From the NCBI GenBank assembly GCA_951813565.1, contig OX638351.1, positions 3,872,001-3,936,000 on the forward strand: DNA of 64,000 nt, written 5' to 3'. Under the pieces are notes generated by a model that saw only the letters and a program-made list of their open reading frames with translations, ran no database searches and had not been told where the DNA came from. A program made the position numbers and the translations under genes. This DNA comes from an uncultured Poribacteria bacterium. Lineage in GTDB: Bacteria; Poribacteria; WGA-4E; WGA-3G. Shown here piece after piece: positions 1 to 64,000 of this stretch; positions within the stretch are counted from its first letter, which is position 1; each line of letters starts with the position of its first letter.

Positions 1-8
1 TAGAAATT

Positions 9-1934
9 ATGCAACAAGGCGAACAAATTGCAACAAATACTTTAAAAATCCGTCCATTTTCTATCCTCTTAATCTGTGTGTTGGTTCCACTGAACTGTTG
101 GTGGGTCTCTGCCTCTATTCTGCGTGGTGGCGGTAGTCCAACGCAGGTTTCCCTTTTTTACAATGCCGTTATTACTATTTTAATTCTATTTGGGATTGGA
201 CTCCTATTACGTCGGTTGAATCGTATCCTCGCGCTAAATCGTGCTGAGCTGCTTGTAATATACACATGCATCTCCATTGGTGCGGGACTCGCTGGCGTTG
301 ACAGATTCCTCGTACTGATGCCCCTCATCGGACATGCACACTGGTTTGCTACACCCGAAAATGACTGGATGAACCTGTTTCATCTGCATATTCCAGAGTG
401 GTTAGTTGTTAGCAATAAACGCGCCCTTGAAGGCTATTATTACGGATTTTCCAGTATCTATGAATCGCAGAACCTAATTGCCTGGATACCGAAAATTTTT
501 TGGTGGACACTGTTTATTGTTGCTGTTCACCTTGTTATGTTGTGTTTGAGCCTTATATTTCGGAAGCAGTGGGTTGAATCCGAGCGACTCAGTTATCCGA
601 TTATCCAACTGCCGTATGAAATGACAACATCTAACGGTAGATTTTTCCGATCGCCATGGATGTGGATGGGTCTGGCGATTGGTGTGTCAATTGATATAAT
701 CAACGGATTAAATTATCTGTTTCCTGCTGTGCCGAGTCTTGGCGGCAAGCTATTTGACCTACGCAGAATCTTCACAGAACGCCCATGGAGTGGTATTGGT
801 TGGAGTCCAATTGGTGTTTTTCCGTTTGGCGTTGGGTTATCATTCTTCATACCGCTTGATCTTTCTTTCTCGTGTTGGGCATTCTGGCTAATTTGGCGAG
901 CAGAACGATTGGTAGGGACAATCGCTGGTTGGCGCGGTCTGCCACGCTTTCCTTATGAAGCGGAGCAGTCTCACGGCGCATATCTGGGGTTATGCGTTCT
1001 TGCTATCTGGATGAGTCGGCGGTATTTGAAACAGATTGTAGGGAGTCTTTTCACAAGGAATTACAAATGCAGTGATCGTGCCTCACCGAGTCAAGATGAA
1101 CCTATATCATATCGGCTTATTTTTTTCGCGCTGATTGCAGGCTCAGCCTTTATTGTCGGATTTTGCCTTAAGATGGGGATGAGTCTTTGGATAATCGTTA
1201 TCTATTTCGCAATCTGGTTTGCAATTGCGATTGCTATTACGAGACTCCGTGCCGAGCTTGGTTCACCTGTGCATGATTTACACTTTATCGGTCCTGATGA
1301 GATGTTGCCAAGATTAGTCGGTATCCGCAGACTGGGTGCAGTGAACTTAACCGGTTTTGCATACCTTTACTTTCTCAACCGTGCACACCGTTCGCACGCG
1401 ATGCCGCATCAACTTGAGGGATTCAAACTTGCAGAAGGTGCTAAAATTCCGATACGACGGTTCGCTATGCTGATGATGTTAGCATCTGCCTTGGGGGCAA
1501 TCGGTTCATTCTGGGCTTTTCTTTCAATGTATTATGCTGAAGGTGGCGGTCCGGGTTTTGGTAGAGAATCCTTTGGTCGGTTGGAATCATGGTTAACCTA
1601 TGCAGCGCCTCCTGATGTGCCAGCGATCAGTTTTGCAACTTTCGGATTTGTCATAACATTGCTTCTTGCAGCAATACGAATGCGGTTTATCTGGTGGAAT
1701 CTGCACCCTGTTGGATATGCTATATCGGGCAGTTGGGCAATTAACCCGATGATAGGATCAATTTTTGTCGGATGGCTACTGAAATGGCTTGTCCTAAAAT
1801 ACGGTGGTATTCGTTTGCATCGAAAGGCAATACCGTTTTTCCTCGGAATTGTCCTGGGTGAATTTGTAATTGGCGCGTTTTGGAGTCTATTGGCAGTCGC
1901 ACTTGATCAACCGATGTACCGCTTCTTGTTTTAG
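9..1934 (+). CDS. Polytopic membrane protein, DUF6785/DUF6784-like (OPT-like putative transporter)
   Basis: 641-aa ORF with many hydrophobic segments; motifs FRKQWVESERLSYPIIQLP and WWNLHPVGY resemble this family. Confidence 0.65.
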   Translation: MQQGEQIATNTLKIRPFSILLICVLVPLNCWWVSASILRGGGSPTQVSLFYNAVITILILFGIGLLLRRLNRILALNRAELLVIYTCISIGAGLAGVDRFLVLMPLIGHAHWFATPENDWMNLFHLHIPEWLVVSNKRALEGYYYGFSSIYESQNLIAWIPKIFWWTLFIVAVHLVMLCLSLIFRKQWVESERLSYPIIQLPYEMTTSNGRFFRSPWMWMGLAIGVSIDIINGLNYLFPAVPSLGGKLFDLRRIFTERPWSGIGWSPIGVFPFGVGLSFFIPLDLSFSCWAFWLIWRAERLVGTIAGWRGLPRFPYEAEQSHGAYLGLCVLAIWMSRRYLKQIVGSLFTRNYKCSDRASPSQDEPISYRLIFFALIAGSAFIVGFCLKMGMSLWIIVIYFAIWFAIAIAITRLRAELGSPVHDLHFIGPDEMLPRLVGIRRLGAVNLTGFAYLYFLNRAHRSHAMPHQLEGFKLAEGAKIPIRRFAMLMMLASALGAIGSFWAFLSMYYAEGGGPGFGRESFGRLESWLTYAAPPDVPAISFATFGFVITLLLAAIRMRFIWWNLHPVGYAISGSWAINPMIGSIFVGWLLKWLVLKYGGIRLHRKAIPFFLGIVLGEFVIGAFWSLLAVALDQPMYRFLF

Positions 1935-1942
1935 TTTTGCTT

Positions 1943-2072
1943 GGGGTGTGCAAAGTTTTTGACATGAATACTCATTTTCTATTGTCAAAGGGGCTTCAAC
2001 CCCGATAGATCGGGCTTACAAAGCCCTCCTACAAGAAAGATAACATGGTTAATGCCCAAATATTTGCACACC
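1943..2072. mobile_element. Small MITE-like element containing a GTAG-type REP
   Basis: Ends GGTGTGCAAA / TTTGCACACC (same TIR family as 27209-27563); flanked by imperfect 8-bp direct repeat TTTTGCTT/TTTTGCTC; internal ATCGGGCTTACAAAGCCCTCCTAC. Confidence 0.6.
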
Positions 2073-2146
2073 TTTTGCTCAGAAAAGCGTTGCTATTTTT
2101 TCCTTTTGTGATATAATATTTCAAAAACGCGAGGCACGGTAGAAAA

Positions 2147-2815
2147 TTGAAATTATTGCAGAAGGCAAAAATTATATCAGAGACACTTGAGGATCTGCTC
2201 GGTGTTCCTACTTGGGATGGCACGGAAGATGTCTTGGAATGCCTCATCTTAACAATTTTGTCTCAGAATACCACTGATGTCAGTCGTGATAAGGGCTACG
2301 TTCAGCTCAGAGATAAATTTCCAACTTGGGAAGATGTCTTGCAAGCAGATGCAGATGCAGTAGAGGCAACAATAAAGATTGTTGGGTTAGGAAAACAGAA
2401 AACCGAGACTATCAAAAACTTTCTCGCGTGGCTCAAGGCAGAATATGGTGAGTTATCCTTAGAGTTTATCCACGATATGAAAACGGAGGAAGCATTAGAA
2501 TTCCTCTGTCAACATAAAGGTATCGGAATCAAAACTGCTTCAGTTACACTCTCTTTCGCATGTGGCAGAGAGGTTTTTCCCGTTGATACACATATCATAC
2601 GAATATCTAAACGTCTCGGGTTGGTTCAACCAAATTGCAGTACGGAAAAGGCACATTACGAGTTGCCGCAGATTATTCCGAAGGGGAAATCATATCCGTT
2701 TCACATGAACTTAATCTACTTCGGCAGACAAATATGTAATGCTCGAAAACCTTTGTGTGAACAGTGCCCTTTAACGCAGCACTGCCTTTACTATAAAGAG
2801 AACTCGCAAACTTAG
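2147..2815 (+). CDS. nth: Endonuclease III family HhH-GPD DNA glycosylase
   Basis: HhH motif KGIGIKTA, FPVDTH, C-terminal 4Fe-4S motif CNARKPLCEQCPLTQHC; TTG start. Confidence 0.85.
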   Translation: MKLLQKAKIISETLEDLLGVPTWDGTEDVLECLILTILSQNTTDVSRDKGYVQLRDKFPTWEDVLQADADAVEATIKIVGLGKQKTETIKNFLAWLKAEYGELSLEFIHDMKTEEALEFLCQHKGIGIKTASVTLSFACGREVFPVDTHIIRISKRLGLVQPNCSTEKAHYELPQIIPKGKSYPFHMNLIYFGRQICNARKPLCEQCPLTQHCLYYKENSQT

Positions 2816-2844
2816 ATCGTATCTATATTTATCGGAGATAAGAT

Positions 2845-4962
2845 ATGTTTAATTGGAGAAATTTATCATGGAAACATCTATTTGTTATGTTATTGATATT
2901 ACATATCCTGCCGCTCTGGATTTTTGCCTATTTTCCCTCTCAAGACGGTCCAAGCCACGTTTACAACGCATTGGTACTAAAAGAATATTCCAAGCACGAA
3001 AACTATAAGATACGGGATGCTTGGAAACTCAATATCACCATCTTTCCGAACTGGTTATCCCACATTGCACTTGCTGCGCTCCTCTACATTTTTCCGCCTG
3101 TGATGTCTGAGAAAATTTTTTTGACATTCGCAATTGGTATGATACCGATTGCGTTTTTCTATTTCCTTGACGCTATCCACAAAGACAAAAAAGAGAGGTT
3201 TCTGTTCGCTTGGCTCGGTTTTCCGTTTGCCTATAATTACCTTCTCTACATGGGATTTTATAACTTCACACTCAGTATCTCCTTTTTCTTCTTCAGTTTC
3301 GGATTTTGGTGGAAGCACAAAGACAATATGCAGGTTAAGCATATCTGCGTGTTGTATGTGCTGTTACTGCTCACCTATTTGTCGCACATTGCCTCTTATG
3401 GACTTGTCGTATTAGGTATGTCTCTTGCAGCCGGATGTATATGGGGATTAGGTGCATTAGTAGAAGCATGGCAAGCGCGAAGGGAACATATCGGAGAGAT
3501 GCTCAAACAATTCGTTATTAGTCTAAAGCCTTTTTTCCGCTTCCTTCTCTACATGGTACCGATCTATTTTGTCCTGATGGAATATTACCTACAAAGTCTC
3601 AAACTGCATCCAACAGGCAGCCATAGAGGGATGGACTATATTAAAGACTATTTTTTTGAAATCGGATGTCTCGTCTATTTCACACGTTGGCATGTTCATG
3701 CCAACCACTTCTTGCTCGCTGTGTTAGGAATTGCAATACTTGTTTCATTAGGTTACCGAATTTACCGTAAAGAGTGGATAAAAAGGACTGACGTATTTTT
3801 GTTGATTGCAATCCTGTTTACTTATATGTTCATCAGGGCGCCTTGGAGTTACGGACCTGGCGGGTGGATTAACGACAGAATCTATATCTATATTTTGCTG
3901 ATGTTGGCACCCTGGTTAATCATAGATATGCACAAATTCGTTCGATACGCTATTACAACCTGCCTAATTATTTTCACCTTGCTTCATTTTGGTAGGACTG
4001 CCTACGAACACGGATCCATCTCGCCAGAGATGGCTGAACTTGCATCAGGGGCAAAGTTGATAGAACCACATACGACGTTTTCCATTCGTACCGCAGATGG
4101 GCACAAATCCGAGGCACTCGGACGGGTTAACCCTGTTGCTCCTTTTATACACACACAGGCTTTTTATGGCGTGTATGCGGATGATGTTGTCCACATGGCA
4201 AACTATGAAGCTAACTATTACTACTTTCCAGTAAATCGTAACAACAAAGATAGTGTCGATTTAGGTTATATTCGCGCGGATTATGTTGTCGCTTGGTACT
4301 ATCCAGAAACCGAACTGTTTGCGGACCTAAAACCTGATTATGACATTATTTATCAAACGGAGCATCTGAAACTATTTAAAAGAAAAACGCAAGAACCGGT
4401 ACTTGATCTCTGGGATGAGACAGTGAATGGAAAGCTGATTATCCGTTTTGATATGCAACCTGACAATGCTGAAGTTGAAGAGAACCACTATATCGTTGGT
4501 CCGAAAACAATGTATGTGAGTGGTAAATATGGTTGGGATACGGAGTGGAATCCCAGAGTGCAGACGAATACCACTAACTGGAGAATTTCACCACGTGCAG
4601 CGTATCTGGGTCCGCCAGAAGGTTCTACCCCACTTACAAGGGATGCAGTCTATGGCAAAGAAGATGCTGCTTTTAGACTTGACCTGCCAAATGGCACATA
4701 TCGTGTGACCAACATTTTTCAATCAGCAGAAGAAGCAACACATGAAGTTAATATGTTGGCAAACGGTAAGCCAATTATAAAAAAACTCATTGTGCCGCCT
4801 CATAACGAAAAAGTTGAAAAGGTTGCTACCGTTGAGGTGGAGAATGGATATCTTGTTCTCGTAATTTACACGCCAAAAAAGCGAATACAGACTGATAGCA
4901 AACATATTCATTGGATATGGAACGGTTGTATCGTTGAGCAGATTACTGCGGAGGAAGAATAA
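2845..4962 (+). CDS. Multi-pass membrane protein, putative GT-C-like glycosyltransferase with C-terminal beta-sandwich domain
   Basis: N-terminal TM followed by FPSQDGPSH loop, about 12 TMs, soluble C-terminus (FRLDLPNGTYRV); paralog of 42746-44842. Confidence 0.5.
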   Translation: MFNWRNLSWKHLFVMLLILHILPLWIFAYFPSQDGPSHVYNALVLKEYSKHENYKIRDAWKLNITIFPNWLSHIALAALLYIFPPVMSEKIFLTFAIGMIPIAFFYFLDAIHKDKKERFLFAWLGFPFAYNYLLYMGFYNFTLSISFFFFSFGFWWKHKDNMQVKHICVLYVLLLLTYLSHIASYGLVVLGMSLAAGCIWGLGALVEAWQARREHIGEMLKQFVISLKPFFRFLLYMVPIYFVLMEYYLQSLKLHPTGSHRGMDYIKDYFFEIGCLVYFTRWHVHANHFLLAVLGIAILVSLGYRIYRKEWIKRTDVFLLIAILFTYMFIRAPWSYGPGGWINDRIYIYILLMLAPWLIIDMHKFVRYAITTCLIIFTLLHFGRTAYEHGSISPEMAELASGAKLIEPHTTFSIRTADGHKSEALGRVNPVAPFIHTQAFYGVYADDVVHMANYEANYYYFPVNRNNKDSVDLGYIRADYVVAWYYPETELFADLKPDYDIIYQTEHLKLFKRKTQEPVLDLWDETVNGKLIIRFDMQPDNAEVEENHYIVGPKTMYVSGKYGWDTEWNPRVQTNTTNWRISPRAAYLGPPEGSTPLTRDAVYGKEDAAFRLDLPNGTYRVTNIFQSAEEATHEVNMLANGKPIIKKLIVPPHNEKVEKVATVEVENGYLVLVIYTPKKRIQTDSKHIHWIWNGCIVEQITAEEE

Positions 4963-5077
4963 CCTTAAATCTAACATTTTCCGATTATGATGGAATTTAT
5001 GTGAATTTTAAATTACTGATACACACTAACCATTGTTATTCCTATAATTTCAGAATTAAATGTACAAGGAGAATTGA

Positions 5078-6271
5078 ATGATTAAACCACATGGAGCCGA
5101 AACCTTAACACCGCTTTACATATCGGATGATGCGCAACGCGCCGAACTGACGAAGGAGGCAGAAGAACTTCCGTCTGTCTTGCTCTCTTCGGGTGCAGCT
5201 GCATCAGCCGTAATGCTGGCATCGGGATACTTCACCCCGCTGACAGGATACATGAATATCGCTGAGGCAACAAACGTTGCATCTGATATGAAACTGCCCA
5301 ACGGACTTTTTTGGCCCGTTCCCATTTTGAACATTGTTTCTGATGATCAACTTACAGATGCAGTGAAAAATGCTGACCGAATTGCCTTACGCGATCCTAA
5401 CGTTGATGGCAATCCGCCACTTGCAGTGATGACGGTTTCGGCAATTGAGACGTTTACATCAGAACAAAAACATCTTATTATTGAAAAGACATTTGGAACA
5501 ACCGATCCCGAACATCCTGGTGTTCCTGCTTTTGCCGATGTCGGAGATAATGTCCTCTCTGGTTCTATTGAAGTGCTGAACTATTCCTATTTCCCTGAAG
5601 ACTTCCCTGACACATTTCGTACTGCCGTTGAGATTCGTGAAAACATTGCAGCACGCGGGTGGGAAACAGTTGTCGCTTTTCAGACGCGTAACCCGATGCA
5701 CCGCGCGCATGAAGAACTCTGTAAGATCGCGCAAAGAGAGGTTAACGCTGATGGTGTGCTAATTCACATGCTTCTCGGCAAACTAAAACCGGGTGACATC
5801 CCCGCTGCCGTTCGTGACGCCGCTATTCGCGCTATGGTCCAACACTATTTTCCTGAGAATACTGTCTCCATTACCGGCTACGGATTTGATATGCTCTACG
5901 CAGGACCACGGGAAGCATTGCTGCACGCCGTTTTCCGACAGAACAGTGGCGCGTCACACTTCATCGTTGGGCGCGACCATGCTGGTGCTGGTGATTTCTA
6001 TGGGCCTTTCGACGCACAAAAAATCTTTGATGAAATCCTCGCAGATGCATTAGAAATCGAAATTTTCCGTGGCAACTGGACGATGTGGTGCAATAAGTGC
6101 AACAAGATCATCATGATGGGTGACTGCCCACACGGACAGGATGATTATTTCTCAATCTCTGGCACGAAAATGCGTGAAATGCTTGGAGCGGGTGAACCGC
6201 TTCCACCCGAAATCTCCAGACCTGAAGTTGCTGAGATTTTAATGGAGTATTATCAAAACGAAGTAAATTAA
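5078..6271 (+). CDS. sat: Sulfate adenylyltransferase (ATP sulfurylase)
   Basis: VAFQTRNPMHRAHE, YAGPREA and VGRDHAG motifs. Confidence 0.95.
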   Translation: MIKPHGAETLTPLYISDDAQRAELTKEAEELPSVLLSSGAAASAVMLASGYFTPLTGYMNIAEATNVASDMKLPNGLFWPVPILNIVSDDQLTDAVKNADRIALRDPNVDGNPPLAVMTVSAIETFTSEQKHLIIEKTFGTTDPEHPGVPAFADVGDNVLSGSIEVLNYSYFPEDFPDTFRTAVEIRENIAARGWETVVAFQTRNPMHRAHEELCKIAQREVNADGVLIHMLLGKLKPGDIPAAVRDAAIRAMVQHYFPENTVSITGYGFDMLYAGPREALLHAVFRQNSGASHFIVGRDHAGAGDFYGPFDAQKIFDEILADALEIEIFRGNWTMWCNKCNKIIMMGDCPHGQDDYFSISGTKMREMLGAGEPLPPEISRPEVAEILMEYYQNEVN

Positions 6272-7510
6272 TTGATCACCGTGCAAGCCATCCAATACAC
6301 CAAAAGCATTCCCCGTTATCTCGCAATGCGCTATCTTGGAAAAAGGTGGCGCAGTCTCTATACGTCCCCGCTCTCTTGTGTGCATCTCGTTGATATTCCA
6401 GAGCCACAACTGCCAACGCCGCAATGGGTTAAACTCAAAACGCGACTCAGCGGTATCTGTGGCTCCGATTTGGCAACGATTACCGCAAAAGGGAGTCCTT
6501 ATTTTTCTCCCTTTACATCAACACCGTTTGTCTTAGGGCATGAGATTGTCGGTGAAATTGCTGAGATTGGTGATGCGGTTGAGGGTTGGTCTATCGGTGA
6601 GAGAGTCGTTGTTGAACCAGCACTCTCTTGCATAGTCCGAGAGATTGACCCTCCGTGTCATCAGTGTCAAAACTCGCGTTTTGCCAACTGTGAAAATATC
6701 ACAAAAGGAAGCATCTCTGCAGGCATCCAGACAGGCTATTGTCGTGATACAGGCGGCGGGTGGAGTCAATATGTGCTTGCGCATCAATCACAACTGCACC
6801 TTGTCCCTGATGATATATCAGATGAATTAGCAGTTTTACTTGAACCGTTCGCGTGTTCTATACACGGTGTTTTGCAGGCTGAATTCCACGATAAAGACGA
6901 CATTTGTATAATTGGTGGCGGCACCATTGGGTTGCTTACCGTAGCCGCACTGCGAATGCTCGGATATCAAAATCGCATCCTCATTTTTGCCAAATACGCA
7001 CACCAACAGGAATTTGCCCGTGACCTCGGTGCAGATGTGGTGCTACCAGTCAATAACAGTCGTTACGCTGTTTTCAGTGAATTGACAGATGCTGAGCCGT
7101 ATCAACCTGAACTTGGGCAACAGGTTTTGCTCGGAGGGGTAGATTTAACATTCGATTGTATCGGTTCAAGTATTACAATAGACGACGCGTTACGTTTCAC
7201 GCGAGCAGGTGGTGAGGTTGTTTTACTCGGTATGCCGGGAATTCCGAAAAACATTGACTGGACATCTATCTGGTATAAGCAGTTGCGTGTAAAGGGGGCA
7301 TACGCTTACGGTTTGGAAACGTATAACGGCGAACAAATTCACACATTTCAACTCGGACTATGTCTCTTGCAGGAGCACGGAGAGCAATTGCTTCCATTGG
7401 TCGGCACACCATTTTCCATTCGAGACTACAAGCGTGCGATCCAGACCGCTCTTAATACAGGAAAATCTGCCGCAGTTAAAACCGTTTTTGATTTGCGAAC
7501 GGAGCAGTAG
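6272..7510 (+). CDS. Zinc-dependent alcohol dehydrogenase (MDR family)
   Basis: GICGSD, GHE, structural Zn Cys cluster, GGGTIG Rossmann motif; start codon uncertain. Confidence 0.85.
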   Translation: MITVQAIQYTKSIPRYLAMRYLGKRWRSLYTSPLSCVHLVDIPEPQLPTPQWVKLKTRLSGICGSDLATITAKGSPYFSPFTSTPFVLGHEIVGEIAEIGDAVEGWSIGERVVVEPALSCIVREIDPPCHQCQNSRFANCENITKGSISAGIQTGYCRDTGGGWSQYVLAHQSQLHLVPDDISDELAVLLEPFACSIHGVLQAEFHDKDDICIIGGGTIGLLTVAALRMLGYQNRILIFAKYAHQQEFARDLGADVVLPVNNSRYAVFSELTDAEPYQPELGQQVLLGGVDLTFDCIGSSITIDDALRFTRAGGEVVLLGMPGIPKNIDWTSIWYKQLRVKGAYAYGLETYNGEQIHTFQLGLCLLQEHGEQLLPLVGTPFSIRDYKRAIQTALNTGKSAAVKTVFDLRTEQ

Positions 7511-7595
7511 AAGCGATCTATCAGGTCCAAGCAGACTTTAACAACTCTTCTATTTCTAATCCAATAGCAGGAGATGGAAGTTTATGTCGTTTATG

Positions 7596-7687
7596 TCGTA
7601 GGTTGGGTTGAACCGCAGGTGAAACCCAACATTTCCAGTACGTAGAAGCGTTGCATGTTGGGTTTCGTCCCTCAACCCAACCTACGA
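7596..7687. repeat. GTAG-family REP doublet (REPIN-like inverted pair)
   Basis: TCGTAGGTTGGGTTGA...TCAACCCAACCTACGA 16-bp inverted ends with internal GAAACCCAACA/TGTTGGGTTTC; half copy near 55468-55502. Confidence 0.8.
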
Positions 7688-7850
7688 TACTATTTAAATC
7701 ATTAACGTTTGTGATAAAATGCCCTGAAAAACCGAAAACTAAATAACCCTGCCATCTGATAAAAAACTTGCACACTCCCATCAACTATGCTAAAATAAAT
7801 ACAGCATTTAAGCTACAACAAACATCGTATGAGATAGGTTTATTCAGTTA

Positions 7851-9401
7851 ATGAGATACTTCACCTACTTCGGAAATCACCTCGTAAATGCCAAAATACC
7901 TGACAATTCAGAGGTGTTTTACGCTAAACCGCCGCTGCCGGGCATAAAACGTGCTGCACTCAGTGAGCATACGCAGCATGCCTATGAAAACCCACTTGAG
8001 ATGCCGCCACTGCGGGAACTCGTTGATGGCAATTCAAAGGTGCTTATCCTATTTGATGATAACTGCCAACCCTTTCCACCAACCAAAAAGCCAGATATGC
8101 GGCAGATTATGATCGAAACGCTCTTGAAGATGCTATATGAGTATGGTGTAGAAAAAAAGAATATCCAACTGATGTGTGCAGTCGCACTTCACCGGAAAAT
8201 GAAGGAACATGAACTCGCCTATATGTTAGGAAAAGATATTATGGACGAGTTCTATCCGCATCAACTCCGAAATTTTGACGCTGAGGATGCCGAACAAATT
8301 GTTGAAGTAGGGAAAACAGAACATGATGAAATTGTTGAGACGGATAAAGCTGCTCTTGACGCTGATCTAATCATTTATGTTGATATGATACAGATTCCAC
8401 TCAATGGTGGACACAAATCTGTTGCAGTAGGTCTTGGCACGTATAACTCTATCGCACCGCACCACTCACCACACATGACATCGGAATCTCCGCATGTGAT
8501 GCAACCGGAAGGTTCGCACATGCATGCTTGTATTGAACGAATGAGTCGTCTCATTCAAAAAGAGACACCGATTTTAGTGCTTGAAGCAGCGATGAATGGC
8601 GCGATATATCCCTTCCATCTCCGTTATGTTGGAAAACCCAACCAAGATTGCAACATTGCTGAGCGAGTCATCAAGGCGTTTACACCTGCAACTTTATCAC
8701 TTTTGCCAGAATCTGTCCGGTATAATATACTCAAAAGCGTGCGGACAGACTATGAACCGATAGAGGTGAATGCCGGTGACATTGATGCTGTTCACGCAAA
8801 AACGTTGGCATCAATGAAAGAGCAATTGGCAATTAATATTCCTCGCCAGTACAGCACGTTAGTGTTTGGCTTGCCCGATATGAGTCCTTATGCTGTAGAT
8901 GCGCGCATCAATCCAGTTTTGGTCGTAAGCGACATCTTGGGGTATGTTTTCAACTGGTTCTATAACAAACCGATTATTAAAAGGAACGGGGTTGTTATTA
9001 TCATGAATCCGACCTACGAGATATTTCATGAGGAGTATCACGTAGCATATAAGATGTTTTATGATGAGGTGCTCGCCGATACAACTGAACCGTTTGAGAT
9101 GCAACAGAAATATCAGGAAAAATACGCGAAGGACGAGTATTTAATTGATTGTTATCGGAACAAGTACGCGCATCACGGGTTTCATCCGTTTACTGTCTGG
9201 TATTGGGCAACTTATCCGCTGAAATATCTATCAAAGGTGATTTTGGTCGGTCCGAAAGAGCCGCGAGTGGCACAACGGTTAGGTGTTGAATGGGCAAAGG
9301 ACTTAGACGATGCGCTTGCAATAGCACGCGGAATTTCTGGCGAAGACGATGTGGTTGCCTTGACGATGCCACCGTTCTTTTATGCAAATGTAATGAGTTA
9401 A
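7851..9401 (+). CDS. Lactate racemase (LarA/DUF2088) domain protein
   Basis: ENPLEMPPLRELV, ILFDD, AVALHRKM and GGHKS motifs typical of the LarA N-terminal domain. Confidence 0.75.
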   Translation: MRYFTYFGNHLVNAKIPDNSEVFYAKPPLPGIKRAALSEHTQHAYENPLEMPPLRELVDGNSKVLILFDDNCQPFPPTKKPDMRQIMIETLLKMLYEYGVEKKNIQLMCAVALHRKMKEHELAYMLGKDIMDEFYPHQLRNFDAEDAEQIVEVGKTEHDEIVETDKAALDADLIIYVDMIQIPLNGGHKSVAVGLGTYNSIAPHHSPHMTSESPHVMQPEGSHMHACIERMSRLIQKETPILVLEAAMNGAIYPFHLRYVGKPNQDCNIAERVIKAFTPATLSLLPESVRYNILKSVRTDYEPIEVNAGDIDAVHAKTLASMKEQLAINIPRQYSTLVFGLPDMSPYAVDARINPVLVVSDILGYVFNWFYNKPIIKRNGVVIIMNPTYEIFHEEYHVAYKMFYDEVLADTTEPFEMQQKYQEKYAKDEYLIDCYRNKYAHHGFHPFTVWYWATYPLKYLSKVILVGPKEPRVAQRLGVEWAKDLDDALAIARGISGEDDVVALTMPPFFYANVMS

Positions 9402-9424
9402 AACCGATAACAAATTGAGAAATT

Positions 9425-10999
9425 ATGATTACCAATAAAAAAATACCCACTCCAGAAGAAATCGAAAAGGAGTTCCAAGAATTCTTCCAAAAGAAGTACG
9501 GTGATGGCGTAAGCGTTCGCTTAGGTTACGTGGGTGGACAGCAAGACTCACCTGATCAAACAGAGGAAGAAGTACCTGAACCACAGAATACCTTTGATTT
9601 AAAGTTTGATCTCAAACCGAAAGACATAAAAAAGTATTTAGATAGGTATGTCATCAAACAGGATGAGGGAAAAAAGGCGCTCGCTATTGCGGTCTGCGAC
9701 CACTATAACCACGTCCGAGAATGCCATGAAAATCCAGAGGCTGCGGATACCGACTACTCTAAACAGAATATTGTGATGCTCGGTCCGACTGGGGTCGGCA
9801 AGACATATCTCATCAGACACATTGCCAAGCTAATCGGCGTGCCGTTTGTCAAAGCAGATGCCACGCGATTTAGCGAAACTGGTTACGTCGGTGCAAATGT
9901 GGACGATTTAATTCGGGAATTGGTTGCGCAAGCAGATGATAATCTTGAATTGGCACAATACGGGATTATCTATCTTGATGAAGCGGACAAAATCTCCACC
10001 CCACCGAATATCATAGGACGCGATGTGAGTGGACGTGGTGTGCAGATTGGCCTTCTCAAATTGATGGAGGAAACCGAAGTTGACCTTAGAGGAGGCAACG
10101 ATGTCGCTTCTCAGATGCGTGCCGCAATGGAATTCCAGAAAAGTGGTAAGGTGGAAAAAGAGGTGATTAATACTCGCCACATTCTATTTATTATCAGTGG
10201 TGCGTTTACCGGTATGGAGGAGATTATCAAAAAACGCATGCATCAAAGCAGAATCGGTTTTAACGCTGAAGTCGCAAGCCAAAAAGATGATGCATCACAG
10301 TATCTTGAGCACGTTACCCCCAAAGATTTTATCGATTTCGGCTTTGAACCTGAATTCATCGGTAGGCTGCCTGTGCACGTAGTATGTAGTGAATTGGCTG
10401 TTGACGATCTTTTTTATATTTTGAAACATTCAGAAGGCTCTATCATTCGGCAATATGAAAACGCTTTCAGTGCTTACGGTATTACTGTGCTGTTTTCAGA
10501 AAGTGGGTTACGCCGAATAGCCGAAAAAGCGATTGAACAAAAAACCGGTGCGCGTGCTTTAATGACTGTCTGTGAAAAGGTTTTGCGCAACTATAAGTTT
10601 GAACTTCCATCTACGAGTGTTGTGGATTTTGTTGTCACAGCAGAGGTTGTTGATGATCCTGATGCCCAACTCAAACGGATTACAGAGGATGCCGAATACA
10701 ATCGCAACACAGTGATGCAAGAGCAGGTTCGTAGGTATGAAGCGAAGTTCTACACTGACCACGATTTGAAAATTGCGTTTGACGCAGCAGCAACAGATGC
10801 CATTTGTGAACGCGCTTTGGCACAAGAAAAGACAATACCGCAGATATGTGATGAAATTCTAAAAAGTTATCAGCACGGATTGAACCTTATCAAGCAAAAT
10901 ACAGGACAATCATCATTCACCTTTCCAAAAGAGGTTGTGGAAAATCCTGACCCAGTGCTTGAGGAATGGATCCGTGAATCATACACAACAAAACGCTGA
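9425..10999 (+). CDS. ClpX-like AAA+ ATPase lacking the N-terminal Zn-finger
   Basis: Walker A GPTGVGKT, GYVG pore loop, Walker B YLDEADK, RDVSGRGVQ, IGF loop, PEFIGRLP, TGARAL. Confidence 0.85.
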   Translation: MITNKKIPTPEEIEKEFQEFFQKKYGDGVSVRLGYVGGQQDSPDQTEEEVPEPQNTFDLKFDLKPKDIKKYLDRYVIKQDEGKKALAIAVCDHYNHVRECHENPEAADTDYSKQNIVMLGPTGVGKTYLIRHIAKLIGVPFVKADATRFSETGYVGANVDDLIRELVAQADDNLELAQYGIIYLDEADKISTPPNIIGRDVSGRGVQIGLLKLMEETEVDLRGGNDVASQMRAAMEFQKSGKVEKEVINTRHILFIISGAFTGMEEIIKKRMHQSRIGFNAEVASQKDDASQYLEHVTPKDFIDFGFEPEFIGRLPVHVVCSELAVDDLFYILKHSEGSIIRQYENAFSAYGITVLFSESGLRRIAEKAIEQKTGARALMTVCEKVLRNYKFELPSTSVVDFVVTAEVVDDPDAQLKRITEDAEYNRNTVMQEQVRRYEAKFYTDHDLKIAFDAAATDAICERALAQEKTIPQICDEILKSYQHGLNLIKQNTGQSSFTFPKEVVENPDPVLEEWIRESYTTKR

Positions 11000-11028
11000 A
11001 TCAAAAGAATCCGCAGAAAAATCAAATT

Positions 11029-11763
11029 ATGCAAACCGAAACAAAGAGACCTACTCGTCCAGAACCGTTGGACATTCGCGAGATAGGCACACCTATTGAC
11101 GGAGAACCCCAATATAGCAACCGTCGGTTGTTCTTGCAACTCCATGTCTTTGAAGAGTGCCACGACCCAACATTCATCATTGAAATGCTTGAAAATGGTA
11201 GTCTGAACGCAGTCCTGTATGACGATCTGAATCATCCAACAGGTGTCGGAGTGCTTTTTCTGGCGGAAGATCCAGCGGCGTTAATTACAGAAACGCGTTC
11301 CTTATTACAAAAGGCACAAGAGACCTCCAACCTCGTATATCGTTCCGAAATGACAATGATTGGAAGAACCTATTCAAGCGGTAGAGAACCTAATTTAGAA
11401 GAGTGGCTCCTCAACAAACCGCGTAATAATGTTCTCAATCCCAACTTCCCTTGGGCAATCTGGTATCCTCTCCGCAGAAAATCGGAATTTTATCAACTTG
11501 AACCACGCGATCGTGGCAGAATTTTAGGTGAACACGCTATGCTCGGCAGAAGTTACGCTGCAGAGGGATATGCAAGTGATATCCGACTGGCATGCTTCGG
11601 TTTAGATACAAATGATAACGAGTTTGTTATCGGCTTGGTGGGACAAGAATTATATCCGTTATCACGACTGATACAGGATATGCGCAAAACAGAACAGACG
11701 ACTAAATATATTGAATCCCTCGGTCCCTTCTTTGTTGGAAAGGTCCGAAAGCGTTTTGCTTAG
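11029..11763 (+). CDS. Chlorite dismutase / coproheme decarboxylase family heme protein
   Basis: WYPLRRK, GEHA heme His, FGLDTNDNEF and GPFFVG motifs. Confidence 0.8.
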   Translation: MQTETKRPTRPEPLDIREIGTPIDGEPQYSNRRLFLQLHVFEECHDPTFIIEMLENGSLNAVLYDDLNHPTGVGVLFLAEDPAALITETRSLLQKAQETSNLVYRSEMTMIGRTYSSGREPNLEEWLLNKPRNNVLNPNFPWAIWYPLRRKSEFYQLEPRDRGRILGEHAMLGRSYAAEGYASDIRLACFGLDTNDNEFVIGLVGQELYPLSRLIQDMRKTEQTTKYIESLGPFFVGKVRKRFA

Positions 11764-11801
11764 CCTTACTTGTTATCCAACACAATTCCAAAAAAACAGA
11801 A

Positions 11802-12527
11802 ATGAAAAACATACTTGCTGTTTGCACGAAAGAACTTTATACATATTTTGTCTCACCGATTGCCTATTTTGTGTGTTTTGTTTTTTCTGCGATTTCGGGG
11901 TTTATTTTTTCGGGATGGTTAATCTATGCCAGTGGTAATAACTTTTCTGGTGCTTATGTGATGCAGGCGGTCTTCGGTTTTCTTGCAGTTATCCTTCTCT
12001 TTTTTACACCTGTTTTAACAATGAAACTATTCGCAGAAGAACGTAAATCTGGAACAATTGAACTGCTCCTTACCTCACCAATTACTGATGGGCAAGTCGT
12101 CTTCGGAAAATTTCTTGCAAGCTGGACCCTCCTCATTATTATGCTTTTCTTGACGCTCCTTTTTCCGATTCTTACACAACGTTTTGGTGCCTTAGATAGC
12201 GGGGTTTTACTGAGCGGCTACTTTGGTCTTATCCTGCTCAGTTCTTGCTTCCTTGCATTTGGTCTACTCATGTCGTCTATGAGCAAGAATCAAATTGTTG
12301 CTGCCCTGACAAGTTTTGGATTTTTTTTAACATTATGGGTCATAGGTTCTCTCTCTATTCGCGCCGAAGCAATTGGAAAATTTTTGAGTTACCTATCATT
12401 TCTTGACCACTATAACAATTTCGCACGCGGTGTTATCCAGCTAAAAGATGTCATCTACTATGTTAGTTTTACATGTGTCTGTCTTTTTGCAACGTTCAAA
12501 TCAATTGAGTCATCAAAATGGAGATAA
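11802..12527 (+). CDS. ABC-2 type permease (GldF-like)
   Basis: KELYTYFVSPIAY, MKLFAEERKSGTIELLLTSP, 6 TMs. Confidence 0.85.
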   Translation: MKNILAVCTKELYTYFVSPIAYFVCFVFSAISGFIFSGWLIYASGNNFSGAYVMQAVFGFLAVILLFFTPVLTMKLFAEERKSGTIELLLTSPITDGQVVFGKFLASWTLLIIMLFLTLLFPILTQRFGALDSGVLLSGYFGLILLSSCFLAFGLLMSSMSKNQIVAALTSFGFFLTLWVIGSLSIRAEAIGKFLSYLSFLDHYNNFARGVIQLKDVIYYVSFTCVCLFATFKSIESSKWR

Positions 12528-12530
12528 AGT

Positions 12531-14153
12531 ATGACTGGAAAAAACGTTGTAGGACCGTTGTTTGGATTTCTTACCTTAATCTTCTGTTTTGTCTCAATTG
12601 CAAGTCTGTTCCTAAAGGCGTGGCTGGCTTTTGCGATTTTTTTGATTCTCTGCCTAATATCGCTTGCAATTTTTGCTCGGTTGCACTTTAAAGAATTTGT
12701 ACATTTCTTTGTCAGTAGGCAGCTTCGTTATGGAACAAATGTCGCGCTGAGTATACTTGGTGTCATAGGAATAGCAGTATTTGTCAACGTTATTGTAACA
12801 CGGCAGTTCAATAAAAGAGTAGATTTAACAGAATTACGGCATCATTCGCTTTCTGAACAAACGAAGCAGATACTTAAAAAACTTGATAAGAAAGTAGATA
12901 TTACAGCGTTTTTCAGTGACGAAACCACTCAATTGGCAGTCTACGCTAAGGAGAGGTTGGAATTGTACCAACGTGAATCAAATTTTATTACCGTCTCATT
13001 CAAAAATCCTAATATTGACCCCGCACTTTTCCAAAAATATAATCTCCGGTTTGATAAAACGGTTGTCTTTGAGAGTAAGGATCGGATAGAAAAGGTGACG
13101 ATTGTTGAGGAACAAAAATTCACGAGTGCACTTCTCAAAATCATTCAAAACAAAACTAAAAAGGTTTATTTTCTAAGTGGTCATGGGGAACATGGGGTTG
13201 ACGACAGCACTAATATAAGTTATCGACAAGTAAGAGCAGAATTGGAGAAGCAAAATTATGCTGTTCTTTCACACTCTCTATTGAAGGAACCTCGGATTCC
13301 AGGAGATTGTGACGTTCTTGTCATCGCCGGTCCAACAAAACCCTTAATGCCTCAAGAAATCAAGATAATTGAACAGTACTTAGCAAAGAGCGGGAAACTT
13401 CTTTTATTACTTGATCCTTCACTCAATTCAGCAGAAGATGTTAATCGGGGACTTGTTCAACTTATGAGGAAATGGGGTGTAAAGGTGGGAAATGATTTAG
13501 TATTTGATCGCGTACATTTCTACCTTTTGTTTGAAGGCTTAGGTGGTCCAAACGTGTTAAATTTGCGGTTTGAACCGCATGATATTACTCGTCATTATTT
13601 TCAAGAACAAATTCCCTTTATTTTTTGTCGTTCGGTTACACCTTTGGAAAATATACCGAATAACCTCACCGTTAAATCCATCGTGAAAACAAAAAGCCCT
13701 AAAGGAATCAGTTGGGCAGAAACGGAACGGGAAGCGAAAGGAACTTTTAGTAGTAATGGTTATACTGCAGGAGTTGATATGCCTGGGCCTGTGTCCATAG
13801 CAATAGCAGTTGACCAGAAAATTGATGGGAACACAAAAAAAAAAGAAGCATCAACACCAACCCGTATTGTCGTATTTGGGGATTCGGACTTTGCAACAGA
13901 TACCTATTTTGCAACTGATAATCCTGATATACCTGCGTATGCGCCCCTTTTTCCTTCCATTATCAATTGGCTTACATTAGATGAAGACCTTATCGCTATT
14001 GCTCCACCTGATCCCAGTGGGCAAATCTTACGTAAGATGAATAACCATCAAAAACGTCTTGTCCAGATTGCCTCCATTTTTCTCATTCCTCTAATCGTTT
14101 TTATTGCAGGCATAGTTGTGTGGTGGCGTCGCCGCGAAGGAGGGGCAGCATGA
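12531..14153 (+). CDS. GldG-like ABC transporter auxiliary protein
   Basis: DLT..HSLS, YFLSGHGE, VVFGDSDF motifs and a C-terminal TM. Confidence 0.8.
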   Translation: MTGKNVVGPLFGFLTLIFCFVSIASLFLKAWLAFAIFLILCLISLAIFARLHFKEFVHFFVSRQLRYGTNVALSILGVIGIAVFVNVIVTRQFNKRVDLTELRHHSLSEQTKQILKKLDKKVDITAFFSDETTQLAVYAKERLELYQRESNFITVSFKNPNIDPALFQKYNLRFDKTVVFESKDRIEKVTIVEEQKFTSALLKIIQNKTKKVYFLSGHGEHGVDDSTNISYRQVRAELEKQNYAVLSHSLLKEPRIPGDCDVLVIAGPTKPLMPQEIKIIEQYLAKSGKLLLLLDPSLNSAEDVNRGLVQLMRKWGVKVGNDLVFDRVHFYLLFEGLGGPNVLNLRFEPHDITRHYFQEQIPFIFCRSVTPLENIPNNLTVKSIVKTKSPKGISWAETEREAKGTFSSNGYTAGVDMPGPVSIAIAVDQKIDGNTKKKEASTPTRIVVFGDSDFATDTYFATDNPDIPAYAPLFPSIINWLTLDEDLIAIAPPDPSGQILRKMNNHQKRLVQIASIFLIPLIVFIAGIVVWWRRREGGAA

Positions 14154-15988
14154 GTTTCCGAACAACCCTCATCATTGTTGTCATTTTGGTGGGCATAGCG
14201 GCAACATATTTTCTATTTTTCAATGAACCTGCTGAGAACACTTCGCAGAACGGTAAACCCAGAATCTCTGAAACTTACGACCTGCCCCGTGAAGACATTC
14301 AGAAAGTTAGACTTTCTTATGCAGATGATGCGTATCAAACATTGACCATAGTGAAAGATGACGAAAAAGCATGGCAGATAACAACGCCTTTTAAAGCACA
14401 CGCAGATACAGCGAAAGTTCACGAAGTTTTAGATGATTTTGTTAACAAAAAGATTAGACAGATTCTTGAAGTGTTGAAATATGACAAATACGGGTTAGAG
14501 AATCCCACTATTAAAGTTGAACTGTGGAAAGACCTTGAAGGTTCACCAAAAACGTTTCTCATAGGCAAAAAAGGACTAAACTATTCTGTTTACGCCAAAG
14601 AGAAATTGGAAGCGCATATTTTCTTGATTGAATCCAGCGCACTTGATGACTTGTCAAAATCGCCAACAGATATCCGTGACAAATCAGTGATTAAGTTCAA
14701 TCCAGATGCAATCACAGAAATTCAGTTTCAGAAACCAGAGGAATTATCTTGTCAGAAAGAAGGAAACATCTGGAAAATGACACATCCGCTATCTGTGAAT
14801 GCTGATACTGAGGAAATTGAATACATATTATCGGAATTGCATTCCTTACAGGTATCTACCTTTGAAGCAGATGGCGAAAACGTTACACCACTATTAGATA
14901 AATACGGATTAGATAAACCCCGTATCCAATTCACACTCAAAGATGAAAAGAAAAAGTATGGACTCGATATTGGGTCAGCAGTCCCGTCTACTTCTGAGCA
15001 GGATAGCACTGATAAAGGACACGTCTATGTCCAATCTGTCCATCAAGGCGGAATATACACGGTTACCGATGATCTAATCCGACTTTTCAAAAAATCGGTG
15101 TTTGACTTGCGTGATAAACGCGTGCTTGATTTTCAACGGGGAGATACAACGAAATTTGAAATTCAACGCGGTTCTCAAAAAATTGTTGGTATCAAGCTAA
15201 ATGACGATACATGGGAACTACAAGGCCCGGAAAAAGCATTGGCTGACCCACAAGCAGTGAGCGATCTTATTTTTGGCGTCGATTCACAGGAGGCAGTAGC
15301 GTTTGTTACCGATTCTGCAAAAAACCTTTCATTGTATGGATTAGAGAAACCTTCAATAAGAGTGATATTCACAATACGTGGTGAAGAAAAACCTGCCGAA
15401 CTGCTTATTGGGGACTTCGCTAAAGATGATACTGTATACGTCAAAGCCAGCAATTCGGATCAGATCACCCGTGTTAAACGTGATCTCATTGACAAAATAG
15501 CAAAAGGTGAAGCATGGCTACGAGATAAGCAAATTTTCAAATTTAGTATTGATGATCCAACTCGAGTTACTGTAAAATATAATGACGGTTCACAGGAATA
15601 TGATGGTATCCAATTCACCTGCCAACGTCTTGGGACAAATTGGCGGTTGACTTCACCTGTGAAAGAAAACGCAAAGAATGCTGAAGTAAACACAATTCTT
15701 TATGGACTGATCGATTTAAAAGCCATAGAATTTGTTGATGGAGATTTAGGCGATAAAATAAACGATTTGCCTGATACCATAACTGGTTTCAATTCGCCAC
15801 AAATACAAATTACCGTAGAATTGCGAGTTCATAAAGTTTTGACCATGCAAGTTGGTAAGGTGGATTCATTTGGACGTTACTATGCAAGGCTTCAAAACAA
15901 ACCTGAGCAAATTTTTATGCTTGATGCAGAAATAATTCCAAAACTTAAAACAAAACTTGAATGGCTCCGTACCGCAGAAGAAGAGTAA
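14150..15988 (+). CDS. DUF4340 domain protein (repeated domains)
   Basis: N-terminal TM, repeated YGLENP/YGLDKP/YGLEKP and (D/W)(I/L)RDK motifs; ATG overlaps the upstream stop; usual partner of GldF/GldG. Confidence 0.75.
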   Translation: MSFRTTLIIVVILVGIAATYFLFFNEPAENTSQNGKPRISETYDLPREDIQKVRLSYADDAYQTLTIVKDDEKAWQITTPFKAHADTAKVHEVLDDFVNKKIRQILEVLKYDKYGLENPTIKVELWKDLEGSPKTFLIGKKGLNYSVYAKEKLEAHIFLIESSALDDLSKSPTDIRDKSVIKFNPDAITEIQFQKPEELSCQKEGNIWKMTHPLSVNADTEEIEYILSELHSLQVSTFEADGENVTPLLDKYGLDKPRIQFTLKDEKKKYGLDIGSAVPSTSEQDSTDKGHVYVQSVHQGGIYTVTDDLIRLFKKSVFDLRDKRVLDFQRGDTTKFEIQRGSQKIVGIKLNDDTWELQGPEKALADPQAVSDLIFGVDSQEAVAFVTDSAKNLSLYGLEKPSIRVIFTIRGEEKPAELLIGDFAKDDTVYVKASNSDQITRVKRDLIDKIAKGEAWLRDKQIFKFSIDDPTRVTVKYNDGSQEYDGIQFTCQRLGTNWRLTSPVKENAKNAEVNTILYGLIDLKAIEFVDGDLGDKINDLPDTITGFNSPQIQITVELRVHKVLTMQVGKVDSFGRYYARLQNKPEQIFMLDAEIIPKLKTKLEWLRTAEEE

Positions 15989-16103
15989 TTCCGATACGAT
16001 TATTAACCATACATCATTCGATTGACAAGAGGAAAGAAAAGCCAACGACTGTAGATTTACTCCAGAATCTATATGTCAGTTTATCGGTTTTACATTGAAC
16101 ACT

Positions 16104-17309
16104 ATGAACACATCTTTTATCATTCTAACGACCTACTTTTTTTTCATCCTTGAGATATTATTGATTGGTCAATCCTTTTTCTATACGCGTCGTGAACGGA
16201 AGACCGAGAGACCCATATATACACCAAAAGTGGCTATAGTCGCACCGCATTACGGATGGGATGACGACACTGCGGAGCACGCAAAGAGCCTACTTGATCA
16301 GGATTACGAAGGAGACTTTCAAATCTGCTTCGTAACTCACCAAAAAGATGATTCAGGATATGATGTCTCTTACCCACATCTACAAGAACTTGTAAAGGAT
16401 GTTCCGTATGCCGATGTCCTTTTAGCACCTAACATCATTGATAACAGCTTACCACGTTCGCAAAAAGTTCAGAACCTTATGACCGTGATAGAAAGTTTAC
16501 CAGAGGATGTTGAGGTTATCGCTTTTGTAGATGCTGATGTAACAATTCAAAAGGATTGGCTCAAACTCCTTGTTACACCACTTCAGGATAAGAAAATCGG
16601 CGCGACTGTCGGTGGTAGGTTCTATTTTCCGCAAACGTGGAACTTCCCATCACTTGTTGAAGCTACCTGGGTGAACTTTCAAATGGCATTACAGGGAGAC
16701 CATTGGCTTACGATGGTATGGGGCGGGTCTAACGCCTTTCGCCGCGAATTTCTTGAAAAAGGACAGATACTGCAACGTTGGGAACAAGCAACAATTGAAG
16801 ACCTAAACACGACTCGCGCCGTACGAGATGTTAAATGTAAAATTCATTTCGTTCCTGATTGTGTTGCAGTTACACGCACATCAAACCGCACTTGGGGACA
16901 GATTTTTGAGTTTACGAACCGCCAGATGATTATGACGCGACACATGGGTTTGTGGGCACAGTGGTTTGGCAGCCTGATACTCTTTCTACCTAAAGCTGTC
17001 CTGATTGTTGGTGCAATTCCTTTTGTAGGTTCTCGCCCAGCACTCCTACCGGTCGTTTTCATACCATTTTTTGAGGTGATAAGCTATAGACTCTGTTGCC
17101 GAAACCTTCCGCAGTGGCTTCGCGATATGCCGAGGGTGCGGGACACACTTCGTATTAGTAAATACGCTGCACCGTTTTCTATATTCCTTGCGGGTATCAA
17201 CGCTTTGTACGCTGCATTTCAACGGAAGATCGTTTGGGGTGGTGTGCGATATGAAATCCTTTCTGCCACTACATGTAAGGTTTTAGGTCGGGTAAAGGAT
17301 CAAAATTAG
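16104..17309 (+). CDS. GT2 glycosyltransferase (ceramide glucosyltransferase-like)
   Basis: SQKVQNL, FVDAD, IED, RQ motifs and C-terminal IVWGGVRY. Confidence 0.75.
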   Translation: MNTSFIILTTYFFFILEILLIGQSFFYTRRERKTERPIYTPKVAIVAPHYGWDDDTAEHAKSLLDQDYEGDFQICFVTHQKDDSGYDVSYPHLQELVKDVPYADVLLAPNIIDNSLPRSQKVQNLMTVIESLPEDVEVIAFVDADVTIQKDWLKLLVTPLQDKKIGATVGGRFYFPQTWNFPSLVEATWVNFQMALQGDHWLTMVWGGSNAFRREFLEKGQILQRWEQATIEDLNTTRAVRDVKCKIHFVPDCVAVTRTSNRTWGQIFEFTNRQMIMTRHMGLWAQWFGSLILFLPKAVLIVGAIPFVGSRPALLPVVFIPFFEVISYRLCCRNLPQWLRDMPRVRDTLRISKYAAPFSIFLAGINALYAAFQRKIVWGGVRYEILSATTCKVLGRVKDQN

Positions 17310-17340
17310 GTATTTGAGATGGTCTTATCCATCTAATTTT

Positions 17341-17610
17341 ACCTAAGTTGCCACCTATGTAGCACAAACTTTTAGTTTGTGCCTATGAGGACGCAAACTA
17401 AATGAAGTTTAATTTATTAATTCGGTAATTTTGGAGAAAGATCCAGTGCGGTTGGGAAACCGCACCTACCGGGTTTGGGAAAAATTAGAATTACCGAAAT
17501 ATTTTCTTAATCTTCATAAAGTTTGCGCTACAATATTTCACGAATAATGAACTTTTTTCTATTAAAATGGCATCTCCAGGTTCTAAAATCTTATAGGTAG
17601 TAACTTGGGT
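17341..17610. mobile_element. MITE with 7-bp target duplication, carrying a nested 175-bp composite repeat
   Basis: TIR ACCTAAGTTGCCACCTAT / ATAGGTAGTAACTTGGGT (15/18); TAATTTT on both sides. Confidence 0.7.
17358..17532. repeat. 175-bp composite palindromic repeat, copy 1
   Basis: Near-identical to 55143-55317; TGTAGC...GCTACA ends with an internal ATGAAG..TTAA/TTAATCTTCAT-bounded insert. Confidence 0.9.
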
Positions 17611-17755
17611 TAATTTTGATGAAAAACCATTGTAGGAGGGAAACCTTGTAAGCCCGATTTATGTGGACTGGATGGCACTGCCAAAACTATAAAACATTCT
17701 TGCAATTTTTGCTAAAATATGTGATAGTATACAGCAGGAAAATGAGGAGTGAAAA

Positions 17756-18169
17756 ATGGGAGCAAAAAAAATAACGAAATCAGACAAAGAGTGGAAAGAA
17801 CAACTCTCACCTGAAGAATTTAAAGTGACCCGAAAAAAAGGGACTGAGCGCGCTTTTACAGGCAAATACCACGATTGCAAAGACCGAGGCACATATCATT
17901 GTATCTGTTGTGGAAGTCAGCTTTTTACCTCTGAAACAAAATACGAGTCTGGGACAGGATGGCCCAGTTTTTGGGATCCTGTTTCCCCTGATAGCATTGA
18001 GACAAAATCGGATTTTAGCATCTTTTTCATGCCGCGTACTGAAGTCGTTTGTAGTCGTTGTGATGCACATCTTGGACATGTCTTTAATGATGGACCCAAG
18101 CCAACAGGCAAACGTTACTGTCTCAATTCTGCAGCACTTACGCTCGTAAAGTCAGATGACGAATCCTAA
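17756..18169 (+). CDS. msrB: Peptide-methionine (R)-S-oxide reductase
   Basis: GTERAF, GWPSF, HLGHVF.DGP, RYCLNS. Confidence 0.97.
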   Translation: MGAKKITKSDKEWKEQLSPEEFKVTRKKGTERAFTGKYHDCKDRGTYHCICCGSQLFTSETKYESGTGWPSFWDPVSPDSIETKSDFSIFFMPRTEVVCSRCDAHLGHVFNDGPKPTGKRYCLNSAALTLVKSDDES

Positions 18170-18198
18170 TCAATTTCAAAAGGAGTATTAATGTATTA

Positions 18199-19419
18199 AT
18201 GGCATTAAGAAGTCGAATTTCATCGCGGTTTCTCGTTAACCAACTTGCAACCGCTATATCGGAAGACTGGCGAACATCACGCAAGTTCATGCGCTACCAA
18301 CTTGCTAAGGAATCTTTTAATTTGCGTCACCCATTTGGTGCAAAGCATGGCAAAGGCGATGATGTTCAGTTAGTTAGTCTCCGTATTACAGATATGTGTA
18401 ATCTGCGTTGTCATTCCTGTGGGCAGTGGGGGGACAACGGGTATCTCGTCGGGAAATCGCTCAAAGAGTTAAAACAACGTGAAGTACCTGTGGAAGTATA
18501 TAAGAACCTCGTTGATCAGGTTGTTGATGCAGGTTGGTCGCCTGTGTGGTACATCTGGGGTGGTGAACCGATGCTTTATCCGGGTATCATTGAATTGATG
18601 CACTACATCAAAGAGAAAGGGATGCCTATCTCGCTTGTTAGCAACGCGACCAACATTGCAAGACGCGCGGACGATATCTTGGAAACATGCAAAATTATCT
18701 ACCTAAGCGTTGATGGACCCAATGAGGAAATACATAATACACAGCGCCCCGGTGTTACTGAAAACTATGACAACTTCAAAGATGTTAAAGCTGCGTTGGA
18801 AACGCTTAGTGCGGAGAAAGAAAGGCGAAACCAAAATTTTCCTTATATTATTCCGCTTAGCTGTGTCACGATGTATAACATTGATGTTGTGGTAGACCTC
18901 TACAAGTTCACAAGCCAATATGCGGATGCGCAAATCTTCTATTTAACATGGTGGATAGATGCTGAATCCGCACAAGAGCATACAGAAGACTTTGAAAGAC
19001 GTTTTGGGTTCAAGCCGCAAACGCATTATGGATGGATTGGTACTTGGCACGACTTTGATCACGGTGTAATTCTGGATCGGTTTGAAGAGATGGAGGATCT
19101 CTCTGAAAAGCAGAAGCGATGCCCGCCTGTGATGATGCCGAAATTAAACTCAAAGGGTGAAATTCAAACCTATTATACTGACCATGAACAAACCTTTGGC
19201 TATAACCAATGTGTCAGCATTTTCATGACTATGGAAATTGATAGCAATGGCGATGTGAGTCTCTGCAGAGATTACCATGACTATATCATCGGTAACATCA
19301 AAGATGACAAGGTCGTTGATATGTGGAATAATCAGAAAGCGATAAAATTCCGTCAATCCATTAGCACAGATGGGCCGATGCCAGTATGTCGCCGTTGTTG
19401 CGGTTTAATGGGATATTAA
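18199..19419 (+). CDS. Radical SAM/SPASM domain protein
   Basis: CNLRCHSC, GGEP, and C-terminal SPASM/twitch cysteines (C...GDVSLC...CRRCC). Confidence 0.85.
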   Translation: MALRSRISSRFLVNQLATAISEDWRTSRKFMRYQLAKESFNLRHPFGAKHGKGDDVQLVSLRITDMCNLRCHSCGQWGDNGYLVGKSLKELKQREVPVEVYKNLVDQVVDAGWSPVWYIWGGEPMLYPGIIELMHYIKEKGMPISLVSNATNIARRADDILETCKIIYLSVDGPNEEIHNTQRPGVTENYDNFKDVKAALETLSAEKERRNQNFPYIIPLSCVTMYNIDVVVDLYKFTSQYADAQIFYLTWWIDAESAQEHTEDFERRFGFKPQTHYGWIGTWHDFDHGVILDRFEEMEDLSEKQKRCPPVMMPKLNSKGEIQTYYTDHEQTFGYNQCVSIFMTMEIDSNGDVSLCRDYHDYIIGNIKDDKVVDMWNNQKAIKFRQSISTDGPMPVCRRCCGLMGY

Positions 19420-19555
19420 TTGTTTGTGAATAATTCAAGTTAGATATGCGTTTAAAAGTAGTAGGCACGCTCAGCGTGCCGTAATAGGTTAAAAACGCAT
19501 AATCCAAAAGTGATTTATATGTATTTAGATTGACTGTAAACAATAGGAAGATTAT

Positions 19556-20419
19556 ATGAAAATAGGTTTACGTATTCCCGGCACTGCCCGTCAAATGCCT
19601 TTCGCGGATTTTTGTAAGTGGTGTGCTGATAATGGATTTGAAGCAATTGATATTGGAGAAGCAACCCCCGAAGTGGTGAAAACTGCACGGGATGCAGGCT
19701 TAGAAATTGGGACAGCAGATTTGCCCAGTACTCGCGAACTTCTCAGCGCAAAGAAATCTACACAAAAATCAGGTGCGGAAAAAGCAAAAGCAGCTATCCA
19801 AGCCGCCGCAGACAACGATGTTCATATTATGTTCTGCGTTTTTGTTCCAGAAGATGCCAGCCTCGGACGCGGCAAAAACTTTGAAATTTGGAAAGATACC
19901 GTTCCACCTATTGCAGAATTCGCTGAGTCCAAAGGCGTTACGATTGCAATAGAAGGCTGGCCCGGTGGTGCCCCTGCTTACCCTGCGCTTGGTTGTACGC
20001 CTGAAATGTGGCGTGCCATGTTCGCTGAATGTCCTTCCCCTGGTTTAGGTCTTAACTATGACCCGTCACACCTTGTTCGAATTGGTATTGACCACATCCG
20101 CGCACTCAATGAATTTGCTGCTTACGTTAAGCATGTTCACGGAAAAGATACCGCGTTTGACGAGGAAGCACTTTACCTGCACGGTAATTTGGGACCGAGT
20201 TTTCAAGGTCCCCGTGGGTTCGGTGAAGATTGGTGGCGATACACGATTCCCGGTGATGGCGTTGTGGATTGGCTCAAGGTGGTGCAGCTTCTTGAAGATG
20301 CAGACTTTGACGGTATTGTTAGCGTTGAGTTAGAAGATTACCGTTATTGGCGGACATGGGAAGCAGAATCAGAAGGACTGCTCCGTTCTCACGAATTTCT
20401 TTCCTGCTTTGTGCGGTAA
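19556..20419 (+). CDS. Sugar phosphate isomerase/epimerase (AP endonuclease 2 TIM barrel)
   Basis: NYDPSH, HVHGKD, PGDG.VDW and SVELE motifs. Confidence 0.85.
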   Translation: MKIGLRIPGTARQMPFADFCKWCADNGFEAIDIGEATPEVVKTARDAGLEIGTADLPSTRELLSAKKSTQKSGAEKAKAAIQAAADNDVHIMFCVFVPEDASLGRGKNFEIWKDTVPPIAEFAESKGVTIAIEGWPGGAPAYPALGCTPEMWRAMFAECPSPGLGLNYDPSHLVRIGIDHIRALNEFAAYVKHVHGKDTAFDEEALYLHGNLGPSFQGPRGFGEDWWRYTIPGDGVVDWLKVVQLLEDADFDGIVSVELEDYRYWRTWEAESEGLLRSHEFLSCFVR

Positions 20420-20537
20420 ATACCCTTAGTAGTTTCTTTCTTTTGGTAGGCGCGCTTTCTAAGCGCACTTTTGTTCCTTATTTATTTTGCAATATATCCG
20501 CAGATTCGATTCAGGATTAGGACACAGAGGTATACTC

Positions 20538-20741
20538 CTGAATAAACCAAAGAGTACCTATTTTGATAAAGAAGATATATTACATCTGGTGATTTCTGAC
20601 GAACCCCAAAGTGGTAGTCTGGAATTGAGTCCTAATATCACCGCTGAATTGAATGATAAAGGTGAACTTATCGGTATTGAGATTCTCAATGCAAGCACTT
20701 TCATTCAGGAAACAGTTTTAGATAAGGGGTACGTTAAATAA
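20538..20741 (+). CDS. DUF2283-domain small protein (possibly start-degenerate)
   Basis: YFDKEDILHL...ELNDKGELIGIEILNAS; the codon after a GAGG RBS is CTG rather than ATG. Confidence 0.55.
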   Translation: MNKPKSTYFDKEDILHLVISDEPQSGSLELSPNITAELNDKGELIGIEILNASTFIQETVLDKGYVK

Positions 20742-20828
20742 TTTTCACTTACCGATGTCTAAGTTTCTTAACGCTCTTCCCGTCAAATCCCCATGCTTTA
20801 GCTTGTGGGATGTAAACGGGCAAAAACC

Positions 20829-20857
20829 TTGACATTGAAATGAAACCCTGATATACT
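20829..20857 (+). promoter_or_regulatory. Sigma70-type promoter of tnpB
   Basis: TTGACA-17 bp-TATACT. Confidence 0.75.
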
Positions 20858-20941
20858 AATTAGACCGTTTCAGTGGTAGTTGTTGTAGCAGCTGCCACAC
20901 CACTACAATGGGAAACGGACTCTTCACAGAAACAGCATATC

Positions 20942-22054
20942 ATGAGAAAAACCTATAAATATAAGATACAAAACCAAAAGAACACACACAAACTTGGCAA
21001 CCTGCTTGACGATATGTGGGAAATCCACGTGCATATCATGCGTTTGGCACGTAGGTATTACCTTATATTTGGAAAGAACCTATCCGCGTATCGTATAAAC
21101 GCACATGTTGCGAAACTCAAAAAGCGGACAAAACCGCATTGGGCAGACTTGCCGAGCCAAGTTGTGCAAGACGTTGTGCTGCGTTATGGTAAATCTCAAG
21201 ACGCTTTCTTTGAGAATATCGAAGACCGAAAAGCGGGCAAAACAACGCGTAAAGTGGGTAGACCGAAAATCAAACCGAGACACAAATACAATTCTATGAC
21301 ATTCACTCAAGCTGGCTATACATTGGAAGATAAGCGTATCAAAATCAATTGTATAGACACATGGTTTTCCTACCACAAACACCGTGATTTCAAAGGAACT
21401 ATCAAGACGATCACCATCAAACGTGACAGGTGCGGTGACTATTGGATATGCTTTTCGTGCGAGAATGTTGACGATTCCGAACCCAAACCCAAGACGGGTA
21501 AGAGCGCAGGATTTGATTACGGAAACAAAACATTCCTCACAAGCGACGAAGGCAACAAGACAGAATCACCAAAACTTTTCAAGCAATCACTCAAGACGCT
21601 GCAATCTCTCAACAAAGCACTCAGTCGTAAAGTCAAAGGTTCTAACAACTATTATCGTGCGTGCCGTGCTTTAGCAAGGCAACACAGAAAGGTTGCACGA
21701 CAAAGAGAAGATTGGCAATGGAAACTTGCCTCAAAACTTTGTGTAGAGTTTGACACACTCATTTTTGAAACGCTGAACCTTGACGGTATGAAACGATTAT
21801 GGGGACGTAAAGTTTCTGACCATTCTTTCTACCAGTTTCTTCAGATATTGGAACAGAAGTGTGCGAAGCACGGCAAAAAACTTTTGCAAATCTCTCAATG
21901 GATAGCAACGACAAAACCTTGCAGTGATTGTGGATACCATAACGAAGAACTCTCTCTCGCAGATAGACAGTGGACATGCCCCGAATGTGGCTCACACCAC
22001 GACAGAGACACCAACGCTGCTATCAATATCAAACGGGCAGGCTTGGCTGCCTAA
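20942..22054 (+). CDS. tnpB: RNA-guided endonuclease TnpB
   Basis: RuvC D (GFDYG), E (IFETL), D (DRDTNAA); Zn ribbon CSDC/CPEC; ATG at 20942 (MRKTYKY). Confidence 0.93.
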   Translation: MRKTYKYKIQNQKNTHKLGNLLDDMWEIHVHIMRLARRYYLIFGKNLSAYRINAHVAKLKKRTKPHWADLPSQVVQDVVLRYGKSQDAFFENIEDRKAGKTTRKVGRPKIKPRHKYNSMTFTQAGYTLEDKRIKINCIDTWFSYHKHRDFKGTIKTITIKRDRCGDYWICFSCENVDDSEPKPKTGKSAGFDYGNKTFLTSDEGNKTESPKLFKQSLKTLQSLNKALSRKVKGSNNYYRACRALARQHRKVARQREDWQWKLASKLCVEFDTLIFETLNLDGMKRLWGRKVSDHSFYQFLQILEQKCAKHGKKLLQISQWIATTKPCSDCGYHNEELSLADRQWTCPECGSHHDRDTNAAINIKRAGLAA

Positions 22055-22165
22055 AGTGGAGCGACAATAAGACGGTGGACGCTAAGCGAAAACCGCAGTC
22101 GCAAGGAAGCACAAGCCCCTACCTTTAGGTAGTGGGTACCTATGACTCGGGGAGTCATTGAAATA
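22028..22165 (+). ncRNA. Putative TnpB omega/reRNA (scaffold plus flanking guide)
   Basis: 119-bp segment overlapping the tnpB 3' end, conserved with 1 mismatch at 29982-30100; position matches known TnpB reRNA organisation; 5' boundary not defined. Confidence 0.65.
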
Positions 22166-22181
22166 GAGAAGGTTTAAAGGC

Positions 22182-23318
22182 ATGGCAAAAACATTTTCTC
22201 TCTTTGATGAATTTGTCCTTGATGTTCCTCCCACAGAAGGCATAAAGTACGCAGGCTCCAAACTAAAACTCATCCCACAAATACTTGAACTCGCCAAAAA
22301 AGTCGACGCTAAGACAATTTTAGATGGTTTTGCAGGCACAACCCGTGTCTCACAAGCATTCGCCAAACTCGGTTATACCATTATATGCAACGATATCGCG
22401 CCGTGGTCAGAAGTTTTGGGAACATGCTACCTTCTTAACACAAAACCGCGCTCTGAATATCAACCGCTTGTTGACCATTTAAACGCTGTGCCACCAGCAG
22501 ATGGATGGTTCACAGAGCATTATGGCGGACATGTGAATGACGGATGTGCAATCCAAGCAGATGGACTTAAAAAGCCGTGGCAGTTACATAATACTCGTAA
22601 ATTAGATGCGATTCGTCAGGAAATTGAAACCCTTAAGCTTGATCCAGTTGATAAAGCGGTGGCACTGACGAGTCTAATTTTGGCACTGGATAAGGTTGAT
22701 AGCACCCTCGGTCATTATTCCGCCTATCTCAAAGATTGGGCGCCTCGCGCCTATAAAGAACTTGTGCTTGAAGTGCCAAAAGTTTTTATATCAGAAGGAA
22801 ATCATGAGGTTTACCAAACCGACATTTTTGATCTTGTCTCACGCGTCTCTGTAGACCTCGCATATTTTGATCCACCCTACGGTTCAAACAATGAAAAAAT
22901 GCCGCCATCTCGTGTGAGATACGCGGCATACTACCATCTTTGGAAAAGCGTTATTCTCTTTGACAAACCTACCCTTTTCGGTAAGGCGAAACGGCGCGAG
23001 GATACTTCTGATCAGCTCTCCGCATCCGTATTTGAGGAGTTCCGACGCGACACAAACGGTCGTTTCATCGCCGTTGATGCAATAGCAGAACTGATTCGTG
23101 CCACACAAGCACGGTGGATTATCTTATCATACAGTTCTGGTGGGCGTGCAACTGCCGAAGAACTAAACGCAGTCATGCAAACAAACGGAAAACTCCTCGC
23201 TGTCGTTGAAATGAATTACAAACGGAACGTCATGGCAGGTATGAGATGGACACTTGAATGGGTGAATGCAGCTGAAAAACCGAACCGAGAATTCCTCTTC
23301 CTACTTGAGAAAAGTTAA
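22182..23318 (+). CDS. DNA adenine methyltransferase (D12/Dam-like), apparently orphan
   Basis: YAGSK, DGFAGT (SAM binding) and catalytic DPPY. Confidence 0.85.
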   Translation: MAKTFSLFDEFVLDVPPTEGIKYAGSKLKLIPQILELAKKVDAKTILDGFAGTTRVSQAFAKLGYTIICNDIAPWSEVLGTCYLLNTKPRSEYQPLVDHLNAVPPADGWFTEHYGGHVNDGCAIQADGLKKPWQLHNTRKLDAIRQEIETLKLDPVDKAVALTSLILALDKVDSTLGHYSAYLKDWAPRAYKELVLEVPKVFISEGNHEVYQTDIFDLVSRVSVDLAYFDPPYGSNNEKMPPSRVRYAAYYHLWKSVILFDKPTLFGKAKRREDTSDQLSASVFEEFRRDTNGRFIAVDAIAELIRATQARWIILSYSSGGRATAEELNAVMQTNGKLLAVVEMNYKRNVMAGMRWTLEWVNAAEKPNREFLFLLEKS

Positions 23319-24358
23319 CGACTAATACGGACACTTCCTGCTTGCATCGCCTTTTCTGCTTCTGCTGCTGTTGCCCAGTTAAAGTCCCCTGGGAAGGTAT
23401 GTGCTAAGGCAGAGTATCCCCCTGCGAAATCAACAGCATCTTGAGGTGATTTTCCGTTCAGGAGACTATAGATTAATCCGGATGAGAAACTGTCGCCACC
23501 ACCTACCCTGTCTACCAATTCTAAATCTTCGTAGATACGTGAAAGATAGAATTCTTCACCATCAAACAGGAGTGTCCGCCAATCATTTAGCCAGCCGGTT
23601 TTAGCATCACGCAACGTTGTGCCGATCATTTCAATGTTTGGGAAAGCCTCTTTGACACGCTGCGCAACCTCTTTATAGCTCTCAGGTTCCAGTTTGCTAT
23701 ACGATTCAGTTGCACCTTCCGCAGCGAACCCCAAGGATTTCTCAAAATCCTCCTCGTTGCCGATAAGAACTGAGACGTGTTCCATCATCGGTCGGTTCGT
23801 TGCTTGCGCTTGTTCTGCACTCCACAATTTAGAACGGAAGTTGAGGTCGTAGCTTGTTTTGACACCTGCTACCCGAGCTGCTTTGAGGGCTTCAGCAGAA
23901 ACAGCAGCAGCAGATTCCGACAAAGCAGGTGTGATGCCGCTCAGATGAAACCAACGCGCATTGCTAAAAATGGATGTCCAATCAATCTCACCGGACTGAA
24001 CTTTGGAGATAGCAGAATGTCCACGGTCGTAAGTAACACTGCTCGCTCGGGGACCTGCTCCCATTTCAAGGTGATAAAACCCGTTTCGTTCAAAGCCGAC
24101 ACCGTCAAAGTCAACCCATACGATATTAGACATGTTTACGCCAAGTTCCCGCCCTTTGTTGCGAATATAGCGACCTGACCAATTATCCACGAGTCGTGAT
24201 ACCCATGCCGTTTTTAAGCCGAGTTGTGCAGCGTTAACAGCGACGTTCATTTCTGCACCGCCTGCTGTTATTTCCAACGATGACACCTGCTCGAGACGCA
24301 TGAATTCTGGTGCTGTGAGACGGATCATCGCTTCCCCAAACGTAACTAAATCATACAT
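23315..24358 (-). CDS. PfkB sugar kinase (2-keto-3-deoxygluconate kinase-like)
   Basis: FGEAMIRL, GGAEMNVA, DLNFRSKLW, DRVGGGDSF. Confidence 0.88.
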   Translation of the reverse strand: MYDLVTFGEAMIRLTAPEFMRLEQVSSLEITAGGAEMNVAVNAAQLGLKTAWVSRLVDNWSGRYIRNKGRELGVNMSNIVWVDFDGVGFERNGFYHLEMGAGPRASSVTYDRGHSAISKVQSGEIDWTSIFSNARWFHLSGITPALSESAAAVSAEALKAARVAGVKTSYDLNFRSKLWSAEQAQATNRPMMEHVSVLIGNEEDFEKSLGFAAEGATESYSKLEPESYKEVAQRVKEAFPNIEMIGTTLRDAKTGWLNDWRTLLFDGEEFYLSRIYEDLELVDRVGGGDSFSSGLIYSLLNGKSPQDAVDFAGGYSALAHTFPGDFNWATAAEAEKAMQAGSVRISR

Positions 24359-24642
24359 TATTTATTCTCCTGTTTTTGTGTCTGTTGATTTTTAAATTCG
24401 TTGTATAGTTTTTCGATACATTCTCTACAGAAACAGTAAACTCTACCGTAAGTCCCTACCTCTTTTTCCAGCAATTGGTTCATCGGAAAGTCTTTTTGGC
24501 AGAATGCGCAAACTTCTGTGGGGTCTGCCGGCGGTGATTCACTGTCCGTTTTCTGCCTGGTAGAAAGGAGCAAAATCACTAAAACTGTGATTGGTAGGAT
24601 AAATATACAAAAGACGAAAAACATTGTAATTACCTTATTCAA
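24358..24642 (-). CDS. Small membrane-anchored protein with two CxxC motifs
   Basis: N-terminal TM, CAFC...CREC; translationally coupled to the kinase; TTG start. Confidence 0.5.
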   Translation of the reverse strand: MNKVITMFFVFCIFILPITVLVILLLSTRQKTDSESPPADPTEVCAFCQKDFPMNQLLEKEVGTYGRVYCFCRECIEKLYNEFKNQQTQKQENK

Positions 24643-24714
24643 CTATAGCAACTAACTTTTGTCACTATAGCCGATAAGTGTCATAATGTCAACGAAATTT
24701 GGCAATCGCGCCAG

Positions 24715-24827
24715 AGGCATTCAATTTTCCAATAATTTCTTTTTTTCCTAAAACCTCTTCCTGTAGGAGCGAGCTCCAGCTCGCGACTTTCGACTAAAAC
24801 GAGTAATAAACCGACAATTGAATGCCT
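24715..24827. mobile_element. Small MITE-like element containing a GTAG REP
   Basis: 12-bp perfect TIR AGGCATTCAATT/AATTGAATGCCT; internal GTAGGAGCGAGCTCCAGCTCGCGAC. Confidence 0.6.
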
Positions 24828-24888
24828 ATGAGAATAGCGCTATGTTAGCGAAGAACGTTTGTATGTAAAATTCAAAATCAGAAAATGT

Positions 24889-24917
24889 TTGACACATGAC
24901 GGAAGTGTTGGTAAGAT
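24889..24917 (+). promoter_or_regulatory. Putative sigma70 promoter of glcB
   Basis: TTGACA-17 bp-TAAGAT. Confidence 0.5.
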
Positions 24918-25023
24918 AATTAGCACTTGATATAGCATGTGGACTTGTGTAATGACACTTCAGGTAAGTGTATATGACATCACAAAGGGACTATGAAACC
25001 GCGTTTGAAATGGAGAAGATAGC

Positions 25024-27210
25024 ATGGAAGACCGGATTGATATCGGTAGCCTCAAAATAGATCAAGATTTGTATGCATTGGTCCGAGATGAGATTGCACC
25101 TGGAACAGGCGTAGATGCAGACTCCTTCTGGACAGCATTCGACGAAATTGTTAAAAAGTTTGCTCCAGAAAACCGATTGCTATTGGAAAAACGGGATACA
25201 CTGCAGCAACAGATTGACGCGTGGCATCTTGAACGCAAAGGTGAACCGATGGACCATGAGGCATATTCTGCGTTCCTTACCGACATAGGATATCTGGTGA
25301 CTGAAGGTGATGATTTTATCGTCACAACGGAAGATGTTGATTTAGAGATTGCGCTGATTGCCGGTCCGCAGTTAGTTGTCCCGGTAGATAATGCACGCTA
25401 CGCCTTAAATGCAACAAACGCACGATGGGGTAGTCTCTATGACGCACTTTACGGAACCGATGTGATTGATGAAGCAGATGGGGCTACCCGGAGTGGTGAC
25501 TATAATCCAATTCGTGGTGTGAAGGTTATCGCTTACACAGAGCAGTTTTTAGATGAAGTCATCAATCTTGAATCGGGAAGTTTTTCTGATGTTACAGATT
25601 TTTTGCTTAAGACAATTGATGGAAAGTTGCAGCTACGTGCTACCCTTCGTGATAGAAACGAAGTTGGTTTAGAAGACCCAAGCAAATTTGTGGGTTTTAC
25701 GCAAGATGGTGATAAACTCAGTTCTATTCTTTTTCAAAACCATGGATTGCACATTGAAATACAGATTGACAGGGAACACCCGATTGGCAAAGCACATCCT
25801 GCTGGTGTTGCAGATGTAATCCTTGAGTCTGCAATCACAACTATTCAGGATTGCGAAGACTCGGTTGCTGCTGTTGATGCCGAGGATAAAGTGCGCGTCT
25901 ACAGCAATTGGAACGGCATCATGAAAGGAACGTTAGAAACAACGTTTGAGAAAAATGGAAAGATGATAACCAGACGATTAGCACCAGATAAAACATACAC
26001 AGCACCAGATGGTAGCACTTTTACATTGTCGGGCAGGAGTTTGCTCTTAATTCGGAACGTTGGACTCCACATGTATACAGATGCCGTCTTAACAGCAGAC
26101 GGCGAAGAAATTCCTGAAGGTTTCCTTGATGCAATGGTAACAACATTTGCCGCTATGCACGATCTGCAAGGGAAAAGCGAATATACCAATAGCAAAACAG
26201 GTAGTGTCTATATCGTCAAACCGAAATTCCACGGACCTGAAGAGGTGGATATGACCGTTCGGTTGTTTGAAAAGATTGAGGATACACTTGGACTCACGCC
26301 GAATACTATAAAAATTGGAATTATGGATGAAGAACGCCGCACCACCGTTAATCTCAAAGAAGTGCTTCGAATAGCATCACAACGTCTCGTGTTCATAAAT
26401 ACCGGATTTTTGGACAGAACAGGTGATGAAATCCATACAAGCATGGAAGCCGGTCCAATGATTCCGAAAGTAGACATTCGTAATGAACCTTGGATGCGTG
26501 CTTACGAGGATTGGAATGTTGATATTGGGATTGAGACGGGTTTGCCCGGTATTACACAGATTGGCAAAGGGATGTGGACAAAACCTGATGAGATGGCGGA
26601 GATGCTTGAGGCAAAAGTGAATCATCCGATGGCGGGAGCAACAACAGCGTGGGTGCCTTCACCGACAGCCGCTACATTACACGCGATACACTATCATAAA
26701 GTGAATGTTGCCAAATGGTTAGACGAACTCGCTTTGCGGGAGCGTGCAAGTTTAAGAGACCTATTGACCCCACCCTTGCTAAATGAACGTGAGTTGTCCG
26801 CTGATGAAATCCAACGTGAAATGGACAACAATGCACAAGGGATTCTCGGATATGTCGTGCGATGGGTAGACCAAGGTATCGGTTGTTCCAAAATATCGGA
26901 TATCAATAACGTCGGTTTGATGGAAGATCGCGCAACATTGCGGATTTCAAGTCAACATATAACGAATTGGCTGCGTCATGGGATTGTAACGAAAGCGCAG
27001 GTTACAGAGACGTTTGAACGGATGGCAAAGGTTGTTGACGAACAAAACGCAAGTGACTTGAACTATCGGAATATGGCGCCCAATTATGAACAGAGCATCG
27101 CTTTTCAAGCAGCTTTAGATTTAGTTTTTAAGGGATGTGAGTTGCCGAATGGATATACAGAATTTGTGCTTCATCCACGCAGACGCGAGGTTAAGTCAAG
27201 AAATAAATGA
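25024..27210 (+). CDS. glcB: Malate synthase G
   Basis: [58 protein letters not shown]. Confidence 0.97.
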
Positions 27211-27563
27211 GGGGTGTGCATAAATAATTCCGATGTTAAATATGCGCTTAAAGGTAGTCCGAACAAGCCGTGGGTTTCCGTCCACAAGTTCAAAGAGGCA
27301 CAGCATGCCACACGGGGAATGCCATAAGGCATTCGGACCCGGTGAATGACTAAAGACGAATGCGCCAAATCAACGGTATGAATGCCTGCTGGCATTCCCC
27401 GTATGGCATTCGCCATGGTTCATACCGTTGATTTCTTGATTTGGCGCATGCTGCGTTGATTTGGCAATGAATTGCGCGACTGCAAACGCATTTCTATAAA
27501 TCAAGCGGTACCTGGCGTCTGTCCCTGTCTGTGTTTATGCGCCAATATTTATGCACACCCCTC
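27209..27563. mobile_element. MITE with 18-bp perfect TIR and 8-bp target duplication
   Basis: GAGGGGTGTGCATAAATA / TATTTATGCACACCCCTC flanked by AAATAAAT on both sides. Confidence 0.85.
27300..27463. repeat. Nested cluster of ~34-bp hairpin-GTTGATT units inside a REP
   Basis: Removing it restores AGAGGC^GCAATGAATTGCGCGACT, seen uninterrupted (reverse strand) at ~48495-48526. Confidence 0.85.
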
Positions 27564-27581
27564 AAATAAATAAAACAGCGG

Positions 27582-27714
27582 TAGTGCCTCGTCAAGTGAT
27601 AATTGATGGGTCTTGAAAGTAGTCGGGAATCGGAGTTCCCTCCTACCATAAGCGTTCCATCGGTAGGAACGATCTCCGAATCGTGACGGACAATAATATG
27701 TTGACAAAGCAGTA
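27582..27714. mobile_element. Degenerate MITE-like element with two GTAG REPs
   Basis: Imperfect TIR TAGTGCCTCGTCAA / TTGACAAAGCAGTA; internal GGGAATCGGAGTTCCCTCCTAC and GTAGGAACGATCTCCGAATCGT. Confidence 0.45.
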
Positions 27715-27751
27715 GTATGAAGGGACATCCTTAGCCTATTTGGTCTTTACC

Positions 27752-28606
27752 TTATGAATGAAGTCTGTAAAATTTGATTGCGTTGTCGTGAAAGAGTTTT
27801 TTTAGCTCTTCAGGGGTACACCCTGAAACCGCTTCCTGCAGTGTTTGCACCCAACGTGGATAATCCGATGCAAGTGTTGAGACTGGCCAATCGCTCCCAT
27901 AAATAACACGGTCAAATCCAAAACATTCAATAACGTGTTCAATATAAGGCTGCAGGTCTGCAGCAGTCCAGTTCTCATGATCCGCCTCTGTTACCAACCC
28001 GGATATTTTACAATAGACGTTCGGGAAATCCGCAAGAGTCTTAATCTCCTGTTTCCAGGGTTCAAACAGCTGATTCTTGATATCGGGTTTGCCGATATGA
28101 TCTAAAATAAATTGGATATTTGGACACTGCTCTACAAGCCGAATTGCATTAGCCAGTTGCGGGTGAAAGATACATATATCGAAACTCAATCCGTAGCGCG
28201 CAAGCGTTTTGACTCCATTTATGAAGTTGGGTTGGATACAAAAATCAACATTTTCCCCTTGAATGAGACGACGAATACCTTTTACAAGCGTATCTTCAGC
28301 CAATTTTTCCACAAAGGGTGCTACTTGTTTGCCTTCTTCAAGAGGTGCCCATGCTACAATACCACGAATGCGTGGCTCTACAGCTGCAAGTGAGGTAACC
28401 CAAGCAGTCTCTTTCAGCCCATCATCCGGATGCGTATCACATTGGACAAAAACAATAGATTCTATTTCCAGATTCTCATGCGCGGTAGAATAATCATTCA
28501 GAAGATACGGTTTATTTAATCTTGGAACTTGCTTTAGCCAAGGGTATCTTAGCTGCTTCGGGTGCCATAGATGAACATGTGTATCAACAATCGGGAATTT
28601 GTCCAT
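27752..28606 (-). CDS. Amidohydrolase 2 family (sugar lactonase-like)
   Basis: DTHVHLW, LDHIGKP, KISG, YGSDWP; ATG with GGAGGTGG RBS. Confidence 0.85.
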   Translation of the reverse strand: MDKFPIVDTHVHLWHPKQLRYPWLKQVPRLNKPYLLNDYSTAHENLEIESIVFVQCDTHPDDGLKETAWVTSLAAVEPRIRGIVAWAPLEEGKQVAPFVEKLAEDTLVKGIRRLIQGENVDFCIQPNFINGVKTLARYGLSFDICIFHPQLANAIRLVEQCPNIQFILDHIGKPDIKNQLFEPWKQEIKTLADFPNVYCKISGLVTEADHENWTAADLQPYIEHVIECFGFDRVIYGSDWPVSTLASDYPRWVQTLQEAVSGCTPEELKKLFHDNAIKFYRLHS

Positions 28607-28893
28607 TGTCCACCTCCAATATGCAAAGGATTGGTATATTTTATTGTTTTTGTCTAAAATTGTCAATCAATTAATAACCACATCAGGACATTTTATTCTT
28701 CAAAAGTCTTAATCATTATTATTAAGGCTTTTCGCTGTGTATCAATGTAAATGTTCAAAAGAGAAAATAAATAGTCCTACTCCATATTAAAATGATTGAC
28801 TCATAAATCCTTCTACGGTATAATCAAGAGAACATTGGAACTTCATTACCAGAACGATACGTTGGACACTTTTCATCAATAAGGAGATAATCT

Positions 28894-29691
28894 ATGTATG
28901 AAAAAATGATATTCATCCTAACCTTAAGTATTTGCGCGCTATTTCTCACTGTTCTTTCCGTTAATGCACAATTTCCTGAAGATGGTGTCGTGGGGTACTG
29001 GCCATTTGACGATGGGACAATTAATGGCAACACTGTTCAAGATGTGTTGGGTGAAAACGACGGTACACTTGACGGAAATCCTAAGTCTGTTGCTGGTAAA
29101 GTTGGCAAGGGTCTTGAATTTGATAGTGACAACTTTGTCCATATTCCTGGTACAGATTCGTTGAATTTCAATGGTAAGGAGGCAATGACTGTTGCTGCGT
29201 GGATAAATGGTGATAGCGATTCTCCTGTAGACGGTGCTGTTCCCGGTGTATGCTGCGGAACGATTGTTGCGCAACGCGATGTAGACGGTTGGGCACTACG
29301 GTTTGATGGTAGAAATGCAGCAAGCGAATTAGAATTTATTACGCAACCGGCTTGGCAAGGCGATGGTGGATTTGGCGTTGCTGCCCAGCCAAAAGGTGAA
29401 TGGCATCATCTTGTTGGAGTCGTTGACGGAAAGCAGAAATTTCTGTACCTTGATGGCAAATTAGCGAAGGAAGGTAATTTCAACGGTCCGATGTCAACAG
29501 GTGGCACAGAAACTGAGATTGGCAGTGCTCAGAAGGATGGGGGCTTCATAGGAATTATTGATGAGGTTGTAATTTACAATAGGGCACTTTCTGAAAAGGA
29601 AGTTGAGCAGCTTTTTGCTGCAGAAGGTCTTCCTGTGCAACCCCAAGGTAAACTTGCTATCCAGTGGGGACAGATTAAATCTTCTTTTTAA
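28894..29691 (+). CDS. Exported LamG/concanavalin-like domain protein with conserved C-terminal tail
   Basis: Signal peptide; GYWPFD, WHHLVG, IDEVVIYNRALS; tail PVQPQGKLAIQWGQIK. Confidence 0.85.
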   Translation: MYEKMIFILTLSICALFLTVLSVNAQFPEDGVVGYWPFDDGTINGNTVQDVLGENDGTLDGNPKSVAGKVGKGLEFDSDNFVHIPGTDSLNFNGKEAMTVAAWINGDSDSPVDGAVPGVCCGTIVAQRDVDGWALRFDGRNAASELEFITQPAWQGDGGFGVAAQPKGEWHHLVGVVDGKQKFLYLDGKLAKEGNFNGPMSTGGTETEIGSAQKDGGFIGIIDEVVIYNRALSEKEVEQLFAAEGLPVQPQGKLAIQWGQIKSSF

Positions 29692-30100
29692 CACTCCCCC
29701 GTCAAATCCCCATGCTTTAGCTTGTGGGATGTCCACGGCTAACAATGTGATGGACATCACAAAATGTCCAGCGAAAGCGGAATAAAACCCATCGCTATAA
29801 CTAAATCTATAAAGTTGGTGGATAGCGTCCATATCAAGCTACTGCAGTAATGCAGACTGGAATGCGTGAGCGGAGGCAACCCCTCCCGAAGTCTAAGGAC
29901 TTGTCGCGTGGCGTGCCTGGTAGAAAGGGCAGCTATAAAATGGGTGGAAACAGAGCCAACCCACGACATTGCGAAAAATAAATCAAACGGGCAGGCTTGG
30001 CTGCCTAAAGTGGAGCGACAATAAGACGGTGGACGCTAAGCGAAAACCGCAGTCGCGAGGAAGCACAAGCCCCTACCTTTAGGTAGTGGGTACCTATGAC
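29692..30100 (+). mobile_element. Non-autonomous derivative of the TnpB element (both ends, no tnpB)
   Basis: 35-bp left end identical to 20779-20813; 119-bp right end matches 22028-22146 (1 mismatch); unrelated ~250-bp interior. Confidence 0.85.
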
Positions 30101-30184
30101 AAGGTTTTCATTTGAGATAGGCGGATTCACGTGTCCGCCATTTTCCAACTCAGTAGATACCACAAACGACCCAAAAGAAAAAAT

Positions 30185-30982
30185 ATGATTTCAAAGATAC
30201 TTATAATCCCCATTTTGAGTGTGAGCCTAATGTGTTTTGTTATTTCTAATTCTAATGCACAACTCCCAACAGATGGTGTCATTGGCTACTGGTCCTTTGA
30301 TGTTGGTACAATTAATGGTAAAACCGTTCAAGACATATTAGGTGAGAACGATGGTGAATTGGATGGAAATCCTAAAGTTGTTCCCGGTAAGGTTGGAAAA
30401 GCACTTGAATTCAATGGCGATAATGCCGTTCGCATACAAGGCAACGACTCGTTAAACTTCAACGGCGCCAAAGAAATGAGTGTCGTTGCTTGGGTTAATC
30501 CTGCAAGTGCTAAGCCTGTCAAAGGTGTAATCCCTGATACATGTTGCGGTACCATTGTTGGTCAACGGGATGCTGAAGGATGGGTACTCCGATTTGATGG
30601 GAGAAATGCAGGTAAGGAGATGTTACTTATAGCTCAACCAGGATGGCAAGGACACACTACCCTCGGCGTCCCTCCGTTTGCCCAAAACACCTGGCATCAC
30701 TTAGTTGGTATTGTTGATAACGACAAGCTGCTGCTTTATGTTGATGGAAAATTAGAAAGTGAATTCAAATACGACGGTCCGATGTCGACGAAAGGGACAA
30801 TGACCGAGATTGGGAATGCCAAGGCAGACGGAGGCTTTATTGGTATCATTGACGAAGTTCTGATTTACAACCGAGCGTTATCCGCTAACGAAGTGCGACA
30901 GGTCTTCAATGCAAAGGGACTGCCCGTTAAACCTCAAGATAAGCTCGCTATACGTTGGGGACAAATTAAAAAAGTACAGTAG
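30185..30982 (+). CDS. Exported LamG domain protein (tandem paralog of 28894-29691)
   Basis: Aligns along its length with the upstream gene; tail PVKPQDKLAIRWGQIK. Confidence 0.85.
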   Translation: MISKILIIPILSVSLMCFVISNSNAQLPTDGVIGYWSFDVGTINGKTVQDILGENDGELDGNPKVVPGKVGKALEFNGDNAVRIQGNDSLNFNGAKEMSVVAWVNPASAKPVKGVIPDTCCGTIVGQRDAEGWVLRFDGRNAGKEMLLIAQPGWQGHTTLGVPPFAQNTWHHLVGIVDNDKLLLYVDGKLESEFKYDGPMSTKGTMTEIGNAKADGGFIGIIDEVLIYNRALSANEVRQVFNAKGLPVKPQDKLAIRWGQIKKVQ

Positions 30983-31070
30983 CGATTTGAAATTTATGAT
31001 GTTGCGATAAGGGAAGGAAATTATAAGGATTTACTGCTATTCCTATTTTCTAATTTACCATAAATCAATC

Positions 31071-31117
31071 AAAAAGAGCACATTCTATTGCATTACATAA
31101 TAGAATGTGCTCTTTTT
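31071..31117. terminator. Bidirectional intrinsic terminator
   Basis: AAAAAGAGCACATTCTATT...AATAGAATGTGCTCTTTTT between convergent genes. Confidence 0.8.
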
Positions 31118-31159
31118 ATTTAGAAAATTGTAATAGACGTTAATCAGATAAAACTTCAA

Positions 31160-31951
31160 TTAATAACGGGCTTTTACATTACCCCACGTAGTCGCCATTT
31201 TGTCTTCTGCTTTAACAGCTGTAATTGTCGGTGCAAGACCTTTTTCCATGAGCGTCTCAATATCGTCTTGTTCCAAGGCTACACTGAAAATTGCAACCTC
31301 GTCAACAAACACATTTCCAAACCGACCGGCACAACAAGTATCGTTACCGATAAAGACAGGACCAATATCTGCATCAAGTTGAGTTTTATTCAGGTCCATA
31401 GAACTCTCTACCTTGCCATCAATATAGATGTTCCATTCACCCGAATTGCTGTCAAAAGTGGCAGTGTAAAGGTGCCAATCGGTAATATCATCAGGGCCGA
31501 CAGCATTATCACTCCAAGCTCCAGGTTTGTTCCAACAGCCACCATTGCACAGTGCCCACGCAACATTCTTTGTATTTACAATAGGATGGAGAATGAAGGC
31601 ATTCCGTTTGTCTATCATAAACCCATGCTGATTCCAAGTATCCGTTTTGCTTTTGACCCAAATAGAAACAGTGATAGCATCCCGCGGATTCTCATGACCT
31701 GGTATTTCAACGTATGCTCCTACTCCATCCAATTCAAGTGCTTTACCAAATTGTCCATCAACCCATTTAGCGTCACCTTGTAGAGTGCCATCCAGTTCAT
31801 TACCTGAAAGATCCTCCGCAACATCACCTTTACCTTCATCAAACAACCAGACACCAACAAGTGTCTCTGGATCAATTTCTGCTTCTGTTTGAATGACCAT
31901 AAAACCAAAACTTAAACATACGAGAATTGCTACTAAAACACACAACTTCAT
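31160..31951 (-). CDS. Exported LamG domain protein
   Basis: Signal peptide; GVWLFDEG.G, WHLYTATFD, VDEVAIF; tail AVKAEDKMATTWGNVK. Confidence 0.85.
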   Translation of the reverse strand: MKLCVLVAILVCLSFGFMVIQTEAEIDPETLVGVWLFDEGKGDVAEDLSGNELDGTLQGDAKWVDGQFGKALELDGVGAYVEIPGHENPRDAITVSIWVKSKTDTWNQHGFMIDKRNAFILHPIVNTKNVAWALCNGGCWNKPGAWSDNAVGPDDITDWHLYTATFDSNSGEWNIYIDGKVESSMDLNKTQLDADIGPVFIGNDTCCAGRFGNVFVDEVAIFSVALEQDDIETLMEKGLAPTITAVKAEDKMATTWGNVKARY

Positions 31952-32327
31952 AATAGTATTAACCTCCTACATATTTTTCGTAGACTTTGAATTAAAGTCT
32001 ATGAAAATAGTAACTTACACAAACACTTTCGTGTTAAATACACTGGACACATGATGTGGGTAACCATTGTTGTATAAGTTCAACTGTAATAATTTTGCTC
32101 AGTAATTCACCTCAAATAATTTCCTCTGTTGTGGCAGAGAATTTTGTGGCTCTCAACTCTTGTGTGAACACAGAATTTAAGCAAATATAAAATCTCAACC
32201 TTCAATAGCGAATTTTCGGGCGGTTAACATCCTACCCAATTCGGAGTAATTATACAAAAAGTGCCAATTCTGATCAAGTGTTTTTTATGTAAAGTTTTTC
32301 AAAGTCTAAACCAACTTATTGTAGGAC

Positions 32328-32361
32328 GAAATCAACTCTAAATGTGCGTATGGCATTCAAC
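32328..32361 (-). repeat. Degenerate 34-bp hairpin-GTTGATT unit
   Basis: Reverse complement GTTGAATGCCATACGCACATTTAGAGTTGATTTC, sitting at GTAGGAC^GATTCCC. Confidence 0.6.
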
Positions 32362-32595
32362 GATTCCCTATGCCTGCCCTACGTAGAAAACTCTACCGAT
32401 CCTTGACAACTTGAACCTGTGAAACAAAATATCTACTTACCCTCAGAACAGGGTTATTTAGTTTTCGCTTTTTCTGGCGTATTTCATCACAACGTTAATG
32501 TTTTATAGCAGCATTGTGGTCGGGTTTCGCTATCACCCTATCCATAGCCTCAACTTAGAAAAAAGATGTGCGATGCAAAGTAGTAGGCACACGCC

Positions 32596-32795
32596 GGGGA
32601 ATGCCATAAGGCATTCATACCCGGTGAATGACTAAAGACGAATGCACTTGGTAGAATACGCTTTTGGTATTCTACATGATTCGCCATGATTCATACCGTT
32701 GATTTCTTGATTTGGCGCATGCTGCGTTGATTTGGCTGAATCATGCGGAATACCAAAAGCGTATTCCGCCAAAAGGCATTCATAGCGTTGATTTA
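32596..32795. repeat. Nested cluster of hairpin-GTTGATT units
   Basis: Starts at GTAGTAGGCACACGCC^G; shares long blocks with 27314-27463. Confidence 0.85.
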
Positions 32796-32994
32796 TGGGT
32801 TTCGCAAGCTCTACCCGACGGACGATATAAACTCACAGTAAAACTCAGTAACTGATAATTCTTAAAACTAAATAACCCTACCCTCAGAAAACAACTTCTT
32901 GAAATTAACGGCAATATCTGATATAATGATAATATCAACTTCCCAATGGTATAGAAAAGCAATCATCAGGATAGGTAACACAGGAGACAACATC

Positions 32995-35211
32995 ATGAAT
33001 CGTTTTGAAAGAAAACAACGTTCACTGAATGCCTGCTTGATTGCTGGGATCGTTCATCTCTGCCTGGCTATCTTTTTAACATTTTTCTATTACACACGAG
33101 TTGCTAATGACTTTGAAGATGTTGTCGGTGTGGAATTTGTAGATATGAATGACCCCACCAAACAGAAACGCCGACTAAAACGTCCCCCACCCAAGCAGAT
33201 GCTTACGCCAAAACAGACGAAATCGTTAACCGCGGGACGCCCGAAACATGTAGCCTTAACCGCATCTTCTAATTTAATCGATGAAACCGTTCGCCCCTCC
33301 GAGAAGATTCTTATGCATAATGCTACAGAAACTATTTCTGAAACAGCGAAACAACTTCCTGATGTAACAACAGACACCCGAGAGATAAATAGTCGCACAG
33401 CATCAATCGCTAAATCTGTTACAAGCCCCTTCGAAATTACCTCTGGCGCGGGCAAAGAAAGCCTACGACAACGGGTTAAAGGTGATGGTGAAAGCGGATT
33501 TCACAGACTGGAGACAACCGGTGCTGCCGAAATTGGGCCTATTGGTGAGGGAATTGGGTTGGGTGGAGACGGTGGAAGTGGAAAAGGAATGGGCACCATG
33601 GACGCTTCTAACCCATTTGCTAAAGCACTCAAGCAAATTGCTGACCATATTATTGCTACTCGGACACTTGATAAAGTTAATGTAGTCTTTGTGCTTGATA
33701 CAAGTGCAAGCATGGGCGATAACATCCAACAGGTTGCCGAAAACCTATTTAGTATGACAGATGCATTCGATCTCGTCAATCTGGAATATCATTTGGGAAT
33801 GTCTGAATTCAGTGTTCGGGAAGGTGGACAAGAGCTTGAAACCCGATCTCTTGCCCCTGATGTGGGTTACCTCCGGCGTCGTATGCAAAAAGTAAAGCTG
33901 AGTGGAGATGAAAATGCGCTTGACGCGCTTATAGACACGTTGAATTTTATGGATTTTCACGCCGATGCAGACAAACACTTAATCTTGGTTACAGATGAAC
34001 CAGCAACAACAAGTATGAGAGAAGAAGGCGCATCCGAAACGGTGCAAGCGAAAGTGATTGATCAGTCTCAAATAGAGGATATTCACGTTAACGTTCTCGG
34101 ATTTCCCGAACCTTTTCAGCAGGAATTAGCTACTACTACAGGTGGCGTATGGCAGCAAATTCCGGGTAGCGTCTATAACCCTGCTGCTCTCCCAACTAAT
34201 CGCGCTGGAAACCAAAAATTTCTCAAAGTTTTCCGAGATATTGCTACTGATATTCGGAAGGGCGGTGCCAAAAAGTATTTTAGCCTTGATTTGAAGTTTG
34301 ATATGCCTGTTGAAGATGGGGAGATTCCTTTAGATAAATTACAACAAACATTCAAGGAAAACAGGGTTGGGTTGAAAAATTACACCTTTCGCTCTGAAAA
34401 TGCAACGGTTTTAGATAACAATCATAACGGTTTGTGGGTAATTACTGACAGAAAGAACAAGCAAATTTATGGCATATACAGAATTGAAAATAGATTAGAC
34501 GTTTATGCGGGTATCTACCCAAAAAACTGGAACTTGGGTGAGAATCTTATTGCGCGGACCCAGCAACACGGCAAAAGGTGGGTGCTAACGCATTCTCGGA
34601 ATAACCAAATATACACATTCCTGAAAGATAAAAACCGCCTTAACGTTTACACTGGAGGACAACCAGGGACGGCTTCCAATAATGCTGCAGAACCAATTGT
34701 AGACATTATGGTGATGTTAGACTATAGTAGGAGTATGGGCGGAAAGTCGCAAGCGGTCATGCTTGGCTTAAGCACGCTCATTGGTCGATTATCAATTTTA
34801 CCGATTAAATATCGGATTGGACTCATCCGTTTTGCTGAAGCAAAAGATGCTATTAAAGCTGTTGATGGTATCGTCGTGTCTCAGATGCCGCTTAATGAAG
34901 TTTTGATAGACAGTCTTATGGAAGCCCCATTTGGTGGTGATGAACATCTTATTGACGCTATTGTTGATGGAGTGCCTCAGGTAAAATTTAGCCCTTATGC
35001 AAGTCGATTCCTACTTATTTTAACTGATGAACCTACTACAGGAAAATATCCTGCAGAGCAAGCATTGGAGCTATGTCAATCGTTAGGTATTACTGCCTAT
35101 GTCATCGGTCATCCGAATCCTAATGATTTTCAAACGACTCTTGCTACACAAACCGGAGGAATCTTTTTTATAATGCCTAAGTTTTTAGAGAAGGCATATC
35201 CAAACCAATAA
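32995..35211 (+). CDS. Membrane-anchored protein with two VWA domains
   Basis: Two MIDAS motifs (DTSASM, DYSRSM), each followed by TDEP; N-terminal TM and Pro/Gly-rich linker. Confidence 0.8.
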
Positions 35212-35233
35212 CTTGACGAAAAGAGGTTATTTT

Positions 35234-35752
35234 ATGACGACATCAACAAGCACGCAACAACATCGGGAGATCGCTGCTGAAGGAGGTCCTGTATCAGTTG
35301 CTATTGTGACCGTAAGCGATTCGCGCACACCAAAAACAGACACAAATGCTGCATTTCTACGCGAACAACTTGAAGCAGAAGGAAACAGCGTAACAGCCTA
35401 TCAAATTATAAAAGATGAACCCGACCAAGTCTCTGATGTATTGGACAAAATGGCGGAAACAGACGCTCAGGTCATTTTATTTAACGGCGGAACCGGTATT
35501 GCACCGAGAGACACGACTTTTGACGTGCTTGACCGTAAATTAGAAAAGACGTTACCGGGATTTGGGGAACTCTTTCGGATGTTTAGCTACGATCAAGTCG
35601 GTGCTGCTGCAATGCTATCGCGTGCGACAGCGGGCGTCTATCGTGGAAAAGTAGTTATTTCTACACCAGGTTCAAATGCTGCTGTGCGGTTGGCGTGGGA
35701 AAAACTCATCGGACCAGAACTGCAACATTTGGCATGGGAGGTCGGGCGTTAA
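35234..35752 (+). CDS. MogA/MoaB molybdenum cofactor biosynthesis protein
   Basis: [27 protein letters not shown]. Confidence 0.9.
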
Positions 35753-35940
35753 TTCACTAAACACCAATATTTTCTTTCTTGTAGGCGCGGTTTGAAACCG
35801 CGCCTTTTTTGTTTGAATCTTGGATTATTGGACTTCTTGTGGGAGCGCTTTGTAAGCGCGATTTTTGTGCATTGCATCGGCGTTGAAAACGCCTCCTACA
35901 ATAATTGTCGGGTTTCGGGACTTAACCTATGGACTATTTT

Positions 35941-36804
35941 TTACAACACCTCGCGGGTAAAGGTATACACCCCTCTCAACCACGACCCGTAATAGATACC
36001 ATTCGCATAACAGAAATAGATTGTCTTTAAACCGATTACGCAAATCAAGCAGAGGGATAGCACCGTAAGCAACCAATAATCCCACTTACCCGTCTGTGAA
36101 GTGCGTAAAGATGTCCGTTGCGTCGCGGTATCAGGAGAAAATCCACGACTTTCAACTGATTCGCCAAGGTTAGTTGCATGCCGAATGTTTCCTGCCAAGA
36201 TAGGTCGGAAACTATTGATAATACCCCGCGCGGAGGCAAACAGATTCAGCTGTAGGTAACGGAACCCCCGCAATCGCTGAGACCGAATGACAGCAGCAGC
36301 TTCACCTGCAATCACAGGAATGAAATGCAGCGCAGTTGTGACCATAAAGGCGAGTGCTCCCGGCACACGCAATTGTCCTAACGCGAGAAGAAGGTCACGA
36401 GGTTGTGTACTCCACACAATATAGCAACCGATGACAAGGGTAGTATTAAACCTCAGTGATTGAATGATACCGTGAAATAGACCTTCACGATAGATTCTAA
36501 TGCCGCCAGTCCATTCTCCGATGAGTGGAAACTCTGCTGGCACAAGCGTAATTAAAACTGTACGTGGAAATGCGTTGTAGAACATTCCTTGACTGTAAAT
36601 CAATCCCCACGTTGTAAAAAAGAGGAAAATGAGTAACAATCGGATTTGTCTTAAGGTCGGCATTGAAATAGCAATCAACACAAGGCTGGCAAGGAAACAT
36701 GTCAGCAACGCGGTTGGACTATCCAGCAGAATAACAAGACAACCACAAATCATCATGATGAGTATTTTTGTGCGGGATTCCAGTTTGATATTGTGTATCT
36801 CCAT
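35941..36804 (-). CDS. ECF transporter T component (CbiQ/EcfT)
   Basis: TM-rich; SQRLRG and VESRGF Arg motifs. Confidence 0.85.
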   Translation of the reverse strand: MEIHNIKLESRTKILIMMICGCLVILLDSPTALLTCFLASLVLIAISMPTLRQIRLLLIFLFFTTWGLIYSQGMFYNAFPRTVLITLVPAEFPLIGEWTGGIRIYREGLFHGIIQSLRFNTTLVIGCYIVWSTQPRDLLLALGQLRVPGALAFMVTTALHFIPVIAGEAAAVIRSQRLRGFRYLQLNLFASARGIINSFRPILAGNIRHATNLGESVESRGFSPDTATQRTSLRTSQTGKWDYWLLTVLSLCLICVIGLKTIYFCYANGIYYGSWLRGVYTFTREVL

Positions 36805-36851
36805 TTTTCTTTCTTCTAATCTTGTGGGTGAAGTACAAAATGTATGGGTTT

Positions 36852-38372
36852 TCAAAATGCAAGTGAAGCTTGTTCAAGAAGTTTCGGATTAGCAAAAGCA
36901 CTATCAGGTGTGCCATCAAAAATCAGTTCACCTTCTTGCATCAACAGAACGCGGTCTGCATATTTCAAGGTGAGTTCTATGTTATGCGTTGTAAAAATGA
37001 GTGTTTTGCTTTCTTGGCGGATTTGATTGCAGAGCTCGTCCATCAAATGTTGAAGATGTTGCGCATCTTGACCTGTTGTAGGTTCATCAAGCAGGAATAT
37101 GTCGGGATGCAGCGAAAAGGTTGCAGCAACGGCAACGCGTTGCCGTTGCCCACGGGAAAGCGAATACGGCGCGTCTTCGGCAAAATCTGCTAACCTGAAT
37201 TGTACCAAAGTATCGGCTACTACGTTCTGGAGAATTTCAGGTTTCAACTTCAAATTCTTGGGACCAAATTCTACTTCACTCTTGACGGTTTCTGCCTGCA
37301 GCAACAGATCAGGATTCTGAAAGACAATTCCAACCTTTCCCGCTAACTGATGGAGTTTTCGACGTTTAGACATTTTTCCATCAATGGTAATTTCGCCTGA
37401 TGAAGGTTGAAGCAACCCTCCCATAAGATGGAGCAGCGTTGTTTTTCCAGACCCGTTTGCTCCCATAATAGCAATTATCTCCCTCCGCGACACTTTACAA
37501 GAGATAGCCTCTATCACATTCTTTTCACTGTTTGGATAACAAAAACTAATATCTTTGACGCTTAAGAGAGGATGGAATGAAGTTGTGTTCGGAGGAGGTT
37601 TTCGGTGAACAGAACTTGGTTGGTTGTCAGTTTCTGGCACTTCCACACCTAAACAACGAAAGACTGAAATGTCTTGAAATGCCTCTGCTTTCGGTAGGTC
37701 TAAACAGAGTTGCCCTTCGTGCATGAGCCAAACACGGTTGCACAATGGGGCGACCTCTTTAACACGATGTGTTGCCAACACAACTGTAATACCGATTTCA
37801 GTATTGAGTTGCTTAACAATGTTAAGGATGTCACGCGTTGCCCGTGGGTCAAGATGGCTTGTCGGTTCATCAAGAAGCAAGACTTGTGGTTGCATCGCAC
37901 AGATAGAGGCGAGAGCAACACGTTGCTTTTCCCCACCTGAAAGTTCTGAAATCCGTCTACCCTCAAATCCGATCAAACCCACCTGTTCTAATGCTGAAGC
38001 GATTCGTTTTTTGATCTTTTCAGGCGGAAAGCAAAGGTTTTCAAGCCCAAAAGCGATTTCATCTTCTACCAGTGTGCAAAAAAGTTGATCATCGGGATTT
38101 TGGAAGAGTAGAGCAACCTGTTGACACGTTCCTGCAAGCGATTGAGTGGCAACGTTTTCGTTGTTAACGCGGACAGCACCCGTCAATGTTCCAGAAGAAG
38201 CATGCGGAATCAAACCGTTTATGGTTCGTAGTAACGTGGTTTTACCGCACCCTGTTGGTCCTGTTAGCAGTACAAAATCACTTGGGAAAATCTCGGCATT
38301 GATGCTGTGAAGTGTGGGTATTTCGCGACTCGGATAGGTGAAGGAGAGATTCTCTATCTGAATTGGCACCAT
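36852..38372 (-). CDS. ECF transporter fused double ATPase
   Basis: Two ABC domains: GPTGCGKT and GANGSGKT, FQNPD, LSGGE and LSRGQ, LDEPT. Confidence 0.9.
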   Translation of the reverse strand: MVPIQIENLSFTYPSREIPTLHSINAEIFPSDFVLLTGPTGCGKTTLLRTINGLIPHASSGTLTGAVRVNNENVATQSLAGTCQQVALLFQNPDDQLFCTLVEDEIAFGLENLCFPPEKIKKRIASALEQVGLIGFEGRRISELSGGEKQRVALASICAMQPQVLLLDEPTSHLDPRATRDILNIVKQLNTEIGITVVLATHRVKEVAPLCNRVWLMHEGQLCLDLPKAEAFQDISVFRCLGVEVPETDNQPSSVHRKPPPNTTSFHPLLSVKDISFCYPNSEKNVIEAISCKVSRREIIAIMGANGSGKTTLLHLMGGLLQPSSGEITIDGKMSKRRKLHQLAGKVGIVFQNPDLLLQAETVKSEVEFGPKNLKLKPEILQNVVADTLVQFRLADFAEDAPYSLSRGQRQRVAVAATFSLHPDIFLLDEPTTGQDAQHLQHLMDELCNQIRQESKTLIFTTHNIELTLKYADRVLLMQEGELIFDGTPDSAFANPKLLEQASLAF

Positions 38373-38390
38373 AGAAATAAATGATTGCCA

Positions 38391-40379
38391 TCAGTTATGT
38401 TGCAATTCTTCAATTTGTACTGGCATAAAACCGAAGAGCTGTTCTAAATGTCGAGTAACAGATTCTTGGAATGCATCGCATGTTCCCTGAACGTTCTGCT
38501 TGAAATCATCGTGGAGTTGCGCCTGTTGTGCGCTAACACGTGCAAAGAGATTACTGAGATAGGTTTGTAACTCACCCAGACGTTCACTTTGTGCTTTCGC
38601 AAAAGCAGCAACCGCTTCCTTGAAAGCAGTCAATTCTGCCTCTAAATACTCCTTAAACATAGATTTTTGGAAATTTTCGAGGGCACTATGTGCATCGTAG
38701 CGAAAGTCTTTATGGATAGATTCGTATTCTGACTTTACTCTCACACAAAGTTGGCGCGTGTATTTCTGAATTTCCTGCATCCGATCACCTTGCGCATGTG
38801 CAAATTGCGAAATTTTCGCTTTAAACGAATCCATTTCTCCTGACAAAAACGTCCTAAAATCTTCGACTGCGACAGTATGCCGTGTAATTTTCTCCAGATG
38901 ATACCCCATCACTGCTAATCGGACCGCTTCAGGAAACATCCTACGATCATGTTTAATCACTTTCGCCAAAAATTTCGCGTACTCCAATCCTTGTTTGGAG
39001 AAGAGTTGTCGCTGGATTGATAGAAAAAACGCGCGTACTTCCTCTTTGCGAATAGGTCTCACGTTATGTCGGGTGTATGGCCTGTGTTGAAGCATTTTAA
39101 AACAACGCTCAAAATAGTTCTTCAAAGTTGGATCGTAAAGCGTAGAAATTACACGTCGATATTCTTTAATAAGTTTCTCGCGTGGCATTTCTGGCACGAA
39201 ATTCAGACTCATATCTGTATTGTTGCCGCTTGATTCTATAAGCAGTCGGTCTTCCTTTTTCAATCTGTGCCAAAGGTCTGTTTCTTTTAGGGCGGTCAAC
39301 AATCCAGCCATCGCCATCGGAATTCCTGCTTCCTGAATGAAATTGATGTGTGAATCAAACTCGGTATCGCCATCAAGACCGATAATAAAGCCACCAGTGA
39401 CTTCCATTCCTTTATGCTGAATTTTTCTGATTGCATGCAATAGGTAACTTCCCGCGTCTTCTTCTTTACTTGTGTTTTGCCCTTTAGAAGTCGTAATTAG
39501 TGCTTCTTCATTTGGCGTTTCAATACCGAGAAATACCATATTAAACCCTGCAATACTCATCGCATCCAGCATTTCAGGGATTTCAACAAGGTTTACACTC
39601 GCTTCGGTATAGAGCGAAAACGGGAAATCGCGTTCTTCTTGCCACTCTTTTACTGCTGGCAGTAAACGCATTGCATCGCGTTTGTTCCCGATAAAGTTGT
39701 CATCAACAACAAACATTGCGCCTTCCCAACCGAGTTTATACAGCATCTCAAATTCAGCAAGCATCTGTTCATTGGTTTTGGTACGTGGGACGCGTCCGAA
39801 CAGTTTGGTAATATCGCAAAATTCGCAGTTAAAGGGGCATCCACGAGAAAATTGCAGTGCCATTGACCCGTAAGCATTTATATCAATTAGGTCGTATCGG
39901 GGTGGCGGTGTCTTTGTAATATCCGGTTTTCGCTGTTCACGATATACTTCTGTTGCAGATCCACTCTCAAAATCTGTTAAAAAGTCTTCAAAAATCTCTT
40001 CGACCTCACCAAAAAGGAAATGATTTACTGTTCCATCACATTCTTCTTTGATGTTATCGTAGTAGGATGTCGGATGAGGTCCACCTGCAATAATTGGCAC
40101 TTCGGCACCATTGCATCTTTCTACAACATCATACAGCGATGCTTTTTGAACGATCATCGTTGATGTTAACACCATATCTGCCCAATCAAGATGAGCATCT
40201 GTCAAGGTTTCAATGTTCATATCGACGACTTTTAAGTTATAATTATTAGGAAACATTCCAGCGATAGTCAATAATCCGAGAGGAGGCATTGATGATTTTT
40301 TACCGAGGAATTCTAAGGCGTATTTAAAACCCCAATATGATGGCGGGAACTTCGGATAAACGAACAATGCGTTTGGCAT
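38391..40379 (-). CDS. B12-binding radical SAM protein (DUF4070 type) with helical C-terminal extension
   Basis: PPLGLLTIA, GGPHPT, RGCPFNCEFC, VDDNFIGN. Confidence 0.88.
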   Translation of the reverse strand: MPNALFVYPKFPPSYWGFKYALEFLGKKSSMPPLGLLTIAGMFPNNYNLKVVDMNIETLTDAHLDWADMVLTSTMIVQKASLYDVVERCNGAEVPIIAGGPHPTSYYDNIKEECDGTVNHFLFGEVEEIFEDFLTDFESGSATEVYREQRKPDITKTPPPRYDLIDINAYGSMALQFSRGCPFNCEFCDITKLFGRVPRTKTNEQMLAEFEMLYKLGWEGAMFVVDDNFIGNKRDAMRLLPAVKEWQEERDFPFSLYTEASVNLVEIPEMLDAMSIAGFNMVFLGIETPNEEALITTSKGQNTSKEEDAGSYLLHAIRKIQHKGMEVTGGFIIGLDGDTEFDSHINFIQEAGIPMAMAGLLTALKETDLWHRLKKEDRLLIESSGNNTDMSLNFVPEMPREKLIKEYRRVISTLYDPTLKNYFERCFKMLQHRPYTRHNVRPIRKEEVRAFFLSIQRQLFSKQGLEYAKFLAKVIKHDRRMFPEAVRLAVMGYHLEKITRHTVAVEDFRTFLSGEMDSFKAKISQFAHAQGDRMQEIQKYTRQLCVRVKSEYESIHKDFRYDAHSALENFQKSMFKEYLEAELTAFKEAVAAFAKAQSERLGELQTYLSNLFARVSAQQAQLHDDFKQNVQGTCDAFQESVTRHLEQLFGFMPVQIEELQHN

Positions 40380-40535
40380 AATATGTATCTAACTCCTTGT
40401 GGGCAAACATTCATGCCCTCTGCCAAAAACCGTAAAAATAGAAAATATAATTGCTCAATTAAGTATTATACCACAATTCACCTTAAATGTCAAATAATTC
40501 GGGTTTGCGACAAAGTTATTCAGTTTTATAAATTC

Positions 40536-41640
40536 TTATTTTATCATGTTAACTGCGAGTTTAGGTTTTGAAGCGAGATATTTGATTGTATCAGAAATAG
40601 CTGTATACCCTGCAAATCGTCCTACCGATAATGCTGTATTACGATTTGCTGCCATGACTTGTGGTATAGAACCGCATCGGACAGGCGAGGCATCTTCTAC
40701 AAGCACCGTCCCCCGCATCCAGTGCAACTTGTTCTCTATTGACCAATGTCCACGCCGTCCAGTCAGTAAGCGTTCGGCAGATGCTGCTGCGGGATTTAGA
40801 CTTGTTATACCATAGTGGACTTTGTGTGTTTCTTCTTGTGTGTTCAGACTTTTGTCCGTCCAATGATATTGGATCACTTGTGCTATCCCTGGCCAGTCCA
40901 GATACGCATTGAGACTTGTGCTTGCTTTGGGACACCTTGTCTCAAGTCTACCATGTGATTTTTCAACTGTCTCGTAAATGTGGATCGGTTTTCCTAAAAC
41001 AGGGTGTGTTGTCTCCTCAGAAAGTGTGTCAGGAACGTCTTGAAAAAGTTTGTCAATCGCATCTAAAAGGTGAGGTTGGTTGTCTTTGACAGGGAGCACA
41101 TAGTCGCCTTCACGCTCTATGATGGCGTGGCAGAAAGTTCGCTGTGTCAAAAGCGCATCCGGGGAATGCCAAACGCGCATTCGGACCGTTGATTTGGTTG
41201 TGATGACTTTACCCCTCACATCAAAGGTCTTGAGGATCTCTGTTGAGATCGGTATTTCGTTGGTTTTGTTGCTAACACTTTGCTGTGTGAGGGTAGCCCC
41301 TAACTCATGCGAAACGACAGAGAGCAAGTGGCTTATTATCGCACCACTTTTTGGGAGGCACGCATCGTTTTGCCATCTATAGCGACTGCGTCAAGGCATC
41401 CTGTCAAATCCGGACGACTTCTAACACGGTGTTTACCCATTGTGTCAGGGTTTCTTCTAATGCCTCAATATCTAACTTTTTCAATAGATTATGGATAGTT
41501 GAAGCACAAGGTGTTATCTTCTTTGTGAAATCGAGTGCTGGTTGTGAGCGGGCCCAAATAGCGATAGATGTCGTTTCCCTTTATTCTTGCGGGATCTGAA
41601 AGTTTTGCTAACATATCTATTAAGTGGCAAGATTTTCTTC
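40536..41640 (-). pseudogene. Degraded ISAs1-family transposase
   Basis: AIDGKT, NEIP, DALLTQ, VKDNQ, HGRLETR and HWSIENKLHW motifs; 5' part (RKNKGKRH) out of frame; 36-bp insertion at 41161-41196; 5' boundary approximate. Confidence 0.8.
41161..41196 (+). repeat. 36-bp hairpin-GTTGATT unit inside the ISAs1 gene
   Basis: GGGGAATGCCAAACGCGCATTCGGACCGTTGATTTG; removal restores KVITTDALL. Confidence 0.85.
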
Positions 41641-41912
41641 TTGTCATTATTCACCTCAAAATAGGTCGTTTTAAGGTGAACTATAGCAGATATGGTGTAA
41701 AAAAACACGCTATATCTGCTTTTCATAAAAAATAAACACTTGTGAAAAAATTTCGAAAACTGAATAACTCTGATTCTAAAATGTATGGATTGAATATTAA
41801 AAGGAATTCGGCTAAAATACTGTTAAAAAAGCGAATTATAGGCACAACAAATTACTGACATAGATATTATTTAACAGATTGTGCCTTGTACACAGTCAAA
41901 ACAGGATTTAAC

Positions 41913-42707
41913 ATGCAAAACACGAAACCCCGACAATATTGGGAAGATTACGCATCACGATTTAAAAATAGGAGTTTAGTAGAAGCGTACGAGTTCCGAC
42001 CTCCCTATCCAGAGGAGACTTATAAGATACTTTTAAGTTTGTTGGGAGAATCGCGAGGGAGAGTGTTAGACGTCGGATGTGGTACAGGGAAGATTGCACG
42101 CTCGCTTGTCAATCACGTAGACGGTGTTGATGCAGTTGACTTCTCACAGGAAATGATTCGCGTAGGAAAGTCGCTCTCCAATGGCAATCATCCAAACCTC
42201 CGATGGATCAATGGACGTGTTGAAGATGTTCAGTTGTATCCACCCTACTGCATGGTAACAGCTGGAGCAAGTATTCACTGGATGGAGTGGGACGTAGTTT
42301 TTCCAAAATTCGAGGATGTGTTGACAACAGATGGCTATCTCGTAATCATTAACGGAGATCGTCCAATTGGAGCGCCTTGGCATGACGCAGAACTTTCATT
42401 GATCCGCAAGTATTCTACTAACAAGCACTATAAGCAGATTGATCTGGTTCAAGAACTCGCGGATAGGAGACACATACACCTGATTGGAGATAAACGGATA
42501 AAACCGGTTAACTTCTCGCAACCGCTGACAGACTATGTTCAATCATTTCATTCAAGACAAAGTATGTCCAAGGAGGACATGGGAGAAGAAAACGTCAGAA
42601 ACTTTGATGCTAAATTATCCCAAATCTTGAGCAACTTTGTTGATACTGACGGATTCCTTAGTTTTCAATTAGAAACAAGGGTGACTTGGGGTAGACCTTT
42701 GAGATAA
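41913..42707 (+). CDS. Class I SAM-dependent methyltransferase
   Basis: RPPYP, VLDVGCGTG, AVDFS, IHWM. Confidence 0.85.
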   Translation: MQNTKPRQYWEDYASRFKNRSLVEAYEFRPPYPEETYKILLSLLGESRGRVLDVGCGTGKIARSLVNHVDGVDAVDFSQEMIRVGKSLSNGNHPNLRWINGRVEDVQLYPPYCMVTAGASIHWMEWDVVFPKFEDVLTTDGYLVIINGDRPIGAPWHDAELSLIRKYSTNKHYKQIDLVQELADRRHIHLIGDKRIKPVNFSQPLTDYVQSFHSRQSMSKEDMGEENVRNFDAKLSQILSNFVDTDGFLSFQLETRVTWGRPLR

Positions 42708-42745
42708 GACGAAGAATTATACATCAACCCATGTCCAGAATGAGA

Positions 42746-44842
42746 TTACCGCTTCTCGGTTCCTTCGAGAAGATTGAAACGTAGGTCACCATCGATTGAT
42801 AGGATGGTACAACTACACCAACCCCATCTTTTGTATTTTTCCTTTCCACGAGTATATATCACCTGAGTTAGTTGTTCATCAGTAACCTCGATTCTATAAG
42901 TCTTTGAAATTCTATCGCTTCCAGCAGGTATCTGCAATCGCTGTATCTTCCTTTCACCATTCGCAATTAGGTTTACCTCTAACGGTTCAGATTCACTTAA
43001 ACCAAAATAACATATTACCTCGTATGTTCCATTAGGAAGTGTGACACGAAAAACGCCATCTTCCTCTCCCAAAATGCTATCTCTGTGCATCTGTTGAACT
43101 CCAGATTCACTTTTATAGTCGTCCTTTTCTGACTGTGTTAGCCAACCGTATTGCCCATCGGTGAAAGCTGTATCCGTATACACAGGAATAAATCCGGGTG
43201 CTGTCTGCGCGTCACGGGGTTGCATGTCAAATGCTATTCCAACTGTGCCTTTCCACAGTTGGGCGTCCGGTAAGAAACGCTTGCGTCGATACAGACGATT
43301 GTAATCGTTGGAATCAACCAATTCGTATTCTTCTTCTAAACCTTCAACATCATCATATTCTGTCCGCCATACGATAATAAAGTCAGCAGGTAGATCTTTT
43401 TCCTTATACCGTAGAGGGAAATGGTCTGTATTTGCTTCATAGTTATTAAGATAGGCGATCCCCTTTTTCATTGCAAGTAGGCATTCAATGTGTCCGAAGG
43501 GTTCAACATACTCAGGTTCAAAACCGAGTGAGTCTGATAAACCATTCCATTCTCCGGGTATACTTTCGAGAATTGTATGTTTCTCATCCATTCCTTCCAA
43601 TGAAAGAGCGTTAGCAATGTCTCGATTCAACATCGTGTATGTATGAACATTATATCCGAGATGACATAAAGATAGCACAATGATGATCCCTGCTACCCCG
43701 TAGTTGACATACCGATGCAGGTTAATGGCAAAGAACGGAAACAATATCAGGAATATGTAAAGATGGAAACGATCATTTAACCAACCTCCGCTAAAGCCAG
43801 ACCACGGAGATATGAAATACATCGCTGTGACGAGGACTGCCATAATAAGAAATCCATCCGTTTGTGTTATAATACGAGTCCAGAGCCGTTCCTCAGATGT
43901 GTCTAATTCCCTTTGATAATCCCGGACTCTGTTAATAACTGTGAGCACAAAAGCGATACCGAAAAGTGTCAACAACATCCGTCCGATAAGCACATGATCG
44001 TCCCGAAAGGCAACTAACGATTTCATAGAGAAGAAGTAGTTTGTGAGCCATTCAAAACCTCTATGGTCTCCTTCATTCCCGTGTGTGTTAACAAGGTAAA
44101 GGTAGTAGGAAAACAGGATAAAGTAAGCAGGCAAAAGCGTAACGATAAAAATCAATTTAGGTTTGAGTTTCATCACCGCGTCCTTGAATAGACTTATCGG
44201 TGAGCGTGTTGTTTTCTTGTAACCCCATACCTCGTGTAATATCTCGTAAACCGATAAGAAAAACGCAAAGAACGTCAGTGATATAATAAGCAACGCATAG
44301 GAGTGGTAGTGGGTGAAGTATGTCGCCAACAGCAATATGTAGATGACCACAATGTTTGTCCACCGCAGTTTATCGTTGATTCTCCACCAGTACCCCATCG
44401 TAAAGAAAAACAGAGACATGCTGAGAACAAAATTGTAGAATCCCATGTGAAGTAGGTAGTTGTAGGCATAGATAAATCCAACTAATCCGAAAACTATATT
44501 TTTCTTCTGTACACCGTTCAAAAAATAAAAAAGAGACAACGGTAAAAGACCGATGCAGAGGGTAAGCACAATCTTTTCACAAATAAGAGGTGGAAAGATG
44601 TATAAAAGTAATAGCAGAAATGCGTGGGATGTCCAGTTAGGAAAAAGGGTAGGATTTAGTTCGTAGACTTCCCGTAATCGGTAGTTTTCGTGATTGTGGT
44701 ATTCCTTCAGAACATAAGCATTATAGATATGACTTGCTCCATCCTGAGTGGGAAAATACTTAAAACCCCAGACCGGCAGGAGATGTATTACCAACAACGC
44801 AATAACAGTAATATATCCAATAGATAATCGACTTTTTCTCAT
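42746..44842 (-). CDS. Multi-pass membrane protein, paralog of 2845-4962
   Basis: FPTQDGASHIYNA, FPNWTSH, MGFYNF, NYEAN and FDMQP shared with 2845-4962. Confidence 0.6.
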   Translation of the reverse strand: MRKSRLSIGYITVIALLVIHLLPVWGFKYFPTQDGASHIYNAYVLKEYHNHENYRLREVYELNPTLFPNWTSHAFLLLLLYIFPPLICEKIVLTLCIGLLPLSLFYFLNGVQKKNIVFGLVGFIYAYNYLLHMGFYNFVLSMSLFFFTMGYWWRINDKLRWTNIVVIYILLLATYFTHYHSYALLIISLTFFAFFLSVYEILHEVWGYKKTTRSPISLFKDAVMKLKPKLIFIVTLLPAYFILFSYYLYLVNTHGNEGDHRGFEWLTNYFFSMKSLVAFRDDHVLIGRMLLTLFGIAFVLTVINRVRDYQRELDTSEERLWTRIITQTDGFLIMAVLVTAMYFISPWSGFSGGWLNDRFHLYIFLILFPFFAINLHRYVNYGVAGIIIVLSLCHLGYNVHTYTMLNRDIANALSLEGMDEKHTILESIPGEWNGLSDSLGFEPEYVEPFGHIECLLAMKKGIAYLNNYEANTDHFPLRYKEKDLPADFIIVWRTEYDDVEGLEEEYELVDSNDYNRLYRRKRFLPDAQLWKGTVGIAFDMQPRDAQTAPGFIPVYTDTAFTDGQYGWLTQSEKDDYKSESGVQQMHRDSILGEEDGVFRVTLPNGTYEVICYFGLSESEPLEVNLIANGERKIQRLQIPAGSDRISKTYRIEVTDEQLTQVIYTRGKEKYKRWGWCSCTILSIDGDLRFNLLEGTEKR

Positions 44843-45041
44843 TATTCCTCTAAACTCACTAACGCGGGTTCTCTTATTACCTGTCTGAAATTCCACGAGC
44901 AATCAGAAAAGTACTACCACATTCGATTGAAAAAGTCAAGCACAGACTCTGATTTCTCTTGACTCATCCTGATAGAAACGGTATACTCGCAAAGAATCAA
45001 ATGCTTTTCATGGGATTAAACTTACAGAAAGTAAATTTGGA

Positions 45042-45641
45042 GTGCCAGTGAATATTCCAAACATTTTTATTATCGGAGAAGATTCACAAGCAGGAACCTA
45101 TATTCTGCGAATTCGACTTAAAGAAGATACCGAATTACAATTTGGACGATTTAAGAAAGGCAAATTGATTCCACTCCCCGCTGGAGATTACACTTATGTA
45201 GGTTCCGCACTGTCGGAAAAAGGCGCAACTTCACTTGCTCGACGACTTGTTCGTCATGCCACACGCAGCGGCGATAAACCGCCACACACTATCAGAGATG
45301 ATATGCTAATGCAATTCCGGAAATGTGATTTGGGACCGCCCGACCCGTTACCAAAAAGCGGCAAAAAATTGTTTTGGAACATCGATTTTATGCTGGATTT
45401 AGAATCATCTGAGATAACCAACATTATAGCGATTCGTTCTCCTGAACGTTTAGAATCTACAATTGCCGAGTTACTTGAACACAATCCGGACACACAGATA
45501 ATTGAAAAAAGTTTAGGCGCGAATGATGCACCGCGTAATACCCATGTTTTACGCGTCAAGACAGATGATACGTGGTGGGCATCTATCGCTGAAAACATGC
45601 AAGAAAACTTCTTATATCATACAGACGATACTGAAATTTAA
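45042..45641 (+). CDS. GIY-YIG-like nuclease (DUF123/Uri family)
   Basis: GTYIL...YTYVGSA, RRLVRH, FWNIDF. Confidence 0.7.
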   Translation: MPVNIPNIFIIGEDSQAGTYILRIRLKEDTELQFGRFKKGKLIPLPAGDYTYVGSALSEKGATSLARRLVRHATRSGDKPPHTIRDDMLMQFRKCDLGPPDPLPKSGKKLFWNIDFMLDLESSEITNIIAIRSPERLESTIAELLEHNPDTQIIEKSLGANDAPRNTHVLRVKTDDTWWASIAENMQENFLYHTDDTEI

Positions 45642-45659
45642 AACCGTTTCAGAGGTAAT

Positions 45660-46775
45660 ATGCACGACCCAAGACTTGATAAACTCGCAAACGTACTTAC
45701 AACCCATTCCACCAAAGTCCAACCCGGTGAATTTGTCCTAATTGAAGCCATTGACATTCCGCAGGAAATGGTGATTGCACTTATCCGTGCTGTCCGAAAA
45801 GCAGGTGGAATTCCACTCGTTGAACTCAAGCAAAACCGCATTCAACGAGAAATCATTCTTGGTGGAGACGATGCTGGCATAAAACTGATTGGTGAATATG
45901 AAATATATCGGATAAAAAAGGTTCAGGCTTATATCGGCATACGGGGCAGCCATAACATTACCGAAATGTCTGATGTTCCATCGGAGGCGATGCAGCGCTA
46001 TCAAAAGTATTGGCTACGTCCGCTCAATGATATCCGTGTGCCACGTACAAAATGGGTTGTGTTACGATGGCCCCTACCAGCAATGGCACAGCAGGCAAAG
46101 ATGAGCACAGAGGCGTTTGAGGATTACTATTTTGACGTTTGCACACTTGACTATAGCCGAATGGAACGCGCGATGGGACCCCTCAAGTCCCTGATGGAGG
46201 AAACGGATGAAGTTCACATCGTAGGTGCAGGCACCGATCTTCGGTTCAGCATTAAGGACATTCCTGTCATTCCGTGCACAGGCGAGTGTAACATCCCTGA
46301 TGGCGAGTGCTTCACTGCACCTGTCCGCGATTCTGTCAACGGCACTATCCATTTCAATACGCCCACAATCTATCAGGGAACAACATTTACTGACATTCGA
46401 CTCCGCTTTGAAAATGGTAAAATCGTTGAAGCATCTGCAAATTATACCGAAAAGTTGAATGCTATTCTTGATACAGACGAAGGCGCACGTTATATCGGAG
46501 AGTTTGCTATCGCGTTCAATCCATACATTACAAACCCGATGCTTGATATCTTATTTGATGAAAAAATCGCTGGCTCGTTTCATTTTACACCCGGACAGGC
46601 TTATGAAGAAGCAGATAACGGTGTTAGGTCAGCTGTCCATTGGGATATGGTGATGATTCAAACACCAGAATACGGCGGCGGTGAAATGTATTTTGATGGA
46701 AAACTTATTCGGAAAGATGGACGGTTTGTTCACCCAGAATTGGATGCATTAAATCCGGAAAATCTAATCAGTTAA
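45660..46775 (+). CDS. Aminopeptidase, M29 (AmpS/PepS) family
   Basis: [29 protein letters not shown]. Confidence 0.9.
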
Positions 46776-46790
46776 TAAAGAGGAAAAAAT

Positions 46791-48227
46791 ATGTCACAAT
46801 CTCCTAATATTTTATTTTTACTCACCGATCAGCAACGTTTTGATTCATTAGGCTGCAACGGTGCCACTGTTTGTCAAACACCTGTGGTAGACCATATCGC
46901 TGCAACCGGGATGCGTTTCACAAAAGCGTATACACCAATAGCACTCTGTTCCCCCGCACGCGGGTCTTTACTCACTGGACTCTATCCCCATAATCATGGG
47001 CAACTCTCAAACATGGGTAATTTCAACGCGGTATTTTCAGATCAGATTCTCGACAAACCTGCATATCCACAATTACTTAAAGCTGCTGGATACAACGTGG
47101 CGTGTGTCGGAAAATGGCATCTGGCAAAACAAGGCGATACTGAGTTTTGGGGATACGACAAGTGGCATCCGTATAGTGAATGGCATCAGTGGCTTCGTGA
47201 TGATGGGATTGATTTTAGGATTGACCGAGACGCTGTGCAACCTTATGAATGGGGTGGAGAGGCACCTTTCTACGGCAGACTTCCGCTTCCTGTTGAGCGA
47301 ACGATGGAGGCATGGACAGCAGATAAAACCATTGAATTAATCAACGGCTATACTAATTCTGAGCAACCTTTTATGATTGCCGCTAATTTCTTCGGACCGC
47401 ATTTCCCGTATGCTGTTCCTGCACCTTACGATATGATGTACGACCCAGATTCTGTTGAACGATGGGGCAATTTTGACGAACAGTTCATCAACAAACCACT
47501 TATCCAACAGAAAGAGATGCTCCGATGGAACGCGAGTCATTTGACTTGGCCCGACTGGCAGAAAGTCATCGCAGCGTATTGGGGTTTTTGCACCTTCATT
47601 GATGACCAAGTTCTACGGATTTTCAATTGTCTTGAAGAAAAAGGTTTAGCAGAAAACACTATCGTCATCTTTTCAACTGACCACGGTGACATGCTCGGTA
47701 GCCATCGACTTTTCAACAAAGGATTTCACATGTATGAAGAGACACATCACATTCCACTTGTGGTCCGATGGCCAGGGGTGACATCACCAGGAACGACTTG
47801 TCATGAATTTGTTAACCTTGTTGACCTTATGCCGACATTTTTGGAAATCGGTGGTGCAGCAATGCCTAATAATCTTGATGGAAGGTCTATCGTACCGCTA
47901 CTCAGAGGCGAAACCGTAACGGATTGGCCGGATGACGTATTCGCTGAATTTCATGGATACGAACCAACACTTGCCACTGTACGGATGGTGCGTACCGATT
48001 CGTGGAAATACGTCTACAATCCATACAGTGAAGATGAACTTTACGATATGCAGAGCGACCCCCATGAACTTCACAATCTCGCAACACATCTCGGATACAA
48101 GCACGTATTGCGCCGCATGAAAGACCGTATGGTCAAACGGCTGCGCGAAACGAAAGATAATATCGTCACGGAAGGTGGGTGGCAGAGCAATTCGTTTGAT
48201 CTGTTAATCTCTGATCGGGAAAGATAG
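46791..48227 (+). CDS. Cys-type sulfatase
   Basis: TDQQR, CSPARGSLLTG, GKWHL, DHGD. Confidence 0.93.
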   Translation: MSQSPNILFLLTDQQRFDSLGCNGATVCQTPVVDHIAATGMRFTKAYTPIALCSPARGSLLTGLYPHNHGQLSNMGNFNAVFSDQILDKPAYPQLLKAAGYNVACVGKWHLAKQGDTEFWGYDKWHPYSEWHQWLRDDGIDFRIDRDAVQPYEWGGEAPFYGRLPLPVERTMEAWTADKTIELINGYTNSEQPFMIAANFFGPHFPYAVPAPYDMMYDPDSVERWGNFDEQFINKPLIQQKEMLRWNASHLTWPDWQKVIAAYWGFCTFIDDQVLRIFNCLEEKGLAENTIVIFSTDHGDMLGSHRLFNKGFHMYEETHHIPLVVRWPGVTSPGTTCHEFVNLVDLMPTFLEIGGAAMPNNLDGRSIVPLLRGETVTDWPDDVFAEFHGYEPTLATVRMVRTDSWKYVYNPYSEDELYDMQSDPHELHNLATHLGYKHVLRRMKDRMVKRLRETKDNIVTEGGWQSNSFDLLISDRER

Positions 48228-48332
48228 CTATGTTACAGTGAAATCTAAAATTAACGACTTGTGCTAGTTAACTGTTTATTTTTGTTGTTTTCACACATAT
48301 TGGGTTTTTTTCTATAAACATATCGTCCCTAC

Positions 48333-48366
48333 CAAATCAACGCCAAATGCGCTTATGGCATTTGGC
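48333..48366 (-). repeat. 34-bp hairpin-GTTGATT unit
   Basis: CAAATCAACGCCAAATGCGCTTATGGCATTTGGC; removal restores the palindrome GTCCCTAC^GGGAC. Confidence 0.85.
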
Positions 48367-48543
48367 GGGACTGAAGAGCATATCAACCAGTAGGAAACAC
48401 GGACAAAACGTTCTGCTTATGTGAAATAGTATGTTGCAAAAAGTTATTTAGCACAACTCGTAAAATTACTTGGACAATTCTTTATAGGTTTGCTGCGTTT
48501 GTAGTCGCGCAATTCATTGCGCCTCTTCCTGTAGGAGCGACCC

Positions 48544-48576
48544 GCCAAATGCCAAAAGCGCATTTGGCGTTGATTC
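48544..48576 (+). repeat. 33-bp hairpin-GTTGATT unit
   Basis: GCCAAATGCCAAAAGCGCATTTGGCGTTGATTC; removal restores GTAGGAGCGACCC^GCAGGTCGCGAC (compare the uninterrupted REP at ~24763-24787). Confidence 0.85.
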
Positions 48577-48692
48577 GCAGGTCGCGACTTTAAAACTGTA
48601 GAACACTTTGTCCGTGCCGAGTGACAATGTCCAGTTAATTCTAAAATCCACTATAAATGCCTCACAAAATAAGCGGTTGATTCCTTATTTGA

Positions 48693-49466
48693 ATGAAGCA
48701 GGAGTTCAAATCAATGCCACAACAAGATGCAATAGAACATCTTGAAACATTTGGCTATTGCCTAATTGAGGATGCGATCCCTATAGAAAAAGCAGATGCA
48801 ATGGCGGAGAAATACTTCAAACTTCACCAAAATCCAGCGAATTGTGAAACTTTTCAAGACCCCAACGCTGATTTGTATGAAACCCTTTTCGGAGTGGTCA
48901 ATCTTGATGAGATGTGTTGGGAATGCATCGCACATCCGCAAGTGCTGCAAGTCGTCCGCCATTTTCTCGGCGATAGCGCGCGGTTGGGGGAGGCATGCAC
49001 AAAGTGGGTCAAACCACGTGCACCACAAGGTGGTATACACTCCGATTCTACACACGACTTGCCATCGCGCTTGCCCGAAACACCGTGGATGATTAATTCA
49101 ATCTGGATGATAACAGATTTCACAGTTGAGAATGGAGCGACGCTTGTCGTGCCGTTTAGCCATCGCGCCCGGCGTAGACCAACGCAATCCGATATTACAG
49201 AAAGTCATCCGGTGTCCGTCTGTGGAAAACGGGGTTCGGTACTATTGTGGCACGGTGGAACATGGCACGGACAGGGCGCGAACACAACCGACAACCAACA
49301 TCGCATGGCGTTGAACATCGCTTATTATCCTGCTTGGTGGAATCTAATGCGGGAAGGTGGACACCAACCTGTTTTTCCAGAAACTTTTGCGCGAATGCCA
49401 GAAGACCTACAAGCACTTGTCCGACATAAGGTTGCGAAACGGCGTGAGGATATTTATGAGTTTTAA
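48693..49466 (+). CDS. Phytanoyl-CoA dioxygenase (PhyH) family protein
   Basis: HxD (IHSD), ENGAT.VVPFSH, WHG, R; start may be 48714. Confidence 0.88.
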   Translation: MKQEFKSMPQQDAIEHLETFGYCLIEDAIPIEKADAMAEKYFKLHQNPANCETFQDPNADLYETLFGVVNLDEMCWECIAHPQVLQVVRHFLGDSARLGEACTKWVKPRAPQGGIHSDSTHDLPSRLPETPWMINSIWMITDFTVENGATLVVPFSHRARRRPTQSDITESHPVSVCGKRGSVLLWHGGTWHGQGANTTDNQHRMALNIAYYPAWWNLMREGGHQPVFPETFARMPEDLQALVRHKVAKRREDIYEF

Positions 49467-49484
49467 TCTGACCAAGTACTCCCG

Positions 49485-49949
49485 TTATTGTTGTGCCGCA
49501 GTCCTGAGAACTGCCTTAGTAGTGTCCGAGATGTTAAGCGTTCTGAACACTGCATCGAACAACCCAACCAAATAATATGCCTGATGTTCGGTAGGACTGA
49601 GTTTGATTTCGCTTTCCTCTACCTCAACAAGAAAGTTGAAATGCCTTGATCTTTCGCCGGAACTGGATGTATGATCAAAAGAACCGAGATATTTCAGGAC
49701 AGATTTCACAATAAGTCCTGTTTCTTCTTGGACTTCTCGAGCGAGTGCTGTAAGTAGGTCTTCCCCCGCCTCCACGGTACCGCTTGGTATTTCAACAGAT
49801 CCACCCATGAAGTCAGATAGAACTCGTTCCAGGAGCAAGAATTTGTTATTCTTATAGATTACCGCACCCACAACCAGTTTTTGCACGCCATCTTTTTGAG
49901 AACTTGCGAGCAACTGCTGAATAATAGCGTGTTCAATGTTTGACTGCAT
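49485..49949 (-). CDS. NUDIX hydrolase
   Basis: Nudix box GTVEAGEDLLTALAREVQEETGL. Confidence 0.9.
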   Translation of the reverse strand: MQSNIEHAIIQQLLASSQKDGVQKLVVGAVIYKNNKFLLLERVLSDFMGGSVEIPSGTVEAGEDLLTALAREVQEETGLIVKSVLKYLGSFDHTSSSGERSRHFNFLVEVEESEIKLSPTEHQAYYLVGLFDAVFRTLNISDTTKAVLRTAAQQ

Positions 49950-49958
49950 ATTATGGTT

Positions 49959-50798
49959 CTATACCTTCACCACAAACTCACATCCCTGCTGGAACCACTC
50001 CCTGAGTATCGTATCCTCATTGTAAGTCCGTTTCGCCTGTGAACCTGTTGCTTGTGAGAGGTCAATTGTAGCAGAAACGATTTCATCACCGAAAAATCCT
50101 GCTTCTTTGATAACATTCCCGTTCGGATGAATTATTTTGGAGTTGCCATGTGACGACCCTGCTGCTCTTATATCATTTGGATTTGCTGGTGTGTTAGCCA
50201 TCACGAGATAAATCCCATTTTCTGTTGCACGCGAAATCGGCATAGCACGATACGCAGAGAGTTTATATTCCGACAACAATCCCGATTCACACGAGCAGAA
50301 AATACAGATTTGCGCGCCCATTGCCGCAGGTAATTTTACTAATTCTGGGTAACGAACATCATGACAAATGATGAAACAACAATCAACATCTGCCAACTGG
50401 ACAATCGGTAGTTTACCACGATTATTTGTACACCACTTCTCTCCAGCAAGGAATGTTTTCCCGTACCGGTATTTAAGGCTGCCTTGTTGATCGAATATCG
50501 CTAAGTCGTTGTGCCAATTCTCGCCATCGTGATGCACAGAACCGACAATGACTGCTATCTTGTAGCGGCGCGCAGCCTCTGCAATCTTCGCCTCTGCTTC
50601 TTTAAATACTTGTGGCGATATCTGTTTCCAATAAGCAGTATCACAGCAATAACCGAATAAACACCCTTCAGGAAATGCCGCAATCTGTATCTCCAGTTCT
50701 GCACACACTTCTATTTGTTGGAGCACTTTTGCGGTGCTGGCAGAGACATCTTTACTTGTAAGCAACTGACATGCTGCAATTTTAATATTATTCGCCAT
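49959..50798 (-). CDS. Carbon-nitrogen hydrolase (nitrilase superfamily)
   Basis: E-K-C triad: FPEG, YGK, ICHD. Confidence 0.88.
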   Translation of the reverse strand: MANNIKIAACQLLTSKDVSASTAKVLQQIEVCAELEIQIAAFPEGCLFGYCCDTAYWKQISPQVFKEAEAKIAEAARRYKIAVIVGSVHHDGENWHNDLAIFDQQGSLKYRYGKTFLAGEKWCTNNRGKLPIVQLADVDCCFIICHDVRYPELVKLPAAMGAQICIFCSCESGLLSEYKLSAYRAMPISRATENGIYLVMANTPANPNDIRAAGSSHGNSKIIHPNGNVIKEAGFFGDEIVSATIDLSQATGSQAKRTYNEDTILREWFQQGCEFVVKV

Positions 50799-50854
50799 TT
50801 AACTACTTCTCCTATGTTGTTTCAGTTGCTTACAATGTCCTGTGTTAATTACTC

Positions 50855-51187
50855 CTACTCTACAGCGTACCCCGTGTATTGTCGAATATCTGGCGAACGG
50901 AACCCTAAGACAATATGTTCTTTCGGAATACCAAATCGCTCTAATTCAGGTGCTATACCTTCAGTATTATCTTGTTGTATCCACAACTTTCCATCTATTA
51001 TATCAATCCGGACAACACAAGCATGAATCCGTTTGTGTTTCTGATACCCTCTTGTGATCCACAGATAGCGATCAGAATCTTTGTCAACGATAATTTCGTC
51101 GGTTAAATCACTGTGAGCGGGAGGCACCTCTGTATATTCACGAAAGACTTGCAATATAATCTCTCGATATTTTTTTATTCGTTCCAT
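50855..51187 (-). CDS. xisI: XisI family protein
   Basis: IDIIDGKLWIQQDNTE.GIA.EL...GIPKEHIVLGF. Confidence 0.88.
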   Translation of the reverse strand: MERIKKYREIILQVFREYTEVPPAHSDLTDEIIVDKDSDRYLWITRGYQKHKRIHACVVRIDIIDGKLWIQQDNTEGIAPELERFGIPKEHIVLGFRSPDIRQYTGYAVE

Positions 51188-51592
51188 TTGATAATTTCCT
51201 CCTCAGTTTTACTGAAGACAACCAATTTCAGATGATTTTTGCGGATTAGCATTTGTCCCAGAGAATCCTCAAAAACGGTTGCAAATACTTCTTCATGGAC
51301 AGCAAGATATAATGTCCGATCTGGTTCAAGTTCTTCAATAATATTTCAATAGAGGATATATTGACCTAAAGCATTTTCAAGGTCTGCAAGATTGGAGTGG
51401 CTTGTAAAACTTTTGACTTCAACTGCGATTTTTCTATTTTCTTTTTCTGCTGTCAAAAGTTGTTCTGCACCCAGATCCACATATAGGTGATCAGTACCCC
51501 ATTTCAAACGTAGAGGGTCATGTGTTATTATCCAACCGTCCTTAAACAAGGGCATTCTTCACATTGTCGTGATAAATGTCTTTAGCTGGCAT
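51175..51592 (-). pseudogene. xisH: XisH family nuclease pseudogene
   Basis: MPAKDIYHDNVKNAL, then a +1 frameshift into KDGWIITHDP..IAVEVKSF..ALGQYILY, then an in-frame TGA before ..PDRTLYLAV.. Confidence 0.85.
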
Positions 51593-51937
51593 GCGTTGTT
51601 TTTCTCCGACAGACCTAACGTTCCCAAATCCCTCGTAGAATGATAGTAAGTGGATTCCTTTAATATTCAATAATCTATTTTATCACGGTTTACCCAATCT
51701 GTCTACAATATATTTCGAGACAGTTTGAAAATACTAAATAACTATTGCAATTCAGGATTTAGGTAACGTATAATATATAGTATATCAAAATAGGTTGCGC
51801 TTGACACCTACTTCTGATATACTATACAGCAAGTGCATTCTTTTATCCAAACATGATTCAAGAACACTACCTTGCAGAGCATATAAGGGAAATTGATAAT
51901 CCCAAATTACTATTACGAAATTACGAGGAAAAATCGA

Positions 51938-52555
51938 TTGGCAGAACAGAAAGCAACTAATATTACGTGGCATGAAACAACTGTCACAAAGCAAGATAGG
52001 GAACAACTACTCAACCAAAAAGGTTGTGTCGTATGGTTTACCGGACTCTCAGGTTCAGGAAAATCAACATTAGCCAATGCAGTGGCACACTTATTACACG
52101 AGCGAAAACATCATACCTATGTCTTAGATGGTGATAATGTCCGACATGGGTTAAACAAAAATTTAGGTTTCTCACCCGAAGACCGCGAGGAAAATATTCG
52201 CCGAGTCGGTGAAGTAGCGAAACTTTTTGTGGATGCGGGTACTATCGTCATGACAGCGTTTATCTCGCCATACCGCGCTGACCGGGACCAAGCAAGAGAC
52301 CTCATAGCTGAAAACAGATTCGTTGAAGTATTTGTTGAATGCCCACTTGACGTATGTGAAGAACGCGACCCGAAAGGTCTATACAAAAAAGCGCGTGCCG
52401 GAGAAATTAAGGAATTTACAGGTATCAGTGCTCCTTATGAAGCACCTCACGAACCAGAGGTTATTGTCAATACAGCGGAACTATCTATTATTGAATCCGC
52501 AGAGAAGGTAGTAGCGTTTCTTGAAAAAACTGCTTTTGTCCCACCTGAAAAATAA
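51938..52555 (+). CDS. cysC: Adenylyl-sulfate kinase
   Basis: [41 protein letters not shown] start after a GAGG RBS. Confidence 0.95.
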
Positions 52556-52650
52556 TACTGCGTAAATCTTATGAAGTTCATTTGATGTAATGATGCGTAA
52601 ATTTTTCAACATAATGTGTCGTGGTAAACAGCAGGAAATTTTGGAGAATT

Positions 52651-53604
52651 ATGAAACTAATCCAATTTCACTTACCTAATTTAGGTAAGCGAGTCGGGAT
52701 TGTCACCCGTGAACACGAAGTTATTGATGTAACCAGTGATGAATCACCAGGTGTTTTAGAAATTCTTGAGCTTGCCCATAAAGAACGGGTGACGCTGGGC
52801 GTTCTTTTGGCGGATATCCAAGAACAAGTTTCGGCACCACCACCGATGCGATTCACAGCATTCCAAGACCCTGAGTCAGTTCCACAAGAAGAAAACGGGC
52901 TAACCTTAGAGAAATTGGACGTTTCGCCAGATGAAAAAATACCACATCTATTGGTCCCAATAGACGCACCTGAAGTATGGGGGTGCGGTGTTACCTACAA
53001 GCGAAGCGCGGATATGCGCGATGATGATACGCAACAAGACATCTACAGTCGTGTTTATCATGCAGATAGACCTGAAATATTTTTTAAAGCGACACCATCA
53101 CGTTGTGTCGGATCGAACGATTTTATCGGGATTCGTAGCGACTCTATTTTAACCGCAACCGAACCTGAACTCGCTTATGTTCTGGGGGCAGAGGGTGAAA
53201 TCCTCGGATATACGCTTTGTAACGATGTTTCTGCTTGGGATATTGAGCGCGATAACCCGTTGTATCTGCCACAATCAAAGGTATTTTATGGATGCTGCGC
53301 GCTCGGACCTATGTTTATTACGACTTCTGAAGTTGATGATCCGTATAATCTGGAGATGAAATGCACTATCCTTCGTGATGAAAAAGAAATTTATGAGGGA
53401 AAAGTAAATACCTCTCAAATTAATTGGAAGTTTGAACAACTTACTGAATTTTTGATGCGGGATAACCCGATCCCTTTTGGTACTGTCGTTTCTACTGGCA
53501 CAGGGATAATTGTCCCAAACGATTTACCGCTTGCGCCGGACGATATTGTCCAGATAGAAGTTGAAGGTTTCGGAACACTTTCAAATCCTGTGAAACAACT
53601 GTAA
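52651..53604 (+). CDS. Fumarylacetoacetate hydrolase family (2-keto-3-deoxy sugar acid dehydratase-like)
   Basis: EVWGCGVTY, RPEIFFK, EPELA, NDVSAWDIE, NPLYLPQSK. Confidence 0.85.
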   Translation: MKLIQFHLPNLGKRVGIVTREHEVIDVTSDESPGVLEILELAHKERVTLGVLLADIQEQVSAPPPMRFTAFQDPESVPQEENGLTLEKLDVSPDEKIPHLLVPIDAPEVWGCGVTYKRSADMRDDDTQQDIYSRVYHADRPEIFFKATPSRCVGSNDFIGIRSDSILTATEPELAYVLGAEGEILGYTLCNDVSAWDIERDNPLYLPQSKVFYGCCALGPMFITTSEVDDPYNLEMKCTILRDEKEIYEGKVNTSQINWKFEQLTEFLMRDNPIPFGTVVSTGTGIIVPNDLPLAPDDIVQIEVEGFGTLSNPVKQL

Positions 53605-53614
53605 GAGGTGTCGT

Positions 53615-54724
53615 ATGCAAGACACCGAGTCATATATCGGTAGACACAAAACTGAATTAGATACGCCCGCGCTGTTAATTGATCTGGATAAAATGGAAGC
53701 CAATATCCAGAAGATGGCGGATTATTTTACTAATGTCAGCGCGGAACTCAGACCCCATCTCAAAACGCATAAAACGCCGATTATCGCACATAAACAGATT
53801 GAAGCGGGAGCAATAGGCATAACTTGTGCTAAATTGGGTGAAGCGGAGGCAGTAATTCATGCGGGAATTCGAGATGTCCTAATTGCCAATCAGATTGTCG
53901 GTCCACATAAGATAGCACGTCTTATCAACCTTGCAAAGCATTCTGAGATTATGGTTTCTGTGGACAACTCTCACAATGTGCAGGCTATTTCCGAAGCAGC
54001 AACAGCAAAAGGGGTAACTATCAGAATCTTGGTGGAAGTCAACATCGGGATGGATCGGTGTGGTGTTGAACCCGGTCAACCAACACTTGCGTTGACACAT
54101 CAGGTATGCCAAAGTCCAAACCTGAAGTTTGAAGGATTGATGGGATATGAGGGGCATACCGTCGCAAAACCGAACAGAACCGAACGTGAGACTGCGACAC
54201 GAGAAGCCATGCAACGCTTGATTGAAACGAAACATTTTCTTGAAGAGCATAGTGTAGAGGTTTCAATTATGAGCGGCGGTGGCACAGGCACTTTTGACAT
54301 CACAGGGAGTATTCCCGAAATGACGGAGGTGCAGGCTGGTTCTTATGTCTTCATGGATTCGACCTATCACAATGTTGAAGGCATTGGAGGAAAGTTTGAC
54401 AACGCATTGTCAGTTTTGGGCACTGTCGTCAGTTGTCCCGCACAGAATCGCATCATCGTAGACACGGGTTTGAAAGTGCTTACGAAGGAGTTCGGCATTC
54501 CACAACCGATTGTTGTTGCTGGACTCGAAATGACGGGTCTTTCCGAAGAGCATGGGAAAATGCTGGTTTCCAACGGAGATGTTTCCCTTAAACTGGGAGA
54601 TAAACTTGAAATTTTACCTACACACTGTTGTACCACTGTTAATCTGCACGATAGATACTACGGCATCCGTAATGAGATTGTCGAATCTGTCTGGGAAATT
54701 ACCGCAAGAGGAAAATCACAATAA
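53615..54724 (+). CDS. DSD1/D-threonine aldolase family PLP enzyme
   Basis: [31 protein letters not shown]. Confidence 0.88.
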
Positions 54725-55044
54725 TGATCACAACTACAACGAATACGATTGAAGGCAGACAAGTTGGACAATACCTTGGCTTAGTTACAGGTGAGGCAAT
54801 CATGGGGGCAAATATCTTTCGTGATTTTCTCGCTGGTATTACAGATATGATTGGCGGCCGCTCCGAAGCTTATGAAAGCAAACTTGCTGATGCACGTGAG
54901 ACCGCAATCCGAGAAATGCAAGAAATCGCGCAACGGCAAGGTGCTGATGCTGTCCTCGGTATTGATATTGACTATCAGGTGCTTGGTTCCAGTAACGGTA
55001 TGCTGATGGTGACCGCAACCGGAACTGCTGTTAAGTTAAAATAA
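54724..55044 (+). CDS. YbjQ/UPF0145 family protein
   Basis: [32 protein letters not shown]. Confidence 0.9.
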
Positions 55045-55072
55045 ATGAAGGTTGTACATAAAATAACCAATT

Positions 55073-55349
55073 TATAGTGAACTTTGAAATTATTGGGACT
55101 CTTTGCTAAACTTGTCTTGGAAAGATAATGGACAATAGAAGTTGTAGCACAAACTTTTAGTTTGTGCCTTATGAGACGCAAACTAAATGAAGATTAATTT
55201 ATTAATTCGGTAATTTTGGAGAAAGATCCAGTGCGGTTGGGAAACCGCACCTACCGGGTTTGGGAAAAATTAGAATTACCGAAATATTTTCTTAATCTTC
55301 ATAAAGTTTGCGCTACAGAAGTGTCCCATTAATTATAGGTTTTACTATA
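55073..55349. mobile_element. TATAGTG-type MITE carrying copy 2 of the 175-bp composite repeat (55143-55317)
   Basis: Imperfect TIR TATAGTGAACTTTGAAATTATTGGGAC / GTCCCATTAATTATAGGTTTTACTATA. Confidence 0.65.
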
Positions 55350-55554
55350 AATGTGTGTTTAAAAGTAGTAGGCACGCGCCGCGTGCCGTAACAACTTCAA
55401 AGAGGACACAAATGCTGAACGCGTATTTAGCGTTGATTTAAACAGTCAACTCGTGCAAAGATAAAAAGTGTTGGGTTTCACGTTGTTCAACTCAACCTAC
55501 AACATTTTCTAAACCCACGCTCAATTAAAAAACAAAATTTATAGGAGGACTGCG

Positions 55555-56733
55555 GTGCAAAATTTAATTTCAACATATAAACTAAATATTAAATGTAAAC
55601 GTCATGACATAATAGGACTGCTTGCTACGATTATTTTTCTGTCCACACAGTTAAGCGCAAATGCTTATATTTCAATACCTTATACCATTCCGCAAATTGT
55701 CAGTGAAAGTACCAACGTTGTTTTTGGAACTATCACAGAGGTTAACACCAAACGACAGACAGCTGATATTAAGGTTGAACAAAACCTCAAAGGTCGCAGC
55801 GAATTTGACGTGATTAGAATTCGCTTTGATATTTTTAAAGGGGAAGCAGACCATAGAAAAGAGATTGCGCGTTTTCTAAAGCAGGGTGAACCGATTGTTG
55901 TTTGTTATGAACAAAAAGAAGGGCGGATCAACAGTATTGCACATACAAGAGGAAAATGGTTTCAACTCATGGTTACAAAGGATAAAGAGAGAGGTTGGGG
56001 TAGGTGGGGGTTCACCCATTTTGAAGTCAAACTCAATCAGTTCAAAGTTTCAAAAAGAGATTCAACACCCGAATTCCAGAAAGAGGTACGCGCTGTCCTT
56101 AATGGAGATATAATCCGCCTCTTTCTTCTGAACAGAAAAAACTATCAAAAGGAAGTTCCTGTTATTTCCAGCATTGATAAGGTGGGAAAACGTTGGATTG
56201 CCTTTGATGAGACAACCGATCGCAACCTGCCAGGGCTTAGTAAAACTGACATATTATGGCTTGGCTACCGCGCAATTGATGATGGCAGATACCTCCTAAA
56301 TAAGAACCAAGAGAAACGGATCAGAGATTTTGTCAAGAACGGCGGCATTGTCATTGTTTCTGGTCAGGATTGTGATACAGATCGTCCAAGCAGAACCGAT
56401 TGGTTACCTGAACCTCTCAAAGGTGTAGAAAGCCCCCGTCGAAATGACTTCCAGCCTACATCCAAAGCAGGTTCCCTTTTTAAAGCACCGCATCAAATCC
56501 GTTCAGGACATCTTTCACTTGACGACTCCTGGAACGGGTGGAACGATAAATATGAAGTGTTAGCCACAACCAATAATGGCAAGGAAATTGTTGTTGCTCA
56601 ATTGAGATATGGGAAAGGCATGTATGTGATCACAAACCTACGCAATGATAGTAAAGAACAGGTTGCTCAAAACCACAAGATGCTTGAGAATCTTGTGCAT
56701 TTTGCTGTAGAATTCTTGGGTAAATCCAAATAG
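55555..56733 (+). CDS. Exported hypothetical protein; C-terminal domain shared with 61014-61790
   Basis: 392-aa ORF after an AGGAGG RBS with a hydrophobic N-terminal segment; DFVKNGG..DWLP..YGKG..MLENL. Confidence 0.6.
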   Translation: MQNLISTYKLNIKCKRHDIIGLLATIIFLSTQLSANAYISIPYTIPQIVSESTNVVFGTITEVNTKRQTADIKVEQNLKGRSEFDVIRIRFDIFKGEADHRKEIARFLKQGEPIVVCYEQKEGRINSIAHTRGKWFQLMVTKDKERGWGRWGFTHFEVKLNQFKVSKRDSTPEFQKEVRAVLNGDIIRLFLLNRKNYQKEVPVISSIDKVGKRWIAFDETTDRNLPGLSKTDILWLGYRAIDDGRYLLNKNQEKRIRDFVKNGGIVIVSGQDCDTDRPSRTDWLPEPLKGVESPRRNDFQPTSKAGSLFKAPHQIRSGHLSLDDSWNGWNDKYEVLATTNNGKEIVVAQLRYGKGMYVITNLRNDSKEQVAQNHKMLENLVHFAVEFLGKSK

Positions 56734-56750
56734 TACGGGAGTTATAACGT

Positions 56751-58286
56751 ATGAGAAAAACCACATGGATATTGACCTTAAGTCTCATATCGGTTTTTGT
56801 CTGTTTCACAGCCACAGCACATGCAGTTATTCCGCAGCTTCTCGGACCACTTACTGCCCTGCTTAGCATCATCCCGCAGATACTCGCCTTTGTCGGCGTT
56901 GCTGTTCTAACCGCGCTTGTATTTGCACGCGATACAACAAAGATGTATTTTTACAAGCTGCGAGATTTTCTGACTGTCCGCAGAGTGATTGTCTCTGTAA
57001 TTAGTTTGGTTGTCCTAATTGGGTTAGCGGTATTGACCTATCAATTTGTTGGGAAAGGAATAAAAGAAAATGTTACCACGACAGGTACAGACGATCAGCG
57101 TGCTGGCACAAAAAATGTAAGAACAGGCACGGCATGGACAACGTTCCGAAGCAATGCAAATCGCACAGGGCACGTTGATGACCTACCCGGTCCTACAAAC
57201 GGAACCCCTTCCTGGGTTTTCAAAGCTAAAGGGAGAAAAACGGTTCAATTCCTTTCATCACCAACAATCGTAGGTAACCGTCTTTATATTGGTTCGCTCC
57301 AAGGTGCAGTTTTTTCTGTTAGTGGTGCAACTTATTGTATAGACACGGATACGCAGGAAGTTGTCTGGCGGCACGATTCAGAAATACCTATCGTTTCCTC
57401 ACCTGCTGTTGTTGCAGGTAGGGTTTACATCGGTGAAGGTTTTCATGAAGATAGTGGTTGCCGACTCCGATGTCTTGATGCAAAGACTGGCGATCCTATC
57501 TGGAGTTTCACTACTGCAAGCCATGTGGAGTCTACACCATTCATTACCCAAGGAAGGCTCTATTTTACTGGTGGTGCGGACGGTATTTATTGCCTTGACG
57601 CGCTGGCAGGTGAGCAAATATGGCACTTTCCTGCTGTTCATGCAGACATGTCCCCAATAGTTAAAGATGGTAAGGTTTATTTTGGTACCGGTTACGGTGA
57701 ATATAAAATCTATGCTGTGGATGCTGAAACAGGTGCCGAGATATGGTCAAAACCCATGCCGTATCCGGTCTGGGGCAGCCCAAGTGTGCACGACAACTTA
57801 GTCTTTTTCGGTTTAGGCAGAGGTGATTTTTCTCAAAGTCATCCTATTCCAAAGGGGAAAGTTGTCGCGCTAAACACCGAAACAGGCGATATCGCCTGGG
57901 AATATGAGGCAGCAGACGCGGTCCTTACAGCGATTGTCGTACACGATGATTTTGTAACTTTTGGTTCCCGCGACGGTTTTGTGTACACACTCACAGCAAC
58001 AAGTGGCGAACTCCATTGGGAAACCGATCTTGGTGCAGTCATTGTGTCATCACCTGCTGTAACACAAGAGGCTGTTTATGCTGCAACGGAAGCCGGAGTA
58101 ATCTACTGTCTCGCCATTGATGATGGCAGCATTATATGGGAATATGATACACAGACCGTTGAATATGGGTTGAAACTCCTTTCTTCTCCAGCTATTGCAG
58201 ATGGAAAACTATACATCGGTTCAAGTGACCGGTATATTTTATGCTTAGGTGGAAAAGAGCTTGTTCCAACCGTTGAAGATCGTTAA
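56751..58286 (+). CDS. PQQ-like beta-propeller repeat membrane protein
   Basis: Repeated SSP...G.VY.G...LDA.TG..IW blades; N-terminal TMs. Confidence 0.85.
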   Translation: MRKTTWILTLSLISVFVCFTATAHAVIPQLLGPLTALLSIIPQILAFVGVAVLTALVFARDTTKMYFYKLRDFLTVRRVIVSVISLVVLIGLAVLTYQFVGKGIKENVTTTGTDDQRAGTKNVRTGTAWTTFRSNANRTGHVDDLPGPTNGTPSWVFKAKGRKTVQFLSSPTIVGNRLYIGSLQGAVFSVSGATYCIDTDTQEVVWRHDSEIPIVSSPAVVAGRVYIGEGFHEDSGCRLRCLDAKTGDPIWSFTTASHVESTPFITQGRLYFTGGADGIYCLDALAGEQIWHFPAVHADMSPIVKDGKVYFGTGYGEYKIYAVDAETGAEIWSKPMPYPVWGSPSVHDNLVFFGLGRGDFSQSHPIPKGKVVALNTETGDIAWEYEAADAVLTAIVVHDDFVTFGSRDGFVYTLTATSGELHWETDLGAVIVSSPAVTQEAVYAATEAGVIYCLAIDDGSIIWEYDTQTVEYGLKLLSSPAIADGKLYIGSSDRYILCLGGKELVPTVEDR

Positions 58287-58429
58287 CTTTGGTATAGATT
58301 TTAATAATATCTTATTCTATTTACACGCTAAGAATTAGTAAATTGACTATAATTTATCTTGTAAACCGCGAACTCGCAATCACGTTTACTTACAAATGAT
58401 CAATTTAACTTCTAACAAGGAGAACGAAA

Positions 58430-59284
58430 ATGAAAAAGTTTTTGATTGCAATTACACTATTGCTATTCCTCACAAGTGTTGCAGCACATGCACAGTGGCG
58501 CAGCAAAACACATGACGTTTACAACGCACTTCAAAATACTCTTGACATTAAGATTGATGGTGAACTTGATGACGCTGAAGGGTGGGAAGGTGTATTTGAT
58601 ACAGTCAAAGGGACCAATGGAGAACCATTCTGCGGTGTCAAAAATGATACTGATGGGGCAGGAGCAGAGAAAGCTTTTGAATCCCATGGAGGAGGCGATT
58701 GGAAAGGGGCTGATGACCACGAAACCTGTTTTGCAATTGTCTGGGAACCAGATGCCGTTTATATTGGACTAAGTGTTACTGATGACGAGCATCAAAATGG
58801 CGGTGGACAATGGAACGGTGATAGCTTGCAGCTTGCATTTGAACCGACTGGTAAGCGCGACGGAGGACTAACACTCTTTCTCTATAACGTTGCGTTAGGC
58901 AACGATGCAAAGAACATGCTTCCTGTTCATAATGAGACAACAAACGGTGGTCCAGGACTTGTTGCTGGGGAAGATGTCGCCATAACCCGAAACGAAAACG
59001 AAAAAGAGACTTATTATGAAATTGCAATTACTCCTGAAGATTTGGGCTTGAATAGTCAGTTTAAAGAAGGATACGAATTCGGAATCGGAATTTGTGTCAA
59101 CGATGGCGATAAAGCCGCCGGCCAAGAAGGGCAAAAAGGGTGGAGTGGATGGTATCCACGTGCGGTTGTTCACGGAAAAAATTCTGAAAATACAGGGCTT
59201 GTCATTCTCACTGATGAAGTTCTTGCTGTTGAACCTTCAAATAAGTTAACAACAACTTGGGGTAAACTAAAATCAACCCAATAG
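58430..59284 (+). CDS. Exported CBM9/DOMON-like sugar-binding protein
   Basis: Signal peptide; IDGELDD..W, VTDDEH, WNGD, VNDGD; tail AVEPSNKLTTTWGKLK. Confidence 0.7.
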   Translation: MKKFLIAITLLLFLTSVAAHAQWRSKTHDVYNALQNTLDIKIDGELDDAEGWEGVFDTVKGTNGEPFCGVKNDTDGAGAEKAFESHGGGDWKGADDHETCFAIVWEPDAVYIGLSVTDDEHQNGGGQWNGDSLQLAFEPTGKRDGGLTLFLYNVALGNDAKNMLPVHNETTNGGPGLVAGEDVAITRNENEKETYYEIAITPEDLGLNSQFKEGYEFGIGICVNDGDKAAGQEGQKGWSGWYPRAVVHGKNSENTGLVILTDEVLAVEPSNKLTTTWGKLKSTQ

Positions 59285-59557
59285 GTGTCAACTTAAGGAT
59301 ACACCTTCTTGTGGGAGGGGTTTGTAACCCCGATTTAATTAGTTTAGGTTCACAAAAGCGGGGTTACAAACCCGACAAATGCCAAAAGCAGAATCAACGC
59401 CGAGCGCGCGTATGGCACTCGTCGCATTTGGCGTTGATTTGGCAGCATGCCATACGGGGAATGCCAACAAGCATTCATACCGTTGATTTGGCGCATGCTG
59501 CGTTGATTCACTCCCACAAGAGACAATCTGGTAATTATGTGCTTAAATTGACGCCTA
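59282..59557. mobile_element. MITE with a long (24-bp) target duplication
   Basis: TIR TAGGTGTCAACTTAAG / CTTAAATTGACGCCTA (14/16); TGGGGTA(A/G)ACTAAAATCAACCCAA at 59258-59281 and 59558-59581. Confidence 0.8.
59374..59510. repeat. Four hairpin-GTTGATT units (34+34+34+35 bp), two nested inside two others
   Basis: Removal restores CGGGGTTACAAACCCCTCCCAC, the exact reverse complement of the REP at 59311-59332. Confidence 0.9.
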
Positions 59558-59755
59558 TGGGGTAGACTAAAATCAACCCAATAACTGTTTTGACATAAGC
59601 TAAAACTGCTAAACCGTAGCGGAAAAACAGCCGCTACCTAATCTGTTTGGGCAGAAATACCTGCCCAATTTTCTAACACAGGAAGCAACGCTGTTGCTCT
59701 TTCAAAACTTCCACTGCTAAGGTGGAATATAATTAATATAGAGAGGTAAATTTAG

Positions 59756-60601
59756 ATGAAAAAACAGGTTTTTGTATTTGCTGCACTATTTGCAGCAGTA
59801 ACTCTACTTACAATTAATGTCGCAGATGCACAGTGGCGTAGTCCAACACACGATGTATACAATGCCCCATCTGGTGTTGACGTTACCATTGATGGTAATC
59901 TTGACGAATGGGGTGAGGTTATGGATGCTGTCACTGGAACTGACGGTTCCCCGTTTTGCGGCGTAGAATTTGAAGGCGTCGGCGGCGCAGTTAAAGTTTT
60001 TGAAGAACACGGTGGTGGTAAATGGAACAGTGCTGATGACCAAACAGTCTGTTTCATGATTGCTTGGAACCCCGATGCGGCTTATCTTGCACTGAGTGTT
60101 ACTGATGACGAGCATCAAAATTCCGGTGCTGCATGGAATGGTGATGCCGCACAAATCGCATTTGAACCAACTGGCAAGCGCGATGGAGGGTTAGCACTCT
60201 TTCTCTATAACGTTGCATTAGACAACAATGCAGAAAATCTCATCCTTCATAATGAGAGAACAAACGGACAACCTGGTCTTGAGGCAGAGAGAGATTTTGC
60301 AATCACTCGAGACGAGGGTGCTAAGAAAACCTACTACGAATTTAAATTCACTCCTGCGAATTTCGGTCTTGCTGGTTCATTTAGTGCAGGTATCGAAGTC
60401 GGTTTAGGTATCTGTGTCAATGATGGCGATATAGACACTCCTGGGCAAAAAGGGTGGGGTGGTTGGTATCCGCATTCTGTTGTCCACGGAAAAAATTCCG
60501 AAAAGACGGGACTTGTTGTGCTTAGCAGCAATGCGGTAACCGCTGTTGAACCAGCTGATAAACTTACTACTACATGGGGTAATTTGAAATCTACCCAGTA
60601 G
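59756..60601 (+). CDS. Exported CBM9/DOMON-like protein (tandem paralog of 58430-59284)
   Basis: Shares AQWRS.THDVYNA, AFEPTGKRDGGL and VVHGKNSE; tail AVEPADKLTTTWGNLK. Confidence 0.7.
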   Translation: MKKQVFVFAALFAAVTLLTINVADAQWRSPTHDVYNAPSGVDVTIDGNLDEWGEVMDAVTGTDGSPFCGVEFEGVGGAVKVFEEHGGGKWNSADDQTVCFMIAWNPDAAYLALSVTDDEHQNSGAAWNGDAAQIAFEPTGKRDGGLALFLYNVALDNNAENLILHNERTNGQPGLEAERDFAITRDEGAKKTYYEFKFTPANFGLAGSFSAGIEVGLGICVNDGDIDTPGQKGWGGWYPHSVVHGKNSEKTGLVVLSSNAVTAVEPADKLTTTWGNLKSTQ

Positions 60602-60632
60602 CAGCTTAACACTTATCAGTAATCTTTAGTTC

Positions 60633-60664
60633 CATTATAGTGGTTCATTCGAACCACTATAATG
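60633..60664. terminator. Probable terminator hairpin
   Basis: CATTATAGTGGTTC-ATTC-GAACCACTATAATG, 14-bp perfect stem after the stop codon. Confidence 0.6.
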
Positions 60665-60732
60665 AAAAATATGTTTCAATCAAATTAGATGTTCCCGGTG
60701 AACTTTCAATACCGCTTCTGTATTAGGCTCTA

Positions 60733-60924
60733 ATACCAATTCTAAAATACAATGTCCCATTTAACATACTGCAATTTAATGGAATATCTATAGAAGATAA
60801 GAATGTCCGAGGCGCCAAGTCATGGCGAATACCATACGCGTATTCGCCCAAGTGCGCTTGGCAATGAATTGCGCGACTACGAACAGATAATTTGAAAATG
60901 AGAAGTTATTTTCAGAAATGGTAT
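60733..60924. mobile_element. MITE-like element with a REP interrupted by a 47-bp hairpin (60814-60860)
   Basis: Imperfect TIR ATACCAATTCTAAAATA / TATTTTCAGAAATGGTAT; AGGC^GCAATGAATTGCGCGACTAC split by the insert. Confidence 0.6.
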
Positions 60925-61013
60925 AATCATGAGAAGTTAACCGAGGAGCTAAAACACTGGCTTGTTTGTTGAACGAGAAGAAGAAAAGCCAAAACATAAT
61001 ACCAATATTCCAC

Positions 61014-61790
61014 TTACCACATTTTCAGATTCGCCCACCTCGTTGTGAGTTTTCCATCTGCTTCAACAGCAGCAAATTCTTCAACATAGTTCAGCAAATT
61101 TTCCATGAAAAGTTTTGCCATGTCTTTCGTATGGTCATCGTTACCTGCGATATAGTATTTATCAGGTGCAATTGCCATCATCAGGAACTTACCTTTCCCG
61201 AATTCCGCTTCCATAATGACAGGTTGTCCCAAACTTTCCATCAGCACGTCAAATCCTGTCTGAGAAGCGATGACTTCCCAAACAGTAGGCCAGCCTTGAT
61301 GTCCCCAGCCTTTAAACGTATTCTCATTCATACGGTTTGGTTCGTTAAAGAGCCGATGCTCCGCTTCTAATATTTTAAAATCTGCACTATCACGGTCACT
61401 CCGAACACAACTCAATTCAGGCGGCAACCAATCCACCTTCGCTTCGTTTTGGTCAGCTTGGGTCGGTTCCCAGACGACACCACCATTTACGACGAAATCC
61501 TGAATTGCTTTTGCATTCTTGTCAAGGTTTTGGTGCAATCCAGCATTGTTTGTCGTCATGCTACCGATTAAGAAAATTCTATTTTCCGCTTTGAGGGGTA
61601 GCTCTCCACCTTCAAGCGCCTTTGTCAGATCATCGTACTCAACTTTGAATTCATCCAGTGTCTGACGCAACGCATCAACTTTTGTCCACTCGTCAGCAAA
61701 ATCAACAACAGCAATTTTAGCAGCTTCTACAGCCATTACGCTCAAAATGAGGTTCAAAATACAGAACCATGCAAACAAACGGTGAAACAT
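61014..61790 (-). CDS. Exported hypothetical protein with conserved C-terminal tail
   Basis: Signal peptide; tail AVEADGKLTTRWANLK. Confidence 0.7.
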   Translation of the reverse strand: MFHRLFAWFCILNLILSVMAVEAAKIAVVDFADEWTKVDALRQTLDEFKVEYDDLTKALEGGELPLKAENRIFLIGSMTTNNAGLHQNLDKNAKAIQDFVVNGGVVWEPTQADQNEAKVDWLPPELSCVRSDRDSADFKILEAEHRLFNEPNRMNENTFKGWGHQGWPTVWEVIASQTGFDVLMESLGQPVIMEAEFGKGKFLMMAIAPDKYYIAGNDDHTKDMAKLFMENLLNYVEEFAAVEADGKLTTRWANLKMW

Positions 61791-61852
61791 AAGTTTATTT
61801 CCTTACACGTAACACGTATTTTCACGAACCCAAAGAACCCTTTGTCAACTTA

Positions 61853-61884
61853 TAAGAAAGCCGTCAACTTTGGTGGCTTTCTTA
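61853..61884 (-). terminator. Probable intrinsic terminator
   Basis: TAAGAAAGCCGTCAA-CT-TTGGTGGCTTTCTTA downstream of the DUF3500 gene. Confidence 0.55.
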
Positions 61885-61899
61885 TCTACGGTGATTTAA

Positions 61900-62931
61900 C
61901 TAATGGTCATGATGGTCAGTTTTGTGGTAGTGTAAGCGAAGCAGATCAGCGCCGAAGTCATCCGCAATATGTCGCCACACTGAATGAACGTGGTTCGCAT
62001 TGTTCTGTGTGTTGTCATACTCCACAAAGAAAAATGGGCTATGAAGTCTATAATAGTGAGGCATCCTACGTTCTTCACCACCTGCCCACGCAAAGTGAAT
62101 ATCATTAAAACTAATTTCGCGTAATTTTCGGCGTTCAATCTCTGCGATCTCATCTGGAAGTCGATCAATATATTCGTGAACCAATTGGATCAGGAGTTCA
62201 CGTTGATGCGTTTGCATTGTTTCAACTGCTAATCCTTCAACTGCTTCAAACTCCACTTTGGGAGCATTCCGCGTTAGAATATCAGATGGTGCTTCCGTAT
62301 TGATAATGGCTAAGGTTTTTTGGTATGGTGTAAGACTTGTTAAAAGTTGCCGTGCCAGATCTTCTTCAGCGAAAAGGACTCGTAATCCTTTTTTGTCACC
62401 TTGTGGTACCTCTGCTGGGTTCGAGCCAAAGAAGAAAGGATTTGGAGAAATCAATTCGCGATTGACAACCGTAAAGTTCAGGGAAACATGATGACCTTCG
62501 GTGCGCCACCCCCATGCACCATTTCCTGTCGGATCGCCAAATACGGTGAAAAAGTAGAATTCAGGATTACGTTCAAGTCGTGTCTCACCTGCTGTCTTTT
62601 CAATTTCGCCCAATATGGACTCTAAATTAATGATTGCTCGGGCTTTTTCATAACCTTTTGCACTCAACCCACTTGCCATGAGCGCGAGTGCCAATTCCTG
62701 CTGGTTCGTGCTTAGTTCTTTTAACGAAACACCTTGACGTTCCCACATCTCTATAGGAATGTAGTGCCACCGAAACCGTTCATTTCCATCAAACGGTTGG
62801 CACGCTTTTTCGCGTAAAGTAGGAGTCAAAACGTCTAAAAAATTCGATGCTGCCTGTGCCATCCGTTCTGCTGTTTCTGAAGCTGGAATTACTAATGGTG
62901 TTGTATAGGAGTCAGAATGTGCGTGTGCCAC
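61900..62931 (-). CDS. DUF3500 domain protein
   Basis: WHYIP, WGWRTEGHH.SLNF, FFGSNPA, EYDNTQNNANHVHSVWR; GTG start with GGAGG RBS. Confidence 0.85.
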   Translation of the reverse strand: MAHAHSDSYTTPLVIPASETAERMAQAASNFLDVLTPTLREKACQPFDGNERFRWHYIPIEMWERQGVSLKELSTNQQELALALMASGLSAKGYEKARAIINLESILGEIEKTAGETRLERNPEFYFFTVFGDPTGNGAWGWRTEGHHVSLNFTVVNRELISPNPFFFGSNPAEVPQGDKKGLRVLFAEEDLARQLLTSLTPYQKTLAIINTEAPSDILTRNAPKVEFEAVEGLAVETMQTHQRELLIQLVHEYIDRLPDEIAEIERRKLREISFNDIHFAWAGGEERRMPHYYRLHSPFFFVEYDNTQNNANHVHSVWRHIADDFGADLLRLHYHKTDHHDH

Positions 62932-63175
62932 CGAAATACCTCCGTTGATTTTTGCTGCAATTATTCTAACTGAATTCTTACCAAAAATCCACTTAATTAG
63001 ATACGTTCCACATAATTTGTACAAACTTTAACCGCTTTGACATAAGAAATCAACTAAAATTTGATTAATACATCCAAATTTTGACATAAAACCGCAATTT
63101 CTGTAAACTTAATGAAACCCATCTACGTTAAAAAATTAACTTGTTCAAAAACTGAACGAAAGTCTGGCAGAAGTT

Positions 63176-63757
63176 ATGGACAAAATGATTGATGATGAAA
63201 TGCTTGTTGCACAGTTCAAATCGGGTAGTCAAAAAGCTTTTGATGAATTGATGAAACGTTATGAACGTAAAATCTTCGGATATCTTCTACGGTCTGTTAG
63301 GAATTACGAAGATGCTGAGGAGTTAACACTTGAAGTGTTTTTCAAGGCATATCGTGCACTTGCGTCATGGGAACCGAAAGCAAAATTTACGACATGGCTT
63401 TATACAATTGCTTCTAATCTTGCTATTGACTATCACCGTTCTAAATCCCGGAAACCTGTTTACGTGTTAGAAGATGAAGATGTAATTGAAGCAAGACTCG
63501 TTGCTACAGACATCTCGAGCAATCCCGAAAAGCAGCTTGAAGATAAAGAACGGGGACGCATCATCCGAGAAGCAGTTGACGAACTTTCCGCTAAACAAAA
63601 GACTGTTTTTATGTTAACACGGTATGAAGGTTTACAAATTCGAGAGGTAGCCGAGACACTCGGAATGGCTGAAGGCACAGTGAAAATTCATCTTCATCGC
63701 GCAATCAAAAAGTTACAAACTATATTACGACCTTTGTGGGAAAATAATGAAATATAG
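63176..63757 (+). CDS. ECF RNA polymerase sigma factor
   Basis: DAEEL..EVF.KAY, FTTWLYTIA.N, region 4 EVAETLG..EGTVK..LHRA. Confidence 0.92.
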   Translation: MDKMIDDEMLVAQFKSGSQKAFDELMKRYERKIFGYLLRSVRNYEDAEELTLEVFFKAYRALASWEPKAKFTTWLYTIASNLAIDYHRSKSRKPVYVLEDEDVIEARLVATDISSNPEKQLEDKERGRIIREAVDELSAKQKTVFMLTRYEGLQIREVAETLGMAEGTVKIHLHRAIKKLQTILRPLWENNEI

Positions 63758-63768
63758 GAGGTCCGTTC

Positions 63769-64000
63769 ATGCCTAAATGTAATAAATCTGAAGCACAGAC
63801 GATTGATTTTGTATATGGTGAGTTAAACCCGTCACAAGTAGTAGATTTTGAACAGCATCTTACTACATGTGAGAACTGCACCAAAAAGGTCAACGCATAT
63901 AAGCGTGTGCTTCACCTTGTAGACGAAGCAGAGGAAGAATTAACATCCCATGTTATTGTTCCACACAACCTTGAGATGAAATTATACAGACGGCTTGCTA
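63769..64000 (+). CDS. Zinc-finger (ZAS) anti-sigma factor, truncated by the window end
   Basis: MPKC...YGEL....FEQHLTTCENC (HxxxCxxC) directly after the sigma gene with an AGGAGG RBS; not in the ORF track. Confidence 0.8.
   Translation, partial: MPKCNKSEAQTIDFVYGELNPSQVVDFEQHLTTCENCTKKVNAYKRVLHLVDEAEEELTSHVIVPHNLEMKLYRRLA

Follow-up and report, generated by a model that had tools for sequence, protein, structure and literature searches.

How DNA elements of fewer than 40 bases move has been an open question since small dispersed repeats (SDRs) were described in 2008, and it is posed again by a stretch of 64,000 nucleotides (the window) from the genome of an uncultured Poribacteria bacterium, a sponge symbiont. 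We label this genome G000 and a sister genome G006. The initial annotation of the window, made from the sequence alone, had described a family of small mobile hairpin units in nine intervals; the described sequence was present at each, and both orientations occur as reported. The units and their hosts are as follows.

27300..27463, plus strand: composite of nested units, inserted at C^G in a GTAG-REP
32328..32361, minus strand: degenerate single unit (30 bits); no empty junction found in the genome
32596..32795, plus strand: composite of nested and tandem units; restored junction not found in the genome
40536..41327, minus strand: 3' portion of a transposase gene of the ISAs1 family, frameshifted (NF033564, E 4e-39), host of a unit
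41161..41196, plus strand: lone unit of 36 nt, cleanly inserted at C^G and adding 12 codons in frame
48333..48366, minus strand: lone unit of 34 nt with a TG ending, inserted at C^G within a short REP hairpin, in its loop (54 bits)
48531..48589, plus strand: GTAG-tagged REP whose loop hosts the 48544 unit; empty loop variants found
48543..48577, plus strand: single unit ending in C, counted from C 48543 as its putative first base; fold z -3.4, 10-bp outer stem
55407..55440, plus strand: degenerate single unit (34.9 bits); flanks not alignable in relatives
59374..59510, plus strand: two-unit array in a GTGG-tagged REP, inserted at C^C; restored junction found 6 times
60814..60860, plus strand: tail-less unit at C^G in a GTAG-REP; it bears a sister hairpin at 60824-60848

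The units are 33-36 nt long (~35 bases) and consist of a 9-bp stem with a C-N4-G-C cap, followed by GTTGATT and one or two further bases; a variant carries a two-base bulge. Several sites are composites. At 27300..27463, an outer symmetric unit holds bulged units within its loop, together with one reversed unit and a double tail, and both units of 59374..59510 carry a nested unit (a reversed one at 59392-59423 and a bulged one in the second loop). The composite at 32596..32795 includes two tail-less sister hairpins (32651-32675, minus strand; 32745-32769, plus strand). The GCGGAATAC/GTATTCCGC stem, previously counted within the unit family, had to be reassigned to a sister insert, which has no GTTGATT tail. 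The unit at 60814..60860 has lost its tail, and a 3' arm related to it is present at 26 tail sites.

Across the genome, 296 of the 2358 GTTGATT sites are preceded by a hairpin, compared with 1-6 for six control words and 33 for the overlapping word TGTTGAT. CGTTGATT occurs 1270 times where an order-3 Markov model expects 406, and a recognisable 3' arm plus tail was found at 970 sites. Within the window, 15 of 33 GTTGATT sites are unit tails (counted by eye). A covariance model matched six window units with 30-54 bits, three of which had been in its training set: 48335-48366 (minus), 48544-48575 (plus), 59392-59423 (minus), 55407-55438 (plus), 41161-41194 (plus) and 32330-32361 (minus). The units are short imperfect palindromes in high copy and are mostly extragenic, with 529/553 copies outside crude ORF calls. 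Insertion sizes, obtained at 285/1619 tail-like sites, peaked at 34-35, 69-71, 95, 103-105, 119 and 153-158 nt. An autonomous parent or gene cargo was also sought, and the kilobase insertion sizes among the matches listed resemble neighbouring REP copies.

Stem covariation, which the initial annotation had taken as a sign of selection on structure, held when copies were picked blind to pairing: 550/720 cells were Watson-Crick, against 440 ± 9 in 5000 arm shuffles. Double changes were seen at 7/10 stem pairs among 50 distinct units, and the covariation score of these units, which their relatedness inflates, was reached by 0/500 shuffles. Selection on stem pairing is supported. On the strand that reads hairpin-then-tail, distinct arm pairs contain 43 G.T wobbles against 17 A.C mismatches (p 0.001). 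This skew counts in favour of recognition on that strand, but it may be mutational; it is no weaker in singletons (32 vs 14), and for arm pairs that recur it is 11 vs 3 (p 0.057).

Filled and empty sites were then compared between genomes and between paralogs. The ISAs1 gene in G006 lacks the 36-base insertion at C^G (flanks about 93% identical), and this is the only clean cross-genome pair because REP clusters are missing or unalignable in relatives. The insertion adds 12 residues in frame, as determined from translations. Its excision had been expected to restore the reading frame; it does remove 12 in-frame codons, but the ISAs1 copy is already frameshifted upstream, as read by comparison with the intact G006 copy. 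Three IS copies in G000 share the unit, so a single insertion preceded the duplication of the IS. In a cross-genome comparison that left out 27300, 32328 and 32596, the intergenic DNA surrounding five window sites either could not be aligned with that of relatives or was missing there. The REP cluster holding 27300..27463 is wholly absent after the orthologous malate synthase gene in two loci of relatives (L222 and L223).

Within G000, near-identical repeat copies occur both filled and empty. Scoring of 43 paralog pairs with 88-100% identity gave clean insertions of TG-ending units at C^G for 11 sites, spread over 4 hosts, and clean insertions of CA-ending units at C^C for 2 sites (97.5% and 100%). 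The clean pairs show no target duplication, as initially claimed, and a MITE of a DDE transposase, with terminal inverted repeats and target-site duplication, was rejected on this ground. The further claim that excision restores the host stood for some of the nine intervals. The restored junction was found elsewhere in the genome for four, namely 27300 (20 occurrences with 8+8 nt, 3 with 10+10 nt), 48333 (5 occurrences; empty copies of the host family 97-98% identical), 59374 and 60814 (36-38 occurrences), and in G006 the 41161 site is empty; for 32328, 32596, 48544 and 55407 neither kind of evidence was obtained. At 48543..48577 the junction is not clean, and the best empty paralog (96% identical) differs at both junctions; the putative C at 48543 pairs with the tail's first G to close the stem. 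The hairpin units are real, small, structured and non-autonomous insertions, and we are highly confident of their mobility as such.

The junction itself follows a broader rule than the C^G proposed for nearly all cases, which was seen at six of the nine intervals as originally delimited; the others have C^T (32596), A^A (55407) and C^C (59374). The base left of the unit is C in 291/315 distinct contexts. Clean insertion at C^G describes the TG-ending lineage but fails as a general rule: a TG ending followed by G accounts for only 144 of these 315 contexts (CA followed by C, 49; CG followed by C, 16), and in several host families the junction has lost 1-3 bases and acquired a C. In four REP families, which hold 1-4 different unit cores each, empty tags have T in 258/258 copies and filled tags have C on both sides in 17/17; in relatives, the tag base is T in 172/173 empty copies and C..C in 9/9 filled ones. 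Insertion is precise for the TG and CA lineages and base-replacing for others. Probably the C that closes the stem arrives with the unit, which takes the place of 1-2 target bases. The many target sites are unrelated to one another and include the loops, stems and tags of REPs, the loops of other units and an IS gene, and several junctions are located between C and T. The unit arrays are polar: in the GTGG-tagged REP host, inner tails end in TG in 75/76 cases and last tails in CA, CG or CC in 48/48 arrays.

Taken as a whole, these observations are best explained by a very small non-autonomous element whose folded strand is recognised and which is swapped for target bases, with an HUH/Y1 enzyme as the guessed mover; we give this reading a probability of about 0.5. 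The unit would be recognised in single-stranded, folded form, on the strand reading hairpin-then-tail, and its true first base would be the near-invariant left C, paired with the first G of the tail. Insertion would exchange the unit for 1-2 (rarely 3) target bases, and C^G would be the special case in which the swapped target base is itself C. Every TG-ending insertion would create a new C^G at the left edge of the unit, which could explain arrays and nesting, and the bulk of the copy number would come from wholesale copying of filled REP clusters. The mover would act in trans on single-stranded DNA. For the transfer step our best guess, a tentative one held at a little under even odds, is a RAYT-like enzyme of the HUH/Y1 type that transfers strands at sites other than its own GTAG repeats. 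According to the available text of one report, TnpA-REP cleaves single-stranded DNA between C and T, on the 5' or the 3' side of the REP to which it is bound, and performs strand transfer (PMC8266576). Plain HUH strand transfer would retain the target T, which is lost here, and the unit has no GTAG/GTGG guide at the foot of its hairpin. Alternatively, the T-to-C change could mean that a rare C variant is strictly chosen as the target, with amplification afterwards.

It is also possible, if on the unlikely side, that the unit serves as minimal substrate for a kind of single-strand insertion not yet described, carried out by an enzyme that is not a recognised transposase and is conserved across one bacterial family. 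A folded DNA of ~35 nt, closed by its own first base, would then be exchanged for 1-2 target bases, with no duplication and no fixed target. Were this so, SDR-like hairpins of other phyla may be moved by similar means, through the same chemistry.

Copy-in by host repair or replication activity, with no need for a dedicated transposase, is rather unlikely in our judgement. A 3' end terminating in C, left by a break or a nick, would pair with the flanking bases of a donor copy, copy hairpin and tail, and rejoin through 1-2 bases of microhomology with the loss of 0-2 target bases. Most junction classes can be written (parsed by hand) as a shared left C plus 1-2 shared right bases, and the correlation between tail ending and next base described above points the same way, but microhomology of 1-2 bases fits almost any junction. 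The fixed length, invariant tail and bulge favour a specific binding protein, and no donor lineage accounts for the TC ending seen in double-tail units. On the other side, the covariance model finds units in 94/97 family genomes, which suggests that the mover is always present, and copy-in can account for the distribution without any of the mobile enzymes tested.

That the units are not independently mobile now, being a few ancient insertions spread by REP copying, slippage and gene conversion between units, appears improbable. The 370 non-tandem copies in G000 do reduce to 192 flank pairs, one host-specific ending is common to different cores, and the regions around the five window sites could not be aligned or were missing in relatives. 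Likewise, contigs of four runs, which are broken at repeats, contained no joint skipping exactly one unit among those listed. Against this stand the unique insertion in the ISAs1 gene, the 315 distinct contexts, host sites that differ between genera, and copy numbers from 0 to 299 (in G006) within one genus.

Target-primed reverse transcription typically gives small target losses and variable end bases. Retro-insertion of a short structured RNA, reverse-transcribed at a target nick, would match such losses and endings, and G000 encodes a Cas1-linked RT and a second RT, but we consider it very unlikely because reverse transcriptase does not track with the units: RVT_1 is present in just 59/112 family genomes and absent from G006, G012, G061, G034, G014, G018 and G023, and the median number of units per genome is 25.5 with RT and 28 without.

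No mover was identified among the other enzymes tested either. The ten Y1 genes in G000 bear IS605 ends or their own REPs, as do the 9 of 20 retrieved Y1 loci of relatives in which a motif located the gene, and units near Y1 genes sit inside the REPs of those loci. A Y1 enzyme flanked by units, which the initial annotation had proposed to look for, did not emerge: no inspected Y1 gene has the unit as its own repeat, and a cognate RAYT was rejected since the RAYTs inspected are flanked by their own GTAG repeats. The REP family of 48531..48589 also flanks a RAYT-like gene in another locus (L009). In genus g1, the median was 33 units in 25 genomes with a strong RAYT hit and 7 in the other 15 (p 0.0016), with a threshold set after seeing the data and kin that are not independent; this link might reflect merely more REP hosts. 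Units are numerous without a strong RAYT hit in G063 (189), G014 (66) and the single-contig G023 (42), and G122, G141, G155 and G159 have a strong hit with 0 pattern matches.

Among 22 G000 ORFs of <500 aa with units on both sides, none was transposase-like by eye and one was Cas1; neighbours of 54 unit loci, many in low-copy genomes, were metabolic or regulatory by eye. The IS110 DEDD recombinase (PF01548) gave 0 matches in G000 (control detected in 6/14), and the IS91 Y2 transposase also gave 0, its control likewise 0/14. Three GIY-YIG matches were found in G000. A CRISPR-repeat origin was rejected, the three arrays found having repeats unrelated to the units. Resemblance of the tail to integron attC and rolling-circle nick-site motifs was dropped because the unit junction does not fall inside the tail.

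Among known systems, the proposed precedents, SDRs and REP/RAYT, remain the nearest. SDRs measure 21-27 nt, show compensatory stem changes, nest within themselves and have no known mover. They were reportedly described as SDR1-8 of the Nostocaceae by Elhai et al. in 2008 (Genome Res 18:1484). Likened by description, SDRs appear to be the closest precedent: both are dispersed elements below ~40 nt with compensatory stem changes, precisely inserted into other palindromic repeats and themselves, with empty sites. In the accessible portions of the literature, SDR5 lies between bases 3 and 4 of HIP1 (PMC4390886) and SDRs are reported solely in Nostocaceae (PMC5861425), whereas our units are longer, occur in Poribacteria, are hosted by GTAG-REPs rather than HIP1, and often replace target bases at their junctions.

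REP, BIME and REPIN elements with RAYT (TnpA-REP), as far as the excerpts available describe them (PMC8266576, PMC6006769, PMC3116915, PMC3733652), are likewise imperfect hairpins of 20-40 nt, in hundreds of mostly intergenic copies, without target duplication and inherited across a family. The units differ from what those excerpts describe in having no GTAG/GTGG or CGTC tag, in moving singly rather than as an inverted pair, in their conserved 3' tail, and in invading REPs without being one or flanking a RAYT as its own repeat. Next to the stem on its 5' side lies a C-ending flank, and the opposite-strand leader is AATCAAC. PATEs are non-autonomous IS200/IS605 derivatives. With IS200/IS605, in the text available to us (PMC8266576, PMC6006769), the units share a hairpin with a short single-stranded end, single-strand logic and no duplication, but they have one hairpin instead of two ends and no fixed target tetranucleotide. 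An IS200/IS605 derivative was rejected, as the ends of G000 IS605 copies are unrelated and unit targets vary; a leading- or lagging-strand bias was not detected in G000 (265 vs 288, p 0.35, from a weak skew with origin and terminus poorly defined).

No Rfam family was matched: in the window there were 0 matches above the gathering threshold and one far below it (48336-48574). The titles and abstract openings of the papers listed in literature searches contained no description of the family. The family offers hundreds of copies per genome, a defined structure, pairs of filled and empty sites, and a junction signature that can be measured, with C on both sides where the target had T; it thus supplies concrete substrates and predicted products for enzyme tests. 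If a resident HUH enzyme moves the units, RAYTs have a second class of parasite; if none does, short and precise insertions arise by an unrecognised route, possibly useful in genome editing.

One unit pattern matched 80/111 family genomes and 0/64 outside the family, where the covariance model gave one or two weak matches per genome. In viral contigs, one match within a phage gene looks like chance, and a metagenome scan with the inner hairpin looked chance-like in the 80 loci listed out of 119, with random loops and no tail. A sister genus has the same inner hairpin with a different tail, and its left C is unpaired with the tail when read in the same register; there, the unit replaces the REP loop TGT, of which 95 and 108 empty copies were found.

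The unit, a hairpin followed by a GTTGATT tail and one or two further bases (~35 nt in all), is a real, mobile and family-restricted element of the small dispersed repeat (SDR) kind. The sequences described in the initial annotation were present at all nine of the places listed. The window has 33 GTTGATT sites, 15 of them unit tails, and gave no Rfam match. Across the source genome G000 (one contig, 5.43 Mb; window = C1:3872001-3936000), a hairpin directly preceded GTTGATT at 296 of 2358 sites; the figure was 1-6 with each of six control words and 33 with a word that overlaps GTTGATT. The malate synthase of G000 shares 77-91% identity with proteins from Candidatus Poribacteria records. A looser model recovered 553 intact units (399 symmetric, 154 bulged), and the 3' arm plus tail was recognisable at 970 genomic sites. 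The core comprises a 9-bp stem, a C-N4-G-C cap and the tail; when folded, the cap forms a tetraloop and leaves one C bulged. Further features of the window are listed below.

27427-27443 and 32698-32714: double tail (122 copies in G000; composite seen across several hosts), interpreted as insertion of a unit at the foot of a second one
28894-31951: three LamG-like genes in a row
32651-32675 (-), 32745-32769 (+) and 60824-60848 (+): sister hairpins with the same cap and a CAT(G) leader, lacking the GTTGATT tail
40536-41800: frameshifted ISAs1 copy
48250-48690, 55110-55520, 59280-59600 and 60700-60900: intergenic regions that exceed those of most relatives by ~140-430 bases and are occupied by clusters of several GTAG/GTGG-REP families
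48648-48685, upstream of a PhyH gene: very decayed unit-like sequence
58430-60601: two CBM9-like genes in tandem

The sister hairpins had 96 matches in G000 and three in genome G001 (L171, L181, L189), the usual insertion point being just after base 7 in the 5' arm of a different unit. Because the decayed sequence at 48648-48685 is retained in several relatives, it may be an old insertion since fixed.

A single-pattern search matched 80 of the 111 genomes of the Poribacteria family and 0/64 from elsewhere in the phylum; copy number ranged from 0 to 299 within the genus. The covariance model matched 94/97 family genomes, whereas beyond the family its matches were weak and numbered just one or two per genome. 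In genus g9, a related 32-nt element, which shares the inner hairpin but has a different 7-base tail, replaces the TGT loop of the dominant GTAG-REPs (G106: L178, L182, L199-L210; also G104). Its exact copies numbered 125 in G106, 14 in G104 and 0 in G105, and it may represent a single event amplified along with its REP.

Compared by description, partly through citing papers (PMC4390886, PMC5861425, PMC3116915), the units work like cyanobacterial SDRs. Identity with a MITE or an IS605 end was rejected, as was identity with a REP, since the unit has neither the tag nor, among the loci inspected, a cognate RAYT (cf. PMC6006769 and PMC3733652). No description of the family was found in the literature searched, judged by titles and abstract openings.

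The claim that stems vary while pairing is preserved was borne out. Copies were first chosen on cap and tail alone; their 90 distinct arm pairs gave Watson-Crick pairing in 550 of 720 cells, compared with 440 +/- 9 in 5000 shuffles. A second set comprised 50 distinct units, taken both from relatives and from the window (49 of 53 listed references and 3 copies in the window); here 94% of cells were paired and both-sided changes occurred at 7/10 pairs, with slid controls far lower; both tests are inflated by kinship among copies. On the hairpin-then-tail strand, G.T wobbles exceeded A.C mismatches (43 vs 17, p 0.001, but just 11 vs 3 for arm pairs found more than once), which suggests, short of proof, that this is the strand that folds.

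The proposed insertion is also visible as an empty site. At 41161-41196 a unit has entered an ISAs1 transposase gene (frameshifted upstream) cleanly at C^G, adding 36 bases and 12 codons; the matching gene of the relative G006 is without it. Three G000 copies share this insertion and were therefore counted as one event; among the other ISAs1 copies there, several are incomplete or have an internal deletion adjoining the unit site. At five other window sites, the surrounding intergenic regions were absent or unalignable in relatives. Many host repeats occur within the genome in both filled and empty form, and insertion sizes peak at 34-35 nt and at sums of units.

Of 444 units tested for junctions, 94 had an empty match of at least 88% identity and 43 were suitable for scoring. 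At 11 sites in four hosts a unit ending in TG had entered cleanly at C^G, six further sites in a single host were compatible given a one-base difference nearby, and two CA-ending insertions were clean at C^C (97.5% and 100% identity). The remaining junctions had mostly lost target bases, gained a C, or both. The C^G junction proposed initially held at 6/9 of its own coordinates and differed at the other three; the left base was C in 291/315 distinct contexts, with TG|G endings in only 144/315. Across four REP families (1-4 cores each), the empty tag carried T in 258/258 copies and filled tags had C on both sides in 17/17; in relatives the counts were 172/173 and 9/9. We infer that the unit begins with the left C, which is able to pair with the tail's first G, and swaps out one or two target bases; C^G would then arise where the target base lost is a C. 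Alternatively, the C of filled tags could reflect insertion confined to a rare C variant of the tag, then amplification. The proposed base-replacing junction is what our analysis adds to the initial account.

Within arrays of one REP host, inner tails ended in TG in 75/76 cases and the last tail in CA, CG or CC in 48/48 arrays, which fits serial entry of new TG units at the C^G that each earlier insertion creates; slippage could contribute further. Bulged units lay chiefly in the loop of symmetric units, and composites of 70-95 nt were present in several hosts. Much of the copy number is hitch-hiking: the 370 non-tandem copies have 192 flank pairs between them.

As for the mover, an HUH-type enzyme ranks first, tentatively, at somewhat below even odds. 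According to PMC8266576, TnpA-REP cleaves single-stranded DNA at C|T close to a bound REP and then joins the strands. Several unit junctions lie at C|T, but simple transfer of this type would retain the T. Host copy-in through microhomology ranks second. No strand bias was detected. In genus g1, the median was 33 units where a strong RAYT match was present and 7 in the other genomes (p 0.0016), a comparison whose threshold was fixed after the data were seen and in which kin are not independent; G063, G014, G023 and several RAYT-positive genomes without a pattern match are exceptions. Of the ten Y1 matches in G000, five were IS605 TnpA and the other five were RAYT-like genes that have repeats of their own, and Y1 loci of relatives likewise adjoined their own or other repeats (9/20 loci, those where the gene was located). 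IS110 was not found in G000. Reverse transcriptases were present in 59/112 genomes and absent from several high-copy ones. One in G000, a stand-alone enzyme, adjoins cas1 and a CRISPR array of ~54 repeats (locus L155-L157; C1:3988991-3996420). Four near-identical IS605 elements (L001-L004) carry TnpA and TnpB, one being broken by another transposase gene.

Follow-up and report, generated by a model that had tools for sequence, protein, structure and literature searches.

The window analysed here is a 64,000-nucleotide stretch of the 5.43-Mb, single-contig genome of an uncultured, sponge-symbiotic Poribacteria bacterium (hereafter G000), and coordinates are window positions unless they are given for G000. 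Near its right end, between two CBM9-like genes, lies a MITE-like carrier with a REP doublet, one arm of which is interrupted by short repeat units (Table 1). These four units, A to D, share one plan when cut as in an earlier note on this DNA: a hairpin, then the heptamer GTTGATT, then two variable nucleotides. The secreted neighbour proteins encoded at 58430-61790 end in a common KLTTxWxxLK motif, an ending that is typical of Poribacteria.

Table 1. Positions of the repeat units, REP arms and carrier in the window
Feature	Position	Strand	Details
Further unit of the family	41161..41196	+	36 nt; inside a DDE transposase-like gene; matching site empty in the relative G006
End of upstream CBM9-like gene	59258..59288	+	copied (28/31 nt) at 59558-59588, beyond the carrier
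MITE-like carrier	59281..59558	.	276 bp between terminal TA bases; terminal inverted repeats; contains the REP doublet
Left REP arm	59307..59336	+	GTGG-tagged palindrome; empty
Right REP arm (inverted), portion preceding the insertion	59355..59373	-	CCC at end
Unit A	59374..59441	+	34 nt; tail TG; interrupted by B after 59389; at the left junction of C
Unit B	59390..59423	-	34 nt; tail CT; within A
Unit C	59442..59510	+	34 nt; tail CA; interrupted by D after 59455
Unit D	59456..59490	+	35 nt; second structural type (bulge at stem base); tail TG; in the loop of C at C|G
Right REP arm, portion after the insertion	59511..59521	-	

The earlier note had parsed the interruption into four units, with B inside A and D inside C. 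This parse was right: an independent script that peels units recursively across the whole genome, and that was not given the coordinates of the note, returned the same four units with identical ends. All four lengths were reproduced, 34 + 34 + 34 + 35 nt making up the 137-bp interruption, and once 59374-59510 is deleted the right REP arm agrees without a mismatch with the reverse complement of the left arm for 26 nt (59307-59332), followed by one mismatch. The heading of four units nested in one REP arm needs amendment, as the nesting depth is two and A and C stand in tandem. A stricter unit pattern matched the window seven times, against 0.01 expected; A and C are missing from this count because both are split, and one of the seven matches, at 52062 inside a gene, is probably due to chance. 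As single-stranded DNA the whole region folds strongly (z = -8.4), mostly due to the REP arms, and Rfam gave no match at E ≤ 1 in 59200-59800.

We also looked at the locus in contigs from four public short-read runs. Contigs entered the carrier from the right (59532-59533) in all four runs and from the left (59310-59319) in three, and a 64-nt contig matched 59388-59451 exactly in two runs, that piece being multi-copy. No contig of the four runs spans the array, the exact interior of this copy being as given by the assembly, and none contains a joint lacking the 137 bp or the carrier. The runs containing the stretch include sponge metagenomes.

The gap between the two genes could be read in 28 of 29 loci from relatives. 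The REP doublet, any unit of the family and the carrier of about 300 bp were absent from all 28, although the more distant ones may correspond to other, paralogous gaps within the gene array. The gap measures 172 nt in the nearest relative vs 474 nt in G000. In at least six relatives (loci L005-L033) this intergenic gap of 170 nt was hit by different MITE-like carriers at different positions. The carrier in the window duplicates a complete target hairpin (59258-59588), and its shared flank consists of the last codons of a gene. Shared flanks of 10-20 nt were seen for 13 of 35 pairs of carrier inverted repeats (both strands counted; about seven loci), and the terminal repeat of the carrier occurs in about 92 copies. 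Long duplications of hairpin targets are made by IS1634-type elements, and a 12-copy family in G000 resembles such an element, judged by eye.

The units belong to a large family. A relaxed form of the unit pattern matched G000 676 times, against about 14 matches scaled from a third-order Markov control. These matches fall in 518 clusters, 57 of which contain no unit under a stricter folding filter. The script parsed 658 units, and the family ranges from 33 to 36 nt in length; 340 of the 461 clusters with parsed units hold a single one, and the multi-unit clusters are mostly tandem or nested. Only 37 of the 658 lie inside crude ORF calls that cover 83% of the genome, and the ORFs containing them are mostly short or start-extended. 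No strand bias was found relative to gene direction or to the GC-skew halves (348:310), the skew signal being weak. We searched G000 for orphan heads or tails of a longer autonomous parent, and those among the matches listed were nested or decayed copies. The units are preceded by 100 distinct left 8-mers, mutually non-independent; copy counts are inflated by duplication of carriers and independent events are far fewer.

The hairpin is conserved as a structure. In the 35 arm pairs that occur more than once, most of the nine stem positions vary between two or three kinds of Watson-Crick pair, and the Watson-Crick fraction of the stems is 0.89, vs 0.67 ± 0.03 in shuffles, of which none in 2,000 reached 0.89; as the sequences are related and were pre-filtered for pairing, this score is not a probability. 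Two structural types occur: in A, B and C a single C bulges out close to the loop, and in D the bulge has 2-3 nt and lies at the base of the stem. Over all arm pairs, G.T mismatches are more frequent than A.C ones (41:16, p = 0.001), as they are in the multi-copy pairs (13:6, p = 0.17), a moderate hint that the folded strand may be the one that reads hairpin-then-GTTGATT, with the tag 3' of the hairpin, unlike in REPs.

The family is enriched in two genera of Poribacteria. With the stricter pattern, all 37 other genomes of the host genus (g1) carry between 9 and 465 copies and 57 genomes of the sister genus (g9) between 1 and 215, and each of 56 genomes from the rest of the phylum sample has at most seven. 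When genome collections were scanned, all 80 among the matches listed were assigned to Candidatus Poribacteria, and six pattern matches in viral contigs included none with the anatomy of the unit.

Across the family, the plan of the element is a 5' C, a 9-bp hairpin with a bulge, GTTGATT and a pyrimidine. The C precedes the head in 474 of 498 non-tandem units, where it pairs with the G of the tail; CC stands ahead of that C in 301 of the 474, and a pyrimidine follows GTTGATT in 613 of 620. The earlier note had proposed that each unit carries a CG in its loop and thereby creates a new target. This rule is too narrow: the loop of D has no CG, C itself went in at C|C, and the commonest self-target is a unit's own left junction, which gives tandem arrays. 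C|G is just the commonest target. The major class reads CC-C-G, targets after GG, TA or TG are used too, and many insertions lie at CC|TA, CC|GT, CC|AA or GG sites from which target bases were lost.

These losses were read from empty sites. In a search that covered G000 and 800 kb of G006, sites with matching flanks of 25 + 22 nt and no unit were found for 172 of 495 distinct filled contexts, the contexts being mutually non-independent. Clean insertions after C had turned CG into C[body]TGG in 77 cases, CC into C[body]CAC in 12 and CG into C[body]CTG in 3. Among the insertions with target loss, TAC had become C[body]CAC in 25, and the others involved AACC (11, with three flank mismatches), GT (6), TACCGT (4), TG (3) and TAAC (2), with a further 14 at CTG that are ambiguous. 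In 25 of the 172 the target was CC|TAC, where an inverted GTAG REP ends.

The left C is present even at targets with another base in that position. When empty sites were sought with 8 + 8 nt flanks and all four bases tried, T in place of C was the best match, with no C variant, for 15 contexts in G000 and 12 in G006. Where the target was a unit's own tail, empty sites had G 183 times and C never, and filled sites had C 25 times. If the flanks are kept very short, C variants turn out to be common at two REP ends (42 C to 261 T, and 44 C to 34 T); in part, the base replacement could be insertion into such rare C variants. In other genomes, GG-ended targets were unable to supply the C, as judged by eye against the REP forms found elsewhere. 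One body type carries several tails, which indicates that the tail follows the target. The junction rule is thus an exact 5' C and a ragged 3' end that loses 1-3 target bases, with no target duplication. Checked by eye, none of four rules for the two tail bases held for every class; the rules were the complement of the lost base, an inherited tail, IS608-type guide pairing and an integron G|TT crossover.

Comparison between genomes gave only one clean empty/filled pair, at a non-REP coding target, in the 800 kb of one relative that was aligned. Here the unit at 41161-41196 keeps the reading frame, adding 12 codons, and G000 has three filled copies. The same alignment to G006 gave five candidate gaps, two of them clean and unit-only (one site, two paralogues).

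The intermediates that the earlier note had proposed to look for are present within G000 itself. The same REP site occurs at 240 loci, of which 160 are empty, 31 hold one unit, 4 one nested variant, 24 two units, 8 three, 4 four and 9 more, so that 0, 1, 2 and 3 units are all represented and fill ranges up to at least six across the genome. Nor is the 137-bp block an invariant unit, as it occurs complete once in G000 and other fillings are common. Together these data support a stepwise build-up of units at the REP site. Five further loci share the spacer of this doublet; of their right arms, one is empty and the other four have a different filling, and they have a unit in the left arm, unlike the empty left arm here.

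Some of the combinations recur as modules. A[B] occurs seven times exactly in G000, and all 12 copies of unit B have the same sequence and sit at the same position of an A-type unit; ten of them belong to A[B]+C arrays, and the remaining two lie in other hosts and a different REP family. D-type units were found in the loops of other units in 53 cases, which confirms that units do target their own family; these comprise 23 host/loop combinations and 12 host heads, a variety that makes the loop insertions look repeated. Arrays in which A and C alternate show a 69-bp period, which suggests slippage. The claim of at least four separate events therefore holds in one sense, in that the units are separate insertions of one family and intermediates exist. 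These events need not have occurred at this locus, since the doublet arrived in a carrier of about 300 bp and A[B] is a recurrent module; what was copied in may have been modules already assembled elsewhere. Four kinds of junction had to arise, and the modules were probably copied around afterwards. We infer that unit C was the first into the REP arm, at C|C, because its CA tail adjoins the REP. A would then have entered at the left junction of C, with B going into A after A was in place and D into C after C, partly in ancestral copies, and the finished block would have been brought to this gap inside the carrier.

These data allow us to propose that the units are a mobile micro-element, non-autonomous and single-stranded, that lives as a parasite of REPs, of MITEs and of its own copies. 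That there is a real, self-nesting mobile family is very probable; for the explanation as a whole, with its history and an HUH mechanism, our confidence is moderate, and the HUH-plus-repair chemistry taken by itself is a tentative suggestion. In such a chemistry a borrowed, trans-acting HUH nuclease (Y1, RAYT-like) would nick single-stranded DNA after CC in both donor and target, and the 3'-OH of the target would be joined precisely to the 5' C of the unit. Host repair would complete the other end, trimming 0-3 target bases and keeping 1-2 extra ones. As the left junction reads CC-C-G again, each insertion would make a new target, giving tandem arrays.

An HUH nuclease is favoured by the REP-like anatomy of the unit, by the CTAC-end targets of inverted REPs and by the published cleavage and strand transfer of TnpA-REP. 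One TnpA-REP cuts C|T, including a site that overlaps CTAC, and performs strand transfer (PMC3333891), and another cuts CT and CA, and also CC when given a GTGG guide (PMC8266576). Against this chemistry, no protein could be linked to the units, and the unit has no GTAG tag but one that probably stands 3' of the hairpin. The CC-C-G class that dominates the targets, and the targets after GG, TA or TG, weigh against it too. Published HUH strand transfer is exact, moreover, and a further repair step has to be assumed to explain the lost target bases.

None of the enzymes considered, whether Y1, the tested RAYT, the tyrosine recombinase, reverse transcriptase (RT) or IS110, tracks the units. Y1 genes gave ten matches in G000 and are present in all 21 genomes tested of the two unit-bearing genera, and in 11 of 13 others too; Y1 and RAYT genes are as common in unit-free genomes, and the Y1 count does not follow the family. 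One RAYT of G000 scores above the NCBIfam cut-off and has a unit in its flanking REP. The tested RAYT does not track copy number and has close homologues in other families, and the unit-rich genome G014 contains no homologue of it at E ≤ 1e-8. The IS91-type profile PF04986 had no match, in a search equally silent in every control genome, and IS110 transposase was found neither in G000 nor in any of 29 genomes of the family (f1). The multi-copy ORFs of G000 are ordinary-looking IS genes, named by eye.

A more ambitious form of the proposal is that the units are a distinct minimal class of transposable, single-strand DNA of 33-35 nt, served by a dedicated host nuclease of the two genera, with an exact 5' C, a 3' end made by repair, a target that is overwritten and rebuilt, and cargo in the loop, where A[B] and C[D] can move as units of 68-69 nt. 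We regard this as possible, though doubtful. Similarly doubtful, in our estimate, is a chemistry other than HUH cleavage, template switching, reverse transcription or a recombinase.

Insertion might instead need no enzyme. In this scheme a nicked or stalled 3' end in CC switches template to a donor hairpin, copies C, body and tail, and rejoins the target by a 1-nt match; slippage then enlarges tandem arrays, and gene conversion between REPs moves the modules. The fixed left C at sites whose empty form has T or G fits proofreading of a mismatched primer end, the tails resemble donor flanks (TGG, CAC), slippage and conversion are indicated by the 69-bp period of the A-C arrays and by the recurrence of the A[B] block, and no enzyme tracks the family. 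Two or three homologous bases, however, would hardly yield fixed ends in hundreds of copies, spread over some 100 left contexts; GTTGATT is invariant and the bulge conserved, which suggests that a protein reads both; and the family is confined to two genera. We consider enzyme-free copying improbable.

The same pair of junctions raises the case for RNA. Target-primed reverse transcription joins one end exactly and leaves the other ragged, with additional bases and short deletions of the target; a small structured RNA that is reverse transcribed at a nick would give this pattern. One RT gene of G000 is CRISPR-linked and lies beside Cas1, and a second gene is RT-like. Against this, PF00078 is missing from 17 of 24 genomes of the two genera (10 of 13 in g1 and 7 of 11 in g9), among them four that are unit-rich and single-contig (G017, G005, G023 and G139). 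Priming at the exact junction would also require a bottom-strand RNA, and the wobble bias favours the top strand; none of the 51 CRISPR spacers contains the tag, and RNA runs contain just 5-6% of the words of the stretch. An RNA route is unlikely. The CRISPR locus itself (L001:4992-12100) has a stand-alone RT gene adjoining Cas1 and an array of 51 spacers of 34-41 nt.

Slightly less likely still is a tyrosine or IS607-type serine recombinase that uses a short overlap of CC/GG to integrate the folded unit, one junction being heterologous. The targets mostly end in CC and some in GG, G000 has three IS607-type genes, and a short tyrosine recombinase is kept in 11 of 13 g1 genomes, with 78-95% identity. 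The core is, however, not present at both ends of the unit as IS607 needs, and the ends of the IS607-type elements are unlike it. PMC6188088 indicates both that IS607 inserts at GG without duplication, which would suit this reading, and that its transposase covers about 70 bp of an end, which would not. The tyrosine recombinase is syntenic and has its own conserved upstream inverted repeat, no unit nearby and no orthologue in the unit-rich g9 genomes. At 207 aa, with the catalytic domain alone, it is the sole PF00589 match in G000 (L204:855-1478; G000 4771354-4771977), where no full-length XerC or XerD was found.

That the units are not mobile on their own, or that the array is an assembly artefact, would agree with the lack of a short-read contig across the array and with differences from G006 that are mostly whole carriers, but is highly improbable and already largely refuted by identical long flanks with and without a unit, by the presence of units in numerous repeat families that are unrelated to one another and in a transposase gene whose counterpart in a relative lacks one, and by the same junctions in many other assemblies, the genome itself being one contig.

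The closest known kind is the cyanobacterial SDRs (SDR1-8 of Nostocaceae). Elhai et al. are said to have described in 2008 SDRs of 21-27 nt with covarying stem-loops, nested in their own copies, whose enzyme was unknown. Like SDRs, the Poribacteria unit is shorter than 40 nt, dispersed and built on a conserved, covarying stem-loop; it inserts into other repeats and its own copies, and empty sites exist. It differs in length (33-36 nt vs 21-27 nt), in host, in its fixed GTTGATT tail and in its REP and MITE targets. SDRs are cited in several later papers (PMC4390886, PMC5861425, PMC3116915, PMC2884548); two of these describe precise insertion of SDR5 into another repeat, HIP1 (PMC4390886, PMC5861425), and one states that SDRs were not found outside Nostocaceae (PMC5861425).

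With REPs, REPINs and BIMEs the unit shares a 20-40 nt-class, intergenic, imperfect hairpin, a fixed tag, hundreds of copies, mosaics, the lack of target duplication and a RAYT in the host. Its tag is GTTGATT / AATCAAC, however, with no GTAG or CGTC 5' of the palindrome, and it is single rather than an inverted doublet and itself enters REPs and nests. The combination of an exact end with a variable one is reminiscent of one-ended rolling-circle transposition. As in IS200/IS605 (Y1), IS91 and Helitron-like elements, there is a hairpin near an end, no duplication and one orientation relative to the target strand; unlike IS200/IS605, the unit has 34 nt, one hairpin and no tetranucleotide or fixed 4-5 nt target, and the IS605/TnpB ends of this genome do not look like it (by eye, main TnpB family only). 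It lacks the GG core of IS607 at both ends and in the target. IS110/IS1111 elements insert into REPs without long duplications, as the unit does, but the host has no IS110 transposase and the two ends of the unit share no common core. Like a MITE it is non-autonomous, intergenic and of high copy number, yet it is much shorter and has neither terminal inverted repeats nor target duplication; the carrier is MITE-like, the unit is not. On the features tested, the unit fails membership of SDRs, REPs/REPINs, MITEs, IS605, IS607 and IS110. We found no description of these repeats in Poribacteria in the open-access literature.

How repeats of less than 40 nt, such as SDRs and REPs, spread is a long-standing question. 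The unit is among the smallest mobile-looking DNAs. In its family, filled and empty sites that share identical flanks number in the hundreds, the intermediates form a ladder, and copy number varies between 1 and more than 500 over about 95 genomes, which together make both the junction chemistry and the enzyme testable. The asymmetry of an exact 5' C and a ragged 3' end narrows the chemistry and corrects the idea of a clean insertion at CG. The analysis adds the ladder of fillings at the REP site, the recognition of the carrier and a junction rule that includes target loss, and it excludes RT and IS110 by comparison of genomes. Should the doubtful distinct class prove true, no self-nesting insertion system with a readable chemistry would be smaller, and it could point the way to a compact tool for the insertion of short DNA.

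Further repeats and unit derivatives were observed. The window contains a copy of a 29-member IS605/TnpB family at about 20700-22150 (G000 3892768-3894146) and, at about 29980-30100, a short derivative of this family that retains the right end only; many such derivatives occur genome-wide. Insertion time after time into the unit's own tail has left short tandem runs of tail remnants, each of 7-8 nt, at several loci (L084, L107, L111, L120, L138), a possible source of heptamer and octamer microsatellites. Chimeric units, in which an inverted tail replaces the head to give a perfect long hairpin, were seen at several G000 loci (for example 502451 and 1460171) and probably reflect inversion or recombination between opposed units.
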